Made by a program: the position numbers and the translations under genes | Shown here: piece by piece, positions 1-64,000 of the stretch | How positions within the stretch are numbered: position 1 is the stretch's first letter | How the letters are laid out: the number at the start of each line of letters is the position of its first letter | DNA from: Candidatus Latescibacterota bacterium | Lineage (GTDB): Bacteria; Latescibacterota; UBA2968 | DNA length: 64,000 nucleotides | Direction of reading: 5' to 3' | Assembly (NCBI GenBank): GCA_965198115.1 | Contig: OZ240241.1 | Location: 5,280,001-5,344,000, forward strand | Notes under the pieces: model-generated | Told to the model about the DNA's origin: nothing | What the model saw: the letters and a program-made list of their open reading frames with translations, nothing else | Databases searched by the model: none

Positions 1-3000
1 CTTCTCCTGACCACCCCCGCCGGGGCCTTGGACACCCTCGTCGTAACTACTCCCGACCCGCTGCTCGAAGACTGGCGCTGGACCGAGTTCGACCGCCGCA
101 GCGGTCTTGCCGGCAGCGTCCTGGACGTGTTCGAGGATCGCGACGGCAACATCTGGTTTGGCACGAATAAAGGCGCCCAGAAATACGACGGCCTGCGATG
201 GACGCCTTATGCGGCCGTGGATGATTTCCCGATCCACTGGGTCCGAAGGGTGTCGCAGGCCCGAGACGGTGCAATGTGGTTCCTGGGAGGAGCCCAGTCG
301 GCGGAAGGCCAGAGGATAGCTGTCGCCACCCGACTTGTTGAAGCCACGGCCACCACACGGCTCGAGATGACCACACACACGTTCGAGGGATGGGGTTCCA
401 TCAATGGTTTCCTCGAAGCTGCTGACGGATCGATCTGGGTGAACCTGGTTAGCAGTTCTCAAACCGATGTGAACGACCTGCGGCGATATGTCAATGGCAG
501 CTGGGAAACGGTGGGGCAACCGGCACGAACCGCGTGGAACATCGTACAGGATCGAAACGGAGCGATCTGGGTTGGAGGCCAATCAGGCATTCTTCGTTAT
601 GATGGCGTGCGTTGGAGGGTGTTCGGAGGGAAGACCCGGATCAATCGAGTGAGCGTGGATGCCCAAGGAATCTATGGGTGGTCCACGTAGGAACCGACAA
701 CGCCGGTGTCAGTCGATTCGTCGAAGGTGAATGGGAGTATCATCCTCTGACGAGTGCTCAAAGTGTCTGGCACTCGAGCAATGGTACCGTGTGGGTCGGG
801 GGCAACGGTGCTGTCTCACGGTATCGGCACGGTCACTGGCATGCCACGGTTCCGCCTCGCGTGGGAGCTCGTGTAAGGGGACTCCACGCGTCAGACGGTT
901 CGCTCTGGCTTTGGTCCCAGGCCGGTGGAAGGGTTTTCCGACTTGCGCTCGCCACTACTGCAACCGTCTACAATCACCCCGACTCCCTGCTCGTCGGCCC
1001 GGAGGGGCAAGACGGGTCGATGTGGTTCCGAACGCAGACATCCGCCGTGCGAATGCAAGACAATCGATGGCTATCGTATGGACTTGAGGACGGTTTCCTC
1101 AACGGCGGCGTACGGGCATTGGAGCGGACACCGGACGGAGAAATCTGGGCGATCGGGTTCCATCGAGGCGAGGGAGCCGCAGCGAGATTCAGGTCTGAGA
1201 AGTGGGACATCTTTACTGAAAGGGATGGCCTGATCGACACACCGATAGGGCTCCTGCCTACGAGAGATGGCGGTCTGTGGGTAACCGGTTTACACGAAAG
1301 TGAGTGCGCCGTCACTCGATTCGAGACGGGGTCCGGTTGGGAGCGTTTCACAACGGTGCTGAAGGGCCCCGAAGGCGTCGGACAGGCCTACGAAGCCTCT
1401 GACGGCACGGTCTGGTTCGGAGCTGAGATCGACCAGAACCAGGGCACCGGTCTCTACCGCTACGATCCCAACCACGCCGCGACTGGCAGCCCTCCCTGGA
1501 TACACTTCGACGAGACGGACGGACTCACGACTGCAATCCCTCGTTTCGCACCGCTCGACGGCAGTGCCAGGGGCTTTACGGAGTGGCCGACCGGGACGCT
1601 CTGGGTCGGAACGTCGCTGGGCATTTACCGCGTCGATCTTGCGAGTCTCCCACAGCACAGAACTTTCCAGCAGCTTCTCACGCGCGAAGACTTCGGGATC
1701 CGACTCCCTAAATTTCACAACCTGACGCCGGCGGACGACGCGCTCTGGTTCCATCCCTTCTATCCCCGTGGCGGGGGCGTCGTCCGACACGATGGCCAAG
1801 CGTGGAAAACTTTCAGGCGAAGGGATGGCAGCTTCTGGATTAACACGAACACGGGAGTCGCCCAGGTGCGTTACCGAGAAGTCGAGGCCCCAGAGACCTT
1901 CCTCGAACCAGCGACTGAATCCGTGGCATCTGATGGAACCATTCTGCTCCGCTTCTCCGGTCGGACACGCTGGGACGCCACGTCGCCGGAGGACCTGGCC
2001 TATGCCTGGCGTCTTAAGGGGAGCGAATGGACCGAAACCCGCAACGCTCTCGTTAGCCTGACGGCACTCGATCCTGGCCGATACACCTTCGAGGTCAAGG
2101 CCAGGGCACCCACGCTCCGCGTCGACCAGACGCCCGCTGTCCATACGTTTGTCGTCGCAGCCCCGTGGTGGCGCAATCCCGTCGTAGCCGGCCCTGGTAT
2201 CTTGCTCGTCATCGCTGTCATCTTCCAGTCCGCCCGGGTCGTACGCGGCAAACGCCAACTCCAACAATCCGTCGACGCCCTCTCCGCGGCCAACCACGAG
2301 CTTTTCGCCGTCAACAAGGCACTGCAGCGCGACCGCGCCGTCGAGCGTATCCGCAGCCAGGTCCAGTCGATGGATCGAGCGGAAGATTTCGAGAAAGTCC
2401 TCTCCGAACTGACCACCGATCTCAAAGAAGTCGGTCTCACATTCGACGCCTGCGAAATCGACGTCCTTGACGAGCCAGTCGACGCACCGTCCATCGCCTA
2501 CTTCGAAGAACGCGGCTTCCGCTACACGACCTACAGCCTCGACCCGGACGGCAACGTCGCCTACCAGTCCTACCACGTCCAGGCCCCGTTCCCGACCGTC
2601 AACCAGGAAACGATCGAACGTTTCGTCGCCGGCGAACCCTGGCAGGCCCTGATCGGCGGCAAGGACGCCATCGTCGAAGTGCCCGCGTCCAACTACGGCC
2701 GCCTCCGCCTCACCTCGTCACAGCGCACCGAATTCACCGACGACGAAACCGAGACCCTCAAGGAATTCGCCTCCGCCATCGCCCTCGGTTACGCCCGCTA
2801 CCTCGACATCCGCGAGATCCAGCTCCAGACCGAGCGCAAGTCAGCCTTCCTCGCCGCGATGTCCCACGAGCTGAGAACCCCGATGAACGCCATCAAGGGA
2901 TTCACCAACCTCGTCCTCCGCCGCGGTCGAGATGAGCTGTCCGAACGCAATCAAGAGAACCTCGAAAAGGTTTCGCAGTCGAGCGACCACCTCCTCGCGA

Positions 3001-3548
3001 TGATCAACGACCTCCTCGACCTCTCGAAAATCGAAGCCGGCAGGATAGACGTGAACGTCGAGACCTTCGACATCGCAGAGCTGATCCAGTCCTGCTGCGA
3101 TACTGTCAATCCTCTCGTAAAAGAGAGCGTCGAGCTACGCCACGAGGTCGCAGCCGAGATCGGGGTGGTCAATACGGATCGCTCACGGACACAACAGATG
3201 GTGATCAACCTCTTGTCCAACGCCATTAAGTTCACGGACCAAGGTGAAGTCCGTGTTGAAGCCAATCGCCGTAGCCGCGGGCTTCAGCCCGTGGACCAAC
3301 AGGACGATCTCGTCATCGCGGTCTCCGATACAGGCAAGGGCATCCCTGAGGACGAACTCCTTGCACTATTCGACGAGTATCGCCAGGTCGAGGGTCAATC
3401 TGACAGCGATGTCCAAAAAGGCACCGGGCTAGGTCTTTCCATCACAAAGAAATTCGCCGAACTGTTAGGTGGGTCCATCACCGTAGAAAGCGAGGTCGGT
3501 AAAGGCACGACGTTTACGATCACGATTCCATCAACCTATTCGGTTTGA
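1..3548 (+). CDS. Sensor histidine kinase (beta-propeller sensor repeats, Y_Y_Y-like domain, TM helix, GAF-like region, HisKA, HATPase_c); 5' partial; frameshift near 669
   Basis: Frame 1 is open from base 1 (LLLTTPAGALDT). ORFs 28..690 and 612..3548 join as ..DAQG/NLWVVHVG if one A is restored near 669. Contains DxxGxIW propeller repeats, SHELRTP H-box, NLLSNAIKFT, DTGKGI and GTGLGL boxes. Confidence 0.9.
3271..3294 (+). repeat. GTAG-type REP-like palindrome inside the kinase coding sequence
   Basis: gtag ccgcgggc ttca gcccgtgg: GTAG plus an 8-bp stem, 24 nt, read as SRGLQPV. Similar hairpins occur intergenically at 18195-18246. Confidence 0.7.
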
Positions 3549-3581
3549 TCGATCGATTTTCCTGTGCAGATCTGTGACCGT

Positions 3582-3714
3582 GTGGGACCAAGCTCCGCTT
3601 GGGGAGGGCTCCATAGGTTTACAGTTGCCCCCAAACCTGTCTGGGGTGCTGGCCCATTCTTCGGGCCTGATGGATGACACATAGGCCGGTTCCCAGGCCG
3701 GAGCCTGGTCCCAC
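3582..3714. repeat. 133-bp element bounded by inverted palindromic ends (REP doublet/MITE-like)
   Basis: gtgggaccaagctccgcttggg ... cccaggccggagcctggtcccac are near-perfect reverse complements. Confidence 0.7.
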
Positions 3715-3736
3715 CTCAATGGCCAGCGAAAGCCGA

Positions 3737-3773
3737 TTTCCTGATTCCCTATTTCCCTAATTCCCTAATTCCC
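3737..3773 (+). repeat. Octamer tandem array (TTCCCTAA-like, about 4.5 units); second copy at 8658-8673
   Basis: tttcctga ttccctat ttccctaa ttccctaa ttccc directly before ATG 3775. Confidence 0.8.
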
Positions 3774-3774
3774 A

Positions 3775-6700
3775 ATGCATCTCTCGATCCTCACATTTTT
3801 CATTCTTCATTTTTCCATGCGGCGCCAGCCGCCGAGCCCCCAGCCATCGGTCGTCTGCATTTCTGGATCCCCGCAGACTCCGCCGAAGTGTTCGACCGTC
3901 TCTATACCCAGCACGTCACCCCCTACCTCGACAGCCTCGGTTTCGTCGAATCGGATGAGCGTCCCCGAGAGACACCGCCCTACGCATATAACCGCCTTTA
4001 TGATTTCACCAGTTTCCAGGAAATCAATCGCCAGAACCGTAGACTGACCGTCGACCCACGATGGCGTGAGATTCGGAAGAAACTCGGCAGCGCTTTGCCA
4101 TCCGCCGCGAGTGAGGACGGTCTCCTCGAGACGAGCGACAGACGACCCCTTCGTCCCTATACAGTGACCGGAGCCCACGGCACGACCGTTCCGTTGGGAC
4201 CCGGCAAACAGAAGCGGGTCGGATCCTACCGGGGCAGCTGGCACCACTTCGACAAGACCAAGGGCCTTGACGCCTCCCTGTTAGCGTGCTTTTACGAGGA
4301 TGCCGAGGGAAGTCTGTGGCTTGGCACGCGAGACGGCGCGGTTCGCTATCGGAACGGCAGGTTCCAAACCTACAAGATCGAAGGCTCTCCCGATCGGCGC
4401 TACTTCTACGCATTTTACACGAATCCTGATGGCAAACTGTGGGCGGGAACGCGAGACGGCATTCTCGAGTTCAACGGATCCGGCTTCGATCAGATCGTCG
4501 GCCACGATGTGCTCCCTGGAGGGCACGCACACGAACTCGTCGAAGATGGGGCTGGGAACATTTGGACATCATCTGACCGCGGTGTCGCCCGATTCGACGG
4601 GGAATCCTGGACGACCTACGACGAGAAGGACGGGCTTCCGCGCGCCAACGTCAGAGGAATCGTCGCGGATCGCCAGGGCAGAGTCTGGTTTCTCGTTCGC
4701 TCGGGATTCGGGTTGTTGGACGGTGGGCTGGCAGTTTACGAGCACGGACGATTCACGAGCCTGCCCGGGAAAGATGCCCCCGAAGGCATTCGGATGTGGT
4801 CGGCCATCGTGGATACCAACGGGGATCTCTGGACCTCGGGGGTAGGCCTCATCACCCGATTCGACGGATCGGTCTGGCATCGCTTCACAGTCGACGACGG
4901 CCTACCGAACACCAGGGTGGGCGGTCTGGTCGAGGATAGTCGCGGAATCATCTGGTATTGGACGGACGAACGGGGTGTCGGTTTTATCGAGAACGGCCGC
5001 GTGACCACGTTTGCTCCACCCGATCGTCCTGCGCTTCACGTGATCAGCGGCGACCGCGTGGTCGAAGATGCGGATGGCACGATCTGGTTCGGAACCCAGG
5101 GTGGCGCGGTGCGCTACGACGGTCAGGACTGGCAGGTGTTCGGGACCGAAGAGGGGTTGTCGGAGGATGCTGCGTCCAGGATTTATGCGGACAGAGAGGG
5201 CAGAATCTGGCTGGCCGGCCAGGGTGGGACGCTGAGCCTCTATGATCCGAACACCTGGCACCACTTCACGACCGACGATGGTTTGCCGGCCAACAACATC
5301 ACAGCGAGTCTGATCGACAACACCGGCAACCTCTGGTTTGGTTCCCACGGAGGCGGGATAGGTCGGTTCAACGGCGAAACGTTCACGGTCTTCAGGACAG
5401 AGGACGGGATTCCCGAGAACCGGGTCCGTCGCCTCAGGAAAGATCGAAAAGGCGGCATCTGGCTCGCCACCCGTGGTGGGATGAGCTGCCTGGATTCCGA
5501 AACCGGGATGCTAACGAATTACACGGAGCGTGATGGCCTGATTCGCCATCGTATCAATGATATTGGCCAGGATGGCCGGGGCAGGATCTGGGCATCGCAG
5601 TGGCAGGCCGGCGTGGTTCGTCTGTCGGGAAATCGAATGGACTTCTTCGACTTGATCGACGATGTGCCCAGGCTTCTGTCGGAGGTTTTCGGGGACAGTC
5701 GGGGTAATGTGTGGTTCGGCCTGCACTGGGGGTCGGGAGAAGTTGTCCGCCGAGGGCCAAACGGGTTGCAGCGGTTTAATCGTGACGATGGGCTACCCGA
5801 TGCTTACGTCCGAGGCCTGCTGGAAGACAGCAAGGGGAACATCTGGATCGCCACATCCGGCGGCGGTGTCTGCCGTTACGACGGATCGAAGTTCGACGTG
5901 TTGACGACTACGGATGGACTGGCGAGCGACAACGTGAGTGCTGTCTTCGAAGATGAGGACGGTCACCTCTGGTTCGGCACGCGGAATGGCGCCAGCCGGT
6001 ACAATGGCAAGACCATCGCGTCGATCACCAAGGAGGACGGACTCTCCGGGAACTACGTTCGGTCGATCGTGCAGGACGACAGAGGAGATCTCTGGTTCAG
6101 CACGAACGAAGGCGTCACACGGTATCGCCAGCCGCCAGAGGATCCTCCTACCGTCGGCCTCTCGGCCATCGTCGCCGATCGCAGGATCGAGGATTTCACG
6201 GACCTGGCTTTCCCATCAACCATCGGACTCCTGAGCTTCGAATTCGACGGCACGAGCCACGCAACGCGGCCCGATAACATTCTCTTCAGATACCGTCTCG
6301 ACGGATTCGATGACGACTGGCAAGTCACCCGTTCCAGACGCGTCGAATACGCCGACCTACCGCGAGGCGACTACTCGCTTTCCCTTCAAGCCGTTGATCG
6401 TGACCTCGTCTATTCCGACGTCGTCTCCATCCCCTTCACCGTACACGCCCCCTATCGTCAGATCGCGCTCGTCACGGCCCTCGTCCTGGCCATCGGACTC
6501 GTCGCTCTTCAGGGCGTGCGGGTCGTGCGCCGGGACCGTCGTCTCCACGAATCCAACCAGGCCCTGTCCGACGCCAACAACCAGCTCTTCCAGGTCAATC
6601 GAGACCTCGAAACCGCCAACGTCGAGCTCCAGCGCGACCGCGCGCTGGAAAGAATCCGGGCCGAAGTCCAGTCGATGGATCGGGCCGAAGACTTTGAGAA

Positions 6701-7866
6701 GGTCCTGTCTCTCCTCACGGCCGACCTGAAATCAGGTTGGACTCCAATTCGCATCCTGCGAAATCGATGTGCTCGATGAACCGCTCGAGAACCCGTCTAT
6801 GTCCCGGTTCGAAGCAGGCGGCTTCCGCTACACGACCTACACGCTGGACCCTGATGGCCACGTCACCTCCGAAGCCTTCGCGGTCGCGGCGCCATTCCCC
6901 GCCGTAAACCGACAGACTATCGAACGCTTCATCGATGGCGAGCCCTGGCAGGCTATCATCGGCGGAACAGAATCGATTCTGGAAGTCCCCGCCGGCAGCT
7001 ACGGTCGCTTACGTCTCATCGCTACAGAACGCGATCAGTTTGCGGACGACGAAACCGCCACACTGAGGGAGTTCGCCGACGCCGTCGCGCTGGGCTACGC
7101 CCGCTATCTCGACATCCGCGAGATCCAGCTGCAAACCGAGCGTAAGTCCGCCTTCCTCGCCTCGATGTCCCACGAGCTCCGAACCCCGATGAACGCCATC
7201 AAAGGCTTCACGAATATGGTTCTTCGCCGGGCGGGCGACGTTCTCCCCGACCTGCAGAAGCAGAATCTTCAGAAGGTTGACCAAGCCAGCGATCACCTCC
7301 TCGCGATGATCAACGACCTCCTCGACCTCTCCAAAATCGAAGCCGGACGGATGGATGTGTCTCCCGAAGTCTTCGATGTGTCAGAACTCATCAGATCCTG
7401 CTGCGACACTGTCAGCCCGCTGGTCAAAGACGGCGTCGAACTACGTCACGAAATCGCGGAGAGCATCGGCGAAGCCCATACCGACCGCTCACGACTGCAA
7501 CAGATGGTCATCAATCTGCTTAGCAATGCAATCAAGTTCACGGATGAAGGAGCGGTGACGGTGTCCGCGGTTGTCCCCTCGACTCCGCTCGGGACAGGCT
7601 CTGGGCAGTCGGCGGAAGATGCGTCACTTGTCATCGCGGTGAGTGATACGGGCAAGGGAATCCCCGCAGAGGAACTCCCAACGCTCTTCGACGAGTATCG
7701 CCAGGTCGAAGGTCAATCCGATAACGATGTTCAAAAGGGCACCGGCCTCGGCCTATCCATCACAAAGAAATTCGCCGAGCTACTGAGTGGATCGATCGCT
7801 GTCGAAAGCGAAGTCGGCAAAGGCACAACATTTACCATCACCATTCCAGCAACCTATTCAGCGTAG
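3775..7866 (+). CDS. Sensor histidine kinase paralog (signal peptide, extra N-terminal domain, propeller repeats, Y_Y_Y, TM, GAF-like, HisKA, HATPase_c); frameshifts near 3815 and 6736
   Basis: ORFs 3888..6779 and 6769..7866 join as LKS/VGLQFASCEIDVLDE, matching paralog 1. The frame is open upstream of 3888 and a likely signal peptide starts at ATG 3775. H, N and G boxes are present. Confidence 0.88.
7576..7602 (-). repeat. 27-nt mini-element copy inside the kinase CDS
   Basis: 7575-7601 is the exact reverse complement of 58158-58184. It encodes PSTPLGTGS. Confidence 0.85.
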
Positions 7867-7943
7867 GCACAAGCACGCCGTTTCATACGCCCATTGGTGT
7901 AGGGACGAGTTGCAATGCACCCAAGAACCCATCACGCGTAGTC

Positions 7944-8575
7944 ATGACCTCCGGCAAAGCCGGAGGCTTGAAAACTTGTGAACCGCTCAAAGCGGTTGGA
8001 AACCAAGCGCCACCTAAAGGTGGCGATTACCTGAAAATGTTGAGCTGGTCGAGACGCCGGTCCTCCCGCTCCTGGTTCTGGATATACTCCCGAACCGTCT
8101 GTTCATCCTTGCCAACGGTGGAGACCCAGTAGCCTCTTGCCCAGAAATGCTGCCCGGTGAAGTTCGACCTGCGTCCCAGATAGTTCCGAGCAATGTGAAT
8201 CGCACTCTTTCCTTTGATGAACCCTACCGTCTGAGCTACTGAGTGCTTCGGCGGGATCGAAATCAACGTGTGCACATGGTCGGATCGCAGGTGACCCTCT
8301 TCCACACGGCATTCCTTCTGTGCGGCCAGATCCCGAATCACCTCGCCCAGATAGCGACGAATTTCACCATACAACACTTTTCTACGATACTTCCGAACCC
8401 AAACAACGTCATACTTGCACTCCCATACCGTGTGACGTAGACTCCTTACGTTGTTCATTAGAGAGCCTTCCTTCCGTGTGCTTTGAGCGGTCCACGGCAA
8501 GGGAGGCTCTTACATATTTCTGGAACTGTCAAACTCTGGGAGTCTCCCCGGCAGAGCCGGGGGCTTACCAAGGTT
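7944..8575 (-). mobile_element. IS200/IS605-family element, tnpA only (ends approximate)
   Basis: Subterminal hairpins cctccggc-aaa-gccggagg (7948-7966) and ccccggc-aga-gccgggg (8546-8562) flank a Y1 transposase. Confidence 0.85.
8027..8458 (-). CDS. tnpA: IS200/IS605 Y1 transposase TnpA
   Basis: CKYDVVWVRKYRRK, HUH motif DHVH, FWARGY, catalytic YIQNQ. ATG 8458 follows a GGAAGG RBS. Confidence 0.95.
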   Translation of the reverse strand: MNNVRSLRHTVWECKYDVVWVRKYRRKVLYGEIRRYLGEVIRDLAAQKECRVEEGHLRSDHVHTLISIPPKHSVAQTVGFIKGKSAIHIARNYLGRRSNFTGQHFWARGYWVSTVGKDEQTVREYIQNQEREDRRLDQLNIFR

Positions 8576-8684
8576 TAGTTATTGCATCCGAATAGAACGG
8601 CGATATCTTTTTGTTGCAATTCGCATCTCTGACAAGAGATAGAAGTCATCTCATAAATTTCCTAATTCCCTAATAGGTTTCCCG

Positions 8685-9173
8685 ATGCTCGACCAGGCCC
8701 AGGTTTCTCACCGGCTGAAAATCGCCCAGAAGATCCCCTTTCTAAAAGATTTGTCGGCAGATCAGGTCAACCGGGTGCTTCAGTCCGGCAAGCTCGCGTC
8801 AGTGGATGCCGGTAAACACCTTTGCAAGTCGGGTGACCACAGCAGTGCAATGTGGGTCCTGCTGGGTGGGCAACTGTCAATCCGGGATGGAGAAACAGTC
8901 CTGGCCATACTCGACGCAGTCGACCTTGCAGGAGAGATGGGACTGGTCACCGGTTTGCCACGCTCCGCCACCATCTTGGTCGCCCGGGACGCCGTTGTTC
9001 TCGAGATACAGAAGTTGCGTCTCGACGCACTCCTGAAAGATGACATCGACCTGGAAAGAAAACTCTATCGCAATATGCTGCAATCCCTCTGCGGTAAACT
9101 CAGGCAAAACAATGCTCAGATGACACAGGATGGCACGACGCTCGAGCGCGAAATCGCCGCTTCACTCACCTGA
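8685..9173 (+). CDS. Cyclic nucleotide-binding domain protein (no HTH)
   Basis: IPFLKDL, GEMGLVTGLPRSAT phosphate-binding cassette; 162 aa. Confidence 0.85.
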   Translation: MLDQAQVSHRLKIAQKIPFLKDLSADQVNRVLQSGKLASVDAGKHLCKSGDHSSAMWVLLGGQLSIRDGETVLAILDAVDLAGEMGLVTGLPRSATILVARDAVVLEIQKLRLDALLKDDIDLERKLYRNMLQSLCGKLRQNNAQMTQDGTTLEREIAASLT

Positions 9174-9253
9174 ACCCGTGTCCTTCGGACGCCTGGTCAA
9201 TCCTCTTCCACGATCAGCCTCTTCACCAATTTGTAGATTCATATCCCCTGTGC

Positions 9254-9325
9254 AGCGTCGAAAGCGATATCGGGAAGGGCAGCACCTTCACAATCACCCT
9301 TCCTTCGGGATACATCGCTGAGTGA
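9254..9325 (+). pseudogene. Relic C-terminus of a third histidine kinase
   Basis: Translates SVESDIGKGSTFTITLPSGYIAE*, matching the kinase ends VESEVGKGTTFTITIP. Confidence 0.75.
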
Positions 9326-9551
9326 GCAGGCGTGGAGGGCAGGAGAGTAGGTGTTGGCACTGCTTTCCCGTCCGACGCAGCAACAAGCTTGTCGCATCCT
9401 CTCGCCGACGGTTTATTGGGTGCTCTACTCGTTTCGCCCTTTCCCAGGCAACGGTGAACGGCTCACGCTCCCCCCAGTTCGTGAGACGTCCGCCGAAGCA
9501 ATCGATCTCTTCAAAGTTTGCAAGAACACCATCATCCCGAACGAGGTCCCC

Positions 9552-10556
9552 ATGCCCCTTAATCCCCAATGGCTCTCCCAAATCACCGAAGAAATCATCG
9601 ACCCCGACCGCCCCATCGTCGACCCACACCACCACTTCTGGCACAATGGTCGACGGGGCTACCCCTATCTCCTCGAACAATTGTGGGAGGACACCAACTC
9701 GGGTCATCGGATCGAGCAGACTGTGTTCGTCGAGTGCGGCGCAGAGTACGGTCAGGATGGGCCCGAGGAGATGCGGCCGGTGGGCGAGACCCCGTTCGTC
9801 GCCGATCTCGCATCTCGATCGACTGAGGACGGCGGTGCGACCGTCGCAGGCATCGTCGGCCACGCTAACATCGCGCTCGGCGCCGATGTGAAACCCGTGC
9901 TCGAAGCCCATATCGAAGCCGGACGAGGCCTGTTCCGCGGGATTCGTCATCACGGCAGCTGGGACGCAAGTCCGGATGTCCCCAACTCCCGCATTGAGCC
10001 TCCTCCCCATCTCTTCCTTTCCTCCGATTTCCAGGCGGGGATCAGACAACTGGGTGCACTGGGACTCAGTTTCGACGCGTGGTGCTATCATCCCCAGATC
10101 CCCGAGGTTGCCGAACTCGCGAAGGCGTGTTCTGAGACGACGATCATCCTGAATCACCTCGGCGGCGTCATCGGCATCGGTCCCTACGCGAATCGTCGTG
10201 ACGAAGTCTTCGAGCAGTGGAAGCAGAGCTACGCTGGTCTCAGCGATTGCCCCAACGTCTATGGCAAGATCGGCGGCCTCGCGCAGGGTGTGAACGGACA
10301 GGGTTGGGAGAAACGCGATCTGCCTCCCACATCCGACGAAATCGCCGACGTCCAGCGTCCGTATTACCTCCACGCCATCGAATGTCTCGGCCCCGACCGC
10401 TGTATGTTCGAGAGCAATTTCCCCGTCGAAAAAGAATCCGTATCCTACCACGTCCTCTACAATGCGTTCAAGAAGATCGCGGCGGATTTCAGCGAGAATG
10501 AGAAAGATGATCTGTTTCGAGGGAGTGCGATTAGAGCGTATCGATTAAAGGCGTGA
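9552..10556 (+). CDS. Amidohydrolase_2 family protein (lactonase-like)
   Basis: DPHHH metal motif, FRGIRH, LNHLGG, FESNFP. GAGG RBS before ATG 9552. Confidence 0.9.
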   Translation: MPLNPQWLSQITEEIIDPDRPIVDPHHHFWHNGRRGYPYLLEQLWEDTNSGHRIEQTVFVECGAEYGQDGPEEMRPVGETPFVADLASRSTEDGGATVAGIVGHANIALGADVKPVLEAHIEAGRGLFRGIRHHGSWDASPDVPNSRIEPPPHLFLSSDFQAGIRQLGALGLSFDAWCYHPQIPEVAELAKACSETTIILNHLGGVIGIGPYANRRDEVFEQWKQSYAGLSDCPNVYGKIGGLAQGVNGQGWEKRDLPPTSDEIADVQRPYYLHAIECLGPDRCMFESNFPVEKESVSYHVLYNAFKKIAADFSENEKDDLFRGSAIRAYRLKA

Positions 10557-10577
10557 CGATTTGCCGTCGCGAAGCTG

Positions 10578-10607
10578 CACCCCGGTAGGCTTCTGAGCCG
10601 GGGCCCA
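10578..10607 (+). repeat. Half copy of the gtcaccccgg..ccggggccca palindrome family
   Basis: caccccggtaggcttctgagccggggccca matches 15283 and 25541. Confidence 0.65.
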
Positions 10608-10720
10608 CTTTTATCTTCGTGAAAAACGGCGAAGATGAATCACGGCTCAACTCACTGCCAGGAGACAGTATGGTCGCTCAACGCCGCGAATGAGGACGCC
10701 ATCCCTAATAGAGAATCCCA

Positions 10721-11708
10721 ATGCCCGTCAATCACGAGTGGCTCTCCAAGGTCACTGAAGAGATCGTCGATCCCGATCGACCCATTGTCGACCCCCACCA
10801 CCACTTCTGGAAGAGCGGACGCTGGGGCCGCTACTTGCTCGACGACCTGTGGACCGACACGAACAGCGGCCATCGCATCGAGCGGACCGTCTTTCTCGAG
10901 TGCCGAGCTGAGTACGACCAAACCGCGCCAGAGATCGAAGCGCCGCTCGGGGAGACCCGATTTGTTGCGGATCTGGCCGCTCGATCGGCAGAGGGCGAAG
11001 GTATGCGGCATCATCGGACACGTCAACTTTCGATTCGGGTCCGAGGTTGAAGCGGTTCTGAAAGCGCATATCGAAGCCGGAAACGGGCTGTTTCGCGGCA
11101 TCCGACAATCCTGCACCTGGGATGCGAGCGACCAGATCCCGAACGCAGGCAGCAATCCGATCCAGTATCTCTATCGTCAGGATGATTTCCGCAAGGGATT
11201 CGCACAGCTGGCTCCGCTGGCACTCAGCTTCGAATCCTGGCTTTACCACACGCAGCTGCCCGACCTGACAGAACTGGCGCGTGCGTTTCCCGACACCACC
11301 CTCGTCGTCAACCATCTCGGAGGCTCCCTCGGTATCGGGCCCTACGCGAATCGTCGAGAAGAAATCTTCTCCCAATGGGCAGAGAACTATGCGGCACTCA
11401 GTGAATGTCCGAACGTGTTCGCCAAGATTGGGGGCATTTCGATGACAGCGAACGGGTTCGGTTGGGACGAGCGGGACCTTCCGCCCACTTCGGACGAGCT
11501 GGCGGATGCCCAGCGGCCCTACTACCTTCACGCGATCGAATGCTTCGGCCCGAACCGGTGTATGTTCGAAAGCAACTTCCCGGTCGAGAAGCAGTCCGTC
11601 TCGTATCACGTCCTGTGGAATGCATTCAAGAAGGTTGCCGCCGACTTCAGCGAGGATGAGAAAGACGATCTGTTTCGAGGAACGGCGGAAAGGGTGTATC
11701 GGTTGTAG
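10721..11708 (+). CDS. Amidohydrolase_2 tandem paralog; frameshift near 10995
   Basis: ORF 10721..11050 gives the N-terminus and ORF 10635..11708 the C-terminus; both align with 9552..10556. Confidence 0.88.
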
Positions 11709-11744
11709 GGATTGGTACCTGACATTCACGCGTCGCATTATGAT

Positions 11745-11839
11745 GTCAGACTGAGCGGGAGCCTGTCCTGAGCGGAGTCGAAGGGTCGAAGTCCCGGCCT
11801 AACGCGACTTGGCCGCCCTTCGACTCCGCTCAGGGTGAC
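11745..11839. repeat. REP doublet (ctgagcggagtcgaag family) with a nested 27-nt mini-element at 11758-11784
   Basis: gtcagactgagcg[ggagcctgtcctgagcggagtcgaagg]gtcgaagtc ... cccttcgactccgctcagggtgac. Confidence 0.8.
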
Positions 11840-11873
11840 CAAGTGCTTTGAACTATGACAAGTGGGAGAACCA

Positions 11874-12956
11874 ATGAATACCTACCGTGTAGGCATCATC
11901 GGCCTCGGCCGAATGGGTAGCACGATTGACGATGAGCAACACGCGTTCAAGCCGTACGCCATTGCGGCGTGCTGTGCCGAGATGGATCAGCTGGAAGTCG
12001 TTGCGGGGTCTGATCTGCAGGAGGATAAGCGAACGGCGTTCACAGAGCGGTGGGGCGTCGAATCAGTCTACGAAGACTATATGGAAATGGTCGAGAAGGA
12101 GGATCTCCATCTCGTCGCCGTCTGCACGACGGCGTCAGGTCTCTTCAAACCCACGCGCGAAGCACCCGACGCCAGTTTCCGAGGCGATTCTCACGCAGAC
12201 CTCACAGTCAGCCTCGCGAACGCCGGCGTGCCGATGCTCTACGTCGAGAAAGCGATGGCCAGTTCCGTCGCTCGCGCCGATGACATCCTCGAAGCCGTTC
12301 AGAAGAACAACACCGTCTTCAACTGTGGTGTCCTTCGCCGCTACAACGAACACTACCATCAGGTCCGCGACATCGTGGCCGAGGGCCAGATCGGCGACGT
12401 CACATCAATCGTCCACTTCGCATCGTCCAGCCTGATGCACGGCCACATTCACTCGATCGACACGCTCTCCTTCCTGGTCGGCGACCCCCGCATCCGATCG
12501 ATCCGCGGTGAGCTGATCCCCCACGATACCGTCATCGAAAACAACCACATCGCGTCCGACCCCCAGGCCACCTATCAGCTGATGTTCGAGAATGGTATCT
12601 ACGGATCGTCTGTACCGGCAGGGAACTGGGAATACGAAATTTTCGGATCGGAAGGAAGTGTTCGGTCCCTGAACAATGGTCAGGGCATTCAGCTGCGGAA
12701 GCCTGGCAAGACGTACGGCAGGAGGGCGGGTTTCGAGGATGTCCCGGTTGAAGCCGTCGAAGCCAGGAGCCACGTCATCACTTGCCTCGAAGACACCGTC
12801 AAGGCCTACGAAGAAGGCCGCCCAACGCTCGGCCCCGTCGATTTAGCCCACCACATCACCGAAGCCACCATCGCCGTCGCCGAAAGCCACCGCGCCGGCG
12901 GCGCCTGGGTCGATCTACCCCTGCAGGAGCGAGACCTCTACATCTTTCACATATAG
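11874..12956 (+). CDS. Gfo/Idh/MocA family oxidoreductase
   Basis: GIIGLGRMG Rossmann motif, VEKA, HxIDT. Confidence 0.9.
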   Translation: MNTYRVGIIGLGRMGSTIDDEQHAFKPYAIAACCAEMDQLEVVAGSDLQEDKRTAFTERWGVESVYEDYMEMVEKEDLHLVAVCTTASGLFKPTREAPDASFRGDSHADLTVSLANAGVPMLYVEKAMASSVARADDILEAVQKNNTVFNCGVLRRYNEHYHQVRDIVAEGQIGDVTSIVHFASSSLMHGHIHSIDTLSFLVGDPRIRSIRGELIPHDTVIENNHIASDPQATYQLMFENGIYGSSVPAGNWEYEIFGSEGSVRSLNNGQGIQLRKPGKTYGRRAGFEDVPVEAVEARSHVITCLEDTVKAYEEGRPTLGPVDLAHHITEATIAVAESHRAGGAWVDLPLQERDLYIFHI

Positions 12957-13093
12957 AGGCATGCAACGCTTAGGTCGCAGGGGGAGTGAGAGGGCGAAGT
13001 GGAACGACTCTCCGCATACTAAAAGCGCCCTCGGCAAGGCCAGAGGGCGCGACGGTAACTGCATGATTTGGTGGGTCCAGCATTGCCATTCAT

Positions 13094-13241
13094 CCCGGCC
13101 GGAGGCCGGTCCTACCCGATATCTCGCTTCTGTCCTTTGTCTTCCGTCCTCTGTCTTCTGCACTCAGCCTCCTTGTATTTTTCTTCGCGTCTTCGCGTCT
13201 TCGTGTTCCCAGGTTTTCTTGGTGTCTTGGAGCCTTGGTGG
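13094..13241. repeat. Cluster of a GTAG-type hairpin and 7-/8-mer tandem arrays between convergent genes
   Basis: ccggccggaggccggtcctac; (tctgtcc)-like x4; cttcgcgt x3; cttggtgt-like x3. Confidence 0.75.
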
Positions 13242-13242
13242 T

Positions 13243-15242
13243 TCAAAGCAGTTCCCGCTTGAACGTCCTAACCCATCGCTTCTGATAATGCCGCAGCCCA
13301 TTGAACGTCACATCCAGGTCGATCGTAACGTGGAATGCGTTCACCGTACTCCTCAGCGTGCAGCAGGAATCGATGTGCGCCTCGAAGTCACGACGGACGA
13401 TATGGCGGAAGTGCTTCCCCACAGCAACAACATCGGCCGGATCGCGATTGCTCGCCCACAGCTCAAGATTCCGTTCGTAGGTCATCTCCAAGTCCGTCCC
13501 GATTTTCGACGGTCGCTTCTGTAGGGTCTTGAGTCCCGTTCGGTCTCCCAGGACATCGGTCATCAGCTGCCAAACGGGTTGTCCCGGACCCTCCTCGTAA
13601 ACAACACCCTCCTCCCCTTCCCCGAATGCCCGCTCGTCTTCTGGCAATCCACCCTCGATCGCCGGCCGCGTCGGAACCCGAGGCAGCGTCAACCGAGATG
13701 GACATTCTTCACCGCGGTGAATCTGATTCGAACCCGCATAGGGCGTCGGCCACAGATTCGGGAAATCCGCGCTGCAGACCGAGAGCCGGATCCGATGACC
13801 TGGCTGGAATCGCCACGCCGTCGCGTCCAGCTCGATGTCCAACTCATAAGTCTCACCCGCCTCGAGCGGTTCCGGATCCTCGAGCGAATTCCGTCGTGTC
13901 GCATTCAGCACGCCGCTGCAGACCAAGGCGCTCGTTCCGTCGGGCGCCACATCGCATAAACGCCCGACGAAACACATCACCGGCGCAGTAGACGAGGCAA
14001 AGAGCTTCATCTTCGGCCGTCCGAAAATCTCGATCGGCTCCGTCAACGCATCGGTCGTGTAGTTGAGGGAATGGATCTCATCGACGCGCTGGTCCGATGG
14101 CAGACCGAACGGCACCCCCCCCACTCCACAACCCGCCCGCAATGCCGACGGTCGGTCGATAGTCGTATCCATCGCTTGCCGTCTCACCAACCAGCAGGTA
14201 GCTCACGAGCTCACTCCCCTCGGGCGCGAGCTCGTGCTCGACTCGCCAGTAACCGGACGTATCGATGCGATCCGCGTGCGGCTCATCGTAGCTCTGGACG
14301 TAGACATCGATTGGGGCTTCGTCCATTACGCCATTGTCCTCGTCCTTGAGCCAGTAGTTGCACCACCTCACGACTTCTGCGATGTAGTCAATACGCGGAC
14401 CTGGCACCGCGACGTTCGGCCGCGAGTGGTTCCACGGTCCGATCAACATCCGCTTTGGTACAGTCAAATGTTCGAAGCAGCGCAGAGGCGGGTTGGGGTA
14501 ACCGTCCCGCCACCCCCCGATCATGAAAACCGAGCACTCGATATCCTCGTATCGGCCTCGGATGCTCCCAGGTCGCCAGTAAGGACCATCCGTTTGATGG
14601 CCCAGCCACTCCAGGATGTAGGGCGTGTTGTTCTCGAGGTGCTGCTCCCACACGTCCGCCCATCGCTCCCCGCTGTACTCGGGATACGGCGGCATCGCCA
14701 TTCATCCCCACCATCGAGATCCCGTAGGCGCCGATGTCGTAGTAGCAGCGCCAGGCTCCGCCGCGGTAGTGGCAGTCGTCTGTGTAGCGATCGTCCGTGA
14801 AGTAGATAGGGATGATGGTCGTCAGGTTCGGCGGTTTATGTGCGGCAACCTGAACGCTCGTGAAACCCCCGTAGGACGAACCGATCATGCCGATTTTGCC
14901 CGACCACGACTGTGTTGCGATCCACTCAATCGCTTCGACCGCGTCCAACGGCTCCTGCTCCGAATACTCGTCAGTGTTGACCCCCTCGCTGCTCCCAGTC
15001 CCACGACAGTCCAAACGCGCCCCAACGAAACCGTGCTTCGCCAAGTCGTTCTGGTAGGGCGTGTAAGGCGCCGAATCGTCCTTGCGATACGGGATGTATT
15101 CCAGCAGCAGCGGCTGGGGCGTGTTCGCCCAGTCGTCGCATTCAGGAACGTGCAGATCCATCGCGAGATGCGTCCCGTCGCTCATCGGAATCATCACATT
15201 CTTCACGAAAATGACACCGTCTTCAGCTGGATATGTCGTCAT
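13243..15242 (-). CDS. CocE/NonD family hydrolase; frameshifts near 14700 and 14118
   Basis: IPMSDG, PYRK, DCRGTGSSEG, GSSYGG nucleophile, GGWRD, IGPWNH, PepX_C-like C-terminus. Three ORF pieces join; one break is at an 8-C run. Confidence 0.88.
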
Positions 15243-15282
15243 TGTCTCGGCCCCTTCGGGATTCCCCACAGCGGGAAACCTT

Positions 15283-15385
15283 GTCACCCCGGTACGGTTC
15301 TGAGCCGGGGCCCATTCTGATCTTGCGCCCGACAGTTGGTCTCGACGTGCGTGAAATGGATCCCGGCTCAAAACACCGGGATGAC
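15283..15385. repeat. Palindromic doublet element (gtcaccccgg ... ccgggatgac)
   Basis: Two hairpins in inverted arrangement; homologous to 25541-25654. Confidence 0.75.
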
Positions 15386-15514
15386 ATTATCCATTGCGAT
15401 TGTCGTGAAATGAACGTCCGTCAGCCCGCGGAGAAAACTCCTCTTTCGTCCGGTCTCTTCAATATTTGACAAACCCGGCCGACAACAGAATCGTACCCAT
15501 CACCCCTCAACGAA

Positions 15515-16327
15515 TTGCCCTACCAAACGGAGCCGACCGTGACCGACGACGAGAGATACCTGTTCGATCTGACGGGCTACCTGGTCCTCAAGGACGTCCT
15601 GACAACTGAAGAAGTAGCCAAACGGAATGAAGGAATCGATCGCCACGCCGACGAGATACAGCCCATCAATCGCTCCTTGGCTCGCGACTCCAAAGCCCTC
15701 GCTGGGACATCCCGTCGGCTGGACCTGGGCGGTATGCTGGCCTGGAAGCAACCGTGGTGCGAGCCCTTTCGCGAGCTCCTCGTTCATCCTCGCGTCAAAC
15801 CCTATCTCGACGAGATCCTCGGCGAGAACTATCGCCTGGACCACGGCCCGGGACTCATCGCGATGGATAAAGGCTGCGAAGGCGGACAACTTCACGGGGG
15901 CGGCGTGGAGCGAACGAACTTCTCGGAGGCCTATTTCTTCAAAGCGGGTAGAATCTATACGGGCCTCACCGTCGTCGAGTATCTCCTCGCCGACGAAGGA
16001 CCTGGCGACGGGGGAGTCGCCGTCGTCCCCGGCAGCCACAAGGCCAACCTCTATTGCCCGGAGTCGATGAAAAACTGGGAGAAGTATCAGGAGCACGTCG
16101 TCGAGGTGAACGGCAAAGCTGGCGACGCCATCATCTTCACCGAAACACTCACCCACGGCACCCTGCCCTGGACCGCCGATCACCAGCGCCGCGCCGTTCT
16201 CTACAAATTCAGTCCCGGCTTCCAGTCATATGGCTCAGGCGCGCACGATGTCTCGTATCCGGATTACATTGAGGAAATGACAGAAGACCAGCGAGAGGTG
16301 ATGGAGGCGCCACACATAAGACGTTGA
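15515..16327 (+). CDS. PhyH-like Fe(II)/2OG enzyme with H-G-G in place of H-x-D
   Basis: GYLVLKDVL, LHGG, DGG..VPGSHK, KAGDAIIF, LTHGT, RR. Confidence 0.88.
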   Translation: MPYQTEPTVTDDERYLFDLTGYLVLKDVLTTEEVAKRNEGIDRHADEIQPINRSLARDSKALAGTSRRLDLGGMLAWKQPWCEPFRELLVHPRVKPYLDEILGENYRLDHGPGLIAMDKGCEGGQLHGGGVERTNFSEAYFFKAGRIYTGLTVVEYLLADEGPGDGGVAVVPGSHKANLYCPESMKNWEKYQEHVVEVNGKAGDAIIFTETLTHGTLPWTADHQRRAVLYKFSPGFQSYGSGAHDVSYPDYIEEMTEDQREVMEAPHIRR

Positions 16328-16459
16328 GCGAGAGAGCGGGAGACTGCCAGCGTCGGAGCGAGCAGGCGTGGCAATAGTTTCATAGCTTTTGGGAGACGCC
16401 TCGTTTTCCATCCAGGGGAGTGTAGCCACGGAGGATCTGTCATTCGAGGTTGGGTTTTC

Positions 16460-16551
16460 TTCCGTGTATTCCGTGTGGTCCGTGGTCCAGGCCTTTCCTT
16501 TCGTGTTTTTCGTGTATGGAGCCTGCCTCGAACGAACGTGAGAGGTGGTTC
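16460..16551 (+). repeat. Nonamer arrays with a nested 27-nt mini-element (16518-16544)
   Basis: ttccgtgta ttccgtgtg gtccgtggt; tttcgtgtt tttcgtgta t[ggagcctgcctcgaacgaacgtgagag]gtggtt. Confidence 0.75.
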
Positions 16552-16575
16552 CGCTTTTCGTAGTTCGAGGTTCCC

Positions 16576-17355
16576 ATGCTCACACCTGAACAACAGGCCC
16601 ATTACGACACCTTCGGCTTTCTCCTGCTTCCGTCCGTGTTCCCGCCGGACGAAATGGCCGACATCATCGCTGGGGCCGACGCCATCTGGTCGAGCGACGA
16701 AACGCTGCTGATGAATGAAGAGGTACGGGTAACCTACTTCTTCGAACGATCGCCGCGTTTGACATCCCTCGTCACCGACGAGCGCATCTACCCCGTCATC
16801 GAAGCGATCGTCGGTGAAGACCCCATCTGGGTCGGGTCGGAGGGAAACATCAGCCATCGACGGCGCGTCAATTGGCATTCGGATCGCAAATACTACCGCG
16901 AAGGCGAGGGTCACTGGATCAACTTCTCGCAGGTCAAGGTGATGATCTATCTCCAGCCGCTGACGTCTGACACGGGCAGTCTTCGCGTCATCCCGGGGTC
17001 TCACCGAATGCCCTACCACAAGGCGCTTGGTGATCAGGAAATCGACGCCGCGTCGATGCCCTTCGGCGTCGACGGTCCGGACATGCCGCACGCGGCTCTG
17101 GAAGTAGAGCCCGGGGATATCATCCTATTCAATCACTGCTGCTGGCACGCGGCCTATGGCGGCGGAGACAACCGTCGCTACATCGCCATGAAATTCGCGG
17201 CCAGACCCTTCGAGCAGGATCAGCTCGCATCTCTCAAGCGCTACACACCCAAGATCTTTCAACCACACGACGCCTTCCTCACGCACGAAGACACAAGAAT
17301 ACGTGCGCTCGTGGACAGGATGCCCGGCTACGCATCGGGACACATCCTGAGTTGA
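16576..17355 (+). CDS. PhyH-like dioxygenase
   Basis: WHSD, LRVIPGSH, PGDIILF, WHA, RR. Confidence 0.9.
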   Translation: MLTPEQQAHYDTFGFLLLPSVFPPDEMADIIAGADAIWSSDETLLMNEEVRVTYFFERSPRLTSLVTDERIYPVIEAIVGEDPIWVGSEGNISHRRRVNWHSDRKYYREGEGHWINFSQVKVMIYLQPLTSDTGSLRVIPGSHRMPYHKALGDQEIDAASMPFGVDGPDMPHAALEVEPGDIILFNHCCWHAAYGGGDNRRYIAMKFAARPFEQDQLASLKRYTPKIFQPHDAFLTHEDTRIRALVDRMPGYASGHILS

Positions 17356-18153
17356 CGAAAGACACCGCCATCCAACTGACCGATCAGCAGTGTTGCGAAT
17401 TTGACCGGGAAGGGTGGGTGTTCCTGCCCGATCTCTTTCGGGCTGAGGAAATCACCGCTCTCAAGAACGAACTACCGGGAATCTTCGAACAGCAGCGCGA
17501 GGAAGTCTGGCGGGAATCGAACGATGAAGCAGTGCGAACCGTTTTCGCTGCGCACACCTACAACGATGTCTTCGCTCGTCTGGGGCGTCACCCCAGACTG
17601 ATCGGGCCGGTCACACAGCTCCTCGAGGGCCCGGTCTACATGCATCAATACAAAATCAACGCCAAAGCTGCCTTCGACGGGGGACGTCTGGCAATGGCAC
17701 CAGGACTACGGCACCTGGGCACGCGACGACGAAATGCCCGAGCCGCGTGCGATGAACATCGCGTTGTTCCTGGATGAAGTCACCGAATTCAACGGCCCTC
17801 TGTACTTTATTCCCCGCACCCACTCAGAGGGCGTCGTTGACGCCGGCCACGACAAACAGACCACATCCTACCCCCTTTGGTCACTCGACAAGGAAACCGT
17901 CGCCCGATTGGCCGACGAACACGGCATCGTCGCTCCCAAGGGAAAAGCCGGCTCGATCCTCCTCTTCCACTCGAACCTCGTCCACGCGTCAGCCCCCAAC
18001 ATCAGCCCCTGGGACCGCGTCATCGTCTACCTCAGCCTCTGCCACGTCGACAACCACATCCGCCGCTTCAAACGCCCCGAATGGATCGCCCACCGCGACT
18101 TCACCCCCATCGAACCACTGAGCGATGACTGTCTGCTACAGCTATCGCAATAG
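17352..18153 (+). CDS. PhyH-like dioxygenase related to ectoine/proline hydroxylases; frameshift at a G-run near 17681
   Basis: HQYKINAKAAFDG/DVWQWHQDYGTW..MPEPRAMN, NGPL, LVHAS. Confidence 0.85.
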
Positions 18154-18165
18154 AAGCACAGCAGC

Positions 18166-18291
18166 CACTGAGGACACGGAGAATACGGAGGGTACAGCCC
18201 GCTTCAGCGGGCTTTGCTGCCTTAGCGTGGGGCTTTAGCCCCACGCACATTCGGTCCGGTTTTCTCCGTGTATCGGTGTGATCTGTGGTTT
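18166..18291. repeat. Inverted nonamer arrays enclosing two REP-like hairpins
   Basis: cactgagga cacggagaa tacggag ... gcccgcttcagcgggc, gcgtggggctttagccccacgc ... ctccgtgta tcggtgtga tctgtggtt. Confidence 0.7.
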
Positions 18292-19031
18292 TAAACAGGA
18301 AACACACGCGGATAGGTCTTACCCGTTTCGAGGTGGTACGTCGCCGCATCCACGTAGCCGATGCTGAACGCCCTGCGCGGTCGGTCCGTGGTGTTCACGA
18401 GCGATGAGTGCAGGATCCGTGTCTTGAACATCACCACTTCACCCTTTTCCAACTCCAGGAATACTCGCTTCTCCAGCGGCGCAAACTTCGCGATATCCTC
18501 TTCTTCCGCGACGGTATGGATCGGGCAGTCATCCGACCGAGGAATGATCTGAATGCAACCATTCGCCTTCGTCGCAGCATCCAGGGCCGTGTAGATCGTC
18601 ATCACAGGATAGGGATCGACGTTCCAGGACCGACCATCCTGATGCCAGACGAGCGGGACCCCTCCGTTTGCAGGCTTGTTGAAAAACATCGAACGGAAGA
18701 CGGAGATCTCCTCTCCAATCAGCTCGCGCGTGATATATCGGAAAAGGGGATGCTGGATGTAGGCGCGAAAGATCGGGTCCTGCTCCAGGTCCTGGACCTT
18801 CCGGTAGTCCAGCGTCTCGTCGGCCTCTTCCTCCGCCGAAGGACACTTCTGCATCATCATCCCTTCGTAGCGGATCTTCCCGAGCATGATATCGTCGATC
18901 CTCTCACACAGCCGATCGATCTCCTCCTCGGGATAGACCACACCCAGCCGGATATACCCTTCCTCGTTGTATTCCGCCCACTCCTGATCGGTGAGCGTCG
19001 TTGTTTCGCGGATGGTGGCCGTCGATGTCAT
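18291..19031 (-). CDS. PhyH-like dioxygenase
   Basis: EEGYI, WHQD, NGCIQIIP, LHSS, RRA. Confidence 0.9.
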   Translation of the reverse strand: MTSTATIRETTTLTDQEWAEYNEEGYIRLGVVYPEEEIDRLCERIDDIMLGKIRYEGMMMQKCPSAEEEADETLDYRKVQDLEQDPIFRAYIQHPLFRYITRELIGEEISVFRSMFFNKPANGGVPLVWHQDGRSWNVDPYPVMTIYTALDAATKANGCIQIIPRSDDCPIHTVAEEEDIAKFAPLEKRVFLELEKGEVVMFKTRILHSSLVNTTDRPRRAFSIGYVDAATYHLETGKTYPRVFPV

Positions 19032-19323
19032 TTCGTACTCGATTCTGGTGAAGTCAAAACGGGCCCCGGCTCAGAAGCTTACCGGGGTGACAATGCACCT
19101 TTGCATGAGGGTGCCCCTTGGCATCGAAGATAGTGCTGTTTTGACATCCTCTCAATCGCCAACGCGGCACTTCGATTTCCTATTCCAACCCCTGCGATGT
19201 TCGCGGTATCATGCGCCTCAATGATTAGTACCCCCTGGTGGCCTCAGAACTATTCCCCGACTAGGGCTTCAATTCTGGGTTTGCCTCCCCATTCGTGTTC
19301 ATTTTGTAATTCCAAAGGTTTCA

Positions 19324-20796
19324 ATGGATCCCACACTCCTCACTCCCGAAGAAAACTACGGCTTCGACGTCGGTGGCTTCATCGTCGTCCCGCAGGTCCT
19401 GAAGGCCAGCGACATCGAAGCAGCCAACCAGGCGATCGATGCGAACGGGCTGAGCGATCCCGACCATCTCCCGACCGCCCTCGTGCAGCTGACCGCGCAT
19501 TCCAAGCTCGCGCGCTATCTGGATCAGCTCACCTTCGACGGTTACCACCTCGATGGCCAACCCTACCTGATTGATCCGGAGCGGTCGGATGGGCGCCTTA
19601 TCGGTGGGAACGAGCCCCGGATCGCCAATCGAGCCCACTACCAGCAGAACAACGAGCAATTCGCGCAGGGCATCATCGCGACCTGGGCGTTGACGGATGT
19701 CAACGAGGGTGACGGAGGTCTCCTCATTGTCCCCGCCAGCCATAAGAGCGGGGTTGAATCACCCGTGACCCTGGCCGACGGATCGGACGAGCTCGGTCTT
19801 GTTCGCCAGATACCCCTCAAAGCCGGCGATCTCCTTCTTCGCGTGGAAACGCTCCTGCACGGAACACGGCCCTGGACGGCGAGCGAGCCTCGCCGCCTCC
19901 TGTCTCTGACGTTCGCCGCGAATCAGTCACAACGATCGGGCAAATCCCGAGTTCAGGTCCCCGACTGGGCAGATGAGTTGACGCCCGAACAACGAGCCGT
20001 CGTCGCCCCCGACGACGCACCGATCCTACAATCCGACGGCCAGAACCTGACGTTGCTCGAAGAGACCGGCGTTCACCACCCGTCGATTCTCATTCGGAAT
20101 CCAGACAGCTGCATCGACGAAACCGAGTTCTATCACTGGGACCTTTGCGGCCACCTCGTCATTCGAAATGTGATGGACGAAGAGTGGCTCGCGGCTGCGA
20201 ATGAAGCCATCGACGCCTGCGCAGATAGAATCGAAGTGGGCGGTGACGCGGCGAAAGGCTCGAAAGTCCTCGCGGGCACGGGCATCCCCACGCTTCAGAA
20301 CCTGTTCGAACTACCTGAGCCCTACTGCCAGCCTTTCCGCCGGATGCTTGCCAATCCGGCTGTCATTCATCGCCTCAACTGGATGATGGGCAGCGGGTTC
20401 GTCTTCCGGAGCGCCCGGGCTACCTGCTCAGTGAAAGGCACCTCTGGACACGGCCTCCATAGCGGCGCGGGCCACTTCCGTCCCGGGGGCACATACGTCC
20501 TACAAAACGGGCGCTGTTACTGCGAAACAATCAACCTCGCCTGGCAGCTCCGTGACGTCACGATCGCAGACGGTGGCTTCGTCTGCATCCCGGGCAGCCA
20601 CAAGGCCCGGTATCCGATTACAGAGCCGATGATCCTTTGCGAGGAAGAGCTCAACCTAGTTCAGCACGTCGAGATGAAAGCCGGCGACGTCTGTCTCTTC
20701 CTTGCCGCCGCCCAGACGCACGGTGCCTATCCCTGGAAGAGTGACATCGACCGCCGCGTCGTCCTGATGAACTACTCATCTCGCAACCTAGCGTGA
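19324..20796 (+). CDS. Tandem two-domain PhyH-like protein
   Basis: Two repeats of DGG..PxSHK / KAGD / HG / RR. The N-domain has LIGG and the C-domain LHSG at the first iron-ligand site. Confidence 0.88.
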   Translation: MDPTLLTPEENYGFDVGGFIVVPQVLKASDIEAANQAIDANGLSDPDHLPTALVQLTAHSKLARYLDQLTFDGYHLDGQPYLIDPERSDGRLIGGNEPRIANRAHYQQNNEQFAQGIIATWALTDVNEGDGGLLIVPASHKSGVESPVTLADGSDELGLVRQIPLKAGDLLLRVETLLHGTRPWTASEPRRLLSLTFAANQSQRSGKSRVQVPDWADELTPEQRAVVAPDDAPILQSDGQNLTLLEETGVHHPSILIRNPDSCIDETEFYHWDLCGHLVIRNVMDEEWLAAANEAIDACADRIEVGGDAAKGSKVLAGTGIPTLQNLFELPEPYCQPFRRMLANPAVIHRLNWMMGSGFVFRSARATCSVKGTSGHGLHSGAGHFRPGGTYVLQNGRCYCETINLAWQLRDVTIADGGFVCIPGSHKARYPITEPMILCEEELNLVQHVEMKAGDVCLFLAAAQTHGAYPWKSDIDRRVVLMNYSSRNLA

Positions 20797-20902
20797 CGCT
20801 CGCGATTCAGAGTTAGACTACTGACCGGGGGGCTGACCATCCTCCCTGGTTTTCTTCGTGTCTTCGCGCCTTCGTGTTAGGCGCCTTTCCGCAGGATCGA
20901 CC

Positions 20903-21898
20903 ATGCCCGTAGACTATCGCGAAGAGGATCGCATCCTCTTCGAAGAAGAACTCGACGATTTCATTCCACAACGTGTGTTCGACGCCCACTGTCATCTCTT
21001 CTGGAACGACTGTATGGAACCGGGCGTGGAGTACATCCCTCGCAGCGAAGCCAGAATCGCGGATCTACTCGAGTGGGGCGAGGCCATGTTCCCTGGGCGC
21101 CGGATGAACTTCCTGATCCTCGGCCTGCCGCGGGTCGGCACCGACGTCCGCAAACACAACGCCGCCCTCGGAAAGGAGATGCGTCTCGATCCGGGCTCAC
21201 GTTCGAACCTGCTCGTGACGCCCCCGTGCGACGTCAAGGACATCGAAGCCGACATCGATGAATACGGCTTCCTTGGACTGAAGCCTTACCGAATTTTCTC
21301 ATCCACGGGTGACATCAACAACTGCCGGATCCACGAGTTTCTCCCCCACGAACAGATGGAGCTTGCGAACGATCGAGGTCTCTGGGTCACCATGCACCTT
21401 TCACGCGCCCAGGGCTGCGGCGACGCGGAGAATCTGGCCGACCTCACCGAATACACGACCAAACGCTACCCGAACATCAGATGGATCCTCGCACACTGCG
21501 CACGCAGCTTCACCTACTACCCCATTCAGGTAGCCATCGACACGCTTCGTGACCTTCCGAACATCTGGTACGACCTGTCCGCCGTGACCACGCTGCCGCC
21601 GTTCATCACGCTCTTCCAGAAGGAAAACCTCAAGCGCCTGTTCTACGGCTCCGACGGCATCGATTCGGCCTTCTTCCACGGCAAGTACGTCACCTTCGGC
21701 CGCTATTGGTATCAGGTCTATCCCGACGAGGCAGGATTCAGCTTCGTCCATACCGATGCCCGTCCGGTTCTCTGCATTTACGAACAACTGCTGGCAATGA
21801 AGCAGGCAGCAGATGTCGCAGGCCTATCGAAGGACAACATCGAAGGCATCTTCTGGCGCAACGCACACGAAGCGTTGGGGATTCCGTATGAAACCTGA
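20903..21898 (+). CDS. Amidohydrolase family protein
   Basis: DAHCH, GLKPY, MH, LAHCAR, YGSD. Confidence 0.88.
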   Translation: MPVDYREEDRILFEEELDDFIPQRVFDAHCHLFWNDCMEPGVEYIPRSEARIADLLEWGEAMFPGRRMNFLILGLPRVGTDVRKHNAALGKEMRLDPGSRSNLLVTPPCDVKDIEADIDEYGFLGLKPYRIFSSTGDINNCRIHEFLPHEQMELANDRGLWVTMHLSRAQGCGDAENLADLTEYTTKRYPNIRWILAHCARSFTYYPIQVAIDTLRDLPNIWYDLSAVTTLPPFITLFQKENLKRLFYGSDGIDSAFFHGKYVTFGRYWYQVYPDEAGFSFVHTDARPVLCIYEQLLAMKQAADVAGLSKDNIEGIFWRNAHEALGIPYET

Positions 21899-21993
21899 AA
21901 AGTATTCTCTCGTAGGGAGTAGCCAATGACTACAGCGGGTCGGGGTCACAACTGAAAACCTTCAACGCAGAGGGCACAGAGCTCGAGGGTTCC

Positions 21994-22040
21994 AGCCCTG
22001 AAAGGGCGGCATATCTTAGCCCGGGGCGTCAGCCCCGGGA
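21994..22040. repeat. REP-like pair (gccctgaaagggc / agcccggggcgtcagccccggg); relative at 41107-41172
   Basis: Two short hairpins in the same order in both copies. Confidence 0.7.
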
Positions 22041-22151
22041 TAGGAAAGGAGAGGAAGAAACGCGCCGCTGTAGCCCGATTCGTGCCGGAGTAAATCCCCC
22101 TTTCGGCGCACAATCGCCACATCCCTTGTAGAGCAATTGCGTTGCTCCATC

Positions 22152-23525
22152 GAGCTATAATCAAAAGGTGTGGAAAAAGAGAAAGGGCGACCCTACCCTT
22201 CCCGTGAGATAGTTGATTCACACAAAACCGGGTGAGAGGCCCGGTTGGGAAGGAGGATCGCCGTGAAGGAACATACGCATAGAGCCCCATTGAAGTCCAT
22301 GCCGACGTGGGAGACGGTTGACGATTGGATCCGTGAAGAGATCCAGGGCCGGTTCCAGTCCATTCTGGAGGAGGAGGCGACCGCGTTCTTGGGCCGGTCG
22401 TGGTATGAGCGCCGAGCCGAGGTCGATAGCTCCACGGGCTACAGGAACGGCTACGGCAAGCCCCGGCGTCTCTCGACGAGCTGCGGAACGATCAAGGTCC
22501 GGCGTCCCCGGGTTCGTGGTCTGGAAGAGCGGTTTGAAAGCCGCATCCTCCCCCTGTTCGCCCGGAGAACCAGGGCCATTGGAGATCTGCTTCCCGACCT
22601 TTATCTCCACGGTCTCTCCCAGGGCGACTTCGAGTTGTCTTTGCGTGCGCTGCTCGGTGATGGCGCGCCGCTTTCGCCGACCTCGATCGCTCGTCTTCGA
22701 GGGAAGTGGGAGGTCGACTTCCAGGACTGGAAAGAAAGGCGTCTGGATAATCGCGAACTGGTCTACGCCTGGGCTGATGGCATCTACGTCAAAGCCGGGC
22801 TCGAGCGCGAGAAGGCGTGTCTGCTGGTCGTGATCGGCGCGATGAGCGACGGCAGCAAGGAGATCCTGGCGATAGAACCCGGTTATCGAGAGTCTACAGA
22901 ATCCTGGCTCACGGTGCTACGGGATCTCCGGGATCGCGGGCTCGAACATCCTGTCCTGATCGCCGCGGACGGGAATATGGGCATCTGGGCGGCCGTTGAT
23001 CAGGTCTGGCCAGAGAGCCGGCAACAACGGTGCTGGAACCACAAGATCCTCAACGTGCTCGACAAGGTCGCCAAGCGTGCACAGGCTGAAGCCCGCGCAC
23101 TGCTCGTCCAGATCCCCTATGCCGGCACGAAAAAGGAGGCCGAGAAGCTCCGGAAACGCTTTGCCGCACGGTATCGCTCACAGTTCCCTGCCGCCGTGGA
23201 GACGCTCGAAAGAGACTGGGATCGGATGGTCACGTTCTACGACTTCCCGAAGGAACACTGGAAACACCTGAGAACCACGAACGTCGTCGAGAGCCCCTTT
23301 GCTTCCGTTCGGCTTCGCACAAACGCCGCCAGGCGATTCAAGAAAGTCAGGAACGCCACGGCTCTCATCTGGCGTACGCTCAAGGTCGCAGAGAGCCGAT
23401 TCAGGAAACTCACCGCGCCACACTTGCTACAACAAGTCTACGATCAGAAACACTCAACCGAACCGCAGGTCGAAGCCGGGAAGATGGCCGCCTGATTTCT
23501 TTTACACACCTATTGACCTGAGCTC
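22152..23525 (+). mobile_element. IS256-family insertion sequence with 8-bp TSD GCTCCATC
   Basis: Imperfect TIRs gagctataatcaaaaggtgtg / cacacctattgacctgagctc. GCTCCATC occurs at 22144-22151 and 23526-23533. Confidence 0.95.
22263..23495 (+). CDS. IS256 family DDE transposase
   Basis: YRNGY, WADG, ADG, QRCWNH, RTTNVVES. GTG start after AGGAGG. Confidence 0.95.
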   Translation: MKEHTHRAPLKSMPTWETVDDWIREEIQGRFQSILEEEATAFLGRSWYERRAEVDSSTGYRNGYGKPRRLSTSCGTIKVRRPRVRGLEERFESRILPLFARRTRAIGDLLPDLYLHGLSQGDFELSLRALLGDGAPLSPTSIARLRGKWEVDFQDWKERRLDNRELVYAWADGIYVKAGLEREKACLLVVIGAMSDGSKEILAIEPGYRESTESWLTVLRDLRDRGLEHPVLIAADGNMGIWAAVDQVWPESRQQRCWNHKILNVLDKVAKRAQAEARALLVQIPYAGTKKEAEKLRKRFAARYRSQFPAAVETLERDWDRMVTFYDFPKEHWKHLRTTNVVESPFASVRLRTNAARRFKKVRNATALIWRTLKVAESRFRKLTAPHLLQQVYDQKHSTEPQVEAGKMAA

Positions 23526-23580
23526 GCTCCATCCCCCCAGAATCACAACAGAAACTAAGATCTAACCATATGCGGGACGC

Positions 23581-24387
23581 GTGAGCGGACAAAGAGCATC
23601 CACAAAGCATTGGGACCCGAACCAGTACCATAAATTCTCGAACCATCGACTTCGTCCGGCGCTTGAGTTACTCGACCGGATACCGGTCGATGCACCGGAA
23701 CTGGTTTACGACCTCGGCTGTGGCACAGGGAACATCACGCGTCTCATTGTCGAGCGATGGCCGGACGCAACGGTCATCGGGGTCGACAACTCACGCGAGA
23801 TGCTCGACAAGGCCGGCGCCGAAGACGGACGCGTCGATTGGCAACTGGACGACATCCACACCTGGACGCCGGACGCACCGCCAGACCTGATCTATTCTAA
23901 CGCGACCCTCCAATGGGTAGAGGACCATCAGACTCAGTTCCCTCGCCTCGCCGGATTCCTGAAACCCGCTCGTGCACTTGCTGTTCAGATGCCGCTGAGC
24001 TGGGGCATGCCGTCACACATTCTGATGCGAGAGACCTTGGCTCGCGGTGGCTCGAACGGCCAGGGGTTCGGGACGGAGGAACTCCGGAAGCTCACGGGGC
24101 GAAAGTGGGTCGAAGACGCCGACGTTTACTACGACCTTCTGACGGATCGAACCAGCCATCTCGATATCTGGGAAACAGAGTATCTGCAGATCCTCGACGG
24201 GGAGGATCCCGTGCTCGAATGGGTCAAGGGAACCGGACTCCGCCCTATTCTCGAAGGTCTGGCGGATGCGGAGAGAGAGGCCTTTCTTGAGGTCTATCGC
24301 GACCGTCTGAGGGAAGCCTATCCGCGAAGAGCGGATGGTCGAACCCTCTATCCGTTCCGCCGGCTGTTCATCGTAGCGACCTTCTAA
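23581..24387 (+). CDS. tam: Trans-aconitate 2-methyltransferase-like SAM methyltransferase
   Basis: WDPNQY..F...RLRP, DLGCGTG, SNATLQW, WVKGTGLRP, YPFRRLFIVA. Confidence 0.85.
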   Translation: MSGQRASTKHWDPNQYHKFSNHRLRPALELLDRIPVDAPELVYDLGCGTGNITRLIVERWPDATVIGVDNSREMLDKAGAEDGRVDWQLDDIHTWTPDAPPDLIYSNATLQWVEDHQTQFPRLAGFLKPARALAVQMPLSWGMPSHILMRETLARGGSNGQGFGTEELRKLTGRKWVEDADVYYDLLTDRTSHLDIWETEYLQILDGEDPVLEWVKGTGLRPILEGLADAEREAFLEVYRDRLREAYPRRADGRTLYPFRRLFIVATF

Positions 24388-24411
24388 TTCGAGGACCCCA
24401 AGGAGAACCGC

Positions 24412-25398
24412 ATGTCCCCAGTCGTCCTGATCGCTGCCCGCCACAACCCCGAACTCGAAAAGATCCTCGACGACGTTCCCGAAGAAACGGAGCTCCGACT
24501 TCTGCCCGTTGAAGAAGCCATACCCACGAACGAAGGTCGCATGGTCGGGAAGGCCGCCAGGCTGAGAGATCATCTGCCCGGGGTCGAGGTTGTTTTCGGT
24601 GGGGTCCGCGAACAGGACTTTACGTTCGCAGATTCGCTCAAATGGATACACCAGCCCTCGATCGGAGTCGAAGGTCACATGTATCCAGCTCTTAAAGAGA
24701 GCGACGTCATCCTCACCAACTGCAAGGGTTTGGGCAGTACACAGCTTTCCGAACAGGCCTTCGCCCTGCTACTCTCCCTCACGCGCAAAACGCGCGAACA
24801 GCACGACTTCAACAAGGAAAAGACCTGGAAGCGCATCGACTGCTTCGAACTCTCCGGGAGCACCGTCGGCATCGTCGGACTCGGCGGGGTAGGGAAAGCG
24901 ATCGCCCTGCGCGCACACGCCTTCGGCTGCAAAGTGCTCGCGGTCGACATCGAAGACGTCGAGAAGCCCGACTACGTCGAGCGCGTCGAGAAGCCCGAGT
25001 GGCTCGGCGAGATGGCTTCACAGTGCGACGTCCTCTTCTCCGCAGTCCCTTCGACCCCTGTGAGCCACAAGATGATCGACGGCGACGCCTTCGGCCGGAT
25101 GAAGCCGACCAGCTACTTCATCAACGTCAGCCGAGGCAAACCTGTCGACGAGGAAGCCCTCATAGAAGCCCTCAGGGCCAACCGGCTGGCGGGAGCTGGG
25201 CTCGACGTCACCTACATCGAGCCGTGTCCACAGGACAGTCCACTCTGGGACCTTCCGAACGTCCTCCTCAGCTCCCACAGCGCCGGCGCCTCTCAGTATG
25301 TCAGACCGAGGGCGCTCAAGTTCTTCGTTGAAAATCTGCACCGATACGTCAAAGGCGAGCCCCTGGAGAAAGTCGTCGACAAACACAAAGGCTACTGA
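24412..25398 (+). CDS. D-2-hydroxyacid dehydrogenase, copy 1
   Basis: GLGGVG, NVSRG, GAGLDV..EP, SHSAG (Arg/Glu/His triad). Confidence 0.93.
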   Translation: MSPVVLIAARHNPELEKILDDVPEETELRLLPVEEAIPTNEGRMVGKAARLRDHLPGVEVVFGGVREQDFTFADSLKWIHQPSIGVEGHMYPALKESDVILTNCKGLGSTQLSEQAFALLLSLTRKTREQHDFNKEKTWKRIDCFELSGSTVGIVGLGGVGKAIALRAHAFGCKVLAVDIEDVEKPDYVERVEKPEWLGEMASQCDVLFSAVPSTPVSHKMIDGDAFGRMKPTSYFINVSRGKPVDEEALIEALRANRLAGAGLDVTYIEPCPQDSPLWDLPNVLLSSHSAGASQYVRPRALKFFVENLHRYVKGEPLEKVVDKHKGY

Positions 25399-25402
25399 GG
25401 CC

Positions 25403-25496
25403 AACACCGAATGTCCAACACCGAACGCCCAATGACGAAATATCCTTCGGTGTTCGACATTGGGTGTTCGACATTGGGCGTTCGACATTCGGAGTT
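25403..25496. repeat. Inverted heptamer tandem arrays
   Basis: aacaccg aatgtcc aacaccg aacgccc aatgacg / ttcggtg ttcgaca ttgggtg ttcgaca ttgggcg ttcgaca ttcggag. Confidence 0.85.
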
Positions 25497-25540
25497 CAGC
25501 TTTCGAAGCAAAGCAGATTGCCCCGAAAGGGGAAAAAACC

Positions 25541-25654
25541 GTCACCCCGGTACGCTTCTTAGCCGGGGCCCCATTCTCTTCGCTCACTGCTCTACATTCG
25601 AGCGACAGGCTTCGCAAGAGTTAGAATGGATCCCGGCTCGAACGCCGAGATGAC
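25541..25654. repeat. Palindromic doublet element, same family as 15283-15385
   Basis: gtcaccccggtacgcttcttagccggggcccattct ... agaatggatcccggctcgaacgccgagatgac. Confidence 0.75.
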
Positions 25655-25738
25655 AACCAGTAGTCGGTTGTCGCACAACAAAGCCCAAATGCTCGATTCT
25701 CGATATTCGATTTTCAATGCCCCATTGAGGTTTACACA

Positions 25739-26725
25739 ATGTCTGTCGTCGTCCTGATCGCCGCGCGTCACAACCCCGAGCTCGAAGAAATCCTGAACGA
25801 CGTGCCCAAAGGCACAGATCTCCGATTTCTCCCGATGGAAAAGGCCATTCCCACCAACGAGGGACGCATGGTGGGGCAAGCAGCAAATCTGAGAGATCAC
25901 ATCTCGGGCGTCGAAGTCGTCTACGGCGCCGTCGGCGAAAAGGACTTTCCCTATGCCGATTCGCTCAAATGGATTCAGCAGACAGGAATCGGGGCCGAAG
26001 GTCACATGTACCCGGCCCTCAAAGAGAGCGACGTCATCCTCACCAACTGCAAAGGTCTGGGCAGCACCCAACTCTCCGAGCAGGGCTTCGCTCTACTTCT
26101 GTCTCTCACACGCAAAACGCGTGAACAGCACGATTTCAACAAGCAGAAGACCTGGAAGCGCATCGACTGTTTCGAGCTTTCTGGAAGCACTGTCGGCATC
26201 GTCGGACTGGGTGGTGTAGGAAAAGCGATTGCGCTCCGGGCCCACGCTTTCGGCTGCAAAGTCCTGGCCGTGGACATCGAAGACGTCGAGAAGCCCGATT
26301 ACGTCGAGCGTGTCGAGAAGCCTGAGTGGCTTGGCGAGATGGCGTCCCAGTGCGACGTCCTCTTCTGTGCCGTCCCTTCGACCCCTGAGAGTCACAAGAT
26401 GATCCACGGAGACGTCTTCGGCCGCATGAAGCCCTCCAGCTATTTCATCAACGTCAGTCGAGGCAAACCCGTCGACGAGGAAGCCCTCATAGAAGCCCTC
26501 AGGGCCAACCGGTTGGCGGGAGCTGGGCTCGACGTCACCTACATCGAGCCTTGCCCGCCGGAAAGTCCTTTGTGGGACCTCCCGAACGTCCTCCTCAGTT
26601 CGCACAGCGCCGGCGCATCGCAATACGTCAGACCGAGGGCTCTCAAGTTCTTCGTCGAGAACCTCCATCGCTACGTCAAAGGTGAACCGTTGGAAAAAGT
26701 CGTCGACAAGCAGAAGGGCTACTGA
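25739..26725 (+). CDS. D-2-hydroxyacid dehydrogenase, copy 2
   Basis: Near-identical to copy 1; same motifs. Confidence 0.93.
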   Translation: MSVVVLIAARHNPELEEILNDVPKGTDLRFLPMEKAIPTNEGRMVGQAANLRDHISGVEVVYGAVGEKDFPYADSLKWIQQTGIGAEGHMYPALKESDVILTNCKGLGSTQLSEQGFALLLSLTRKTREQHDFNKQKTWKRIDCFELSGSTVGIVGLGGVGKAIALRAHAFGCKVLAVDIEDVEKPDYVERVEKPEWLGEMASQCDVLFCAVPSTPESHKMIHGDVFGRMKPSSYFINVSRGKPVDEEALIEALRANRLAGAGLDVTYIEPCPPESPLWDLPNVLLSSHSAGASQYVRPRALKFFVENLHRYVKGEPLEKVVDKQKGY

Positions 26726-26776
26726 GCACCCAATCTTCGATACTCAATTCTCGATGTTCGATCCCAAGGAATCGCA

Positions 26777-27757
26777 ATGGTCGTCCTGATCGCGGCGCGC
26801 CACATCCAGGAGCTGGAAGAAATCCTGAATGACGTGCCCAAGAGCACCGAAGTCCGGTATCTCCCGATGGAAAAGGCTATTCCCACCAACGAGGGACGCT
26901 TGTTGGGGGAAGCCACGAATTTGCGAGATCACATCTCGGGGGTCGAGGTCGTTTTTGGATCGGTTGGCCAGAAGGACTTCCCCTATGCCGATTCGCTGAG
27001 GTGGATTCAACAGATCGGCATCGGCGTCGAAGGTCATATGTATCCCGCCCTCAAAGAGAGCGACGTCATCCTGACCAACTGTAAAGGCCTGATGAGCACA
27101 CAGCTCTCCGAACAGTCCTTTGCCTTGCTTCTGACTCTCACGCGTTGTACTCGAGAGCAGCACGACTTCATGAAAGAGAAAACCTGGAAGCGGATCGACT
27201 GTTTCGAGCTCTCAGGGAGTACGGTGGGCATCGTCGGGTTGGGCGGGGTTGGAAGGGCCGTGGCACAGAGAGCACACGCTTTCGGTTGCCGGGTGTTGGC
27301 CGTGGACATCGAAGACGCTGAAAAGCCCGACTACGTCGAGCGCGTCGGAAAACCCGGTTGGCTGGGTGAGATGGCCTCTCAGTGTGACGTCCTCTTCTCT
27401 TGCGTCCCCTCCACACCCGAGAGCCACAAGATGATCGATGGAGACGCCTTCGGTCGAATGAAGCCCTCCAGTTATTTTATCAACGTCAGCCGGGGCAAAG
27501 TCGTCGACGAAGAAGCCCTCATCGAGGCCCTCCGGGCCGGCCGACTCGCGGGCGCCGGTTTGGACGTCACCTATATCGAGCCTTGTCCACCCGAGAGCCC
27601 CCTGTGGGAACTTCCCAACGTCATCCTCAGCTCCCACAGCGCCTCCGCGTCTCAGTACGTCAGACCCAAAGTGCTGAAGTTCTTCGTCGAGAACCTCCAT
27701 CGCTATGTCAAAAGCGAGCCGTTGGAAAGAGTCGTCGACAAACAGAAGGGATTTTGA
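26777..27757 (+). CDS. D-2-hydroxyacid dehydrogenase, copy 3
   Basis: Same motifs; highly similar to copies 1 and 2. Confidence 0.93.
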   Translation: MVVLIAARHIQELEEILNDVPKSTEVRYLPMEKAIPTNEGRLLGEATNLRDHISGVEVVFGSVGQKDFPYADSLRWIQQIGIGVEGHMYPALKESDVILTNCKGLMSTQLSEQSFALLLTLTRCTREQHDFMKEKTWKRIDCFELSGSTVGIVGLGGVGRAVAQRAHAFGCRVLAVDIEDAEKPDYVERVGKPGWLGEMASQCDVLFSCVPSTPESHKMIDGDAFGRMKPSSYFINVSRGKVVDEEALIEALRAGRLAGAGLDVTYIEPCPPESPLWELPNVILSSHSASASQYVRPKVLKFFVENLHRYVKSEPLERVVDKQKGF

Positions 27758-27764
27758 AGAGACG

Positions 27765-27850
27765 AATGTCCAACATCGAACACCGAACGTCCAATATCGA
27801 ATGGCCAAATCCTTCGGCGTTCGACATTGGGGCGTTGGATATTCGGAGTT
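27765..27850. repeat. Inverted heptamer tandem arrays, second copy
   Basis: aatgtcc aacatcg aacaccg aacgtcc aatatcg aatggcc / ttcggcg ttcgaca .. ttggata ttcggag. Confidence 0.85.
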
Positions 27851-27886
27851 TCGATCTCAGCCTGATCCATCTTTCGAGGATAAACA

Positions 27887-28828
27887 ATGCCAAAAGTCCT
27901 GATCGCTACCCGAGGCCCAGACGCATTGAAGGACGAATTGCACGACCTTCCCGATGGCGTCGACCTCCACGTTCAAGCGGCCGACGACCCTTATGGAAAT
28001 CAGCTCGAAGAGGCCGAGGTCCTGTGGGGTGTGCTTACCGAGGAGGGTTTTCCACGCGCCAAGTCGCTAAAGTGGGTTCATCAGCCGGGCATCGGCGTTG
28101 AACGGCACATGTACCCCGCCTTCAAGGAAAGTGACGTCGTCCTCACGAACTGCAAAGGGATGGCTGGCACGCAGATCCCCGAACACGCTTTTGCCCTTCT
28201 CTTCGCCCTCACGCGTCGAATCCTCGATCAGCACGATTTCATGAAGGAAAAACACTGGGAGCGCATTCCGTGCTTCGAAATGGCTGGAAAGACGATGGGG
28301 ATTGTCGCTCTCGGCAGCATCGGAACCGGCCTGGCTTACAGAGCGCACGCGTTCGGCATGCGTGTTCTCGCAGTCGATCCGGAACCGATCGAAAAACCCG
28401 ATTTCGTCGAACGCCTGGAGAAGCCCGAGTGGATTGGCGAAATGATGTCCCAATGTGACGTCGTCGTCTCCTGCTGCCCCATCACGCCGGAGAGCCACCG
28501 CGTCGTATCCGCCGACGCCATTGGCCGCATGAAACCCAACAGCTACTTTGTAAACATCAGCCGCGGCAAAGTCGTCGACGAAGAAGCGCTCATCCACGCG
28601 CTCCAATCGGGACGTATCGCCGGCGCCGGACTCGACGTCACCTACGAGGAGCCGCTGCCCGAAGACAGTCCGCTCTGGGACCTCCCGAACGTCATCCTCA
28701 CATCCCACAGTGCCGGCGCCTCCGACCAGGGGCTGCCGAGATCGGTCGATCTCTTCGTCGACAACCTGAATCGATACGTTAAAGGTGAGCCCCTCAGGAA
28801 TGTCGTCGACAAAGAGAAAGGCTACTGA
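27887..28828 (+). CDS. D-2-hydroxyacid dehydrogenase, copy 4 (more diverged)
   Basis: ALGSIG, NISRG, LDVTYEEP, SHSAG. Confidence 0.93.
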   Translation: MPKVLIATRGPDALKDELHDLPDGVDLHVQAADDPYGNQLEEAEVLWGVLTEEGFPRAKSLKWVHQPGIGVERHMYPAFKESDVVLTNCKGMAGTQIPEHAFALLFALTRRILDQHDFMKEKHWERIPCFEMAGKTMGIVALGSIGTGLAYRAHAFGMRVLAVDPEPIEKPDFVERLEKPEWIGEMMSQCDVVVSCCPITPESHRVVSADAIGRMKPNSYFVNISRGKVVDEEALIHALQSGRIAGAGLDVTYEEPLPEDSPLWDLPNVILTSHSAGASDQGLPRSVDLFVDNLNRYVKGEPLRNVVDKEKGY

Positions 28829-28856
28829 CGGAAACTCACTCCGGAGGGATTGCTCA

Positions 28857-30001
28857 ATGACCGAACACATCACTCGTAGAGCGTTTCTGTCGAAATCGAG
28901 TTCCGGGATCGGTGCCGGTGTCGCCGCTGCCCTGCTTGCTCGAGAGGCGGCGGGAGCGACGGGTTCTCGAAAAGGACCGCACGATTTCACGATCGTTCGG
29001 GGGCACCTGGACATCTGGGAATTCAACGATCGATTCCGACTGACGCCGGACGCCGAAACCGCACCTCTCAGAGATCACTTGCTGCCAAGACTCATCGAGG
29101 GAGGCGTCGATGTCGCCATCATCCCGGCGGGTGGCGATTCGGTACCGGAAAGGGGTGGGAGAGACAGACTGTTCATGGGGTCGATGAGTGTCGTCGACAT
29201 GCTGCTGACGGAGATCGAGAAGACCGACGGCAAAGCCTCCCTCATCCTGAAGAAGTCGGACATTCCCACGGGACCGTGCTCGGTGGCGAGACCCGGATCT
29301 TTCTGGATATGGAGGGCGGCGCGTCCATCGAGATCGATCCCGAGCCAGCCTACCACTCGGACCGACGGCTGGCCCTCCTGCGGAATTTTTACCGGCTGGG
29401 CGTTCGCGGGCTGCAGCTGACGCACCACGGCAGAAATCGACTGGGCGACGGCTGGTGGGAAGGAAAGATGTCGGGCAAACTGTCGAAGTTCGGCGTAGAG
29501 GTCGTTCAGGAGATGAACCGTCTTGGGATGATGATCGGCGTCTCGCACCTAGCCGCGACGGGGATCTTCCACGCCGCAGAGGTCTCCACAAAGCCGATCG
29601 TGTCCACGCACACGAATCTCTACAAGTTCGTGGGAACGGACAGACAGCATAATGATGAAGAGGTAAAAGCCATCGCCTCGACAGGTGGTCTGGTCGGGGG
29701 TCGGTATATGAGAGGCGTAACCTTCGAAATGATGGCCGATCAGATCGACCACATCGTCGATCTCGTCGGTGTGGAGCACGTCGGCGTGGGAGTGGTCGGT
29801 CACGACCTCGGTCACCCGTATACAGGCGATCTCCCCGAAGTCAGCGGCAGGACGGGGACGGGGCACGAGTCGGAGACGATTTATCAACATTGGGATCGTT
29901 TCATTAACCTGCTTTACGATCACGGCTATAACGACCAGCAGATCGAACTCATTTTGGGTGGCAACTTCAGAAGAGTCTGGAATGAGGTGTTGTTAGACTG
30001 A
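28857..30001 (+). CDS. Tat-exported membrane dipeptidase-like protein (peptidase M19); frameshift near 29270
   Basis: TRRAFL Tat motif, GHLD, MEGG, LGVRGLQLTH, MNRLGM..VSH, STH, HVGVG. Confidence 0.85.
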
Positions 30002-30086
30002 CGATCGCTGAGACACAACCAAAGCAGCACAAGGCGTGCTGAGTTCAGAATGATCCCAATGTTCAATCTTCATTCTTAAATCTTAC

Positions 30087-31088
30087 ATGAATACGCCTCC
30101 AGAAACCTTCGTCCGCGTTCAGGAAAACCGTCTCCTCGCCTTCGCCACAGCTTGTTTCGAGAAGGCGGGTCTCGAGACAGACCACGCCGCCCTCATCAGC
30201 CGTTTTCTCGTCAACAGCGACCTCCGCGGTGTACGCAGCCACGGGACGCGAACCGTCAACGGCTACTGCAAGAGCTTCGAAGCCGGCAACTGTAATCCAC
30301 ATCCCGACATTCGCGTCATTCACGAAACCCCGACGGCCACTGTGATCGACGCCGATGGTACACTCGGCTATCTACCGATGGCACGCGCAGCCGAACACGC
30401 GATCCGCAAGGCGAAGGAAGTGGGGCTCGGCATCGGGTTGACTCGCCACCACGGCCACATCGGATCGGCCGGGCACTACGCCAGGATGTGCTCCGAAAAC
30501 GGTTGCATCGGATTCGCAGTCCAGGGCAGGCAGGAAGGCCAATCAAAGGGCAACGGCCGCGGAAGGCAGATCGGCTATTTCGGTAACCCTCCTATCTGCT
30601 TCGCCTTCCCGTCGGGCGACGAACCGCCCGTCGTCCTCGATGCAGCGACCTGCATACTCGCCGACTACCAACGCGGCCCTGAATTCGAAGCCATGATGGA
30701 ACAGATTCCCGCCGCCTTCTTCAAAAGCATCGGCTACACGGCAGTCGCCTCTCTCATCGGCGGTGGACTAGCGGGCGCGGGCCTGTCCTCATCCCACAAA
30801 ATGGCTGAGAAATGGTCCGCGACCGGCGCCGGCGGCACCGTGCTCGCGATCCACGTTGACACCGTCGTCCCCGACAATGTCTTCCTGGCAGAAGCCGACG
30901 CGATGGTTCGCGGCATTCGGTCAAATTACGATCCCCTGCCCGGAACGGATCGCGCCCTGTTACCCGGCAACATCGAACACGAGCGAATGGCCATTCATCG
31001 CGCCGAAGGCATCCGCTACGGCGAAATGGAACAGGAAAACGCCCGCGAGCTCAACGAACGCCTCGGCGTGCCATTGCCTTGGGACTGA
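30087..31088 (+). CDS. Ldh_2 family oxidoreductase
   Basis: SDLRGVRSHG, HIGSAGHY, FGNPPICFAFP, VVLDAAT, LLPG. Confidence 0.9.
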   Translation: MNTPPETFVRVQENRLLAFATACFEKAGLETDHAALISRFLVNSDLRGVRSHGTRTVNGYCKSFEAGNCNPHPDIRVIHETPTATVIDADGTLGYLPMARAAEHAIRKAKEVGLGIGLTRHHGHIGSAGHYARMCSENGCIGFAVQGRQEGQSKGNGRGRQIGYFGNPPICFAFPSGDEPPVVLDAATCILADYQRGPEFEAMMEQIPAAFFKSIGYTAVASLIGGGLAGAGLSSSHKMAEKWSATGAGGTVLAIHVDTVVPDNVFLAEADAMVRGIRSNYDPLPGTDRALLPGNIEHERMAIHRAEGIRYGEMEQENARELNERLGVPLPWD

Positions 31089-31110
31089 GCTTGAAATGAT
31101 AATTGTCATT

Positions 31111-31245
31111 GCGCCCACGGGCGGAGCCCAGGGGCGAGCATTGTAGTTTCGGGTTGGCTGGGCCCGGTCCTGACAGATTTCACGAATACCGGACCCCATA
31201 AAAGGTGAAGGCCAGCGCTCGTCCCCGTGCTCTGCACGGGGACGC
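31111..31245 (+). repeat. About 134-bp REP-doublet family A, copy 1
   Basis: Degenerate left hairpin, inner ggcccgg..ccgg stem, right hairpin gtccccgtgctctgcacggggac. Confidence 0.85.
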
Positions 31246-31255
31246 TGAAGGTTTC

Positions 31256-32686
31256 TTGAGCGATCAACCCAACATCTTCCTTTTCATCAGCGACCAGCAG
31301 CGCACCGACACGATGGCCTGCTACGGCAACGACTGGATCCAGTCGCCCCACATGGATGCGCTCGCGAGAGAGAGCTACGTGTTTGAGAACACCTACGTCA
31401 CCCAACCGGTGTGCACTGCCGCCCGTGGCTCTTTGATGACGGGGCTCTACCCCCACTCCCACGGCTGTGTGGTCAACAACATCCGGATGGAAGACGACAT
31501 TCGTTCGATCGCCGAGATGCTCCCGGATACCTACCACAAAGCCCATTTCGGAAAATGGCACCTCGGCGACGACGCTTTCTGCCAGCACGGTTTCGACGAG
31601 TGGATCAGCACGGAAGACGGTCGACGTCTGCGCTACTCGCGACCTGATCCACCCTACAGTGATTACCATCAGTGGCTCGTCGAGCAAGGGTTCGAACCGG
31701 AAGGTATTCTAGCCAACGGTGAAAAGCATTTCTCCCCCAAACAGCGCGCCACTCTACCCGCCGAATGCCAGATGGGCGCTTTTGTGGCCATCCATTGCGA
31801 TCGATTCATCCGTGAAAACACAGATCGTCCGTGGCTGCTCGTGTTCAGTACCTTCGAGCCTCATCCCCCCTACACAGGACCACACGACGGGCTCTACGAC
31901 CCCGACGAGATCCCGCTCGGCCCGACTTTCTTGAAGCACCCGGACGGTCACGCGCTCTACAACCGCGTCCGAGCCGAACATTACCCGAGGGTCACAGTCG
32001 ACGGCGAAGACCTGCGCAAAGAAGCCGGATGGCGCAAGCTCCGAGCGCAGTACTTCGGCAACGTGAAAATCGTCGACGATGCGGTGGGCAAGATGATGAA
32101 GGCCCTCGACGAGACCGGCCAGGCGGATCGCACGATCTTCGCCTTCACGAGCGACCACGGCGAGATGGCCGGCGATCACTCGATGTGGGAGAAGCGAGCT
32201 TTCTATGAGGAATCCGCTCACGTTCCGTTCCTGTTACGGGTACCGTGGATGAATAAGGTGCAGAACCGGATCCCAGGGGTATTCGGACACGCCGACCTCG
32301 TGCCGACCCTGCTCGATCTCGCGGATCTGCCGATTGCGGCAGAGTGTCAGGGCGAGAGTCTCGTAGCTGCTCTGGATGGCGAGCGAAGTCTGACCGACCA
32401 CCGTGCCTTTATGGAGTGGTATGGGATCGGCGATCGAAACCTTGGCAATCCACGGATCAACACGATGAACAGTCTTCAATGGCGATCGATCGTCACCGGA
32501 GACCGTTGGAAACTGAATCTATGCGCTGGAGATCAGTGCGAGCTCTTCGACCTCGATACGGATCCGTTCGAAGAACAGAACCTGTTCGATGACCCTTCAC
32601 AACGGGACCGAATCCGTGAGATGACCGCCCAAATTCGCGTCTGGCAACACGAAACGGATGACGTCGCGCCGCTGCCGGGCGTGTAA
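31256..32686 (+). CDS. Sulfatase (formylglycine-dependent)
   Basis: PNI..SDQQR, CTAARGSLMTG, GKWHLG, PHPP, SDHGE. Confidence 0.93.
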   Translation: MSDQPNIFLFISDQQRTDTMACYGNDWIQSPHMDALARESYVFENTYVTQPVCTAARGSLMTGLYPHSHGCVVNNIRMEDDIRSIAEMLPDTYHKAHFGKWHLGDDAFCQHGFDEWISTEDGRRLRYSRPDPPYSDYHQWLVEQGFEPEGILANGEKHFSPKQRATLPAECQMGAFVAIHCDRFIRENTDRPWLLVFSTFEPHPPYTGPHDGLYDPDEIPLGPTFLKHPDGHALYNRVRAEHYPRVTVDGEDLRKEAGWRKLRAQYFGNVKIVDDAVGKMMKALDETGQADRTIFAFTSDHGEMAGDHSMWEKRAFYEESAHVPFLLRVPWMNKVQNRIPGVFGHADLVPTLLDLADLPIAAECQGESLVAALDGERSLTDHRAFMEWYGIGDRNLGNPRINTMNSLQWRSIVTGDRWKLNLCAGDQCELFDLDTDPFEEQNLFDDPSQRDRIREMTAQIRVWQHETDDVAPLPGV

Positions 32687-32704
32687 CCTACTCGAAAGGA
32701 ATGC

Positions 32705-34357
32705 ATGATGATCAATGCGGCTGACGGAATCGTCAAAATCTTGCAGCAGGAAGGCGTCAAGTGGGTCTCGACTTTCCCGGTCTGTAAAATCAACAACGCG
32801 CTCGGCCGTGCAGGCGTCCCGATGATCATGATGCGTGACGATCGTTTCGCCATCGCGGTCGCCGACGCCTATACCCGAATTACGGGGGGCAACCCCATCG
32901 GTGTGTGCACGGTTCAGGGCGGTCTGAATGCAGCAGGGCTCCAGGTCGCCTATGCCGGACTCGCCCAGGCGTACGAGGACAACTCCCCAGTTCTCTGTCT
33001 CACGGATGGTCTCAGCATCGGGGGAACGGAAAACTCGCACTTCGATGTCACCACGAGTCTCAAGACCGTCAGCAAATGGTACGGCTACATCGATAAACCC
33101 GAACGCATCCCCGAATTTATGCGTCGTGCGTTTACAATGCTCCGCACCGGCCGGCCCGGCCCGGTCATCCTCGCCCTACCCGAAGCCGGCGGTGAGTATG
33201 ACGAAACGGTCGATCCCTACACGCCCGTGAAGGGTTGGAAGTCCGCACCCGATCCCTCCGACGTCAGCGCTGCTGTCGAGCTATTGAGTAAAGCCAAACG
33301 CCCACTCGTGTATGCGGGTGAAGGCGCCATCTATGCCCACGCGGCAGCAGAGCTCAAAGCGTTCGTCGAGCTCGCGAATGTTCCCGTCGTCACGACCCTC
33401 AAAGCGAAGGGCGTCTTCCCCGAGGACCATCCCCTGTTCTTAGGCGTTCGCGGCGATCACGTCATCGACTACCTCACAAAGAGCGACCTGATTGTGGCCG
33501 TCGGATCCAGCCTCTCGCCGGGCCGTTTCAGCCACCGCATTCCCGAGGCCATCGGAAAAACGATTGTTCACGTCAACGTCACCGAGCTGGACGTGAACAA
33601 GGTCTTCCCGACTGCGCACGCTTTGATCGGTGATGCGAGATTCTCCCTTCAGGCGTTGACAGACGAGCTCTCGAGCCAGACCGACGGAAGCGGTCTCGAT
33701 GCGGGTAGCACGGCCGCCGAGATCAAGTCCGCTCGCGACGAAGGACTCGCCCCCTATCGGGAAGCGATGGCATCGAATGATGTTCCCATCAACCCGTACC
33801 GGGTCTACGGCGAGCTGATGAACGTGCTCGATCCACATAAATCCTTCGTGACGCACGAATCGGGCAACACCCGCGATCAGCTCAGCACCATCTACGATAC
33901 GCTCGTCCCCCGCGGGTTCCTGGGTTGGGGTAACGTCTCCTCGCTCGGGTTTAGTATGGGTGCCATTCTGGGTGCCAAACTCGCCCACCCCGATCACTAT
34001 TCCGTTGGTGTCACGGGCGAAGCCGGGCTCGGCTACTTCATGGGCAACCTCGAAGTGCCCGTTCGCGAGAAGCTACCCATTGTCGTGGTCCACATCAGCA
34101 ATGGTGGCTTCGCCGGCTACGGACCTGGTTTCTGGGGCGAGGGCCACGACCCCTACACCCACGTCGTCATGGGTTCCGACGAAGTCAACATGCCCAAAGC
34201 CATCGCCGAATTCGGCTATCACACGGAACGCGTCGAGGAACCCGACGATGTAAAAGCCGCTCTCGAGCGCGCACTCGCAGCGAACGACAAGGGCCAGTCC
34301 TCCTACATCGAATTCGTGTGCAGCCAATTCCCCGTCTACGGCGCCTGGGCCCGGTAA
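32705..34357 (+). CDS. Thiamine diphosphate-dependent enzyme (acetolactate synthase-like superfamily)
   Basis: ADAYTR, RRAF..LRTGRPGPV, KGVFPEDHPL, variant ThDP motif GEA..SNG. Confidence 0.9.
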   Translation: MMINAADGIVKILQQEGVKWVSTFPVCKINNALGRAGVPMIMMRDDRFAIAVADAYTRITGGNPIGVCTVQGGLNAAGLQVAYAGLAQAYEDNSPVLCLTDGLSIGGTENSHFDVTTSLKTVSKWYGYIDKPERIPEFMRRAFTMLRTGRPGPVILALPEAGGEYDETVDPYTPVKGWKSAPDPSDVSAAVELLSKAKRPLVYAGEGAIYAHAAAELKAFVELANVPVVTTLKAKGVFPEDHPLFLGVRGDHVIDYLTKSDLIVAVGSSLSPGRFSHRIPEAIGKTIVHVNVTELDVNKVFPTAHALIGDARFSLQALTDELSSQTDGSGLDAGSTAAEIKSARDEGLAPYREAMASNDVPINPYRVYGELMNVLDPHKSFVTHESGNTRDQLSTIYDTLVPRGFLGWGNVSSLGFSMGAILGAKLAHPDHYSVGVTGEAGLGYFMGNLEVPVREKLPIVVVHISNGGFAGYGPGFWGEGHDPYTHVVMGSDEVNMPKAIAEFGYHTERVEEPDDVKAALERALAANDKGQSSYIEFVCSQFPVYGAWAR

Positions 34358-34519
34358 CAGTCCACAGACCGCATCCCTACCGTTCATCCTGAGTAGGGGC
34401 ATAGTGGCACCACAGGTCTGTCCGTTGTGAAGGACTACAGTCCCCGTATCGAAGGGCGAACGGTAGGCTTCAATAATGAATCCTCCTTTCTGACGACTGA
34501 CAACTCAATAGGAATCACC

Positions 34520-35305
34520 ATCGCGTCTTCAAGATTCAAGGATCGCACAGTCGTCATCACCGGCGGCGCAAGCGGCATCGGCGAAGCCTGCGCGAGAGAG
34601 TTCGCTCGTGACGGTGCCCATGTCGCCATCGCCGACATCAACCTCGAGGCGGCGAGTGAAGTCGCGGAAAGCCTGGAGGGACAGGCCGTCCACGTAGATG
34701 TCCGTTCCGAGGAGTCCGTGAATGCCGCCGCCGAATCGATCGAACTGGATATCGGCGACGTCGACATCCTCGTCACGAGTGCAGGCGTTCTACAATCTCC
34801 CCTGCCCCCTCACGAATTGGATCTTGACGAATTCGACCGCGTAATGAACATCGACCAGCGGGGGACGTATCTTACGTGCCGTGCTTTCGGAACGCGGATG
34901 GCGCAGCGAGGGGCCGGCGCGATCGTCAACATCGCCTCCGTCGCCGGTCTACGGTCGACCCCGCTCCACAGCTACACGCCGGCCAAGGCGGCCGTCATCG
35001 CCCTCACCGAATGTTTGGCTGCCGAATGGGGGCGGTCCGGTGTGCGCGTCAACGCTGTTTCGCCCGGCCACACTCTGACGCCAGCCATGCAGGCCGCCGT
35101 CGACGCCGGTGAACGCGATCTCGAAGCCTTGTCCGCCAACACCGCCCTAGGCAGACTGGTCACACCCGAGGATATCGCCGACGCAGTCTGCTTCCTTGCC
35201 AGCGACGATGCCCGCGCAATTACAGGAATCAGTCTTCCCATCGACGCGGGCTGGCTCGTCGCCGGCTCCTGGAACTCATACGGAGGCGTACGCAGTGCCT
35301 ACTGA
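34520..35305 (+). CDS. SDR family oxidoreductase (start uncertain)
   Basis: TGGASGIG, YTPAK, RVNAVSPG. The upstream GTG 34427 lies inside a repeat; ATC 34520 follows AGGA. Confidence 0.88.
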   Translation: MASSRFKDRTVVITGGASGIGEACAREFARDGAHVAIADINLEAASEVAESLEGQAVHVDVRSEESVNAAAESIELDIGDVDILVTSAGVLQSPLPPHELDLDEFDRVMNIDQRGTYLTCRAFGTRMAQRGAGAIVNIASVAGLRSTPLHSYTPAKAAVIALTECLAAEWGRSGVRVNAVSPGHTLTPAMQAAVDAGERDLEALSANTALGRLVTPEDIADAVCFLASDDARAITGISLPIDAGWLVAGSWNSYGGVRSAY

Positions 35306-37061
35306 CATTGTCGATCTCTATGCTGACCGGTGGTTGTCCTCTGAGCCGACGTATCTCACATCCATGGACCGTTCTACGCCTTCATCGTTGCTGGCCGACG
35401 ACGACACGCATCGCCACTGGCGTGTGATGGACTACCGGGGACCTGATCTTTCCGGCAAGGCACTCGTCGCGGGTGTCGAAACCGAAGCACCCCCGATCAC
35501 CCTACCGCTCGACGTGCGTGGCTGGCACGCCATCTCGATCGGTGTGTGGCGTCTAAAGGACTGGTACCTCGCAGGCGACGGTGCGCCACACCTCCTGGCA
35601 AAGCTGACAGGCGAGGACACCTACGCGAGCCTCCGCCTGCCCACCCGTCCGGAGCCTTCCGATCTCGTTGGCGACTGGCATATGTGGACCGGCGAAGAGG
35701 AGCTCTCCGAATGCTTCTGGCGCATCGCCGAGCTCGATGGTCAGAATCTCGAGATTGCCCAGCCCAGTTGGATCGAAACGGGTCGAGACGGGGCCCAGAT
35801 CGTCAAGTGTGCCCTCAGCAACATCGCCTACGTCAAGCTCGTCCCGATGACCGACGCCGAAGTTCAACGCGTCAGTAAGGCCCCGGCGGCTGAGATCCCT
35901 CTTTACGCTCACAACGACGTGATGCTCGGCTACGCCAACACGCCAGAGGAGTTGCGCCGCGACATCCTTCCCTTCGGCGACTCCGACTTCACCCGGACCT
36001 ACTGGGAAGGTGCAATGGGCGACCTGTCGTCCTACTTCAAAACGCGCAACCGAACCCTCGAAGCGCCAGGTCGTGACGTCTTTTTTCATACCCACGCACG
36101 CCTGGAAGCAGAGGGTTGGCGACGCTGGCGCGAAAGCGGAAACGACCCGCTCCAGGTCGCCGCCGATGCCACGCACGACCTGGGCATGGAATTCCACGTA
36201 ACCCATCGGCTCGGAGGCTTCCGTCAGTCGCCAGTTCACGACTACTGGGACCACAACGACTCGCTCTACAAACAGCATCCTGAGTGGCGCGGCCGAGACC
36301 GCGAGGGGGCAGAGTCCGCTCGACTCTCTTTCGCGTATCCCGGAGTGCGAGAACACGTGATTGAAACGTATCGAGAGATGGTCGCCTACGGAATCGATGG
36401 CGTATGCCTGCTCTACAACCGTCGCCATCCCCTGGTGGAATTCGAGCCGCCTCTCGTCGACGGATTCCGCGAGCAGCATGGTAAGGACCCGCACGATATC
36501 GACGAGGACGACCCGACGTGGCTTCGCTACCGAGCCGGCGTTCTGACAGGATTTATGCGTGAACTTCGCGACGCGCTCAATCTTCCGGTTACCGCCATCG
36601 TGATGAGCAACGAGCAGGAAAACCTCGCACAGGCGCTCGACCCTAAAGGCTGGATCGCTGCCGGTGTTGTCGATACCTTGGTCCCCTACACGGATCATCC
36701 CGAATGGAACCACTCCGCCTTCTCGTGGCAGAACCCCGAAGCGCTACAACCGTATGTCGAGCTTACGAAAGGCACGGCGTGCGAGCTCGCGCCCTGCTTC
36801 CACACGCCCGCGATGAAGGCCGAAGACTATCGCAATACCGCCGCGGGTCTCGCCGAACGGGGCGCCGATGCCTTCTTCTTCTGGTGGGGCGACACGGGTT
36901 CGATGGCCCATTACGGGCCTGAATGGAGCGCGGGCAAAAGGCTGGGTCATATCAAGGAAATCGAGGCGTGGAAAGCAGCGGGTTCCCCTTCATTGAACGA
37001 GCCCGCCTACCCGATCGACGTCCTGAACGGCTGGCACAGCAGATACGTCACACCGGCTTGA
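35295..37061 (+). CDS. GHL10/DUF187-like TIM-barrel protein
   Basis: HPEW, SFAYPGVR, YGIDG, FMRELR pattern shared with 58205..59916. GTG start after GGAGG. Confidence 0.6.
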   Translation: MPTDIVDLYADRWLSSEPTYLTSMDRSTPSSLLADDDTHRHWRVMDYRGPDLSGKALVAGVETEAPPITLPLDVRGWHAISIGVWRLKDWYLAGDGAPHLLAKLTGEDTYASLRLPTRPEPSDLVGDWHMWTGEEELSECFWRIAELDGQNLEIAQPSWIETGRDGAQIVKCALSNIAYVKLVPMTDAEVQRVSKAPAAEIPLYAHNDVMLGYANTPEELRRDILPFGDSDFTRTYWEGAMGDLSSYFKTRNRTLEAPGRDVFFHTHARLEAEGWRRWRESGNDPLQVAADATHDLGMEFHVTHRLGGFRQSPVHDYWDHNDSLYKQHPEWRGRDREGAESARLSFAYPGVREHVIETYREMVAYGIDGVCLLYNRRHPLVEFEPPLVDGFREQHGKDPHDIDEDDPTWLRYRAGVLTGFMRELRDALNLPVTAIVMSNEQENLAQALDPKGWIAAGVVDTLVPYTDHPEWNHSAFSWQNPEALQPYVELTKGTACELAPCFHTPAMKAEDYRNTAAGLAERGADAFFFWWGDTGSMAHYGPEWSAGKRLGHIKEIEAWKAAGSPSLNEPAYPIDVLNGWHSRYVTPA

Positions 37062-37173
37062 TGGGCTAGCCCTAAAGGGACGAAGTAACGCAGGTCACTT
37101 CGAGCGGAGTCGAGAAGTCCCTCCTCCGCCGACACACTGGGCGCGTTGTCACATAACATGCTAAGGAATCCCC

Positions 37174-38358
37174 ATGAAAATCACCGACATCCGTCTCACC
37201 CCGCTCAAGATCCCATCCGAGAAGCAGGAACATAAGCACCACTCGGTCAACCCGATCCATCGGTTCGCCGATCTCAGATATGACGGGCCGGGCAGGCCCC
37301 GCCCCGACGCACCCAACGTTCTGGTTGTTCACGTCGACACGGACGAAGGCGTCTCCGGGTTTTCCTATGGCGGCCACTCCCTCCCTGGGGCCTATCCCAT
37401 CATCGAACAGGTCCTCAAACCCATCGTTCTGGGTGAAGACCCGATGCGAACGGACTGGCTGTGGGAGAAGATGTTCAGTGTTTGCATTGGACAGTCCGGA
37501 CCTGGCGTGACCAGCAAGGCGATCAGCTTCATCGACACCGCGCTTTGGGATCTCAAAGGCAAAGTTTTGAATCAACCCGTCTACAACCTGCTAGGCGGTA
37601 AGACGAAGGACAAAATCCGAGTCTACGCCAGCCACCTCTACGCCTACGCCACCGAAAGGGGCGATCCCGACCTCGGCGTGCTCAAGGAAGAGGCGGCGAT
37701 GTATGTGGAACAGGGATTCACGGCCGTCAAACAACGCTTCGGCTTCGGTCCGTGGGACGGCCTCGAAGGCATGAAAAAGAACCACTCTCTCGTCAAGGCA
37801 CTGCGCGAAACGATCGGCGACGACATCGAGCAGGCAGTCGACGGCACACGCTCGTTCGAGGCCGACTACGCCATCCAGATGGCACGGATGGTCGAAGACT
37901 ACAACCTCAGTTGGTTCGAAGAGCCCGTGCAGCCGGACGATTGGGAGGGTTACGTCAAAGTACGCGAGGCCGCCTCGATGCCCATATCAGGCGGGGAGAA
38001 CGAACACAGCAAAGGCGCCTTCGCCAAATGGTTGAAGATGGGATGCGCTGACATCTGGCAGCCAGACGTCGATCGGTGCGCCGGCGTCACAGAAGTCATG
38101 AAAATCGTCCACATGGCCGAAGCCAACCGGATCCCCATCATCCCCCACGGCGGGTGGATGACGAATTTCCACATCGTCATGTCCAACATGACCTGTCCGA
38201 TGGCCGAATACTTCCCTTATATGTCCAGGAACATCTCGGACAACCTCTTCATCGACCATCCGGTGGCCGTGAATGGTTACATCGAACTCTGCGACAAGCC
38301 CGGATTCGGCCTAGAGCTGAACGAGGATACCATTAAGCGATTCAAGTGGGATGGGTAG
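37174..38358 (+). CDS. Enolase-superfamily acid-sugar dehydratase (rhamnonate dehydratase-like)
   Basis: DTALWDLKGK, KQRFGFGP, D/WFEEP/GENE metal ligands, QPD, PHG. Confidence 0.88.
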   Translation: MKITDIRLTPLKIPSEKQEHKHHSVNPIHRFADLRYDGPGRPRPDAPNVLVVHVDTDEGVSGFSYGGHSLPGAYPIIEQVLKPIVLGEDPMRTDWLWEKMFSVCIGQSGPGVTSKAISFIDTALWDLKGKVLNQPVYNLLGGKTKDKIRVYASHLYAYATERGDPDLGVLKEEAAMYVEQGFTAVKQRFGFGPWDGLEGMKKNHSLVKALRETIGDDIEQAVDGTRSFEADYAIQMARMVEDYNLSWFEEPVQPDDWEGYVKVREAASMPISGGENEHSKGAFAKWLKMGCADIWQPDVDRCAGVTEVMKIVHMAEANRIPIIPHGGWMTNFHIVMSNMTCPMAEYFPYMSRNISDNLFIDHPVAVNGYIELCDKPGFGLELNEDTIKRFKWDG

Positions 38359-38360
38359 AG

Positions 38361-38494
38361 GCGCCCCCGTGCAGAGCACGGGGGCGAGCGAGGTCAACGA
38401 CGTTAAACCGGCCCAGGTTCTATCGCATCCGCTAGCTACCGGGCCCACCAAGGTTCACTGCGAGAGCTTGTCCCCGTGCTCTGCACGGGGACAC
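38361..38494 (+). repeat. Family A copy 2
   Basis: cccccgtgcagagcacggggg ... gtccccgtgctctgcacggggac. Confidence 0.85.
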
Positions 38495-38544
38495 TATAGA
38501 GGGCCTCGTCTTTCTCTGCGTTCTCTGTGTTGAAAGGTTCTGAA

Positions 38545-39513
38545 ATGAAAGTTCTGATGCGCCAAGGCGACCTCTCCTCCGAATACCTCCGCTTCCTCGT
38601 CCAGATCGGCTGCGACGGCATCGACATCCACAACGCCGAGAGTGTACCCGGGCTGGCCGAGAACGGATATCCCCATCTGGAAGAGTTCCGCGTGCTGCTA
38701 AGACGGGTCAACGACGCCGACCTCGAAGTCTATCGGGTTGCGCCAGCTGAGCCCCAGCAGTTCCTCCTCGGGGAACCGGGCGGGGAGGAGCAACTCGACC
38801 AACTGGTCAAGACGGTCGAGATACTCGGGCAGCTCGGGATCCCGTTCATGTCGATGCCCGTCCACATGTCTCAGACGCCGAGGGGTCGCCATTTCAACCC
38901 GGCTTTCCGAGGCGGATACCGCCAGGAGTTCCGTGGTGGCTACGCGATGGGTGGCTTCAAGGTCGAGCGGATGGAGAAGAGCATCGCCGAACAGCCGCTA
39001 GAGCCGTTCTCGGTCGAAGAACACTGGAACCGCTGTGTCCAGATGTACGAACGGCTCGTTCCCGTCGCGGAAAACTACAACGTGAAGCTCATCATCCACC
39101 CCTCCGATCCGCCACTGGACGCCGCCGAGTTCTCTCCACAACGCTGGACAGGCATCCTCGAGGCCGTGCCGAGCGATCACAGCGGACTCCTCTATTGCAT
39201 CGGGACGCGCATCGAGGCGGTGGGTGACGGCATCCTCGACGACATCCGCCATTGGGGCGGAAAGGGAAAGATCTTTCACACACACTTCAGGAACGTGCAG
39301 GGTAACCTCCCGGCCGGCGGCTACGCCGAATGCGCACTCGACGATGGCGACGTTAACATGTTCACCGTCCTCCAGACGCTCCAGGAAATCGGCTTCGACG
39401 GCGGCCTCCAGATGGACCACGTGCCCGATTACTCGGACGACGGGGAACAGCGGACTGCGATTTCCTACGCCGTAGCCTACACGAAAGGACTCCTCAAGGC
39501 GCTCGAAGTGTGA
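38545..39513 (+). CDS. Mannonate dehydratase (UxuA)-like protein
   Basis: PVAE..VKLIIHPSDPP, KIFHTHFRNV, DDGDVNM, DHVP. Confidence 0.85.
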   Translation: MKVLMRQGDLSSEYLRFLVQIGCDGIDIHNAESVPGLAENGYPHLEEFRVLLRRVNDADLEVYRVAPAEPQQFLLGEPGGEEQLDQLVKTVEILGQLGIPFMSMPVHMSQTPRGRHFNPAFRGGYRQEFRGGYAMGGFKVERMEKSIAEQPLEPFSVEEHWNRCVQMYERLVPVAENYNVKLIIHPSDPPLDAAEFSPQRWTGILEAVPSDHSGLLYCIGTRIEAVGDGILDDIRHWGGKGKIFHTHFRNVQGNLPAGGYAECALDDGDVNMFTVLQTLQEIGFDGGLQMDHVPDYSDDGEQRTAISYAVAYTKGLLKALEV

Positions 39514-39515
39514 GT

Positions 39516-39648
39516 GCACCCCTCGCGCGGAGCAAGGGGGCGAGTATGTGGGGGTTGCATTAAACGGGGCCGGTCATAGCGAGACCCAAAGGACCGGCCC
39601 ATCAGCAAACTAGCGCTACGCTTGTCCCTGTGCTCCGCACGGGGACAC
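39516..39648 (+). repeat. Family A copy 3
   Basis: Same architecture as copies 1 and 2. Confidence 0.8.
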
Positions 39649-39662
39649 TGTGAGGATTCCGC

Positions 39663-41090
39663 ATGACGAACACACCCATCCACATCGGCGATCGCCGCGA
39701 GCTGTTCGTCGATGATCACCTGATCGAGTCGATGACCGATGGAGCCGAGTTGCGACTCCACCATCCTGTCGAGCAAACCGACACCTTCACCTGCGACATG
39801 CCGTGGGAAGGTGATTGGTCGGGCAGCGCGACCTTCATCCAGGATGGCGACAGATATCTGATGTACTATCGAGGCTCGACCTGGCCCGGGGTTCGTCAGC
39901 CTTATCAGTTCTACCAGTGCTACGCCGAAAGCGATGACGGCATCAACTGGACGCGGCCCGAATTGGGACTCGTCGAATTCGAGGGTTCCAAGACCAACAA
40001 CATCATCGTCAAGAAAAACGGTGCATTCGAGCCGTTCCTGGACACGAATCCTGACTGCGACCTCGACCAGCGATTCAAAGCGCTCATAGCGAACGACGCC
40101 CTCCACGCCTGGGCCTCTCCCGACGGAATCCGGTGGGGACCTGTCCGAGGAAAACCCATCATCACCCTCGGGTCCTTCGACTCGCAGAACGTGGCCTTCT
40201 GGGACTCGACTCGCGATCGGTATGTCGCCTACTATCGCGAGACGCGAGGGCCCAACGACGAGATCAAACCGGAGGGTCGTCAACTTGGGCTCGATCCGGA
40301 TGGCTTCGCGCGCGATGTTTTGACCTGCACCTCGAACGACTTCCTGAACTGGACCGAGCCTCAATGGCTCCAGTATCCCGGTGCGCCGCGTGAACAGATT
40401 TATCTCAATCAAATCCGGGCATACCACCGAGCGCCGCACATCTTCGTCGGCTTCCCTGGACGGTTTATGGCAGGTCGAGAAATCGAAAAGGGTCTCCCAA
40501 CGACGGAGCATCCGGCGTATGAAACTGCGAACATGACCGAGACCCTCTTCATGTCCAGCCGCGATGGCCTTCACTTCAAACGATGGGGCGAAGCCTTCAT
40601 CCGTCCCGGTCTCCGCAAGGAACGTTGGATATACGGTGCCACCTTCCCCGAGTACGGTCTGCTCGTCACAAAGTCCGGCATCCAGGACACGCCCGACGAA
40701 CTTTCTCTCTACGTCAACGATGGTGGCGGTTGGTCCCAGCGAGGCACGGCATCCCGATGGCGACGCTACACGATCCGGATGGACGGCTTTGTCTCTGTCA
40801 ACGCTCCGCTGAGCGGCGGCACGTTCCTCACCAAACCATTCACGTTCAATGGCAACATGCTCACGATGAACTACGCCACCTCCGCCGCCGGCAGCATCCA
40901 GGTCGAATTGCAGGATACCGAGGGCCACGCCTTTCCTGGTTTCGAGCTGACGGACGTGATCTATGGCGATCAGATCGACGGCCCCATCGCGTGGGATGAC
41001 AATCCTAACCTGAAGCAGCTGTCAGGAAAACCCGTTCGTCTTCGCGTGTTATTCAAAGACGCAGACCTCTACTCGTTTCGATTCACGTAG
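39663..41090 (+). CDS. Hypothetical five-bladed propeller (GH32/43-like) protein
   Basis: RELFVDD, YAESDDGINWTRPELG, SPDGIRW, SRDGLHF, RMDGFVS; paralog of 52404..53819. Confidence 0.7.
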   Translation: MTNTPIHIGDRRELFVDDHLIESMTDGAELRLHHPVEQTDTFTCDMPWEGDWSGSATFIQDGDRYLMYYRGSTWPGVRQPYQFYQCYAESDDGINWTRPELGLVEFEGSKTNNIIVKKNGAFEPFLDTNPDCDLDQRFKALIANDALHAWASPDGIRWGPVRGKPIITLGSFDSQNVAFWDSTRDRYVAYYRETRGPNDEIKPEGRQLGLDPDGFARDVLTCTSNDFLNWTEPQWLQYPGAPREQIYLNQIRAYHRAPHIFVGFPGRFMAGREIEKGLPTTEHPAYETANMTETLFMSSRDGLHFKRWGEAFIRPGLRKERWIYGATFPEYGLLVTKSGIQDTPDELSLYVNDGGGWSQRGTASRWRRYTIRMDGFVSVNAPLSGGTFLTKPFTFNGNMLTMNYATSAAGSIQVELQDTEGHAFPGFELTDVIYGDQIDGPIAWDDNPNLKQLSGKPVRLRVLFKDADLYSFRFT

Positions 41091-41271
41091 CACGGTAGGT
41101 GGTTTCCGCCCTGAAGGGGCGGCAGAACATAGCCCAGGGCGCCCGACCACCGAAGGTGGGCAAGCCCTGGGTCAAAGCGACGCAAAGACAAGAACGCGCG
41201 CCACCGTCGCGACAGGTATGTCAGGTAGATGGAATAGGCGGCGCACTGTCACGAAGACACGGAGAGAACCA

Positions 41272-42066
41272 ATGGACCTAGAACTGGAAGGAAAAGCCGC
41301 CATCGTCACGGGGGCCAATCGAGGCATCGGCCTGGCGATCGCCAAGGGACTGGCGAGCGAGAGCTGCAACGTCGCAATGTGCTCACGCGACGAGAAGAGC
41401 ATCACAGCGGCCGCCAAGGAAGTCGAGGAGCAGACCAGCGCCAAAGCCTTTGGAATCCCTGCCGACGTGTTGAATGCAGACGACGCTTCACGGTTGGTGC
41501 AGGAGGCCGCGGAAAAACTCGGGGCCATCGACATCCTGATCAACAACGTCGGATCCAACGTCGGTGATCGCGAGCTCTTGAAATCGTCCGACGACGATTG
41601 GGTTCAGACATTCCACTACAACGTCTTCCAGGGCGTCCGGCTGACGCGTTTGGTTGTTCCTCATATGCGGAAGCGCGGAGGCGGAAGTATCGTCTTCCTG
41701 TCATCAATCTCCGGATGGATCCCCCAGCTTGCTGGATCGAGCCAATACGGCGCATCGAAGGCAGCCCAGATCTTCATGGCAGAGCCCCTCGCCATCGAGC
41801 TCATCCACGACCACATCCGGGTGAACGTTGTGTCCCCAGGCTCAATCGTCTTCGACGGCGGCGGCTGGGACCTGCGTCGCATCAATGAACCAGAAGCGTA
41901 TGCCGCCTACGAAAGAGACGGCTTCCCCGAAGGCCGGCTCGGAATACCCGAAGAAGTCGCCGACGTGGCCGTCTTTTTAGCGTCGGAGCGCTCCCGCTGG
42001 GTAAACGGCGAAAACATCAGGGCAGACGGCCTCGAGCAGCCGGTTCCGTATGCCAGGCCTTGGTAA
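41272..42066 (+). CDS. SDR family oxidoreductase
   Basis: TGANRGIG, NNVG, YGASK, RVNVVSPG. Confidence 0.92.
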   Translation: MDLELEGKAAIVTGANRGIGLAIAKGLASESCNVAMCSRDEKSITAAAKEVEEQTSAKAFGIPADVLNADDASRLVQEAAEKLGAIDILINNVGSNVGDRELLKSSDDDWVQTFHYNVFQGVRLTRLVVPHMRKRGGGSIVFLSSISGWIPQLAGSSQYGASKAAQIFMAEPLAIELIHDHIRVNVVSPGSIVFDGGGWDLRRINEPEAYAAYERDGFPEGRLGIPEEVADVAVFLASERSRWVNGENIRADGLEQPVPYARPW

Positions 42067-42075
42067 GACCACAGA

Positions 42076-42102
42076 GCGTCCCCGTGCTCCGCACGGGGAC
42101 GC
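42076..42102. repeat. Solo family A hairpin
   Basis: gcgtccccgtgctccgcacggggacgc. Confidence 0.8.
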
Positions 42103-42111
42103 ATTGGAGAA

Positions 42112-43680
42112 TTGCTTTTGACTTCCCCAGTGAAATACCCACCCAAACTCCCCCAGCGCACCTACGCCACGACGCTCGAAGAACAGCGTGTGCAACTCGA
42201 ATCCGACGAAATGCTCGAGCGTTTCGCAGCCGCACGCGAGGCCGTCTCCGCCGATCCCCATCGCCCGGCCTACCACTACGTCAATCCCCAGGGCAAGCTG
42301 AACGATCCCAACGGGTTCTGTATCTGGCAGGGGCGATATCATCTCTTCTACCAGGCCTACCCGCCTGAAGACTTCCGTCAGCACTGGGGTCACGCCGTCA
42401 GCGACGACCTCGTCTACTGGGAAGACCTGCCGCTCGCCATCTATCCCGGTATCGAAGAGAAATGCTTCAGTGGAAGCGCGCTCGTGGAAGAGGACCGCGT
42501 CATCGCGTTCTACGCGGGTACGGAAGCGGGTACCATGGTGGCCGTCTCATCCGATCCCCTCCTCCTCAACTGGGAAAAGCTGCCTGCGTGCCCGGTCATT
42601 CCCTGGCAGGAGGGTGCCCGGCACGGGTCACCAGAGCGCCCTGGCGATCCCTGCCTGTGGCGCGAAGCGGACGGATATTACGCGCTGACCGGGGGCTACA
42701 CGGACGGCGAGATCTTCGAAGACGGGGAACTGGTCGAGTATCTCTTTCACTCGGAGAATCTCGAAAATTGGACCTATCAAGGCCTCTTTATCGAAGACGA
42801 CCGGTTTTCGGCGCCGGGTGAGGACGGTGCCGTTCCTTACTTCTGGCCGATTGGGGACACACACATCCTGTTGTTCGCCAGTCACCAGCGCGGGTCCCAA
42901 TACTTCCTGGGCGACTATGACCAGAAACACCACCGTTTCAGACCCTTCGCCCACGGCCGCTTCAACTTCAACCAGCTCCGGCGTGGCGGTGTTCACGCAC
43001 CAACGGCGACACCCGACGGAGGGGGCGGCGTCCTCGTCATTCACAACATCAACTGGGGAAAACCGGCCGAGTTCGGTGAGTGGGATCACATCATGTCCCT
43101 GCCTCGTCGGCTCACCCTCGCCGACGACCGGACGCTCCGGATCGAGCCGGTCGACGCCCTGACGAAGCTGAGAGGCGACCACCGGCAGCTTGGCGAAACG
43201 CGGCTTCCCGCGAACGAAACCCTCGTCCTGGATGGTATCGGTGGTCGGGAGATTGAGATCATCGCCCGAATCGACCCTCAGGACGCCCGCGAGGTCAGCA
43301 TCGAAGTCTGTCGATCCCCCAACGCGGAGGAAACCACGGTCATTCGCTTCCTTGACCAGGGCCATTTCCAGCACGGCACCTTCGAGGGCCCCAACTACGA
43401 TCACGCCCTTGTCCTCGATGCCGGACGGGCCTCTACGCTGCCGGAGGTACTCGGGCGCCCGCCGGAGATCGCCCCCTTCAAGCTGCCCGAGGATGAGGAC
43501 CTCGAACTGCGTATCTTCATCGACCGTAGCGTCGTCGAGGTCTTCGCGAACGGCACCCAGGCACTTGGACTTCGCATCTATCCCGAACGCGAAGACAGCA
43601 CCGGCGTCGCCATCCGCGCCCAGGGCTGCGATGCCCTGCTCAAATCCCTCGACGTCTGGGAGATGAAAAGCATCTGGTAA
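42112..43680 (+). CDS. Glycoside hydrolase family 32-like protein with non-canonical motifs
   Basis: HRPAYH, NDPNG, YHLFYQ, WGHAVS.DL, FSGS, MSLPR, IDRSVVEVF. Confidence 0.88.
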   Translation: MLLTSPVKYPPKLPQRTYATTLEEQRVQLESDEMLERFAAAREAVSADPHRPAYHYVNPQGKLNDPNGFCIWQGRYHLFYQAYPPEDFRQHWGHAVSDDLVYWEDLPLAIYPGIEEKCFSGSALVEEDRVIAFYAGTEAGTMVAVSSDPLLLNWEKLPACPVIPWQEGARHGSPERPGDPCLWREADGYYALTGGYTDGEIFEDGELVEYLFHSENLENWTYQGLFIEDDRFSAPGEDGAVPYFWPIGDTHILLFASHQRGSQYFLGDYDQKHHRFRPFAHGRFNFNQLRRGGVHAPTATPDGGGGVLVIHNINWGKPAEFGEWDHIMSLPRRLTLADDRTLRIEPVDALTKLRGDHRQLGETRLPANETLVLDGIGGREIEIIARIDPQDAREVSIEVCRSPNAEETTVIRFLDQGHFQHGTFEGPNYDHALVLDAGRASTLPEVLGRPPEIAPFKLPEDEDLELRIFIDRSVVEVFANGTQALGLRIYPEREDSTGVAIRAQGCDALLKSLDVWEMKSIW

Positions 43681-43681
43681 G

Positions 43682-43813
43682 GCACCCCCGGGCGGAGCCC
43701 AGGGGCGAGTATTGAGAAATACATCAATGGCCCCGGTCATAATGCAGGGCCGAGAACCGGGGCCTAGTCTACCGGTCCCACTCGCTCGTCCCTGTGCTCT
43801 CGCACGGGGACGC
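43682..43813 (+). repeat. Family A copy 4
   Basis: Same architecture; left end matches copy 1 (gggcggagcccaggggcgag). Confidence 0.85.
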
Positions 43814-43919
43814 TGTAGACGCTGACTTTTGACCACTGCCCGCCGAGTGCATCGTACGAAGGCGGGACTGACGATTCATCGCGACGGCATGTAGCGCGAG
43901 CAATTAGGGGAACCCATCT

Positions 43920-44873
43920 ATGTCCAACCTCAAAGTCGCCATCATCGGCGCAGGCGGTCACGCCCAGAGCCACTTCCAGATGATCAAGGACGAGTCGGAA
44001 ATGGACCTCGTCGCCGTCGCTGACATCGACGAGAGTCGGCTGGCCCACACGAGCGACGAGCACGGCGTTACCGCGCTATTCACCGACTATCGCGAGATGC
44101 TCGAGAAAGTCGACCTGGACGTCGCCTACGTCGAAACATTCCCCGGTCCGTTGACGGACATCGTCATCGATTGCCTCGAAGCCGGTCTTCACACCTCGGT
44201 CGAAAAGCCTCCAGGCGTCACGTCGGATGACACCAGACGCATGGTCAAAACCGAAAAAAAATCATCGGCGAAGGCGATCGTCTCCCTCAACCGACGCTAT
44301 TTCCCAACCGTACTCGCAATCCGTAGGATGCTCGATGAACGCGGTGGTCCGGTCCACGTCGCAGCGACCTACAACAAGCCCCAGACGAACGAACGAATCC
44401 GTGAAGTCGGTCACTACATTTCTCTCGATGCGATCCACCACGTCGATCTCCTCAGGTGGCTGGCCGGTGACGTAACCGAAGTCCACGCGGAAGCCTGGTC
44501 TGCGCCGACTCATCCTTCGGAGATGCGGCACAATGCCGTCCTGAAGTTCGCGAGCGGATGCGGCGGAGTCATGATGAGCCACTACGCCGTCGGCTATCGG
44601 ATCCAGCGCTTCGAAGCGCACGCCGATGACTTCAGCGCTTATGTGGACATGACGCGCGGTCAGGTTGCCGAGATGTACGTCGAGGGCGAGCCGTTCCTTC
44701 AGGAAAACCTGGACCTCGACGCTGTAGGCGGACCAGACTTCAACGAGACGCGCCACTTCGTCGAGTGCATCCGGAACGACACGCAGCCGTGGAGTACCCT
44801 CGAAGACGCCGTCAAGACGATGCAGCTCTGCGAGGCCATCGAGGCCGGCCATAAGGGGCCGCTCTCCTCGTAG
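43920..44873 (+). CDS. Gfo/Idh/MocA family oxidoreductase
   Basis: IIGAG, EKPP, NRRY, IHHVD. Confidence 0.92.
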   Translation: MSNLKVAIIGAGGHAQSHFQMIKDESEMDLVAVADIDESRLAHTSDEHGVTALFTDYREMLEKVDLDVAYVETFPGPLTDIVIDCLEAGLHTSVEKPPGVTSDDTRRMVKTEKKSSAKAIVSLNRRYFPTVLAIRRMLDERGGPVHVAATYNKPQTNERIREVGHYISLDAIHHVDLLRWLAGDVTEVHAEAWSAPTHPSEMRHNAVLKFASGCGGVMMSHYAVGYRIQRFEAHADDFSAYVDMTRGQVAEMYVEGEPFLQENLDLDAVGGPDFNETRHFVECIRNDTQPWSTLEDAVKTMQLCEAIEAGHKGPLSS

Positions 44874-44881
44874 CACACAAA

Positions 44882-46060
44882 GTGGGCGTAGGACGCACCT
44901 TCGAAGGCGAACAACGCCGGTTCGTCGATTCAGCAAGCGGCCGCGAAGTCCTCCAACTCACGGACTACCTCGGCCATTCCTACCAGTTCTACTTCACAGA
45001 CCCGTGCTGGCTGAACGAGGGTCGCTCGCTCATCTTCCGCTCACAACGGGAGAACACGGACAACTACTACCGTTGTGACGTCGACAGCGGCCTGATCACG
45101 CAACTGACTGACTGTGCATCGCCTGGTGGGACACGTGGTTGTTTCTCACCGGTCCGAGAGTGCCTTTACTTCTGGCTTGGGGCGACGCTTCACGAGCTCA
45201 ATCTGACAACATTCGAAGATCGGCCGGTCTGCGAGTCGCCCGATTCCCTGAAGCCTGGACGTCCGGCCGCATCGGCCGACGGCAATCACCTGTTCGCGCT
45301 CTTCACCGAGCGCAGGAACGGGAACGGTCGCCGGCGATCTGCCAGAGATGGGGGCTCACGCGATCTATTCGAGAATCCTCCGCGAACTCAGATCATTCGC
45401 GTGGACGTAACGACTGGCGATCTCGAGGTGCTCTTCGAGGATCGGCGCTACATTTCACATCTCAACCCTTCACCCACCAGACCGGATCTCCTCACATTCT
45501 GTCACGAGGGACCGTGGGAGCGCGTCGATCAACGAATCTGGGGATTGAACGTAGACACGACGGACGTTTGGCCGATCTGACCTCAGAACGATGAGTATTC
45601 TATCGTCGCCGAACACTGGCTCGCCGACGGGGAGCGCATCGGATTCCGTAGCCACCGTCGCGGTACGATGGGTACACGATTCGGTCAGATCAGATACGAC
45701 AACGAGGATCATGTCGAGTCCGACTTGACGACCTACAGTCGGCATTTCCACACGCTGGACGGATCGCTCATCGTGGGGGATGGGTCACCGGTGTATCCAC
45801 TTCCGGCCATCGTCAATCGATGCAAGACTTGGCCTTACATCCTGCTCTATCCTTGGTCCGGTGAGGCATATGGTGATCCACGAATCCTCGCCGCACACGG
45901 CAGCACGTTCAACGTCAACGAAGCGCACTGTCATCCTCACATCACACCGGACGGACGGCACGTTATTTACACGTCCGACACATCCGGGTATGGTAACCTC
46001 TATCTTGTTGAAATCGGAAATCCGACGGAACTGCCCGAGCTGAAAATGGATCGCACGTAG
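44882..46060 (+). CDS. Oligogalacturonate lyase (PL22)-like propeller; in-frame TGA at 45578-45580
   Basis: QLT..H..YF, FCHEGPW..VDQRIW, HCHP. ORFs 44882..45580 and 45668..46060 share a frame. Confidence 0.8.
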
Positions 46061-46073
46061 AAAGGACGGAGCG

Positions 46074-47150
46074 ATGGAAACGTATAAAGCGGCATTGATC
46101 GGCTGTAGTCGAATGGGCGCCTTCATCGACAATGAAGTGCCCGAGGAAAGGGGCGCCTACTCACACGCGGCTGGCTACGAAGCCTGCGACCGCACGAGAA
46201 TGATCGCGTGTTCGGATCTGCGCGAAGACGTGATGGAACAGGTGGGCCTTCGATACGATGTACCGAAGGACAAGCAGTACACCGACTACAAGGAAATGAT
46301 CGCCGCCGAGAAACCCGACATCGTCAGCGTCGCGACCCAGCCCGAGCACCGCGCCGACATCGTCATCCACGCCGCAGAAAATGGCGCGAAGGCCATCTAT
46401 GCGGAAAAGGCATTCGCCGCCTCGATGGACGAAGCCGACGCGATGGTCGAAGCCGTTGAGCGCAATGGGGTGCATCTCAACTTGGGCACCAATCGTCGGT
46501 GGGATCCTGGATACGATACGATGAAAGACGTCATCGAAAACGACAGGATCGGCAAGCTCAGGACCTTGATTCTACACTCGACAAGCTCCCTTTTCAACGG
46601 AGCCAGTCACGGTTTCGACGTCCTGCTCCGCCTGAACAGCGACTGTCCAGTTTCCTGGGTGCAGGCCCACTTACCCAACGGCGACGAAGTCATCGACGGG
46701 GAACGCCTCAAAGAGGATCCCATAGGCCACGGAATCCTTCAGTTCGACAACGGCGTCACCGCCTATGCGCTGAACTCGGGACGGGGAATGGAGGTTGAAG
46801 CTGTCTGTGAAAGAGGGGTCGTAACAGCGATGGGCAACGGTGATGAATGGCAGATCCGAGAGCCCGGCGCACAAGACCACCGAGACCGCGACGTTCTCGT
46901 CCAGGGAGGATTCCCGGCTTACGAATACCGACCCTCGACCGTCTGCCTGATCGAGGATCTCGTTCACTCGATCGACACCGGCGAGCCCCCACGCTGCGGC
47001 GTCCGACTGGCGCGTTACAACCAGGAACTCATCTTCGCCTTCATCGAATCCCATCTCAGAGGCGGCGCAAGAGTCGAGCTACCGCTCGAAGGAAGCAAGC
47101 ATCGCCTCCTGCGGGACCGCGAACCGAGACAACCCAGATACCAGCGTTGA
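46074..47150 (+). CDS. Gfo/Idh/MocA family oxidoreductase
   Basis: LIGCSRMG, AEKA, NRRW, SHGFD. Confidence 0.9.
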   Translation: METYKAALIGCSRMGAFIDNEVPEERGAYSHAAGYEACDRTRMIACSDLREDVMEQVGLRYDVPKDKQYTDYKEMIAAEKPDIVSVATQPEHRADIVIHAAENGAKAIYAEKAFAASMDEADAMVEAVERNGVHLNLGTNRRWDPGYDTMKDVIENDRIGKLRTLILHSTSSLFNGASHGFDVLLRLNSDCPVSWVQAHLPNGDEVIDGERLKEDPIGHGILQFDNGVTAYALNSGRGMEVEAVCERGVVTAMGNGDEWQIREPGAQDHRDRDVLVQGGFPAYEYRPSTVCLIEDLVHSIDTGEPPRCGVRLARYNQELIFAFIESHLRGGARVELPLEGSKHRLLRDREPRQPRYQR

Positions 47151-47219
47151 ACGGGAGACGGGGGGAGCGGGAGATGGCGGGAAGACATTGTCCCCCGTAC
47201 CCCCCTCTCCCGCTCAGCT

Positions 47220-48374
47220 TTATCGCAGCCCCTCCGGAGCCAACTCCCCAATCGACCCCTCCAACTCCTCGTCCGGCGTATCCGTCCGCGTGCTCTGCGC
47301 GGTCTCTGGCAGCGGCGTGTCGAACTGATAGCTCGGATCATCCTGCTGCCGCCTCCACGTCTCGCGCATTTCTCTCCACGCACCCAGCGTTGTTCGCGGC
47401 TCGGGCATGTCGTGGGCGATTTCTTTCGCGAGTTTCCGAAGATTGTAACAGGGCACTCCAGCGTACATATGGTGCTCGATGTGCCAGTTCATTCGCCAGT
47501 AGAGAAACTCCGTCAGCGGATTGACTTTGATCGAGCGCGTGTTCTTGCGAAAATCGGGCGAATACTCCTGTAAGCCGCAGTGCTGCGTATAACCCACGGA
47601 GAAGACACCCCAGTTTGCGATGAACGGGAAAAACGTAACGAGCAGGGGCACGACCCAGAACCCCGTATAGATGGAAATAGCCAGAACAGAACCGTGGAAG
47701 ACAAGCAACAGACGTGACCACCACATCGATTTCCTGGCTTGGACCGGTTGATCCTCGTGCAAAGCCTGCAACCACTCCCGGCTCGGGATCTTCGTTGACC
47801 CGACCACACCGACCGCTGACTTCAGGGTCACCCATATCGTCGACAGCAGCCCGCCCTTTCCGAAGGGTCGCCCCGGTGGCAAGAAGACGTTCACCGTGAG
47901 CAGTTGCAGAACCGCCTTGAATGGCAACGCTGCTGGGAGTGGCATGAGGTTTTCCCGATCCCCCTCGGCATACTGTGTGTAGCGATGGTGATACGTGTGG
48001 CTGCTTGCGTAGTCGAATGGATCCCACCAGGTGAGGAGGCTGGTTAGATACTGGAAGAATTTGTTCAGCCATTTAGTTCTGAAAACAGTTCCGTGCCCCA
48101 ACTCGTGAGGAGCCACACCTTGCAGAAAGCTCCCGACTGTCCCGTGCACCCACAGAGCACAGGCGAACCCGACCCAAAGCTCTTGCACCCAGGTGACGTA
48201 GACCAGCGCCCCGGTCCCTGCGAAGATCGCCAGATGACCGGCCGTCTGGAAGAACCCTTGGAGATTGCTCCGTCGTGACAGCTCGCGGAGCCGCCCGTGA
48301 TCGATCGGACAACGATACCATTCGACCCGCAGGTTCTCCCGAACTTCAGAAAGCGGCGGAAACTCCTTACTCAT
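47220..48374 (-). CDS. Fatty acid desaturase-family membrane di-iron enzyme
   Basis: His boxes HELGH, HTYHH, HIEHH; hydrophobic segments. Confidence 0.9.
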   Translation of the reverse strand: MSKEFPPLSEVRENLRVEWYRCPIDHGRLRELSRRSNLQGFFQTAGHLAIFAGTGALVYVTWVQELWVGFACALWVHGTVGSFLQGVAPHELGHGTVFRTKWLNKFFQYLTSLLTWWDPFDYASSHTYHHRYTQYAEGDRENLMPLPAALPFKAVLQLLTVNVFLPPGRPFGKGGLLSTIWVTLKSAVGVVGSTKIPSREWLQALHEDQPVQARKSMWWSRLLLVFHGSVLAISIYTGFWVVPLLVTFFPFIANWGVFSVGYTQHCGLQEYSPDFRKNTRSIKVNPLTEFLYWRMNWHIEHHMYAGVPCYNLRKLAKEIAHDMPEPRTTLGAWREMRETWRRQQDDPSYQFDTPLPETAQSTRTDTPDEELEGSIGELAPEGLR

Positions 48375-48456
48375 GACTTATCCCCTCTTTTTACCGAATA
48401 CAAAGCTGACCAACCTCCGACTGCCTGCCCGGAGCCCTGGCGACCACCCGACTTGA

Positions 48457-48542
48457 GGAGCCTGCCCGAGCGGATGCCAGGGGTCCACCATCTACCGTTC
48501 ACTTGTTCGCAGTCACTTCGCTTGCGGCTCAGTGCAGGCTCG
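48457..48542. repeat. Two degenerate mini-element copies in opposite orientation
   Basis: ggagcctgcccgagcggatgccagggg (+) and gagcctgcactgagccgcaagcgaagtg (-). Confidence 0.6.
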
Positions 48543-48693
48543 ACTGCTCCCACCGACAATGAGGGCGAAGCCGTCTCTTCCGCCCACTGCCGACGGCCGA
48601 CTCGTTTTTCCGTCGACCGTCCACCCTCCCTGCTCCCGCGCAGCCTCCCGATTCCCTCAGTGTTCTCAATGCCCTCAGTGGCTGCTTCTGCGG

Positions 48694-49886
48694 TTACTTC
48701 CAGCTGTCCACGAAATCTTCGACCGAGTACTCCGGCATCTCCTCGAAATAATAGGGCATCGGCGTGGCCTGAAACCCCCGGAGTGAATTGCTCTTCCTCG
48801 GCCTGCAGGATCGTGTCCAGCGGTTCGAATCGGCTCTAGAGCGCGCTCATCTCCTCGTCCTTGAATCGCGGCGCGATATCCACGTCCTGGCTCCAGTCAC
48901 CGCCATAACGTTCTTTTAGCGGATGCGAGACGAACCGCATTTTGTAGACCAGTTTGGACAGAAGAATGATGGTGACCAACCGACCCTCCACTCCGGGATG
49001 CAGGGCAGCCAATCCGTCAAGAAACGCCGATTCGTCCCGGTCGAGCAAAGCACGATAGACTGCCGTGATCAGGTCCAGTTCCTTCGCGTAGGCTCGAGCC
49101 TGATCCTCGACGATCTTCTGATAGGCCTCCGACAGGAATCGCGCGTAATTCGTATCGCGATAGTAGAAAGCCACATAGGGAAAAATCGGTCCCCCGTAGG
49201 CTCGATAGCCCACGTGAACCGTCCGCCGTAATTTCGTGCTGTAGTTGCTGCCCCAATGGAGGATCGTATTCGTGTAGACGACGCCATCGCCTGCCTTCAG
49301 CTCGACGGAAACGCTGTTCGGCAGCGGCATGAGCGGGTCTTCCTGGAGCTGCGCGTTTTCTTCGTCCGTGTTGGCGCGCCGGTGACTGCCTGGAACGACC
49401 CAGAGCACATCATCTTCATACAAAGGGATGTTCCATTGCAAGTAGCCTGGCCGATTCTCGAGCAGGTCCATCTGCAACCCCCGGAGTGGCGCCTGATCGA
49501 TCGGATGAATGTCGCGATGCCAACGGGCTGGACCGAAGTCCTTTTCAGGCGGGCTACACATCAGAAATATCCCGCTGTTCGCCGCGACCTCGACGTTCAT
49601 CAGCTGCTTGCACACGCCGAGTGTGTTTTCGTGCAGACAGAACTCGGTCGTATCGGCCGTATCTGTGTCGATCAGATTCTGAAAATGAACGAGTCGGGGC
49701 TGGGCTGATGGCCTGCCACACACCGCCCGGCGGATCTTCGGGTCCCCGTTCCTTGGCCCAGATCTCGCGCTGTCGATCGACCAGCACCTCGTAGCTTTTT
49801 CGAAGCTGATCCAGCATGTGAGGTGGCACGACGTTTCTCAGAATCAGAAACCCATCCTTCAGAAAGCGCTGAAAATCGACATGCAC
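48694..49886 (-). pseudogene. PhyH-like dioxygenase with two frameshifts and an in-frame TAG (pseudogene or consensus errors)
   Basis: DGFLILRNVV, WHRD, VVPGSH, LKAGDG, LHWG. Reading continues past TAG 48836-48838 as SRFEPLD..TPG/FQATPM..DFVDSWK*. Confidence 0.75.
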
Positions 49887-49899
49887 GATGTTCTCCCCA

Positions 49900-51233
49900 T
49901 CAAATGCTTCGACAACGCCAGAGATGGGCGGTACCGTTTCCCTTACATCCCACCATCAGGGCGTCTTCGAAAATTGTCATCGAGTAACCGTAGGCATCCG
50001 TGGCTTGTGCATCGGCGTCGGGGTGCGATGCAACAGGATACCCGAGGCAGAGCCATTTCCCATCCGTCACGGACAGCACCCAGTAGCCGACCCGGCCGAC
50101 GGGATCGGCGCAGCCCCCCGCGACGACCAGGTGTCCGTTCCAGATCGCCGACGTATTGAAGCTGCTCTGATCCGAAAGAATAGTCTCATCGGGACACGAA
50201 ACTGGCAGAGCGAGGTCGTGCCATTGCTCGCTTTCGGGATCCCATGCCCAGACGTTTCCGAATCGGTCGGGATCGTTCAGAGCATCCTGACAGTTGTATC
50301 CGATGATCAGCTTGCCTGGTATGCAATCAGACTGGTTACGATGTTGCTGTGATCGAGTTTCCAGCTGTCCCCCACGCCTTCCCCGCCGATCTGTGCCCAT
50401 TGGCCGGATCGGTACCGCCAGGCCTCTCCAATCCAGCGAAGACTTTTCACGCCGTGTCGGACGATGGCGGCATAGAGCTCGTCCCCCAAGGAGCAAAGCG
50501 CGTAGACCCACGTCACGCAGTGATCCTCGTCCCAACTTCCCAGTCTCCCCCGGCCGGCGACACAGGACCAATGACCATCCTCCAGTCGATAGATCTCACC
50601 GTTGCCCAGGCTCGGATCGTAACCGCCCTCCGTCGTCCATTTCTTCTCCGGAGCACGCTCGGGAAGTCCATAGTTGGTAAAATGGCTCTGCATCCCGACC
50701 ATCAGCCCGCCCTCGTGCCAGGCCAGCGCGTAGACGTGGTCCTGGTCGGAGGAAACCCAGTCACCTTCACCACCTAGACCGCCGACCTGTTGCCAGGTGT
50801 CCCCATCAAAACGCCAGAGCTGCCCCCCTGCGCCCCCAACTTTGACGCCAGCGTAGAGGTAGCGATCTTCTTCATCTGCCAGGAGGCAATTCACCCACTT
50901 CAAGCCCGGCCTGAGCCCCACCCCACCCGGCATCGAAGGATTCCAGTCCTCCCAGGATTGGCGAATCTCGCCGCCCCCCACCTGCTCCCAGCAGCCACTG
51001 GAGAACCGCCATACCTCTGCCTGGGCGGCGCCGATACCGGTATAGAGGTCGCCACGGAATCGAGCGAGAGAACGCGTTCTTTCCTGTTCGCGCGAAGGCG
51101 TCCAACTGCCGGAGCGGCCCTGACCCCCGATCAGTTCCCATCGGACGGTCGGGTGTGTGGGAATGGGAGCCTCGGGCGCCTTGAACAGCTGCCTGAAATC
51201 AAGCGATATCGAATTGGATTTCTCAGGACCCAT
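49900..51233 (-). CDS. Hypothetical repeat/propeller-like protein; frameshift near 50313
   Basis: Repeated WR....W.Q.GG....SW units. ORFs join as SLIAYQ/GKLIIG. Confidence 0.6.
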
Positions 51234-51339
51234 AAACTTCGACTCTGGTGAGACTCGCCTCTTAGGACCGCTGGTCAAATGGGGCCGTGGCTGATAGATT
51301 GCCGTGTGACGCCTCCTGCATCCCGGCACTGAAGGACGG

Positions 51340-52383
51340 ATGCCTACCCTTTTCGGAGAGGATGATAAGGCGGAGGCGCGCGTCTTCCAACCCTCTGGAG
51401 ATCCGCAAGTGTTCCTGCACGAGCTCGACTGGGAACGATACGAGCAGCCTGTGCTGTCAGCAATGACAACACAACAGGACTGGTGTCGGGTCACCCTCTA
51501 CAGTCCGTCGGTTGTCCGAACCGAGCAGGGCTACCGGATGTGGTATTGCGGCAACCGGACCGCGACCCGTACGAACGAGATGGACCTCGGCGTGGCGGAA
51601 TCGGAGGACGGCATCCTATGGACCCCCTCGCCGGCAAACCCGATTCTGAGTTCGGCAGATCTTCCGTGGGGTGGCGCGTGGCAAACGCCTCACGTCCTGT
51701 TCGACAGCGCGGCCGGCTGCTTTCGGATGTGGTTTGTCATGGCAAACTCGGAGCGCGACAGCGAGAATCGGCTTCTCAGCTTCGGCCAGAAGCTGGGATA
51801 TGCCGTCAGTCCTGACGGCCTGGATTGGGATGTCCATCCTGAGCCCGCTCTCCCGAGCGCAAGAGGGCCGTGCGTTCTGAATGCGGATGACGGCAGCTAC
51901 GAAATGTGGACGAACACATCCCCGAGCACGGGCGGCGAGTTTCGAGATCTCGTCTCCGGCATCTATAGATCTACCTCTCCCGACGGCCTGAACTGGACAC
52001 GCGACCCGGATCCGGCCGTGCGCACAACCGATACCCTGCGAAGTGTCGTCTATCCCTTCGTCATAAAATCGGGCGTGGAGTACACCGTGTGGTATGGCTG
52101 CCACGTCGATGGAGGGGTGTTCGAAATCTACTGTTCAACGTCCCCCGACGGCCGTACCTGGACCCATCATCACGACAAACCGTCGTTTCCCGCGAGCCAC
52201 GATCCGAACCGCTTCGATGGCCGCTACACCTCCACCCCCTGCGTCCTCGAGGAGCCCGATCGCTACCTGCTCTACTATTCCGCCAGGGACTGGGGCAATT
52301 TCTACGGCGCGGGCGACGGCTCGGTTCAGTTCGACGCCGACGGCATCTACCGCCATATCGGACTCGCGATAGCCTACAAATGA
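51340..52383 (+). CDS. GH43/GH130-like five-bladed propeller protein
   Basis: Repeated PxV..YRMWY..SxDGxxW blades. Confidence 0.7.
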   Translation: MPTLFGEDDKAEARVFQPSGDPQVFLHELDWERYEQPVLSAMTTQQDWCRVTLYSPSVVRTEQGYRMWYCGNRTATRTNEMDLGVAESEDGILWTPSPANPILSSADLPWGGAWQTPHVLFDSAAGCFRMWFVMANSERDSENRLLSFGQKLGYAVSPDGLDWDVHPEPALPSARGPCVLNADDGSYEMWTNTSPSTGGEFRDLVSGIYRSTSPDGLNWTRDPDPAVRTTDTLRSVVYPFVIKSGVEYTVWYGCHVDGGVFEIYCSTSPDGRTWTHHHDKPSFPASHDPNRFDGRYTSTPCVLEEPDRYLLYYSARDWGNFYGAGDGSVQFDADGIYRHIGLAIAYK

Positions 52384-52403
52384 GTCGTTAGACGGAGGCT
52401 CCG

Positions 52404-53819
52404 ATGAAGGAAGAAACAGTGGCGCCTGATGGCCTGGCTACAGTTGAGTTGAAAGATCATCAGCTCGTTTGTGACGATGCGATGCTCGATCACACCCACA
52501 ACGTCTGGCGCTCCCTCCATCATCCAGTCAAACACGAAGCCAACCCGGTCCTGGAGTCTGACAGACCCTGGGAGGGATACCTCATCCTGCAGCCGGGTAC
52601 CGTGATCTACGACGAACAAGCAGCCCGCTTCAGGATGTGGTACAACACCCGGCCCACGCGGAAGACACCCGATGCCGGCCACAACCTTTGCTACGCCACA
52701 TCATCCGACGGTGTTCATTGGGAAAAACCCGAGCTGGGCCTGACTGAATTCGCTGGCTCGACTGCCAACAACATCCTTCTACAGGGTCCAGTCTGGACGC
52801 ACTGTATCATCGACGATCGAGAGGAGACAGACCCCGAAAGACGCTACAAGATGCTCTATTGGGGCTGGCTCGATCAGTCTGAGAAAAAAGGCATTTACGC
52901 CGCGTTCTCACCCGACGGCATCCATTGGAATATCTACGAAGGAAACCCCATCATCCCGACGTGGGCAACCGGTGACACGTTCAGTTTCCTACGTGATCCC
53001 TCGTCAGGCCAGTACTGGCTTTACCATAAAACGCCTCGCGAACCGATACGCACGGTCTCCCGCATGGTCAGCGACGACTTCATCCACTGGCGAGAGAGTC
53101 AACGCGTGCTCGCCCCCGATCCGCTCGATCCTCCCGATACACAGTTTTACGGGTTGTCTGCTTATCCATCCGGTGGTCAATATCTCGGTCTCCTCTGGGT
53201 CTATCACACCTACATCCAGACAATGGACGTCCAGCTCGTGTCGAGCCGCGACGGTTTGCACTGGGATCGCACGGCCGATCGCAAGCTGCTCGTACACCTC
53301 GAGCCGACAAACAACTTTCAAGGACACGCATTCGATAGCAAGATGATCTATCCCGCTTCTGCGCCGGCGATCCACGACAGCAAACTGTGGCTCTACTACT
53401 CGGGCTTCACCGTCCCACACAATGCTTACGCCGACGATCACGACGGCTGCATCGGACTGGCGACGACACGCGAAGACGGATTCTGTTCACTCGATGCCAC
53501 GAGCGAGGGCGTTATCGTGACCAAACCGTTCAGCTGGAAAGGCGCAACGTTGTGGGTCAACGCGGCTGCCCAACAGGAAGCGGATACGACCCACAGCGAT
53601 CGACTCGGGTCCGTCGGCATCCGAGTTCAGATCGAAGACGAGGGCGGTGAGCCGGTCCCCGGATTCGCGATAGGTCAGTCGACGCCTTGTTCGGGCGACC
53701 AGACAGAAGCTAAGATGACTTGGAATGAGACCAGCAATCTGAGCGATCTCGACGGACGAACGGTCCGACTACGATTCGTGCTCAGCTACGCGCGCCTGTA
53801 TGCCTGGAGGGTCAGTTAA
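52404..53819 (+). CDS. Hypothetical GH32/43-like propeller protein
   Basis: NPVL..DRPWEG, YATSSDGVHWEKPELG, SPDGIHW, SRDGLHW, REDGF. Confidence 0.7.
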   Translation: MKEETVAPDGLATVELKDHQLVCDDAMLDHTHNVWRSLHHPVKHEANPVLESDRPWEGYLILQPGTVIYDEQAARFRMWYNTRPTRKTPDAGHNLCYATSSDGVHWEKPELGLTEFAGSTANNILLQGPVWTHCIIDDREETDPERRYKMLYWGWLDQSEKKGIYAAFSPDGIHWNIYEGNPIIPTWATGDTFSFLRDPSSGQYWLYHKTPREPIRTVSRMVSDDFIHWRESQRVLAPDPLDPPDTQFYGLSAYPSGGQYLGLLWVYHTYIQTMDVQLVSSRDGLHWDRTADRKLLVHLEPTNNFQGHAFDSKMIYPASAPAIHDSKLWLYYSGFTVPHNAYADDHDGCIGLATTREDGFCSLDATSEGVIVTKPFSWKGATLWVNAAAQQEADTTHSDRLGSVGIRVQIEDEGGEPVPGFAIGQSTPCSGDQTEAKMTWNETSNLSDLDGRTVRLRFVLSYARLYAWRVS

Positions 53820-54523
53820 TGACTGCAGAAACGCACACGTTCGAGAATGCGGATATCGGCGAAGGCGCCGTGATCGAGCCCGATGTCTCTGTCGGCTTCC
53901 GCTACCATCCCAACTGCGGTAGGGCGACGATCGGCGCTCACACCATCCTGCGCAAGGGCACGATCATCTACGGCGACGTCCACATCGGCGACCACTTCCA
54001 ATCGTGTCACTACGCCGTGATCCGTGGAATGGTCAGAGCGGGTGACTACTGCACGCTCTGCCACTCGTGCATCGAGGGTGTGACGCGGATGGGAAACGGC
54101 GTCCGGATCATGTCGCACACCTACATCCCGACCCGCACCTGGATCGGAGACAACGTATTCATCGGGCCGGGCGTCACCTTCCTCAACGACCGCAGGCCGG
54201 GAAGGCGCGATCCCACGCCGACGCCGCGCTCTGCCACACTCGAAGACGACGTGATGATCGGAGGCGGCTGCACGATCCTCCCCGGCGTGACGATCGGCCA
54301 ACGCAGCTTCATTGCCGCAGGCGCGCTCGTGAACAAAGACGTCCCGCCACGCAGCCTCGTCATGGGCGTCCCCGGCCGAATCGAGCCCCTCCCCGAAGAT
54401 CTCGACCGCGATAATCACCGCGACCTCACGATCCAACCCTACGACCTCTGGCACCCCGCCCAGCCACATCCCGGCCCGGACATCTGGCCCTCCGATTGGC
54501 CCGAACCGTGGAAAGTAGGATAG
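53819..54523 (+). CDS. Hexapeptide-repeat (LbH) acyltransferase
   Basis: IGDNVFIGPGVTFLND, IGGGCTILPGVTIG, AAGALVNKDVP, GVPGR. Confidence 0.9.
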   Translation: MTAETHTFENADIGEGAVIEPDVSVGFRYHPNCGRATIGAHTILRKGTIIYGDVHIGDHFQSCHYAVIRGMVRAGDYCTLCHSCIEGVTRMGNGVRIMSHTYIPTRTWIGDNVFIGPGVTFLNDRRPGRRDPTPTPRSATLEDDVMIGGGCTILPGVTIGQRSFIAAGALVNKDVPPRSLVMGVPGRIEPLPEDLDRDNHRDLTIQPYDLWHPAQPHPGPDIWPSDWPEPWKVG

Positions 54524-54565
54524 TCGTTTCCTAACCCCCGACCGCTGACCGCTTGTTGCCGCCGG

Positions 54566-54732
54566 CATAGATACCGTCACACTGAGCGGAGTCGAAGTGC
54601 CGGTAATCGAGGCGCACCACGGCACGTCTTCACCCGTCACCACTCTCTGACTTCTGACCACCGATTGCCGGTCACCGCCCCCATAGAACCGTCACACTGA
54701 GCGGGAGTCGAAGTGCCGGTACTCACGGCGCA
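54566..54732 (+). repeat. Direct duplication (period about 116 bp) of a REP-like hairpin with heptamer arrays
   Basis: catag..accgtcacactgagcgg(g)agtcgaagtgccggta..ggcgca occurs at 54566 and 54682. Confidence 0.8.
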
Positions 54733-54758
54733 TTATGGCCATTCTCGGCCCAACTCAA

Positions 54759-56024
54759 TCACCCCGCCAGAAACTCAGCCAGCCTGGGTGTCTCCAACGT
54801 CCGAGTGATGCGAAACGACCCGGCCGGCCCATTAGGGTGTCCCGTATACACGAAGATGTGCTGAACGCCCTCCTCAGCATCGATGACCCCGCCCGCAGGA
54901 TGAAAACCGTCTGCCGTCTTGTAGAAACCCTCTCCTTCGTCCATTGAGCGCTTGTCGAACAGGACACCCTCGAACCGCCACTCCGCCGATTCCCACTCCG
55001 CCGGATCGATGCTCCACAGATCCACCAAGAGCCTTTCTCGAAACGACCGCACGACCTCCAAGCGACCCGTCACCGGATTGAAGTCGATGTCAACGGTGTC
55101 CATGACCTGCGTGTGTCGAATATTGGCCGTTCTTCTCACATCGACTGGCTTTCCACCCGACATCCGGATCTGCTGATAGGACGTTTTCGCTCGCTCATCG
55201 CGGCCCAGAATGAAAACATCCCCATCGTGAACGACGGCAGCTGGTTCGTGTTGTACCGCCCAGAACGGGAGTTCGTGAACGGTCTTGTCCCACGTGACGC
55301 CGTCGTCCTTTGAACTGAAAACCACGAGGTTATGGTGAAAGAGTCCGTCGGGGCCATCGACTGGATTGGGATACTGCTTCCCTCCTCCGTAACCCACCGT
55401 ATTTCCGAACGCGCAAAGCCCCATCTCGGGATGATCAATGATCCTCGGACCGAGATACACGATGTAGCCATCCATCGTGTCCTCCCGAAACTGATCGTTG
55501 AGGTGTGTCCACGATCCACCACGGTCTTTCGAGCGGAAAGCGCCGTAGTTACACAGCACCAGGACCGAATTCTCCCCAGAGGTTCCGATAGCGTTCAGAT
55601 GAAGCTTGTAGCCCTGCTTACTTTCGTTGACCGGCCCGAACTTGTACCGATGCGACAGAGGCAGGATGCCGCCGCGGTTCTTGTCATCGGGATGCATCGC
55701 CTCTCTAAGATCGACCGACCCGGACCACGTCTCGCCACCGTCCGCTGACGTCTTGGCCATGGAGAAAGTGGAGTGCTCGTCCCCGTTCCCGGCACCGTAC
55801 GCATTATGGCCCGGAATGCGGCGGTGAATGAGCACGAGCGTGTCCTCGACCTGCGTCGCCACAGGCCACCCCATATGATTGTTGTCCCCCAATGGGTCCT
55901 CCGGCAGAGCCACCGGAGTCATTTCGATCAGCCCTTGTCTGCGCCCTTCATCGAGCCGAGAAAGCTGCTCTTCACTCGTCGCAAGAAGGTCCAACGCAAA
56001 AGGTGAGAAGTTCGCTGGCGCCAT
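54759..56024 (-). CDS. BNR/Asp-box (sialidase-like) protein
   Basis: SADGGETW, SKDRGGSW, SKDDGVTW. Confidence 0.7.
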   Translation of the reverse strand: MAPANFSPFALDLLATSEEQLSRLDEGRRQGLIEMTPVALPEDPLGDNNHMGWPVATQVEDTLVLIHRRIPGHNAYGAGNGDEHSTFSMAKTSADGGETWSGSVDLREAMHPDDKNRGGILPLSHRYKFGPVNESKQGYKLHLNAIGTSGENSVLVLCNYGAFRSKDRGGSWTHLNDQFREDTMDGYIVYLGPRIIDHPEMGLCAFGNTVGYGGGKQYPNPVDGPDGLFHHNLVVFSSKDDGVTWDKTVHELPFWAVQHEPAAVVHDGDVFILGRDERAKTSYQQIRMSGGKPVDVRRTANIRHTQVMDTVDIDFNPVTGRLEVVRSFRERLLVDLWSIDPAEWESAEWRFEGVLFDKRSMDEGEGFYKTADGFHPAGGVIDAEEGVQHIFVYTGHPNGPAGSFRITRTLETPRLAEFLAG

Positions 56025-56092
56025 GTCACTCTCCCTCGAACGTACACGTGATGATTCTTCCCTGACGACCTCTAACTTCTGACCGCCAGCCG

Positions 56093-56872
56093 TTACTTTT
56101 CTCTTACCTGCTCCAACACCACCCGACTATCCCTGAACAGCTGATCCCAGTCCACATCCAGATTGATCCACGTGGCGCCCCGATCGATCCAGCGCTTGTA
56201 GTTCTCGGGCGTATAGCCGATCGACGATCCCAATACTCGTCCACGGTCGACGACCTTCTTCGAGATCGCATCGATCGCGGCCACCACTTCGGGATCGTCC
56301 AGCTGCCCCAGCTTCCCCATAGATCCCGCTAGATCGTTAGGTCCAAAGCAGAACACGTCGATCTTTTCCACATCGAGCATGGCGTCGATCTGCTCGACGA
56401 CTTCGATGTGCTCCATCTGAATCACAATGATCGGTTCATCCTCCATCTCCCTCAGGTAATCTACCATAGAGACCACGCCATATCGCATCCGCCGTTGAGG
56501 TCCGAAACCTCGAACGCCTACGGGTGGGTAGCGACACGCCTGAACAGCCGCAGCAACTCCGTCCGCGGAATTGACCTGGGGAATGATGATCCCCGCCGGC
56601 CCCAAATCGAGCACCGGCTTGATCACATTCACATCGTTCTGCGGAACACGAACGAACGGCGCCATATCCGTCCCTCTTGAAGCAAGCAGGTGACCTTGAA
56701 CGACCGATGGATCTAATGGTGAGTGTTCCATATCGACCCAGCTGAAGTCATAACCTGCTTCCCCGTAAAGCTCGCTGACTGCGGGATCCGAGAAGCTGAC
56801 GCCCGCCCCGATCGAGACCTCTCCTCTCTCTAAACGACCGCGAATCCGTTCGACATTGTTCACGCTGGCCAT
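56093..56872 (-). CDS. HpcH/HpaI class II aldolase
   Basis: DMEHSP, VRVP, RYPPVGVRG, QME, GPNDL. Confidence 0.92.
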   Translation of the reverse strand: MASVNNVERIRGRLERGEVSIGAGVSFSDPAVSELYGEAGYDFSWVDMEHSPLDPSVVQGHLLASRGTDMAPFVRVPQNDVNVIKPVLDLGPAGIIIPQVNSADGVAAAVQACRYPPVGVRGFGPQRRMRYGVVSMVDYLREMEDEPIIVIQMEHIEVVEQIDAMLDVEKIDVFCFGPNDLAGSMGKLGQLDDPEVVAAIDAISKKVVDRGRVLGSSIGYTPENYKRWIDRGATWINLDVDWDQLFRDSRVVLEQVREK

Positions 56873-56969
56873 TCCAGATCCTTTCGCCTGAGTACGATCT
56901 GTTACCCAATCCGGTGGATTTGCTGCAAATTGGGTGCTCCTGAACGACCACGATTCGACGAGGTTTCAG

Positions 56970-58055
56970 ATGAGCGACACCCAATCAGAGAAATCAGAGC
57001 GCCACGATGATAAGACGGGCGCCCGCGTCCTCCAACTGACCGACACACCGTGCGTGAACCATCCGCTTTACTATCTCGCCAACTCCTTCAGCCCCGACTC
57101 GGCCCGACTCGTCTTCGCCTCGAACCGAACCGGGTCCTACGCGCTCTACATCGTCGAGCTCGCCAGTGGCCAAATCGAACCCCTGTCGGATGTCGAAGGA
57201 ATTTACCCCTTCTCAGGCAACGTCATCGACAATCACGCCTACTATACGACCGCTCGAGGCAGCGTCTATCGGACCTCTCTAACGGATAGGTCTACCGACG
57301 AGCTTGCCTCGAAACCGAGCTGTGGCCTCGGCGAAGTCACCATCAACGCGACCGGCGATCTCGATTGTTGTCTCATCACGAACGACGGGAAAGCGAGCCT
57401 CCTCGTCTTTCGCACAGACGGCACGGAGACCTTCGTCGTCCTCGACGGCGCCCGTGCCCTCTATCATCCCCAATTCCATCCAACCGATCCCGAACTGCTG
57501 ATTTATTCCGCGGATCCGCCTGACCCGCGCCTGTGGAGCGTCCGCATCGACGGCTCCGAAGACCGGTGCTTCTACGCCGATCAGGGGGAAGAGTGGTTCG
57601 TCCACGAGACTTTCCTCGGACCGACGGATCGCGTTATCCTGTCGCACTGGCATCGTGGAATCATCGAGGTCGACCTCCGGACGGGCGCCCTCCGCACGAT
57701 CAGGGAGTTCAGTGCCTGGCACATCTCGTCGAATCCAGCCGGCGACCGCATTGTCTGCGACACGCATCTGCCCGATGTCGGCCTCTGCCTCGTCGATCCC
57801 GAAACCGGCGACTATGAATCCCTCTGCTATCCTGACGCCACGAACCAGGGTCATCAATGGTCCGAACCCACCCCCCTCGTCGCCGATGGCGAAGCCCCCG
57901 GCTGGGCCACGATGACCGAAGCCGTCTCCGCCGAAAGCGCCTACGGCCCCCAATGGAGCCACCCCCATCCCTCGTTCAGCCCGAATGGCAAATGGGTCTC
58001 CTTCACCTCCGACATCACAGGCCATCCTCAGGTCTATGTCGTCGAAGTGACGTGA
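56970..58055 (+). CDS. Oligogalacturonate lyase/TolB-like propeller protein
   Basis: QLTD..HPLYY, FASNRTG, HPQFHP, HETF, HPHPSFSP..FTSD. Confidence 0.8.
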   Translation: MSDTQSEKSERHDDKTGARVLQLTDTPCVNHPLYYLANSFSPDSARLVFASNRTGSYALYIVELASGQIEPLSDVEGIYPFSGNVIDNHAYYTTARGSVYRTSLTDRSTDELASKPSCGLGEVTINATGDLDCCLITNDGKASLLVFRTDGTETFVVLDGARALYHPQFHPTDPELLIYSADPPDPRLWSVRIDGSEDRCFYADQGEEWFVHETFLGPTDRVILSHWHRGIIEVDLRTGALRTIREFSAWHISSNPAGDRIVCDTHLPDVGLCLVDPETGDYESLCYPDATNQGHQWSEPTPLVADGEAPGWATMTEAVSAESAYGPQWSHPHPSFSPNGKWVSFTSDITGHPQVYVVEVT

Positions 58056-58082
58056 GACATTCACGCACAAAGCCGGAGAAGC

Positions 58083-58196
58083 GTCATCCCGGTACGCCTC
58101 TTGGCCGGGATCCCCTTGGCGTCTGCAACGCAGTTCAATTTCACTCCCTTCGCGCCGGAGCCTGTCCCGAGCGGAGTCGAGGGGCGTCTTCGTGTT
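58083..58196 (+). repeat. Half palindrome (58083-58114) plus an octamer array with a nested mini-element (58157-58183)
   Basis: cttcgcgc c[ggagcctgtcccgagcggagtcgaggg]gcgt cttcgtgt. Confidence 0.8.
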
Positions 58197-58204
58197 GATT
58201 TCCT

Positions 58205-59916
58205 ATGTCTAATCGCGACCCCTATCACTTGATCTTCAACAACGACGGCGGAACGCTCTTTCGCCCCTTCGCACCGGCCGGCGAGGAGCCCTTTACGAAA
58301 AAAGGCTTCGTCGACCATACCCTCGGCTATCTCGAGAACACGCAGGTCGACGCCTTCTCCTGGACCCTCGGGACGGATATCTGGCGCACGCCAGACATTC
58401 AGGGAGCCGGTCGAGCGACCAATTTTTACAGCCACAGGACCGAGGTCGGCGAGCGGTTCTACGACCTCGAGCCGCCCTTCCATGCGCGAAGCTGGCAGGT
58501 CATCGCCGACCGGGTCAAGCATATGATCGCCGAGGGCGACGATCCGCCGCTAGTGCTTGCTGACGCCGCACACCAGCGCGGGCTCGACTTCTTCCTTTCG
58601 GTCCGCATGAACGACGCCCACGACGGCCGCATCGTCGAACGCAACAGCAGGCCGCTCTATGGCTCAAAGCTCGCACTGAACTATCCCGTCTTCGAAAACG
58701 GCCGGTTCATCGAGGAGAACATCCGAGGCCACATCTGCCGGATGAAGCTGGAGCATCCGGAATGGCTGATCGGAGAGCAGAATTCACTCACACGCGTCTG
58801 CGCGATCGCGTTTGACTACGCCCACCAGCCAGTCCGCGACTTTCGTCTTGCCCTGATCGATGAAGGCGATCGGACAGTACGACATCGACGGAATCGAGCT
58901 CGACTTCCTACGACACCCTCTCGTCTTCAAGCCTGGAGAAGAGCGTAAGCACGCCCACCTGATGACGGCCTTCATCGGACGTGTAAGAGAAGCCCTCGAT
59001 CGGGCGGGCTCGGAGCGTGGTAAGCACCTGCGTCTTTCGGTACGTACGCTGGTTCCACTCGAGGCATCCCGCCGAATTGGGCTCGACGTCGACGAATGGC
59101 TACGCGAAGGCTTCATCGATATCTGGATAGGCGGCATCGTTGACCGTACGCGCCTCGATCTGCGTGAAGTCGTCAAGCTGGCTGCGAAATACGAGCGGCC
59201 CCGTCTATGCCTCGTTCAAGACAGATGCCATCCTCGGCCGTGGCCACCATAAGCCAGAAGCCTTCCGAGCCGTCGCGGCAAACCACTATCGCGCTGGTGT
59301 GCAGGGCATCTACCTGTTCAACATGACAGCTTATCGATACCGCTGGCTGGCAGGCCGGACACCCCCCGAGGGTCTGGGCTTGGACTACGATTACCGACCC
59401 TTGTGCGAGATCGGTTCGTTCGAAGACATTCGACACGAAGACAAACACTACATCTTCGACAACAAAGGATCGGGTCACCTGACGGACCTCCTCACCTTCT
59501 CGGAGTTGGCACCCGAACTGCAGGACCGACTGTTGACTTCCGAGTGGGGCACAGCTTTCGACAAGCCCGTCTTGCCAGCCCTCTTGCAACAGGGCCAGTC
59601 GGTCGAAACCGTCCTCCGGATCGCCGATGATCCCACCGATGCGGAGGAAGCTGGCCAGCGATTGACCGCGACCCTCCGTCTGATCCTCACCGATATGACA
59701 GGCGGCTCCCACGTCCTGACCCTCGTGTGGAACGGCAGCGCGCTTCCAGCGCAGACGTTGATCGAAGACATAACCTATCAGCTCGACCTCGATCTTTCAC
59801 CAGATCACATCATCTGCGGCGACAACGTGCTTGAGCTCTCGCTCGATTCTGGGGATCCCGAGGTCTTATCCGAAATCCGCATCGACGACGCACAAGTGAT
59901 CGTCAGCTACAAATGA
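58205..59916 (+). CDS. GHL10/DUF187-like protein; frameshifts near 58866 and 59200
   Basis: IFNNDG, SVRMNDAH, HPEW, DYA..VR, YDIDGIELDFLR, GIYLFN across three ORFs. Confidence 0.7.
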
Positions 59917-59993
59917 GTTTCCTTATACCCGGTGGTGAAGGCGCTCCTCCGAATATTGTCCCCGACAGGACCTCAGACGTAGGCCCGCCTCCC

Positions 59994-60048
59994 CACTGTG
60001 TCCATCTGTGTGCAGGCGCCTGCCCCGAGCGGAGTCGAGGGGTGGTTC
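59994..60048 (+). repeat. Decamer array with a nested mini-element (60015-60041)
   Basis: cactgtgtcc atctgtgtgc a[ggcgcctgccccgagcggagtcgaggg]gtggttc. Confidence 0.8.
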
Positions 60049-60055
60049 CTTTCTA

Positions 60056-60922
60056 ATGAACCTCGCCATCCACACCAGCGCCTACAGCGACTACCGCCTT
60101 CCCGAGGCCCTGGCCCGCATCGCCGACGCCGGCTATGACGCCGTCGAGATCGCTGCGGACATCTCCGAATCACGACATTTCGAGTTCCATACAGCGACCG
60201 CAAGTGATGTCGCTAACCTGAGTGGACTTCTTTCGGGCCACGGCCTGAAGCCCGCGGCTGTCGACATCGGCGGTTGGGATCCCGAGCTTTGCATTACGAA
60301 CCTCGACCAAGCAATGCGTAGAGAGGCGGTTGCGAACGTGAAGCACGCCCTTTCTGTCACCAGCGACTTGGATTGTCCCCTAGTTACCGCCCATCTATGG
60401 GGCTTGCCTGCCGAGGGATCACGCGATCGAGCAGGCGAATTTCGCGATCCCTTTCTCCGATCCGTTTCAGAGTTATCCGAAACACTCGATGAGCGCGGCG
60501 TAAGCCTTAACATGATGCCTCATCCTGGCGGCTTCATCGAAGAGTCCGACGGAACCGTTGACCTTGTTCGCGAAACGGGAAATCCGCGTGTCGGATACAC
60601 GTTTGGCATCAGTCACGCCTTCGTTATCAACAAGCAGGGCCAGACACCCGCCGAAATGATCGACTACGCCGGAGCAACACTCACGCACGTCCTCGTATCC
60701 GACACCCACGACATAAAACGCATCATCGCCCCACCCGAGGTCAAGGCCCACGAGCACACGGTGCCAGGCAGCGGAGATATCGATTTCCCATCAGTGATCG
60801 CCGCTCTCAGCGTGATTGACTACAGTGGAGCGTTGTGCGTCCATTTAATCTCAGAACGCGACCGAATTCTCAAGGCCGCCGCTGAGTCGAAGACACTGAT
60901 CGACCGATGGCTGGCGGAGTAA
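60056..60922 (+). CDS. Sugar phosphate isomerase/epimerase (AP endonuclease 2 TIM barrel)
   Basis: AGYDAVE, PHPG, SH, HVLVSD, H.VPGSGDIDF. Confidence 0.85.
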   Translation: MNLAIHTSAYSDYRLPEALARIADAGYDAVEIAADISESRHFEFHTATASDVANLSGLLSGHGLKPAAVDIGGWDPELCITNLDQAMRREAVANVKHALSVTSDLDCPLVTAHLWGLPAEGSRDRAGEFRDPFLRSVSELSETLDERGVSLNMMPHPGGFIEESDGTVDLVRETGNPRVGYTFGISHAFVINKQGQTPAEMIDYAGATLTHVLVSDTHDIKRIIAPPEVKAHEHTVPGSGDIDFPSVIAALSVIDYSGALCVHLISERDRILKAAAESKTLIDRWLAE

Positions 60923-61058
60923 GTTCGACAAACGTTTTCGCTCGAGGCATCTTCCGATCTGCGGTTGTTTTCCAAAACTCGGCGAACTCTGATTCCGGGC
61001 TGCGCCATTTTGTGTTCATTTGTGTTTTTTGGTTGCTCTGCTTCTGACTGGAGGAACT

Positions 61059-61934
61059 ATGTCAACAATCCCCGAAATCCACCCCGACGAAGTCATCGAC
61101 TTCATGAATGTCGACACGACCGACTTCGAATCCTTCTCACGCGCAGAACAGATCCGTCATCTCGAAGTCGAAGGCTACGTCGTTCTGCCCAACATGTTGA
61201 AAGCCGACCATATCTCGCGTCTCAAAGCCGAGCTCGCGAACGTCGAGATGCATCCAAAGCCCTACAGCGAATACCTCACGACCGGGGGCCAGCAGCCGCA
61301 GTTCGTGAGTCGTGCGGTCACCGAGCTCATCGGCCATCCACCGATGATCGGATTCCTCACCGAGCTGATGGGCCCCGACATCGTCTTTACTCGCGGCTTC
61401 TTTCAGCGCACGAATCCCGGGTCGCCCGGCATCTCACTGCACACCGACGGCCAGCCTTTCGGCTCCTCCATCTTCGACTACGAGGGCAGCTCGCCCAAGC
61501 TGATCCGCGTCCTCTACTACCTCGACGACCTCATCCCCGAGCGCGCCCCATTCCGTCTGATCCCGCGCAGCCACCTCTCCTTCCACGCGCAAGCCAACCC
61601 GTACGTACGCTACAAGTCCCATCCCGAGGAAAAAACGATCTGTGCGAAAGCAGGCTCGGCCGTCCTCATCCCTATCACCCTCTTCCACGCCACCCATCCC
61701 AATACCGATGCATCGCCTCGCGAGCTGATCCAGTTCGGATACCGACCCGCCTGGGCAGGTCCCATCCAGCCGATGGATGAATGGGATGAGAAGTGGGTCG
61801 CCTCATTACCTGAGCGGTCGAAGCCATACGTCCAAAGCCTCAACACGACCGGTGGCGTCTGGGGACTCGAGCACAAGCCTGCTGGAATGACGACCGATGC
61901 GCCCGGCATTAATCCCAGCCGCTGGGGTGATTGA
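61059..61934 (+). CDS. PhyH-like dioxygenase
   Basis: EGYVVLP, LHTD, LIPRSH, FHA, PRE. Confidence 0.9.
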   Translation: MSTIPEIHPDEVIDFMNVDTTDFESFSRAEQIRHLEVEGYVVLPNMLKADHISRLKAELANVEMHPKPYSEYLTTGGQQPQFVSRAVTELIGHPPMIGFLTELMGPDIVFTRGFFQRTNPGSPGISLHTDGQPFGSSIFDYEGSSPKLIRVLYYLDDLIPERAPFRLIPRSHLSFHAQANPYVRYKSHPEEKTICAKAGSAVLIPITLFHATHPNTDASPRELIQFGYRPAWAGPIQPMDEWDEKWVASLPERSKPYVQSLNTTGGVWGLEHKPAGMTTDAPGINPSRWGD

Positions 61935-61947
61935 GCGACGTCAGCAG

Positions 61948-62988
61948 ATGAGTAAGTCTCCGAATCTCAAGGTCGGCATCATCGGGTGCGGCGCACACGG
62001 CCGTGGCCACGTCAAAGGCTACACCGAGCTCCTAGAAGCAGACGTCGTGGCCGTCACGGACCTGGACCCAGACAAAGCACGAGAGGCATCGCTCGAGTTC
62101 GACGTCAAGCATTACTATGTCGACTACCGCAAGATGCTCGACGAACACGCGCCCGACATCGTCAGCCTCGCCTTGCCGCCGGCAGTCAACCTGGACGCGA
62201 CCATCGCTTCCCTCGAAGCCGGGGCGAACGTCCTGATCTCCAAACCACTCGCATTGAACGTCGATCAGGCGAAGCAAATGATTGCGACGGCCGACCGATG
62301 CGGGAAACACCTTTCTATGGGTCTCCAGAATCGCTTCAGCCCCGATGCCCGCGCCCTGCGTCGATTTCTTGCAGACGGCAAGCTGGGCCACGTCTACCAC
62401 ACGCGCATCTGGCACGGCCACGTGATGCACATCCCACCCACGCCCACCATGTATCGTCGCGAGTTGGCGGGCGGAGGCGTGGTCTTTCACACGACTGTCC
62501 ACCTTCTCGACGTAACCCTGTGGATCCTGGGCAATCCAAAGCCTGTTCGCGTCTCCGCATCGAGCTACCAGAAAGTGGGCCGAATGAAGACGCCACGCAT
62601 TTCCTGGTCGGGTTCGGCCGAGGATTGCGACATCGAGGACTTCAACGTCGGTCTGGTCCACTTCGAGGACGGATCGACGATGACGGTCGAAAGCAACTGG
62701 ATGATGCACCCACGTGCTCGGCAGAGTGGAGCGGAAATCCTTGGAGACTGGGGCGTCGCAAGCCTGCGTCCTTTGAAGGTCGAGCTGGAAGAGGGTGAAG
62801 ACATCATTGACGTCACACCTGACACGGACGACGACAAGCCAGGGACGGTTTACCAGGACTTCTGCAGGAGCATTCTCGAAAATCGAGCACCCACTGTCCT
62901 GCCCAACGAAATGCTCGACGTACAACGGGTGTTGGACGCACTCTACGAAGCGGCGGAATCCGGGAAAGAGATCGAAATCAGGGACTGA
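61948..62988 (+). CDS. Gfo/Idh/MocA family oxidoreductase
   Basis: IIGCG, SKP, NRF, GGGV..HLLD. Confidence 0.92.
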   Translation: MSKSPNLKVGIIGCGAHGRGHVKGYTELLEADVVAVTDLDPDKAREASLEFDVKHYYVDYRKMLDEHAPDIVSLALPPAVNLDATIASLEAGANVLISKPLALNVDQAKQMIATADRCGKHLSMGLQNRFSPDARALRRFLADGKLGHVYHTRIWHGHVMHIPPTPTMYRRELAGGGVVFHTTVHLLDVTLWILGNPKPVRVSASSYQKVGRMKTPRISWSGSAEDCDIEDFNVGLVHFEDGSTMTVESNWMMHPRARQSGAEILGDWGVASLRPLKVELEEGEDIIDVTPDTDDDKPGTVYQDFCRSILENRAPTVLPNEMLDVQRVLDALYEAAESGKEIEIRD

Positions 62989-63029
62989 ATCTGCCGATTC
63001 CCCATCAGGGCAGACGGAGACCAGATTGA

Positions 63030-63788
63030 ATGGACAAACAAACGATTATCTACGGTGAAGTGCTGGGCGCAGGATTGCTGGCTGACATCGCAAGCCCATC
63101 TGGCGACGGCCCGCACCCGGTCATCGTCGGTGTCCACGGGGGGCGCTGGCACTACAGTAATCGTGCTGCGTTGGGTGCGGCGCCCGACGTCCATCAATGG
63201 GCGGCCTTGGGCTACTTCGCGCTGTCGATCGAGTATCGACTCGTCACGTGTACCCCGGCCCCGGCGTGCTTTCAGGACGCCCTCTGCGCCATCCGATGGG
63301 TCCACGCCCACGCAGACGAGTATCGACTCGATCTTGATCGCGTCTACATCACCGGAATGTCCGCCGGTGGACACCTCGTCTCTCTCGCCGCCACGCTGGG
63401 TGGCGAACACTTCCCGAAAACCGGTGGGTGGGAGGATCAGCCCTGTGACTTCCGTTCGGCCATCAGCGTATCCGGCGCTTACGATCTCCTGAAGCTGAAT
63501 TGGGCGTGTGGGTGGATCACACCCGGTGTGCCGTGGGATGATGCGAGACGTTTAGGGTCGCCGCTCGAGCACGTATCGCCCGAGACCAAACCGATGCTCG
63601 TGTTCCATTCCGAGAACGACGGTTCGATCCCCTTCGATCAGGCCGTCAGAATGGACGAAGCGCTGACGGAGCACGGCGTTCACCACTGCTTTCTGCAATA
63701 CCCGGACCGCGGCCATATCGGACTAACGGAAGACTTCGTCCTCGAGGAAAGCGTCCGCTTCATCCAGGAGGTCGAATCAGCGCAGTGA
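63030..63788 (+). CDS. Alpha/beta hydrolase (HSL-like esterase)
   Basis: HGG, YRL, GMSAGG, D..P and GH catalytic residues. Confidence 0.92.
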   Translation: MDKQTIIYGEVLGAGLLADIASPSGDGPHPVIVGVHGGRWHYSNRAALGAAPDVHQWAALGYFALSIEYRLVTCTPAPACFQDALCAIRWVHAHADEYRLDLDRVYITGMSAGGHLVSLAATLGGEHFPKTGGWEDQPCDFRSAISVSGAYDLLKLNWACGWITPGVPWDDARRLGSPLEHVSPETKPMLVFHSENDGSIPFDQAVRMDEALTEHGVHHCFLQYPDRGHIGLTEDFVLEESVRFIQEVESAQ

Positions 63789-63861
63789 TGTCGACCGACA
63801 CAAGCGAAGCCTACTGCGAGGGTACCGAGCTCATCGTTCAATTCGAGGATATGCACACCGC

Positions 63862-63889
63862 GTAGGGACGCTTCGCGAACCGTCCTTAC
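63862..63889 (+). repeat. GTAG-type REP-like hairpin
   Basis: gtagggacg-cttcgcgaac-cgtccttac. Confidence 0.65.
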
Positions 63890-63904
63890 TCTCACGTTTC
63901 CGCT

Positions 63905-64000
63905 ATGGGGAAACGACCCTTGCCTGACTCCCCACATCGACGAATCGCCGTCATCGATCTCGGCTCCAACACCGCCCGTCTGATCCTGCTCAGCGCCGTG
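63905..64000 (+). CDS. ppx: Ppx/GppA family phosphatase, 5' end only
   Basis: RIAVIDLGSNTARL motif runs off the window end. Confidence 0.75.
   Translation, partial: MGKRPLPDSPHRRIAVIDLGSNTARLILLSAV

Follow-up and report, generated by a model that had tools for sequence, protein, structure and literature searches.

Why do two neighbouring, paralogous sensor histidine kinases carry different short repeats, both read in frame, at the same place between the N box and the G1 box? The question is raised by the window, the 64,000-nucleotide stretch of Candidatus Latescibacterota DNA analysed here, for which an earlier note had proposed that two palindromic elements landed independently in a permissive surface loop and created new peptide. 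Our best explanation, to which we assign a probability of about 0.75, is that several unrelated dispersed repeats are represented by in-frame copies in the loop, likely selfish DNA that settled in a turn predicted to be disordered and was likely retained as harmless.

Both kinase genes lie on the forward strand. Kinase 1 comprises a 5' fragment with beta-propeller sensor repeats (positions 1-690), open at the left end of the window and terminated by a stop, and a main ORF (678-3548) encoding propeller, Y_Y_Y, HisKA and HATPase_c domains; blastx detected a frame change relative to the homolog P0018. Kinase 2 comprises a 5' ORF with the propeller sensor and a membrane segment (3888-6779), in which the frame changes near 6733-6740, and a 3' ORF with HisKA and HATPase_c (6769-7866), where intact H, N, G1 and G2 boxes and the GHKL fold identify a class I histidine kinase. 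The sensor-to-kinase frame is continuous in neither gene, and both kinases are likely decaying, because they are frameshifted upstream of the kinase core. The earlier note was silent on this breakage. Of 15 paralogs in the same genome, 9 likewise change frame before the kinase core. Assembly error was considered for the two window frameshifts and rejected, as contigs of runs X1/X2 match positions 75-2816 (kinase 1 region) and 2996-7323 (kinase 2 region) with 0 differences; the runs represent one sample, possibly the source of the assembly, and hence are not independent of it. One insertion sequence carries indels in 17 of its 133 copies, therefore some breaks in the other paralogs could be errors.

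The two loop peptides are present in the sequence as previously quoted, and neither was found among the other homolog loops of a 121-loop set. The description of the flanking protein as nearly identical was overstated: identity between kinases 1 and 2 is 79% in the 80 residues preceding the loop, 90% in the 70 that follow it, and 77% in the kinase core.

In kinase 1 the N-box-to-G1 segment (3237-3320) has 28 residues against a family baseline of 19, and it contains a GTAG-tagged REP-type hairpin at 3271-3294, which adds about 27 bases over the baseline, its ends being inferred. RNA folding gave -16.3 kcal/mol (z -4.2), a value equalled by none of 200 shuffles. GTAG is followed by an 8-9 bp stem, in line with the REP definition (GTAG at the foot, 5-13 bp stem, short loop). 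The 24-mer is unique in the genome at up to 2 mismatches and its outer stem is unlike the present intergenic copies, but genome-wide 19 hairpins including this one have tag, core and loop in common, the tag being degenerate (NTAG in other copies). Seventeen of them are intergenic, one lies at a gene edge, and only the kinase 1 copy is inside a gene, so the family is multi-copy and mostly extragenic as REPs are; the same search returned 0 hairpins in the reversed genome and 1 in the complemented genome. The hairpin reported earlier thus stands, with 18 relatives and with the intergenic ones whose absence would have spoken against it. One relative is the second hairpin of an intergenic two-hairpin repeat at 18191-18245 (forward strand). 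By its sequence, the kinase 1 element fits the class of intragenic GTAG/CGTC-tagged REPs. The ends and age of the insert are uncertain because no close empty allele of the loop was found (nearest loop identity, 0.29).

The kinase 2 element, here called element A, is a different kind of repeat. It is a 27-base dispersed mini-repeat at 7575-7601 (forward strand) with a 24-base core at 7576-7599, and it is the exact reverse complement of 58158-58184, the match ending at both edges. As had been claimed, the latter copy is intergenic, between called genes 56934-58055 and 58205-58948; it is flanked by another short repeat and, as one of five exact copies, is a candidate donor at most. Two further minus-strand copies in the window have 2 mismatches each, at 11759-11785 (nested in a related hairpin repeat) and 60016-60042. 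The 8.43 Mb genome contains 131 copies at up to 5 mismatches, and the match is not due to chance, because each of six shuffles searched at 4 mismatches yielded 0. Called genes make up 77% of the genome, yet 120 of the 131 copies are intergenic. Like the kinase 1 hairpin, element A is a member of a repeat family found mainly between genes in its own genome. Conservation stops at 27-28 bases and does not extend into the flanks. For 63 of the 131 copies we detected an empty-site relative at a net difference of +24 bases, against about 3.6 expected at random positions, and 57 of these 63 comparisons show 2-3 bases replaced between empty and filled site rather than a clean insertion. To our knowledge, no known mechanism explains this junction. 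The net gain of 24 bases preserves any reading frame, and judged from these alignments element A looks like a tiny mobile element adding exactly 24 bases.

Element A, called palindromic earlier, was rejected as a palindrome, its folding z being +1.0 and +1.3 on the two strands. It has no stable stem-loop with a terminal GTAG or CGTC tag and falls outside the REPs tagged in this way. Covariation indicates a short bulged stem that pairs best on the minus strand: among 94 distinct copies, with their kinship ignored, 48 have C-G and 39 have T-A at positions 4/17, and the 1/20 pair can form in 91 when read on the reverse strand versus 42 on the given strand. Copies are nested in heptamer arrays, in other repeats and in element A itself. 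Near-identical copies occur on plasmids of Sphingomonas, Methylomonas and Planktothrix, and copies are also present on 9 viral contigs. A metagenome scan with a narrow pattern, element A right behind an N-box-like motif, returned 0 kinases among 58 loci.

The N-box-to-G1 segment of kinase 2 (7543-7638) has 32 residues, equal to a 24-residue loop plus 8. Its element lies in an eroded 7-base-repeat stretch at 7564-7615, and a paralog (G000:2631167-2631195) retains this host as 4.1 units without element A, 51 of 72 bases being identical with the core excluded. On this comparison, element A in kinase 2 is a 24-base insertion nested within a pre-existing 7-base-repeat loop.

The expansion of this loop extends beyond the two window kinases. 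Among 121 homolog loops the length from N box to G1 box ranges from 19 to 65 residues, and 65 exceed the 19-residue baseline. Aligning the paralogs of the window genome, as had been suggested, showed 11 of 20 readable loops expanded by REPs, 24-base elements or 7-base arrays, 10 of the 11 in frame; the sole exception is a fragment interrupted by an insertion sequence, and a family copy in another genome (G001) has an out-of-frame loop too. In the 228-column core of 105 family members, setting aside single residues and a small second site, insertions that recur in more than a handful of rows are confined to this loop. Loops of distant kinases, used as a control only, range naturally from 17 to 39 residues with one of 78 (93 loops, among the matches listed). 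The loop peptides have no motif in common and change faster than the core. Across 6199 called genes, 8 of 10 in-gene internal 7-base arrays of at least 3.5 units lie within this loop. These eight trace to 5 genes and about 3 origins. Such a concentration exceeds what plain tolerance predicts.

Related genomes provide both filled and empty sites. A 33-base palindrome occurs 108 times in G023, once within this kinase loop, while in the sister genome G040, with 6 copies, the loop is empty. With this third unrelated element, and with the loop standing out in the core alignment, the proposal of a recurrent landing site for unrelated repeats was borne out. G031, with 0 matches to element A, has 18 paralog loops of 19-24 residues, none with the window peptides, so the refuting outcome named earlier, the same peptides without the repeats, did not appear. 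The kinase 1 hairpin type is present 4 times in G031 with no such loop insert, which fits the rarity of the insertion and adds no support.

Independent insertion is supported, and recombination is suggested as well. In a tree built without the loop, long-loop and short-loop members are intermixed; this tree of 105 members was made by a quick method, has many unresolved forks and leaves out 20 homologs that the H-box pattern missed, together with 7 duplicates from the window genome and 3 others. In 338 pairs, the flanks were at least 88% identical and one or both loops were long; the loops are similar in 9 of these pairs, and identical long loops were found on flanks only 69-77% identical. Identical loops on diverged flanks suggest recombination alongside independent insertion, and it is likely, as far as these sequences indicate, that recombination between paralogs spreads loops.

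Structure modelling agrees with the proposed surface-loop position. The insert is placed at the turn of a beta-hairpin before the G1 box, which for kinase 2 is hairpin 143-150/168-175 of the modelled core, with pLDDT below 50 (at 154-163), and alignment to the solved kinase 7z8n has an 8-residue gap there. The turn is thus predicted to be disordered and far from the ATP site. As to new peptide, both genes being frameshifted limits that claim to the reading frame.

Several other explanations have to be weighed. The loop might be a favoured, selected diversity cassette, in which shuffled repeat loops tune or insulate similar kinases through partner binding, dimer choice or mRNA structure. The expansion of more than half of the family loops, nearly all in frame, the same loop types on differing flanks and the strong concentration of in-gene 7-base arrays would fit such selection, but we regard it as unlikely given fast-changing peptides without a common motif, the predicted disorder of the insert, the short loops retained by 18 paralogs in G031 and the largely broken carriers of the window genome. 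The broken carriers instead invite the idea that the inserts are pseudogene debris, which arrived after gene death and was never translated. Both frameshifted window kinases and nine of their paralogs agree with it, as do the two out-of-frame loops, and the frame kept in kinase 2 does not by itself discriminate, as the size of element A preserves it anyway. This idea has little probability nonetheless, because the in-frame expanded loops of the window genome have many different lengths, uninterrupted homologs of 1000-1700 residues bear repeat-like loops, and the open frame holding the G023 insert runs to 1100 residues.

Local slippage or template switching, with a merely convergent likeness to intergenic repeats, is the most improbable origin of the loops. 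Arrays of 7 bases can expand by slippage, and the kinase 1 hairpin is without an exact sibling. Element A, by contrast, is a non-periodic 27-base string with exact copies elsewhere and near-copies on plasmids and viral contigs of other organisms, and the insert in G023 has identical counterparts elsewhere in its genome; slippage is refuted for both. Repeat-derived loops are likely tolerated selfish DNA rather than new function.

What moved the repeats was approached through their neighbours. The IS200/IS605-family transposase at 8027-8500 (minus strand) is a neighbour only: it was rejected as mobiliser, being multi-copy with neither hairpin type at its ends. Two other gene types were rejected as sources: four-helix-bundle genes, with 2 matches, and GIY-YIG genes, of whose 4 matches 3 were checked. 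Within 500 bases of them there was neither element A nor the kinase 1 hairpin nor any 7-base array; a related host hairpin does lie 23 bases from one of the GIY-YIG genes. A single-copy gene for a Y1 transposase (G000:1604877-1605368) has the kinase 1 hairpin on both sides, once on each and in inverted orientation, and of 19 Y1 loci checked it alone has that hairpin within 500 bases. The protein matches NF033573 (IS200) and not NF047646 (RAYT), and the hairpin core is absent near its 4 relatives in 3 other genomes. Because a single-copy Y1 gene lies between inverted hairpin copies, we infer that an HUH (Y1) transposase spread the kinase 1 hairpin, with this gene as the candidate, although its IS200-like score and the surroundings of its relatives speak against it. 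Quentin et al. 2018 (PMC6006769) describe REPtrons with a single-copy, REP-flanked TnpA-Y1 gene, class 3 TnpA-Y1 proteins that are IS200-like yet REP-flanked, and subclass 2.4 tnpA genes into which REPs have inserted in frame, in a variable region at the periphery. The Y1 gene found here resembles the REPtrons of that account in being single-copy and REP-flanked, its processing of the hairpin being putative.

Under tolerated selfish DNA, 7-base arrays would have come first and offered landing sites to 24-33-base elements, so that loops became nested. Frame-breaking inserts would have been purged while the genes were functional, and paralog recombination, with the conserved boxes as homology, would have moved loops between copies. 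Most copies in the window genome, including both window kinases, would have decayed since. A bolder version, which we consider doubtful, is that element A is a cross-phylum, frame-preserving 24-base element that moves via a single-stranded hairpin by a replacement reaction unknown for any enzyme, and that array landing pads and paralog recombination make a self-renewing loop cassette diversifying a signalling family.

The locus offers a countable case of de novo peptide, at the level of the reading frame, from selfish DNA, with one loop and many unrelated donors, and with sites that can be compared in filled and empty state (kinase 2 and its paralog, G023 and G040). In element A, the constant gain of 24 bases and the unusual replacement at the junction provide handles on how elements below 30 bases move. 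The lesson for kinase biology is likely modest: the turn before the G1 box takes up to about 45 extra residues and is a possible tag site.

Among known systems, the small dispersed repeats (SDR) of Nostocaceae from Elhai et al. 2008 are reportedly 21-27 base elements with conserved bulged stems, said to be nested in 7-base arrays and in themselves. Judged by these described features rather than by SDR1-8 sequences, element A is SDR-like in size (27-base span, net +24, 131 dispersed copies), in a structure backed by compensatory changes and in its nesting. SDR are cited in PMC5861425 and mentioned in PMC3116915. Geobacter metallireducens and G. bemidjiensis have four-unit heptanucleotide elements within and between genes, and one multicopy family has entered genes in every reading frame without shifting it (PMC2700814, PMC2996986); heptanucleotide arrays are shared with the window genome, and a single hot-spot loop is not described in the parts of these papers used here.

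Rickettsia palindromic elements (RPE) are, like the present repeats, dispersed and in frame in protein genes, but they are of about 150 bases and give a conserved peptide in unrelated genes, according to the parts of PMC10969869 used, whereas here 24-33-base elements or 7-base arrays are stacked in one loop. At this size, and with replacement at element A sites, our elements fall outside the MITE/RPE type (about 100-200 bases, terminal inverted repeats, target-site duplication). Literature searches, in which subscription journals were thinly covered and the Geobacter supplements and REP paper figures lay outside, turned up nothing published on repeats at this position of the kinases. In-frame REPs and RPEs in loops are already published, including one in a histidine kinase. 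GTAG-/CGTC-tagged REPs are 20-40 base hairpins, mostly intergenic and sometimes in frame within genes, for which flexible loops were suggested (Di Nocera et al. 2013, PMC3733652), and supplement 3 of that paper lists, for a sensor histidine kinase of S. maltophilia, a REP dimer spanning residues 589-612. According to that paper, REPs within genes of a given category usually occupy different positions, recB excepted, whereas in the family described here unrelated repeats converge on one loop.

Both loop peptides quoted in the earlier note were found as described between the N-box and the G1 box of the two paralogous sensor histidine kinases of the window, as was the 27-base reverse complementarity of 7575-7601 in kinase 2 (element A, a dispersed mini-repeat with a 24-base core) to the intergenic 58158-58184. 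The note had proposed this variable surface loop as a permissive landing site, where unrelated repeats independently insert and create new peptide, and our analysis upholds this and widens it from two insertions to many. Of 20 readable loops in the source genome, nine are at the baseline length of 19 residues; the other 11 exceed it, all but one of them in frame. Among the expanded loops, that of kinase 1 holds a GTAG-tagged REP-type hairpin (window 3271-3294, plus strand) and that of kinase 2 element A; a fragment at 4465240 carries a nested A composite, five genes have 7-base arrays and one loop has a unique hairpin-like insert. The repeat search was negative for one 24-residue loop. Internal in-gene 7-base arrays of at least 3.5 units lie in the kinase loop in 8 of 10 cases, with about three origins. 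At a second site, before the N-box, a 23-base sister of A is in frame in two kinase paralogs (C1:393376 and 4795581), its only in-gene copies out of 28 (26 intergenic).

Database homologs (n = 120, seven from the source genome) gave 121 readable loops, 56 of 19 residues and 65 of 23-65. When the loop was removed from a 105-sequence, 228-column core, the remaining insertions were small, largely single residues. Short and long loops were intermixed in a quick tree. The loop was common to both members in just 9 of 338 close pairs, while identical long loops were borne by flanks of 69-77% identity, suggesting rapid loop turnover plus paralog-to-paralog transfer. Distant kinases vary here too (93 loops, 83 of 17-26 residues and 10 longer), so the site is permissive in general.

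The landing-site reading also survived comparison with a related genome, G031 (96% complete), in which element A is absent, the kinase 1 hairpin type has four copies and 18 paralog loops measure 19 (13), 22 (1) or 24 residues (4). In G023, a different 33-base palindrome has 108 copies, one in the kinase loop, and the counterpart loop is empty in G040, which has six copies; the loop of a G001 copy is repeat-filled and out of frame. These cross-genome cases are few and the kin are non-independent.

With up to five mismatches allowed, the source genome yields 131 copies of element A (120 intergenic, 11 within called genes), and six shuffles yield none. Five copies are exact, so the one at 58158 stays a candidate donor of the kinase 2 insert. 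The earlier description of two palindromic elements holds for the kinase 1 element, a true hairpin (z -4.2, folding versus shuffles), but was too strong for element A, which folds no better than shuffles. Positions 4/17 of A covary (C-G in 48 and T-A in 39 of 94 distinct copies), and its outer pairs are kept in 91/94 on the reverse strand versus 42/94 on the other, which, for copies that are related to one another, points to a putative short hairpin of the single-stranded reverse strand, containing an internal GA/GA loop. For 63 of the 131 copies, the same flanks recur at another place where their spacing is 24 bases shorter (random-position expectation about 3.6); the next size class is 25 bases, with 28 copies. 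At 57 of these 63 junctions 2-3 bases are replaced, with no clean insertion. Without the 24-base core, kinase 2 would have a 24-residue loop with 51/72 bases identical to the paralog at 2631245, whose loop is a 7-base array of 4.1 units.

Further in-frame copies of element A lie in genes for a P-type ATPase, a glycosyltransferase and a gingipain-like peptidase, among others. The strict pattern is present in 3 of 31 related genomes, and near-identical copies were detected on plasmids of three other groups and nine viral contigs. On Sphingomonas (traD) and Methylomonas plasmids (L165 and L167), A lies antisense within annotated genes with the frame kept. Nine of 10 in-gene copies of the core in the source genome, a small number, lie on the mRNA strand, opposite to the better-pairing hairpin. 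At 10 of 58 metagenome loci (L187, L192, L203, L205, L213, L220, L221, L229, L231 and L232), A adds eight residues in frame at one C-terminal motif of a protein family that we take to be restriction-modification methylase-like; L232 carries it a few residues beyond the position in the other nine. This motif is a second hot spot for A. A hairpin repeat similar in type to the hosts of A lies 23 bases upstream of a small IS-truncated GIY-YIG nuclease gene (C1:510446-510649, minus strand), whose product is a possible mover of that repeat.

The kinase 1 element has 18 relatives in the source genome, 17 intergenic and one at a gene edge. Its repeat, there as two-hairpin REPs, stands inverted on either side of a single-copy Y1 transposase gene (C1:1604877-1605368, minus strand), which is a lead for its mobiliser. 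A check of 18 other Y1 loci gave no copy of the repeat within 500 bases, and the hairpin core was absent near four Y1 relatives from three genomes.

The source genome is a single contig of 8.43 Mb, with the window at C1:5280001-5344000; a purpose-built hexamer model called 6199 genes of at least 120 residues, covering 77% of it. Both window kinases are propeller-sensor histidine kinases and belong to a family with some 20 members there, whole or partial. The nearest named relatives of the kinases are in Candidatus Latescibacterota (database homolog search), so this is the likely group of the host. Frames break near 667-690 in kinase 1 and 6733-6740 in kinase 2, base-for-base the same in contigs of the single sample holding this DNA, which is non-independent of the assembly; upstream breaks of this kind are present in 9 of 15 paralogs. 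With undamaged catalytic boxes and an overlap between the upstream stop and the 3' ORF of kinase 2, a freestanding kinase fragment may be made. An IS with a 398-residue transposase, presumably IS256-like, has 133 near full-length copies (e.g. C1:61323-62519), and these, together with IS200 copies by the dozen and numerous split genes, suggest a genome undergoing IS expansion. At window 9420-11708 lie two tandem paralogs, by our assumption amidohydrolase-like, the second apparently frameshift-split near 10950-11050.

In an AlphaFold2 model from a 26-row alignment (mean pLDDT 78, pTM 0.71), the insert follows strand 143-150 and precedes strand 168-175, and pLDDT falls below 50 at 154-163. Residue 175, the G1 aspartate, marks the far end of the second strand, so by topology the insert probably lies away from the nucleotide. 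The modelled fold matches GacS, RetS and HK853, and the insert is an 8-residue gap against 7z8n. The loop insertions are most likely neutral.

Element A recalls, in size, nesting and covariation, the SDR elements of Nostoc, reportedly described by Elhai et al. in 2008. Heptamer elements and in-frame REPs have already been published from genes, a histidine kinase among them (PMC3733652, PMC2700814, PMC2996986 and PMC10969869). New here are the well-controlled hot spot at a single loop and the +24 replacement rule for element A. The Y1 gene with its flanking inverted repeats resembles the REPtron layout of PMC6006769; its protein scores as IS200-like and not as RAYT, and class 3 of the TnpA-Y1 REPtrons is a possible assignment for the locus.

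Follow-up and report, generated by a model that had tools for sequence, protein, structure and literature searches.

Our preferred reading, given a probability of roughly 0.4 on sequence comparison, is that the copies found in the 64-kb stretch of DNA analyzed here (the window) represent a non-autonomous 23–24-nt hairpin unit at fixed positions in other repeats, probably of the small dispersed repeat (SDR) class, which is likely spread as single-stranded DNA by a stand-alone UPF0213-like GIY-YIG nuclease together with host repair. The five clear and two degenerate copies listed in a preliminary description of the window were correct in sequence and position (Table 1), and paralogous and orthologous empty sites support their insertion into other repeats. 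The inserted unit was identified as 24 nt, running from CCTG through the stem to a purine, and the fixed 27-nt length given before was rejected, as 23-nt and 25-nt forms were found. Intact copies of the variant at 48457..48483 are present elsewhere in the genome. The CGTC REPs of the genome and the element have an 18-nt hairpin head in common, and an Rfam search of the window returned Acido-Lenti-1 alone, away from the element.

Table 1. Copies of the hairpin unit and associated features in the 64-kb window
Feature	Position	Strand	Context
Sensor histidine-kinase gene, 365 aa	6769..7866	+	Host gene; reading frame open through insert
Element, leader AGAG + 24 nt	7575..7602	-	In frame inside histidine-kinase gene
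IS200/IS605 TnpA	8027..8500	-	Adjoins kinase gene; weighed as trans-acting enzyme, not favored
Element, GGAG + 24 nt	11758..11785	+	Loop of left arm of CGTC-type REP doublet; net +25 vs usual arm
Empty partner REP arm, same hairpin head	11817..11843	-	Orthologous arm in G001 filled, 27 nt replacing TCC
Element, GGAG + 24 nt, inner variant ACGAACGT	16518..16545	+	TTCGTG heptamer array; orthologue empty, TTC
Degenerate copy lacking one base, with GA changed to CA	48457..48483	+	GTCCACC-type heptamer array
25-nt variant, leader CGAG	48514..48542	-	Within GGTGGGAGC palindromic repeat
Ordinary CGTC-type REP with 18-nt hairpin head, not the element	54572..54598	+	
Element, GGAG + 24 nt	58157..58184	+	CTTCGCG/CTTCGTG heptamer tract
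Element, GGCG + 24 nt	60015..60042	+	ATCTGTG heptamer tract; empty orthologue has CCG; net +24

Structure and length of the unit

The unit comprises a tag (CCTG, CTTG, or TTTA), a 4-bp stem, tandem G.A pairs, one further pair, and a C-GNA-G loop. Two forms were identified, an overwrite form in which a 4-nt leader (consensus RGAG; GGAG, AGAG, GAAG) replaces 4 target bases, mostly TCCG or TTCG, and a second form that inserts without a leader and without loss of target bases, with the net gain equal to the unit length in both. The 253 copies of the host genome range from 23 to 25 nt, with 31 of them being 23-nt units, as were half of the matches (64 of 128) from other genomes, and 23-nt units gave a net +23 in 13 of 14 cases, so the claim that length stays constant was not borne out. 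The G formerly placed outside the element as its next base covaries with the first stem base and is part of the element: first stem base and terminal purine combine as T-A 37, C-A 3, T-G 123, and C-G 83 in the host genome (p=2e-5) and as T-A 35, C-A 6, T-G 67, and C-G 133 in other genomes (p=1e-9). Compensatory changes in the outer stem pairs, orthologous filled/empty pairs occurring in both directions, and copies in cultured isolates leave an assembly or sequencing artefact scarcely credible.

The loop varies as GNA followed by a free base (position 18: T76, G33, C10, A7; n=129), a pattern that suits the C-GNA-G minihairpin, which is DNA-specific. This argues against movement through an RNA intermediate, by reverse transcriptase or as a repair template, which was reportedly the original SDR proposal, as does the mostly antisense orientation of genic copies. 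Between tandem genes, the hairpin strand read in sense direction in 99 of 164 cases (p=0.01), and predicted folds of the element were more stable as RNA than as DNA, both in favor of the RNA route; since G.A pairs are absent from the standard folding model, the DNA hairpins of the element are predicted to be weak. Overall, we consider an RNA intermediate improbable.

Empty sites and insertion register

Empty flank versions were found for 111 of 214 copies (at most 3 mismatches) vs 8 of 214 for shuffled flank pairs, and 72.5 (weighted) of the 111 had a 3-base gap. Net insertion equaled unit length in 57 of 80 reconstructed sites, with 23 of 80 24-nt sites off register. The triplet was overwritten in 61 of 72 reconstructed sites and kept in 11, making the replacement of 3 nt proposed earlier the usual but not the only outcome. 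The left boundary was sharp, with filled and empty sites (n=57) agreeing in 52 at positions -5 and -4 and in 11, 9, and 5 at -3, -2, and -1, and on the right side they agreed at +2 in 56 of 57. As the preliminary description had noted for the window, no target duplication was seen at reconstructed empty sites. Orthologous loci of a congener were compared at 38 sites, 31 of them uninformative, and 6 of the 7 informative filled/empty pairs showed exactly +24 with 3 bases overwritten. One host position holds both insertion modes and several variants, and thus insertion recurred.

Within the window, the 2-base gap at 11758 and the missing TTC at 16518 and 58157 matched the genome-wide empties, and the TTC was found in the 16518 orthologue; at 60015, the orthologue confirmed an empty site but not the missing TCT that had been reconstructed there. 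The element nests in heptamer repeats, other small elements, and itself, and short-repeat flanks were present at 96 of 253 copies vs 171 of 1000 intergenic sites. Repeats may be preferred for nicks of their own or may only be tolerant of insertion. Two ideas on the target were rejected: that the lost triplet is inverted (TCC to GGA), which was not above shuffle, and that the element loop pairs with the target, for which no covariation was seen (p=1.0).

Copy number and spread

The genome-wide scan that had been suggested yielded about 250 copies, a merged set of 253 that includes a few false or REP-type matches, with empties mostly showing the 3-base gap. A pattern scan at up to 6 mismatches gave 167 genome matches vs 1 for the reversed pattern. 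Head-to-tail 24-nt dimers were identified in G122, L173, and L234. Only 103 of 253 copies have their hairpin strand on the G-rich strand, the lagging template, which is the opposite of what a simple lagging-strand model would give.

Filled hosts group into families with common variants, flank clusters reach 21 copies, and 19–58% of each of seven host pools are filled, all of which would suit a few old insertions that multiplied along with the repeats around them and were exchanged, without a dedicated enzyme, through template switching or gene conversion where each host's own nuclease had nicked. Host co-amplification surely inflates copy numbers but leaves the fixed ends unexplained. Further, the flanks form 104 distinct clusters, 75 of them singletons, near-identical units occur across many phyla and in unrelated hosts, and the kinase gene holds an insertion at a unique site, and we regard this explanation as unlikely.

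A candidate enzyme

Metagenome loci of a stand-alone UPF0213-like GIY-YIG nuclease carried the same hairpin head in 74 of 80 cases, at least 2 times in 70 of 80, with 0 for the reversed pattern and 37 of 1000 random genome windows as controls. The tag of the element itself was found at only 6 of these 80 loci, the nuclease-flanking repeats having other tags and longer stems. Of the flanked RAYT genes that the preliminary description had suggested looking for, none was found among 22 Y1 places of the host genome, nor was any other flanked Y1 gene. Within the phylum, the nuclease gene was present in 9 of 24 element-positive vs 10 of 144 element-negative genomes (p=2e-4) and, without the four seed-giving genomes, in 5 of 20 positives (p=0.02), kin not being independent in either comparison. 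The host genome has one intact nuclease gene, flanked by a long-loop variant and not the strict hairpin, and one IS-broken copy. No nuclease gene was found within 0.3 kb of the 248 collection element loci, or within 1.2 kb at 80 loci, none flanked by two copies was recognized by eye in the host genome, whether in the intervals of 28 pairs of copies or among 69 small neighbors, and no neighbor gene recurred across 122 element loci of genomes. G077 and G078, with 10 and 14 element copies, had no match to the nuclease family.

A trans-acting enzyme, as proposed earlier, is plausible, with a GIY-YIG nuclease indicated rather than RAYT/HUH. Mobilization by an HUH (Y1) transposase, RAYT or IS200 TnpA, through peel-and-paste of a tiny single-stranded circle with the leader as a GTAG-like guide, appears quite unlikely. 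The absence of target duplication, leaders ending in AG, and 75 Y1 matches in the host genome, one of them in the window, are consistent with it, and a circle junction would suit clean no-loss insertions and the head-to-tail dimers. However, peel-and-paste, as established for IS608/ISDra2, is not known to overwrite target bases. Moreover, only 3 of the 22 Y1 places checked have a copy within 3 kb, the leader was not complementary to the triplet lost at the individual site (20 observed vs 17.2 after shuffling; p=0.13), and the hairpin head flanks GIY-YIG genes.

In the preferred GIY-YIG reading, the nuclease would bind the hairpin head and nick 8 nt 5' of the stem, fixing the 5' end of the leader, and the nicked donor may then enter an opened site of another repeat by copying or ligation. 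Looping out of the hairpin would keep the register. The no-loss form would arise if the mismatched leader is trimmed, the overwrite form if it is retained. The linked nuclease resembles UPF0213 (PDB 1zg2, 1ywl) and not the cd10448 family. According to passages of PMC11893778, SsnA, a related GIY-YIG nuclease acting on single strands, cuts a 20-nt fragment off oligo NTS75. By our own count, the stem of this oligo begins at base 29, placing the cut 8 nt 5' of the stem. The 5' boundary of the element leader lies at the same offset, a match that rests on a different nuclease subfamily and could be chance.

A wider claim, possible but rather doubtful, would be that one DNA hairpin of 24 bases acts as a minimal, pan-bacterial mobile element, mobilized by a stand-alone UPF0213-like GIY-YIG nuclease that nicks 8 bases before the stem, overwriting four target bases in register and parasitizing repeats of every other small-repeat system. 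If true, SDR-type elements would have their missing enzyme, and a route of transposition by nuclease and repair, without a transposase, would be defined. How the smallest mobile repeats move is an open question (Di Nocera et al.); the element has exact ends, a target pattern and two outcomes of insertion, and it comes with a candidate enzyme family for which a cut position is predicted. With these defined features and its presence in cultured isolates, the question becomes reducible to an oligonucleotide assay.

Comparison with known repeats

SDRs are reportedly dispersed, multi-copy repeats of 21–27 nt that lie within heptamer repeats or further small elements, nest in themselves, and form a hairpin supported by compensatory changes. 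The element, at 23–25 nt and 253 copies, agrees with them in size, copy number, nesting, and compensatory support of its structure, and is probably one of the SDRs of Nostocaceae (Elhai et al. 2008, Genome Res 18:1484), with SDR1 the suspected match, as judged by description. The 24-nt unit was found in 12 of 41 Nostocaceae genomes, 37 times in Nodularia harveyana, and, in a search of the Nostoc punctiforme plasmid pNPUN02, once inside a heptamer tract. This kind of element is already known from the SDRs of Nostocaceae. Its occurrence in many phyla extends the range beyond Nostocaceae and does not exclude kinship. The leader/overwrite form and nuclease link are absent from the passages on SDR1-8 in citing papers (PMC5861425, PMC4390886, PMC3116915, PMC2884548), and against those passages the overwrite mode, phylum range, and candidate enzyme are new here. 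A search of largely open-access literature, which took in papers citing Elhai et al. 2008, found none that gives the sequence of the element.

CGTC REPs and NTS-SRM, as described in passages of PMC3733652 and PMC11893778, likewise have a short tag 5' of a hairpin and 8 nt from 5' end to stem, and are associated with a stand-alone GIY-YIG gene, as the element may be. However, their tag is CGTC (TGTC), their stem 8–9 bp, and their nuclease of the cd10448 family, whereas the element has CCTG, CTTG, or TTTA, 4 bp plus tandem G.A, and a UPF0213-like candidate, and enters other repeats as one unit. REP/REPIN-RAYT systems also consist of hairpin repeats that are non-autonomous and are served by a single-strand enzyme acting in trans (a candidate in the case of the element), but the element lacks GTAG at the stem foot, its leader lies 4 nt from the stem and is absent in the no-loss form, and its unit is not the doublet. 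It differs from MITEs in having neither terminal inverted repeats nor target-site duplication, and from IS200/IS605 derivatives in being inserted loss-free only in the no-loss form.

The in-frame kinase copy

The copy at 7576, previously assigned to a heptamer array, lies in a histidine-kinase gene, where it reads PSTPLGTG on the coding strand; a paralogous kinase is exactly 24 nt (8 codons) shorter at the insert, with ACT replaced by AGA in the filled copy. Similar in-frame insertion into a protein loop is described for Rickettsia palindromic elements and intragenic REPs in passages of PMC3733652, but the element spans only eight codons and 197 of 214 copies are intergenic. Genes called with a crude codon model cover 80% of the genome and contain only 16 of 214 copies. 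The frame preservation proposed for +24 is real in one kinase gene, but it does not explain the length of the element, because genic copies are scarce and 23-nt forms common. The element accounts for recurrent 8-residue inserts in predicted proteins, such as PSTPLGTG and PSASSGQA.

Boundaries and copy number

Re-inspection of the window sequence confirmed all seven copies of the preliminary description, five clear and two degenerate, but the unit is not the 27-mer proposed there with the next base left outside. That base is the pairing partner of the first base of the stem: it is A almost only where the stem base is T. The insert therefore runs CCTG-Y...R and measures 24 nt; in the overwrite form, 28 nt take the place of 4. 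These boundaries are confirmed by the start and end of an N. punctiforme copy, which begins CTTG after an A, ends in A, and lies inside a heptamer tract. Covariation among 129 distinct cores gave three compensatory pairs in the outer part of the hairpin and, in the inner part, an invariant tandem G.A followed by one G-C/A-T pair, a C-GNA-G loop, and then a base that varies. The element is real and well-defined.

Within 6 mismatches, the pattern was identified at 167 places in the 8.43-Mb genome, against 1 with the reversed pattern. A weight-matrix search identified 214 copies, along with 39 ordinary CGTC-type REPs that have the hairpin head in common with the element. Including length variants gave 253 copies (24 nt, 215; 23 nt, 31; 25 nt, 5; 22 nt, 2), a few false matches among them.

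Insertion by overwriting

Using 14+14 flanking bases and at most 3 mismatches, we found an empty counterpart for 111 of the 214 copies, with a gap of mostly 3 bases, compared with 8 for shuffled flank pairs. When bases adjoining the junctions were skipped, net gain equaled unit length at 57/80 sites of 24-nt units and 13/14 sites of 23-nt units; 8 of the deviants lacked 3 further bases and resemble one composite family. Filled and empty sites agreed in 52, 52, and 56 of 57 cases at positions -5, -4, and +2, and in 11, 9, and 5 of 57 at -3, -2, and -1. The 3-nt replacement first proposed describes 61/72 sites, whereas the triplet was retained at 11/72, and both modes were seen at one host position.

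Comparison with orthologues in relatives covered 38 sites, 7 of them informative, and the expected net +24 with three bases overwritten was exact in 6 (Table); the seventh showed +22, a 23-nt unit against a 4-base loop. A paralogue of the window's kinase gene is exactly 8 codons shorter; one serine codon reads AGT in the paralogue and TCT in the filled gene, differing at two bases as overwriting would predict. Another kinase pair differs by a 23-nt unit, net +7 residues.

Genomic hosts

Intergenic copies numbered 197/214; another 16/214 were assigned to called genes, in several cases doubtfully. Short-repeat flanks were identified at 96/253 copies versus 171/1000 intergenic and 94/1000 genic control sites (p=8e-12). 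The flanks formed 104 clusters. The hosts were heptamer arrays, REPs of the CGTC and GTAG types, and, in both orientations, the element itself; host co-amplification inflates copy number, so copies do not equal independent events. One heptamer tract holds an element with an inverted element in its loop. A 1932-aa gene carries two neighboring element-derived octapeptides in frame, and many histidine-kinase paralogues bear differing repeat-derived inserts of 9-34 residues in one ATPase-domain loop. The palindromic family GTCCCCGTGC...GCACGGGGAC, present in at least 5 intergenic spaces of the window, hosts the element elsewhere.

Range and relationship to known repeats

The pattern was identified in 24/168 genomes of the phylum, at least 126 viral-contig loci, and at least 122 genome loci. 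Titles listed for 80 of the matches spanned Acidobacteriota, Chloroflexota, Bacteroidota, Pseudomonadota, Nitrospirota, Verrucomicrobiota, Planctomycetota, Patescibacteria, Cyanobacteriota, and others, and included cultured isolates. Of the listed matches outside the source genome, half were 23 nt. The upstream triplet in these listed matches was AGA in 27/128, GGA in 8/128, and otherwise diverse, indicating that both modes are widespread.

The small dispersed repeats (SDR) of Nostocaceae described by Elhai et al. in 2008 reportedly have properties that fit the element. Given this fit and its occurrence in N. punctiforme and in 12/41 genomes of that species' family, we consider the element akin to SDR (probability about 0.8). 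It differs in tag and stem from both CGTC/SRM and GTAG REPs and has none of the features of a MITE. The literature covered, a limited set, contained no text with its sequence, range, or overwrite mode; the element probably represents a known class, with a form and a range that are new.

A candidate nuclease

No recurrent gene was found among the neighbors of the collected element loci. In element-rich relatives, small GIY-YIG genes bear related hairpins. On the question of whether small nuclease genes are flanked by the element sequence, 74 of 80 loci related to one such gene had the same hairpin head, with longer stems and other tags. This family resembles UPF0213, and a UPF0213-like gene was identified in 9/24 element-positive versus 10/144 negative genomes of the phylum, with exceptions and with kinship ignored. 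The single-strand nuclease SsnA cuts 8 nt before the stem, by our own count from PMC11893778; the element's leader and tag together span 8 nt. Tentatively, the element may spread by nick-and-repair, for which a UPF0213-like GIY-YIG nuclease would be the enzyme. Counting against this route are a strand bias (only 103/253 copies with the hairpin on the G-rich, lagging-template strand), the unlike tags at nuclease loci, and two genomes, with 10 and 14 copies, in which the gene was not found. The element comes with a testable enzyme lead.

At locus L319, a small GIY-YIG gene amid CGTC-type REPs is interrupted by an IS256-like element, and its 3' REP contains the 24-nt element. At L130 and L131, longer relatives, alike in leader and tag and with an extended or nested inner part, lie inside repeats beside Ssn-like genes. 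A further small GIY-YIG type has different hairpin flanks (L133, L143), in L143 after a stable-RNA-like 3' end.

Other features of the window

The IS200/IS605 TnpA gene is one of ~25 near-identical full copies, which are among the genome's 75 Y1 matches. Short tandem repeats separate the four tandem paralogues.

Table. Coordinates of insertion sites and other features (G000, source genome; G001, congener)
Feature	Position	Strand	Detail
Filled here, orthologue empty	window 16518		TTC -> GGA, +24
Filled here, orthologue empty	window 60015		CCG -> GGC, +24
Site compared with orthologue	genome 7372120		TTC -> GTA, +24
Site compared with orthologue	genome 7383109		TCC -> GGA, +24
Arm, filled in G001, empty here	window 11817		+24
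L430, filled in G001, empty here			GCCG -> GGAG, terminal A, +24
Triple nesting	G000:C1:3207600-3207800
1932-aa gene	G000:C1:4364833-4370631	-
Histidine-kinase paralogues with loop inserts, examples	G000 2418136-2419587, 5463885-5465690, 3528127-3529092
Palindromic family	window 31114-43712
L319	G000:C1:508700-511200
Rfam Acido-Lenti-1 match	window 21994-22039	-	63.7 bits
IS200/IS605 TnpA	window 8027-8500	-
Four tandem paralogous genes	window 24412-28828		~325 aa each, 71-84% DNA identity
Ectoine-hydroxylase-like gene	window 17352-18153		split into two overlapping frames
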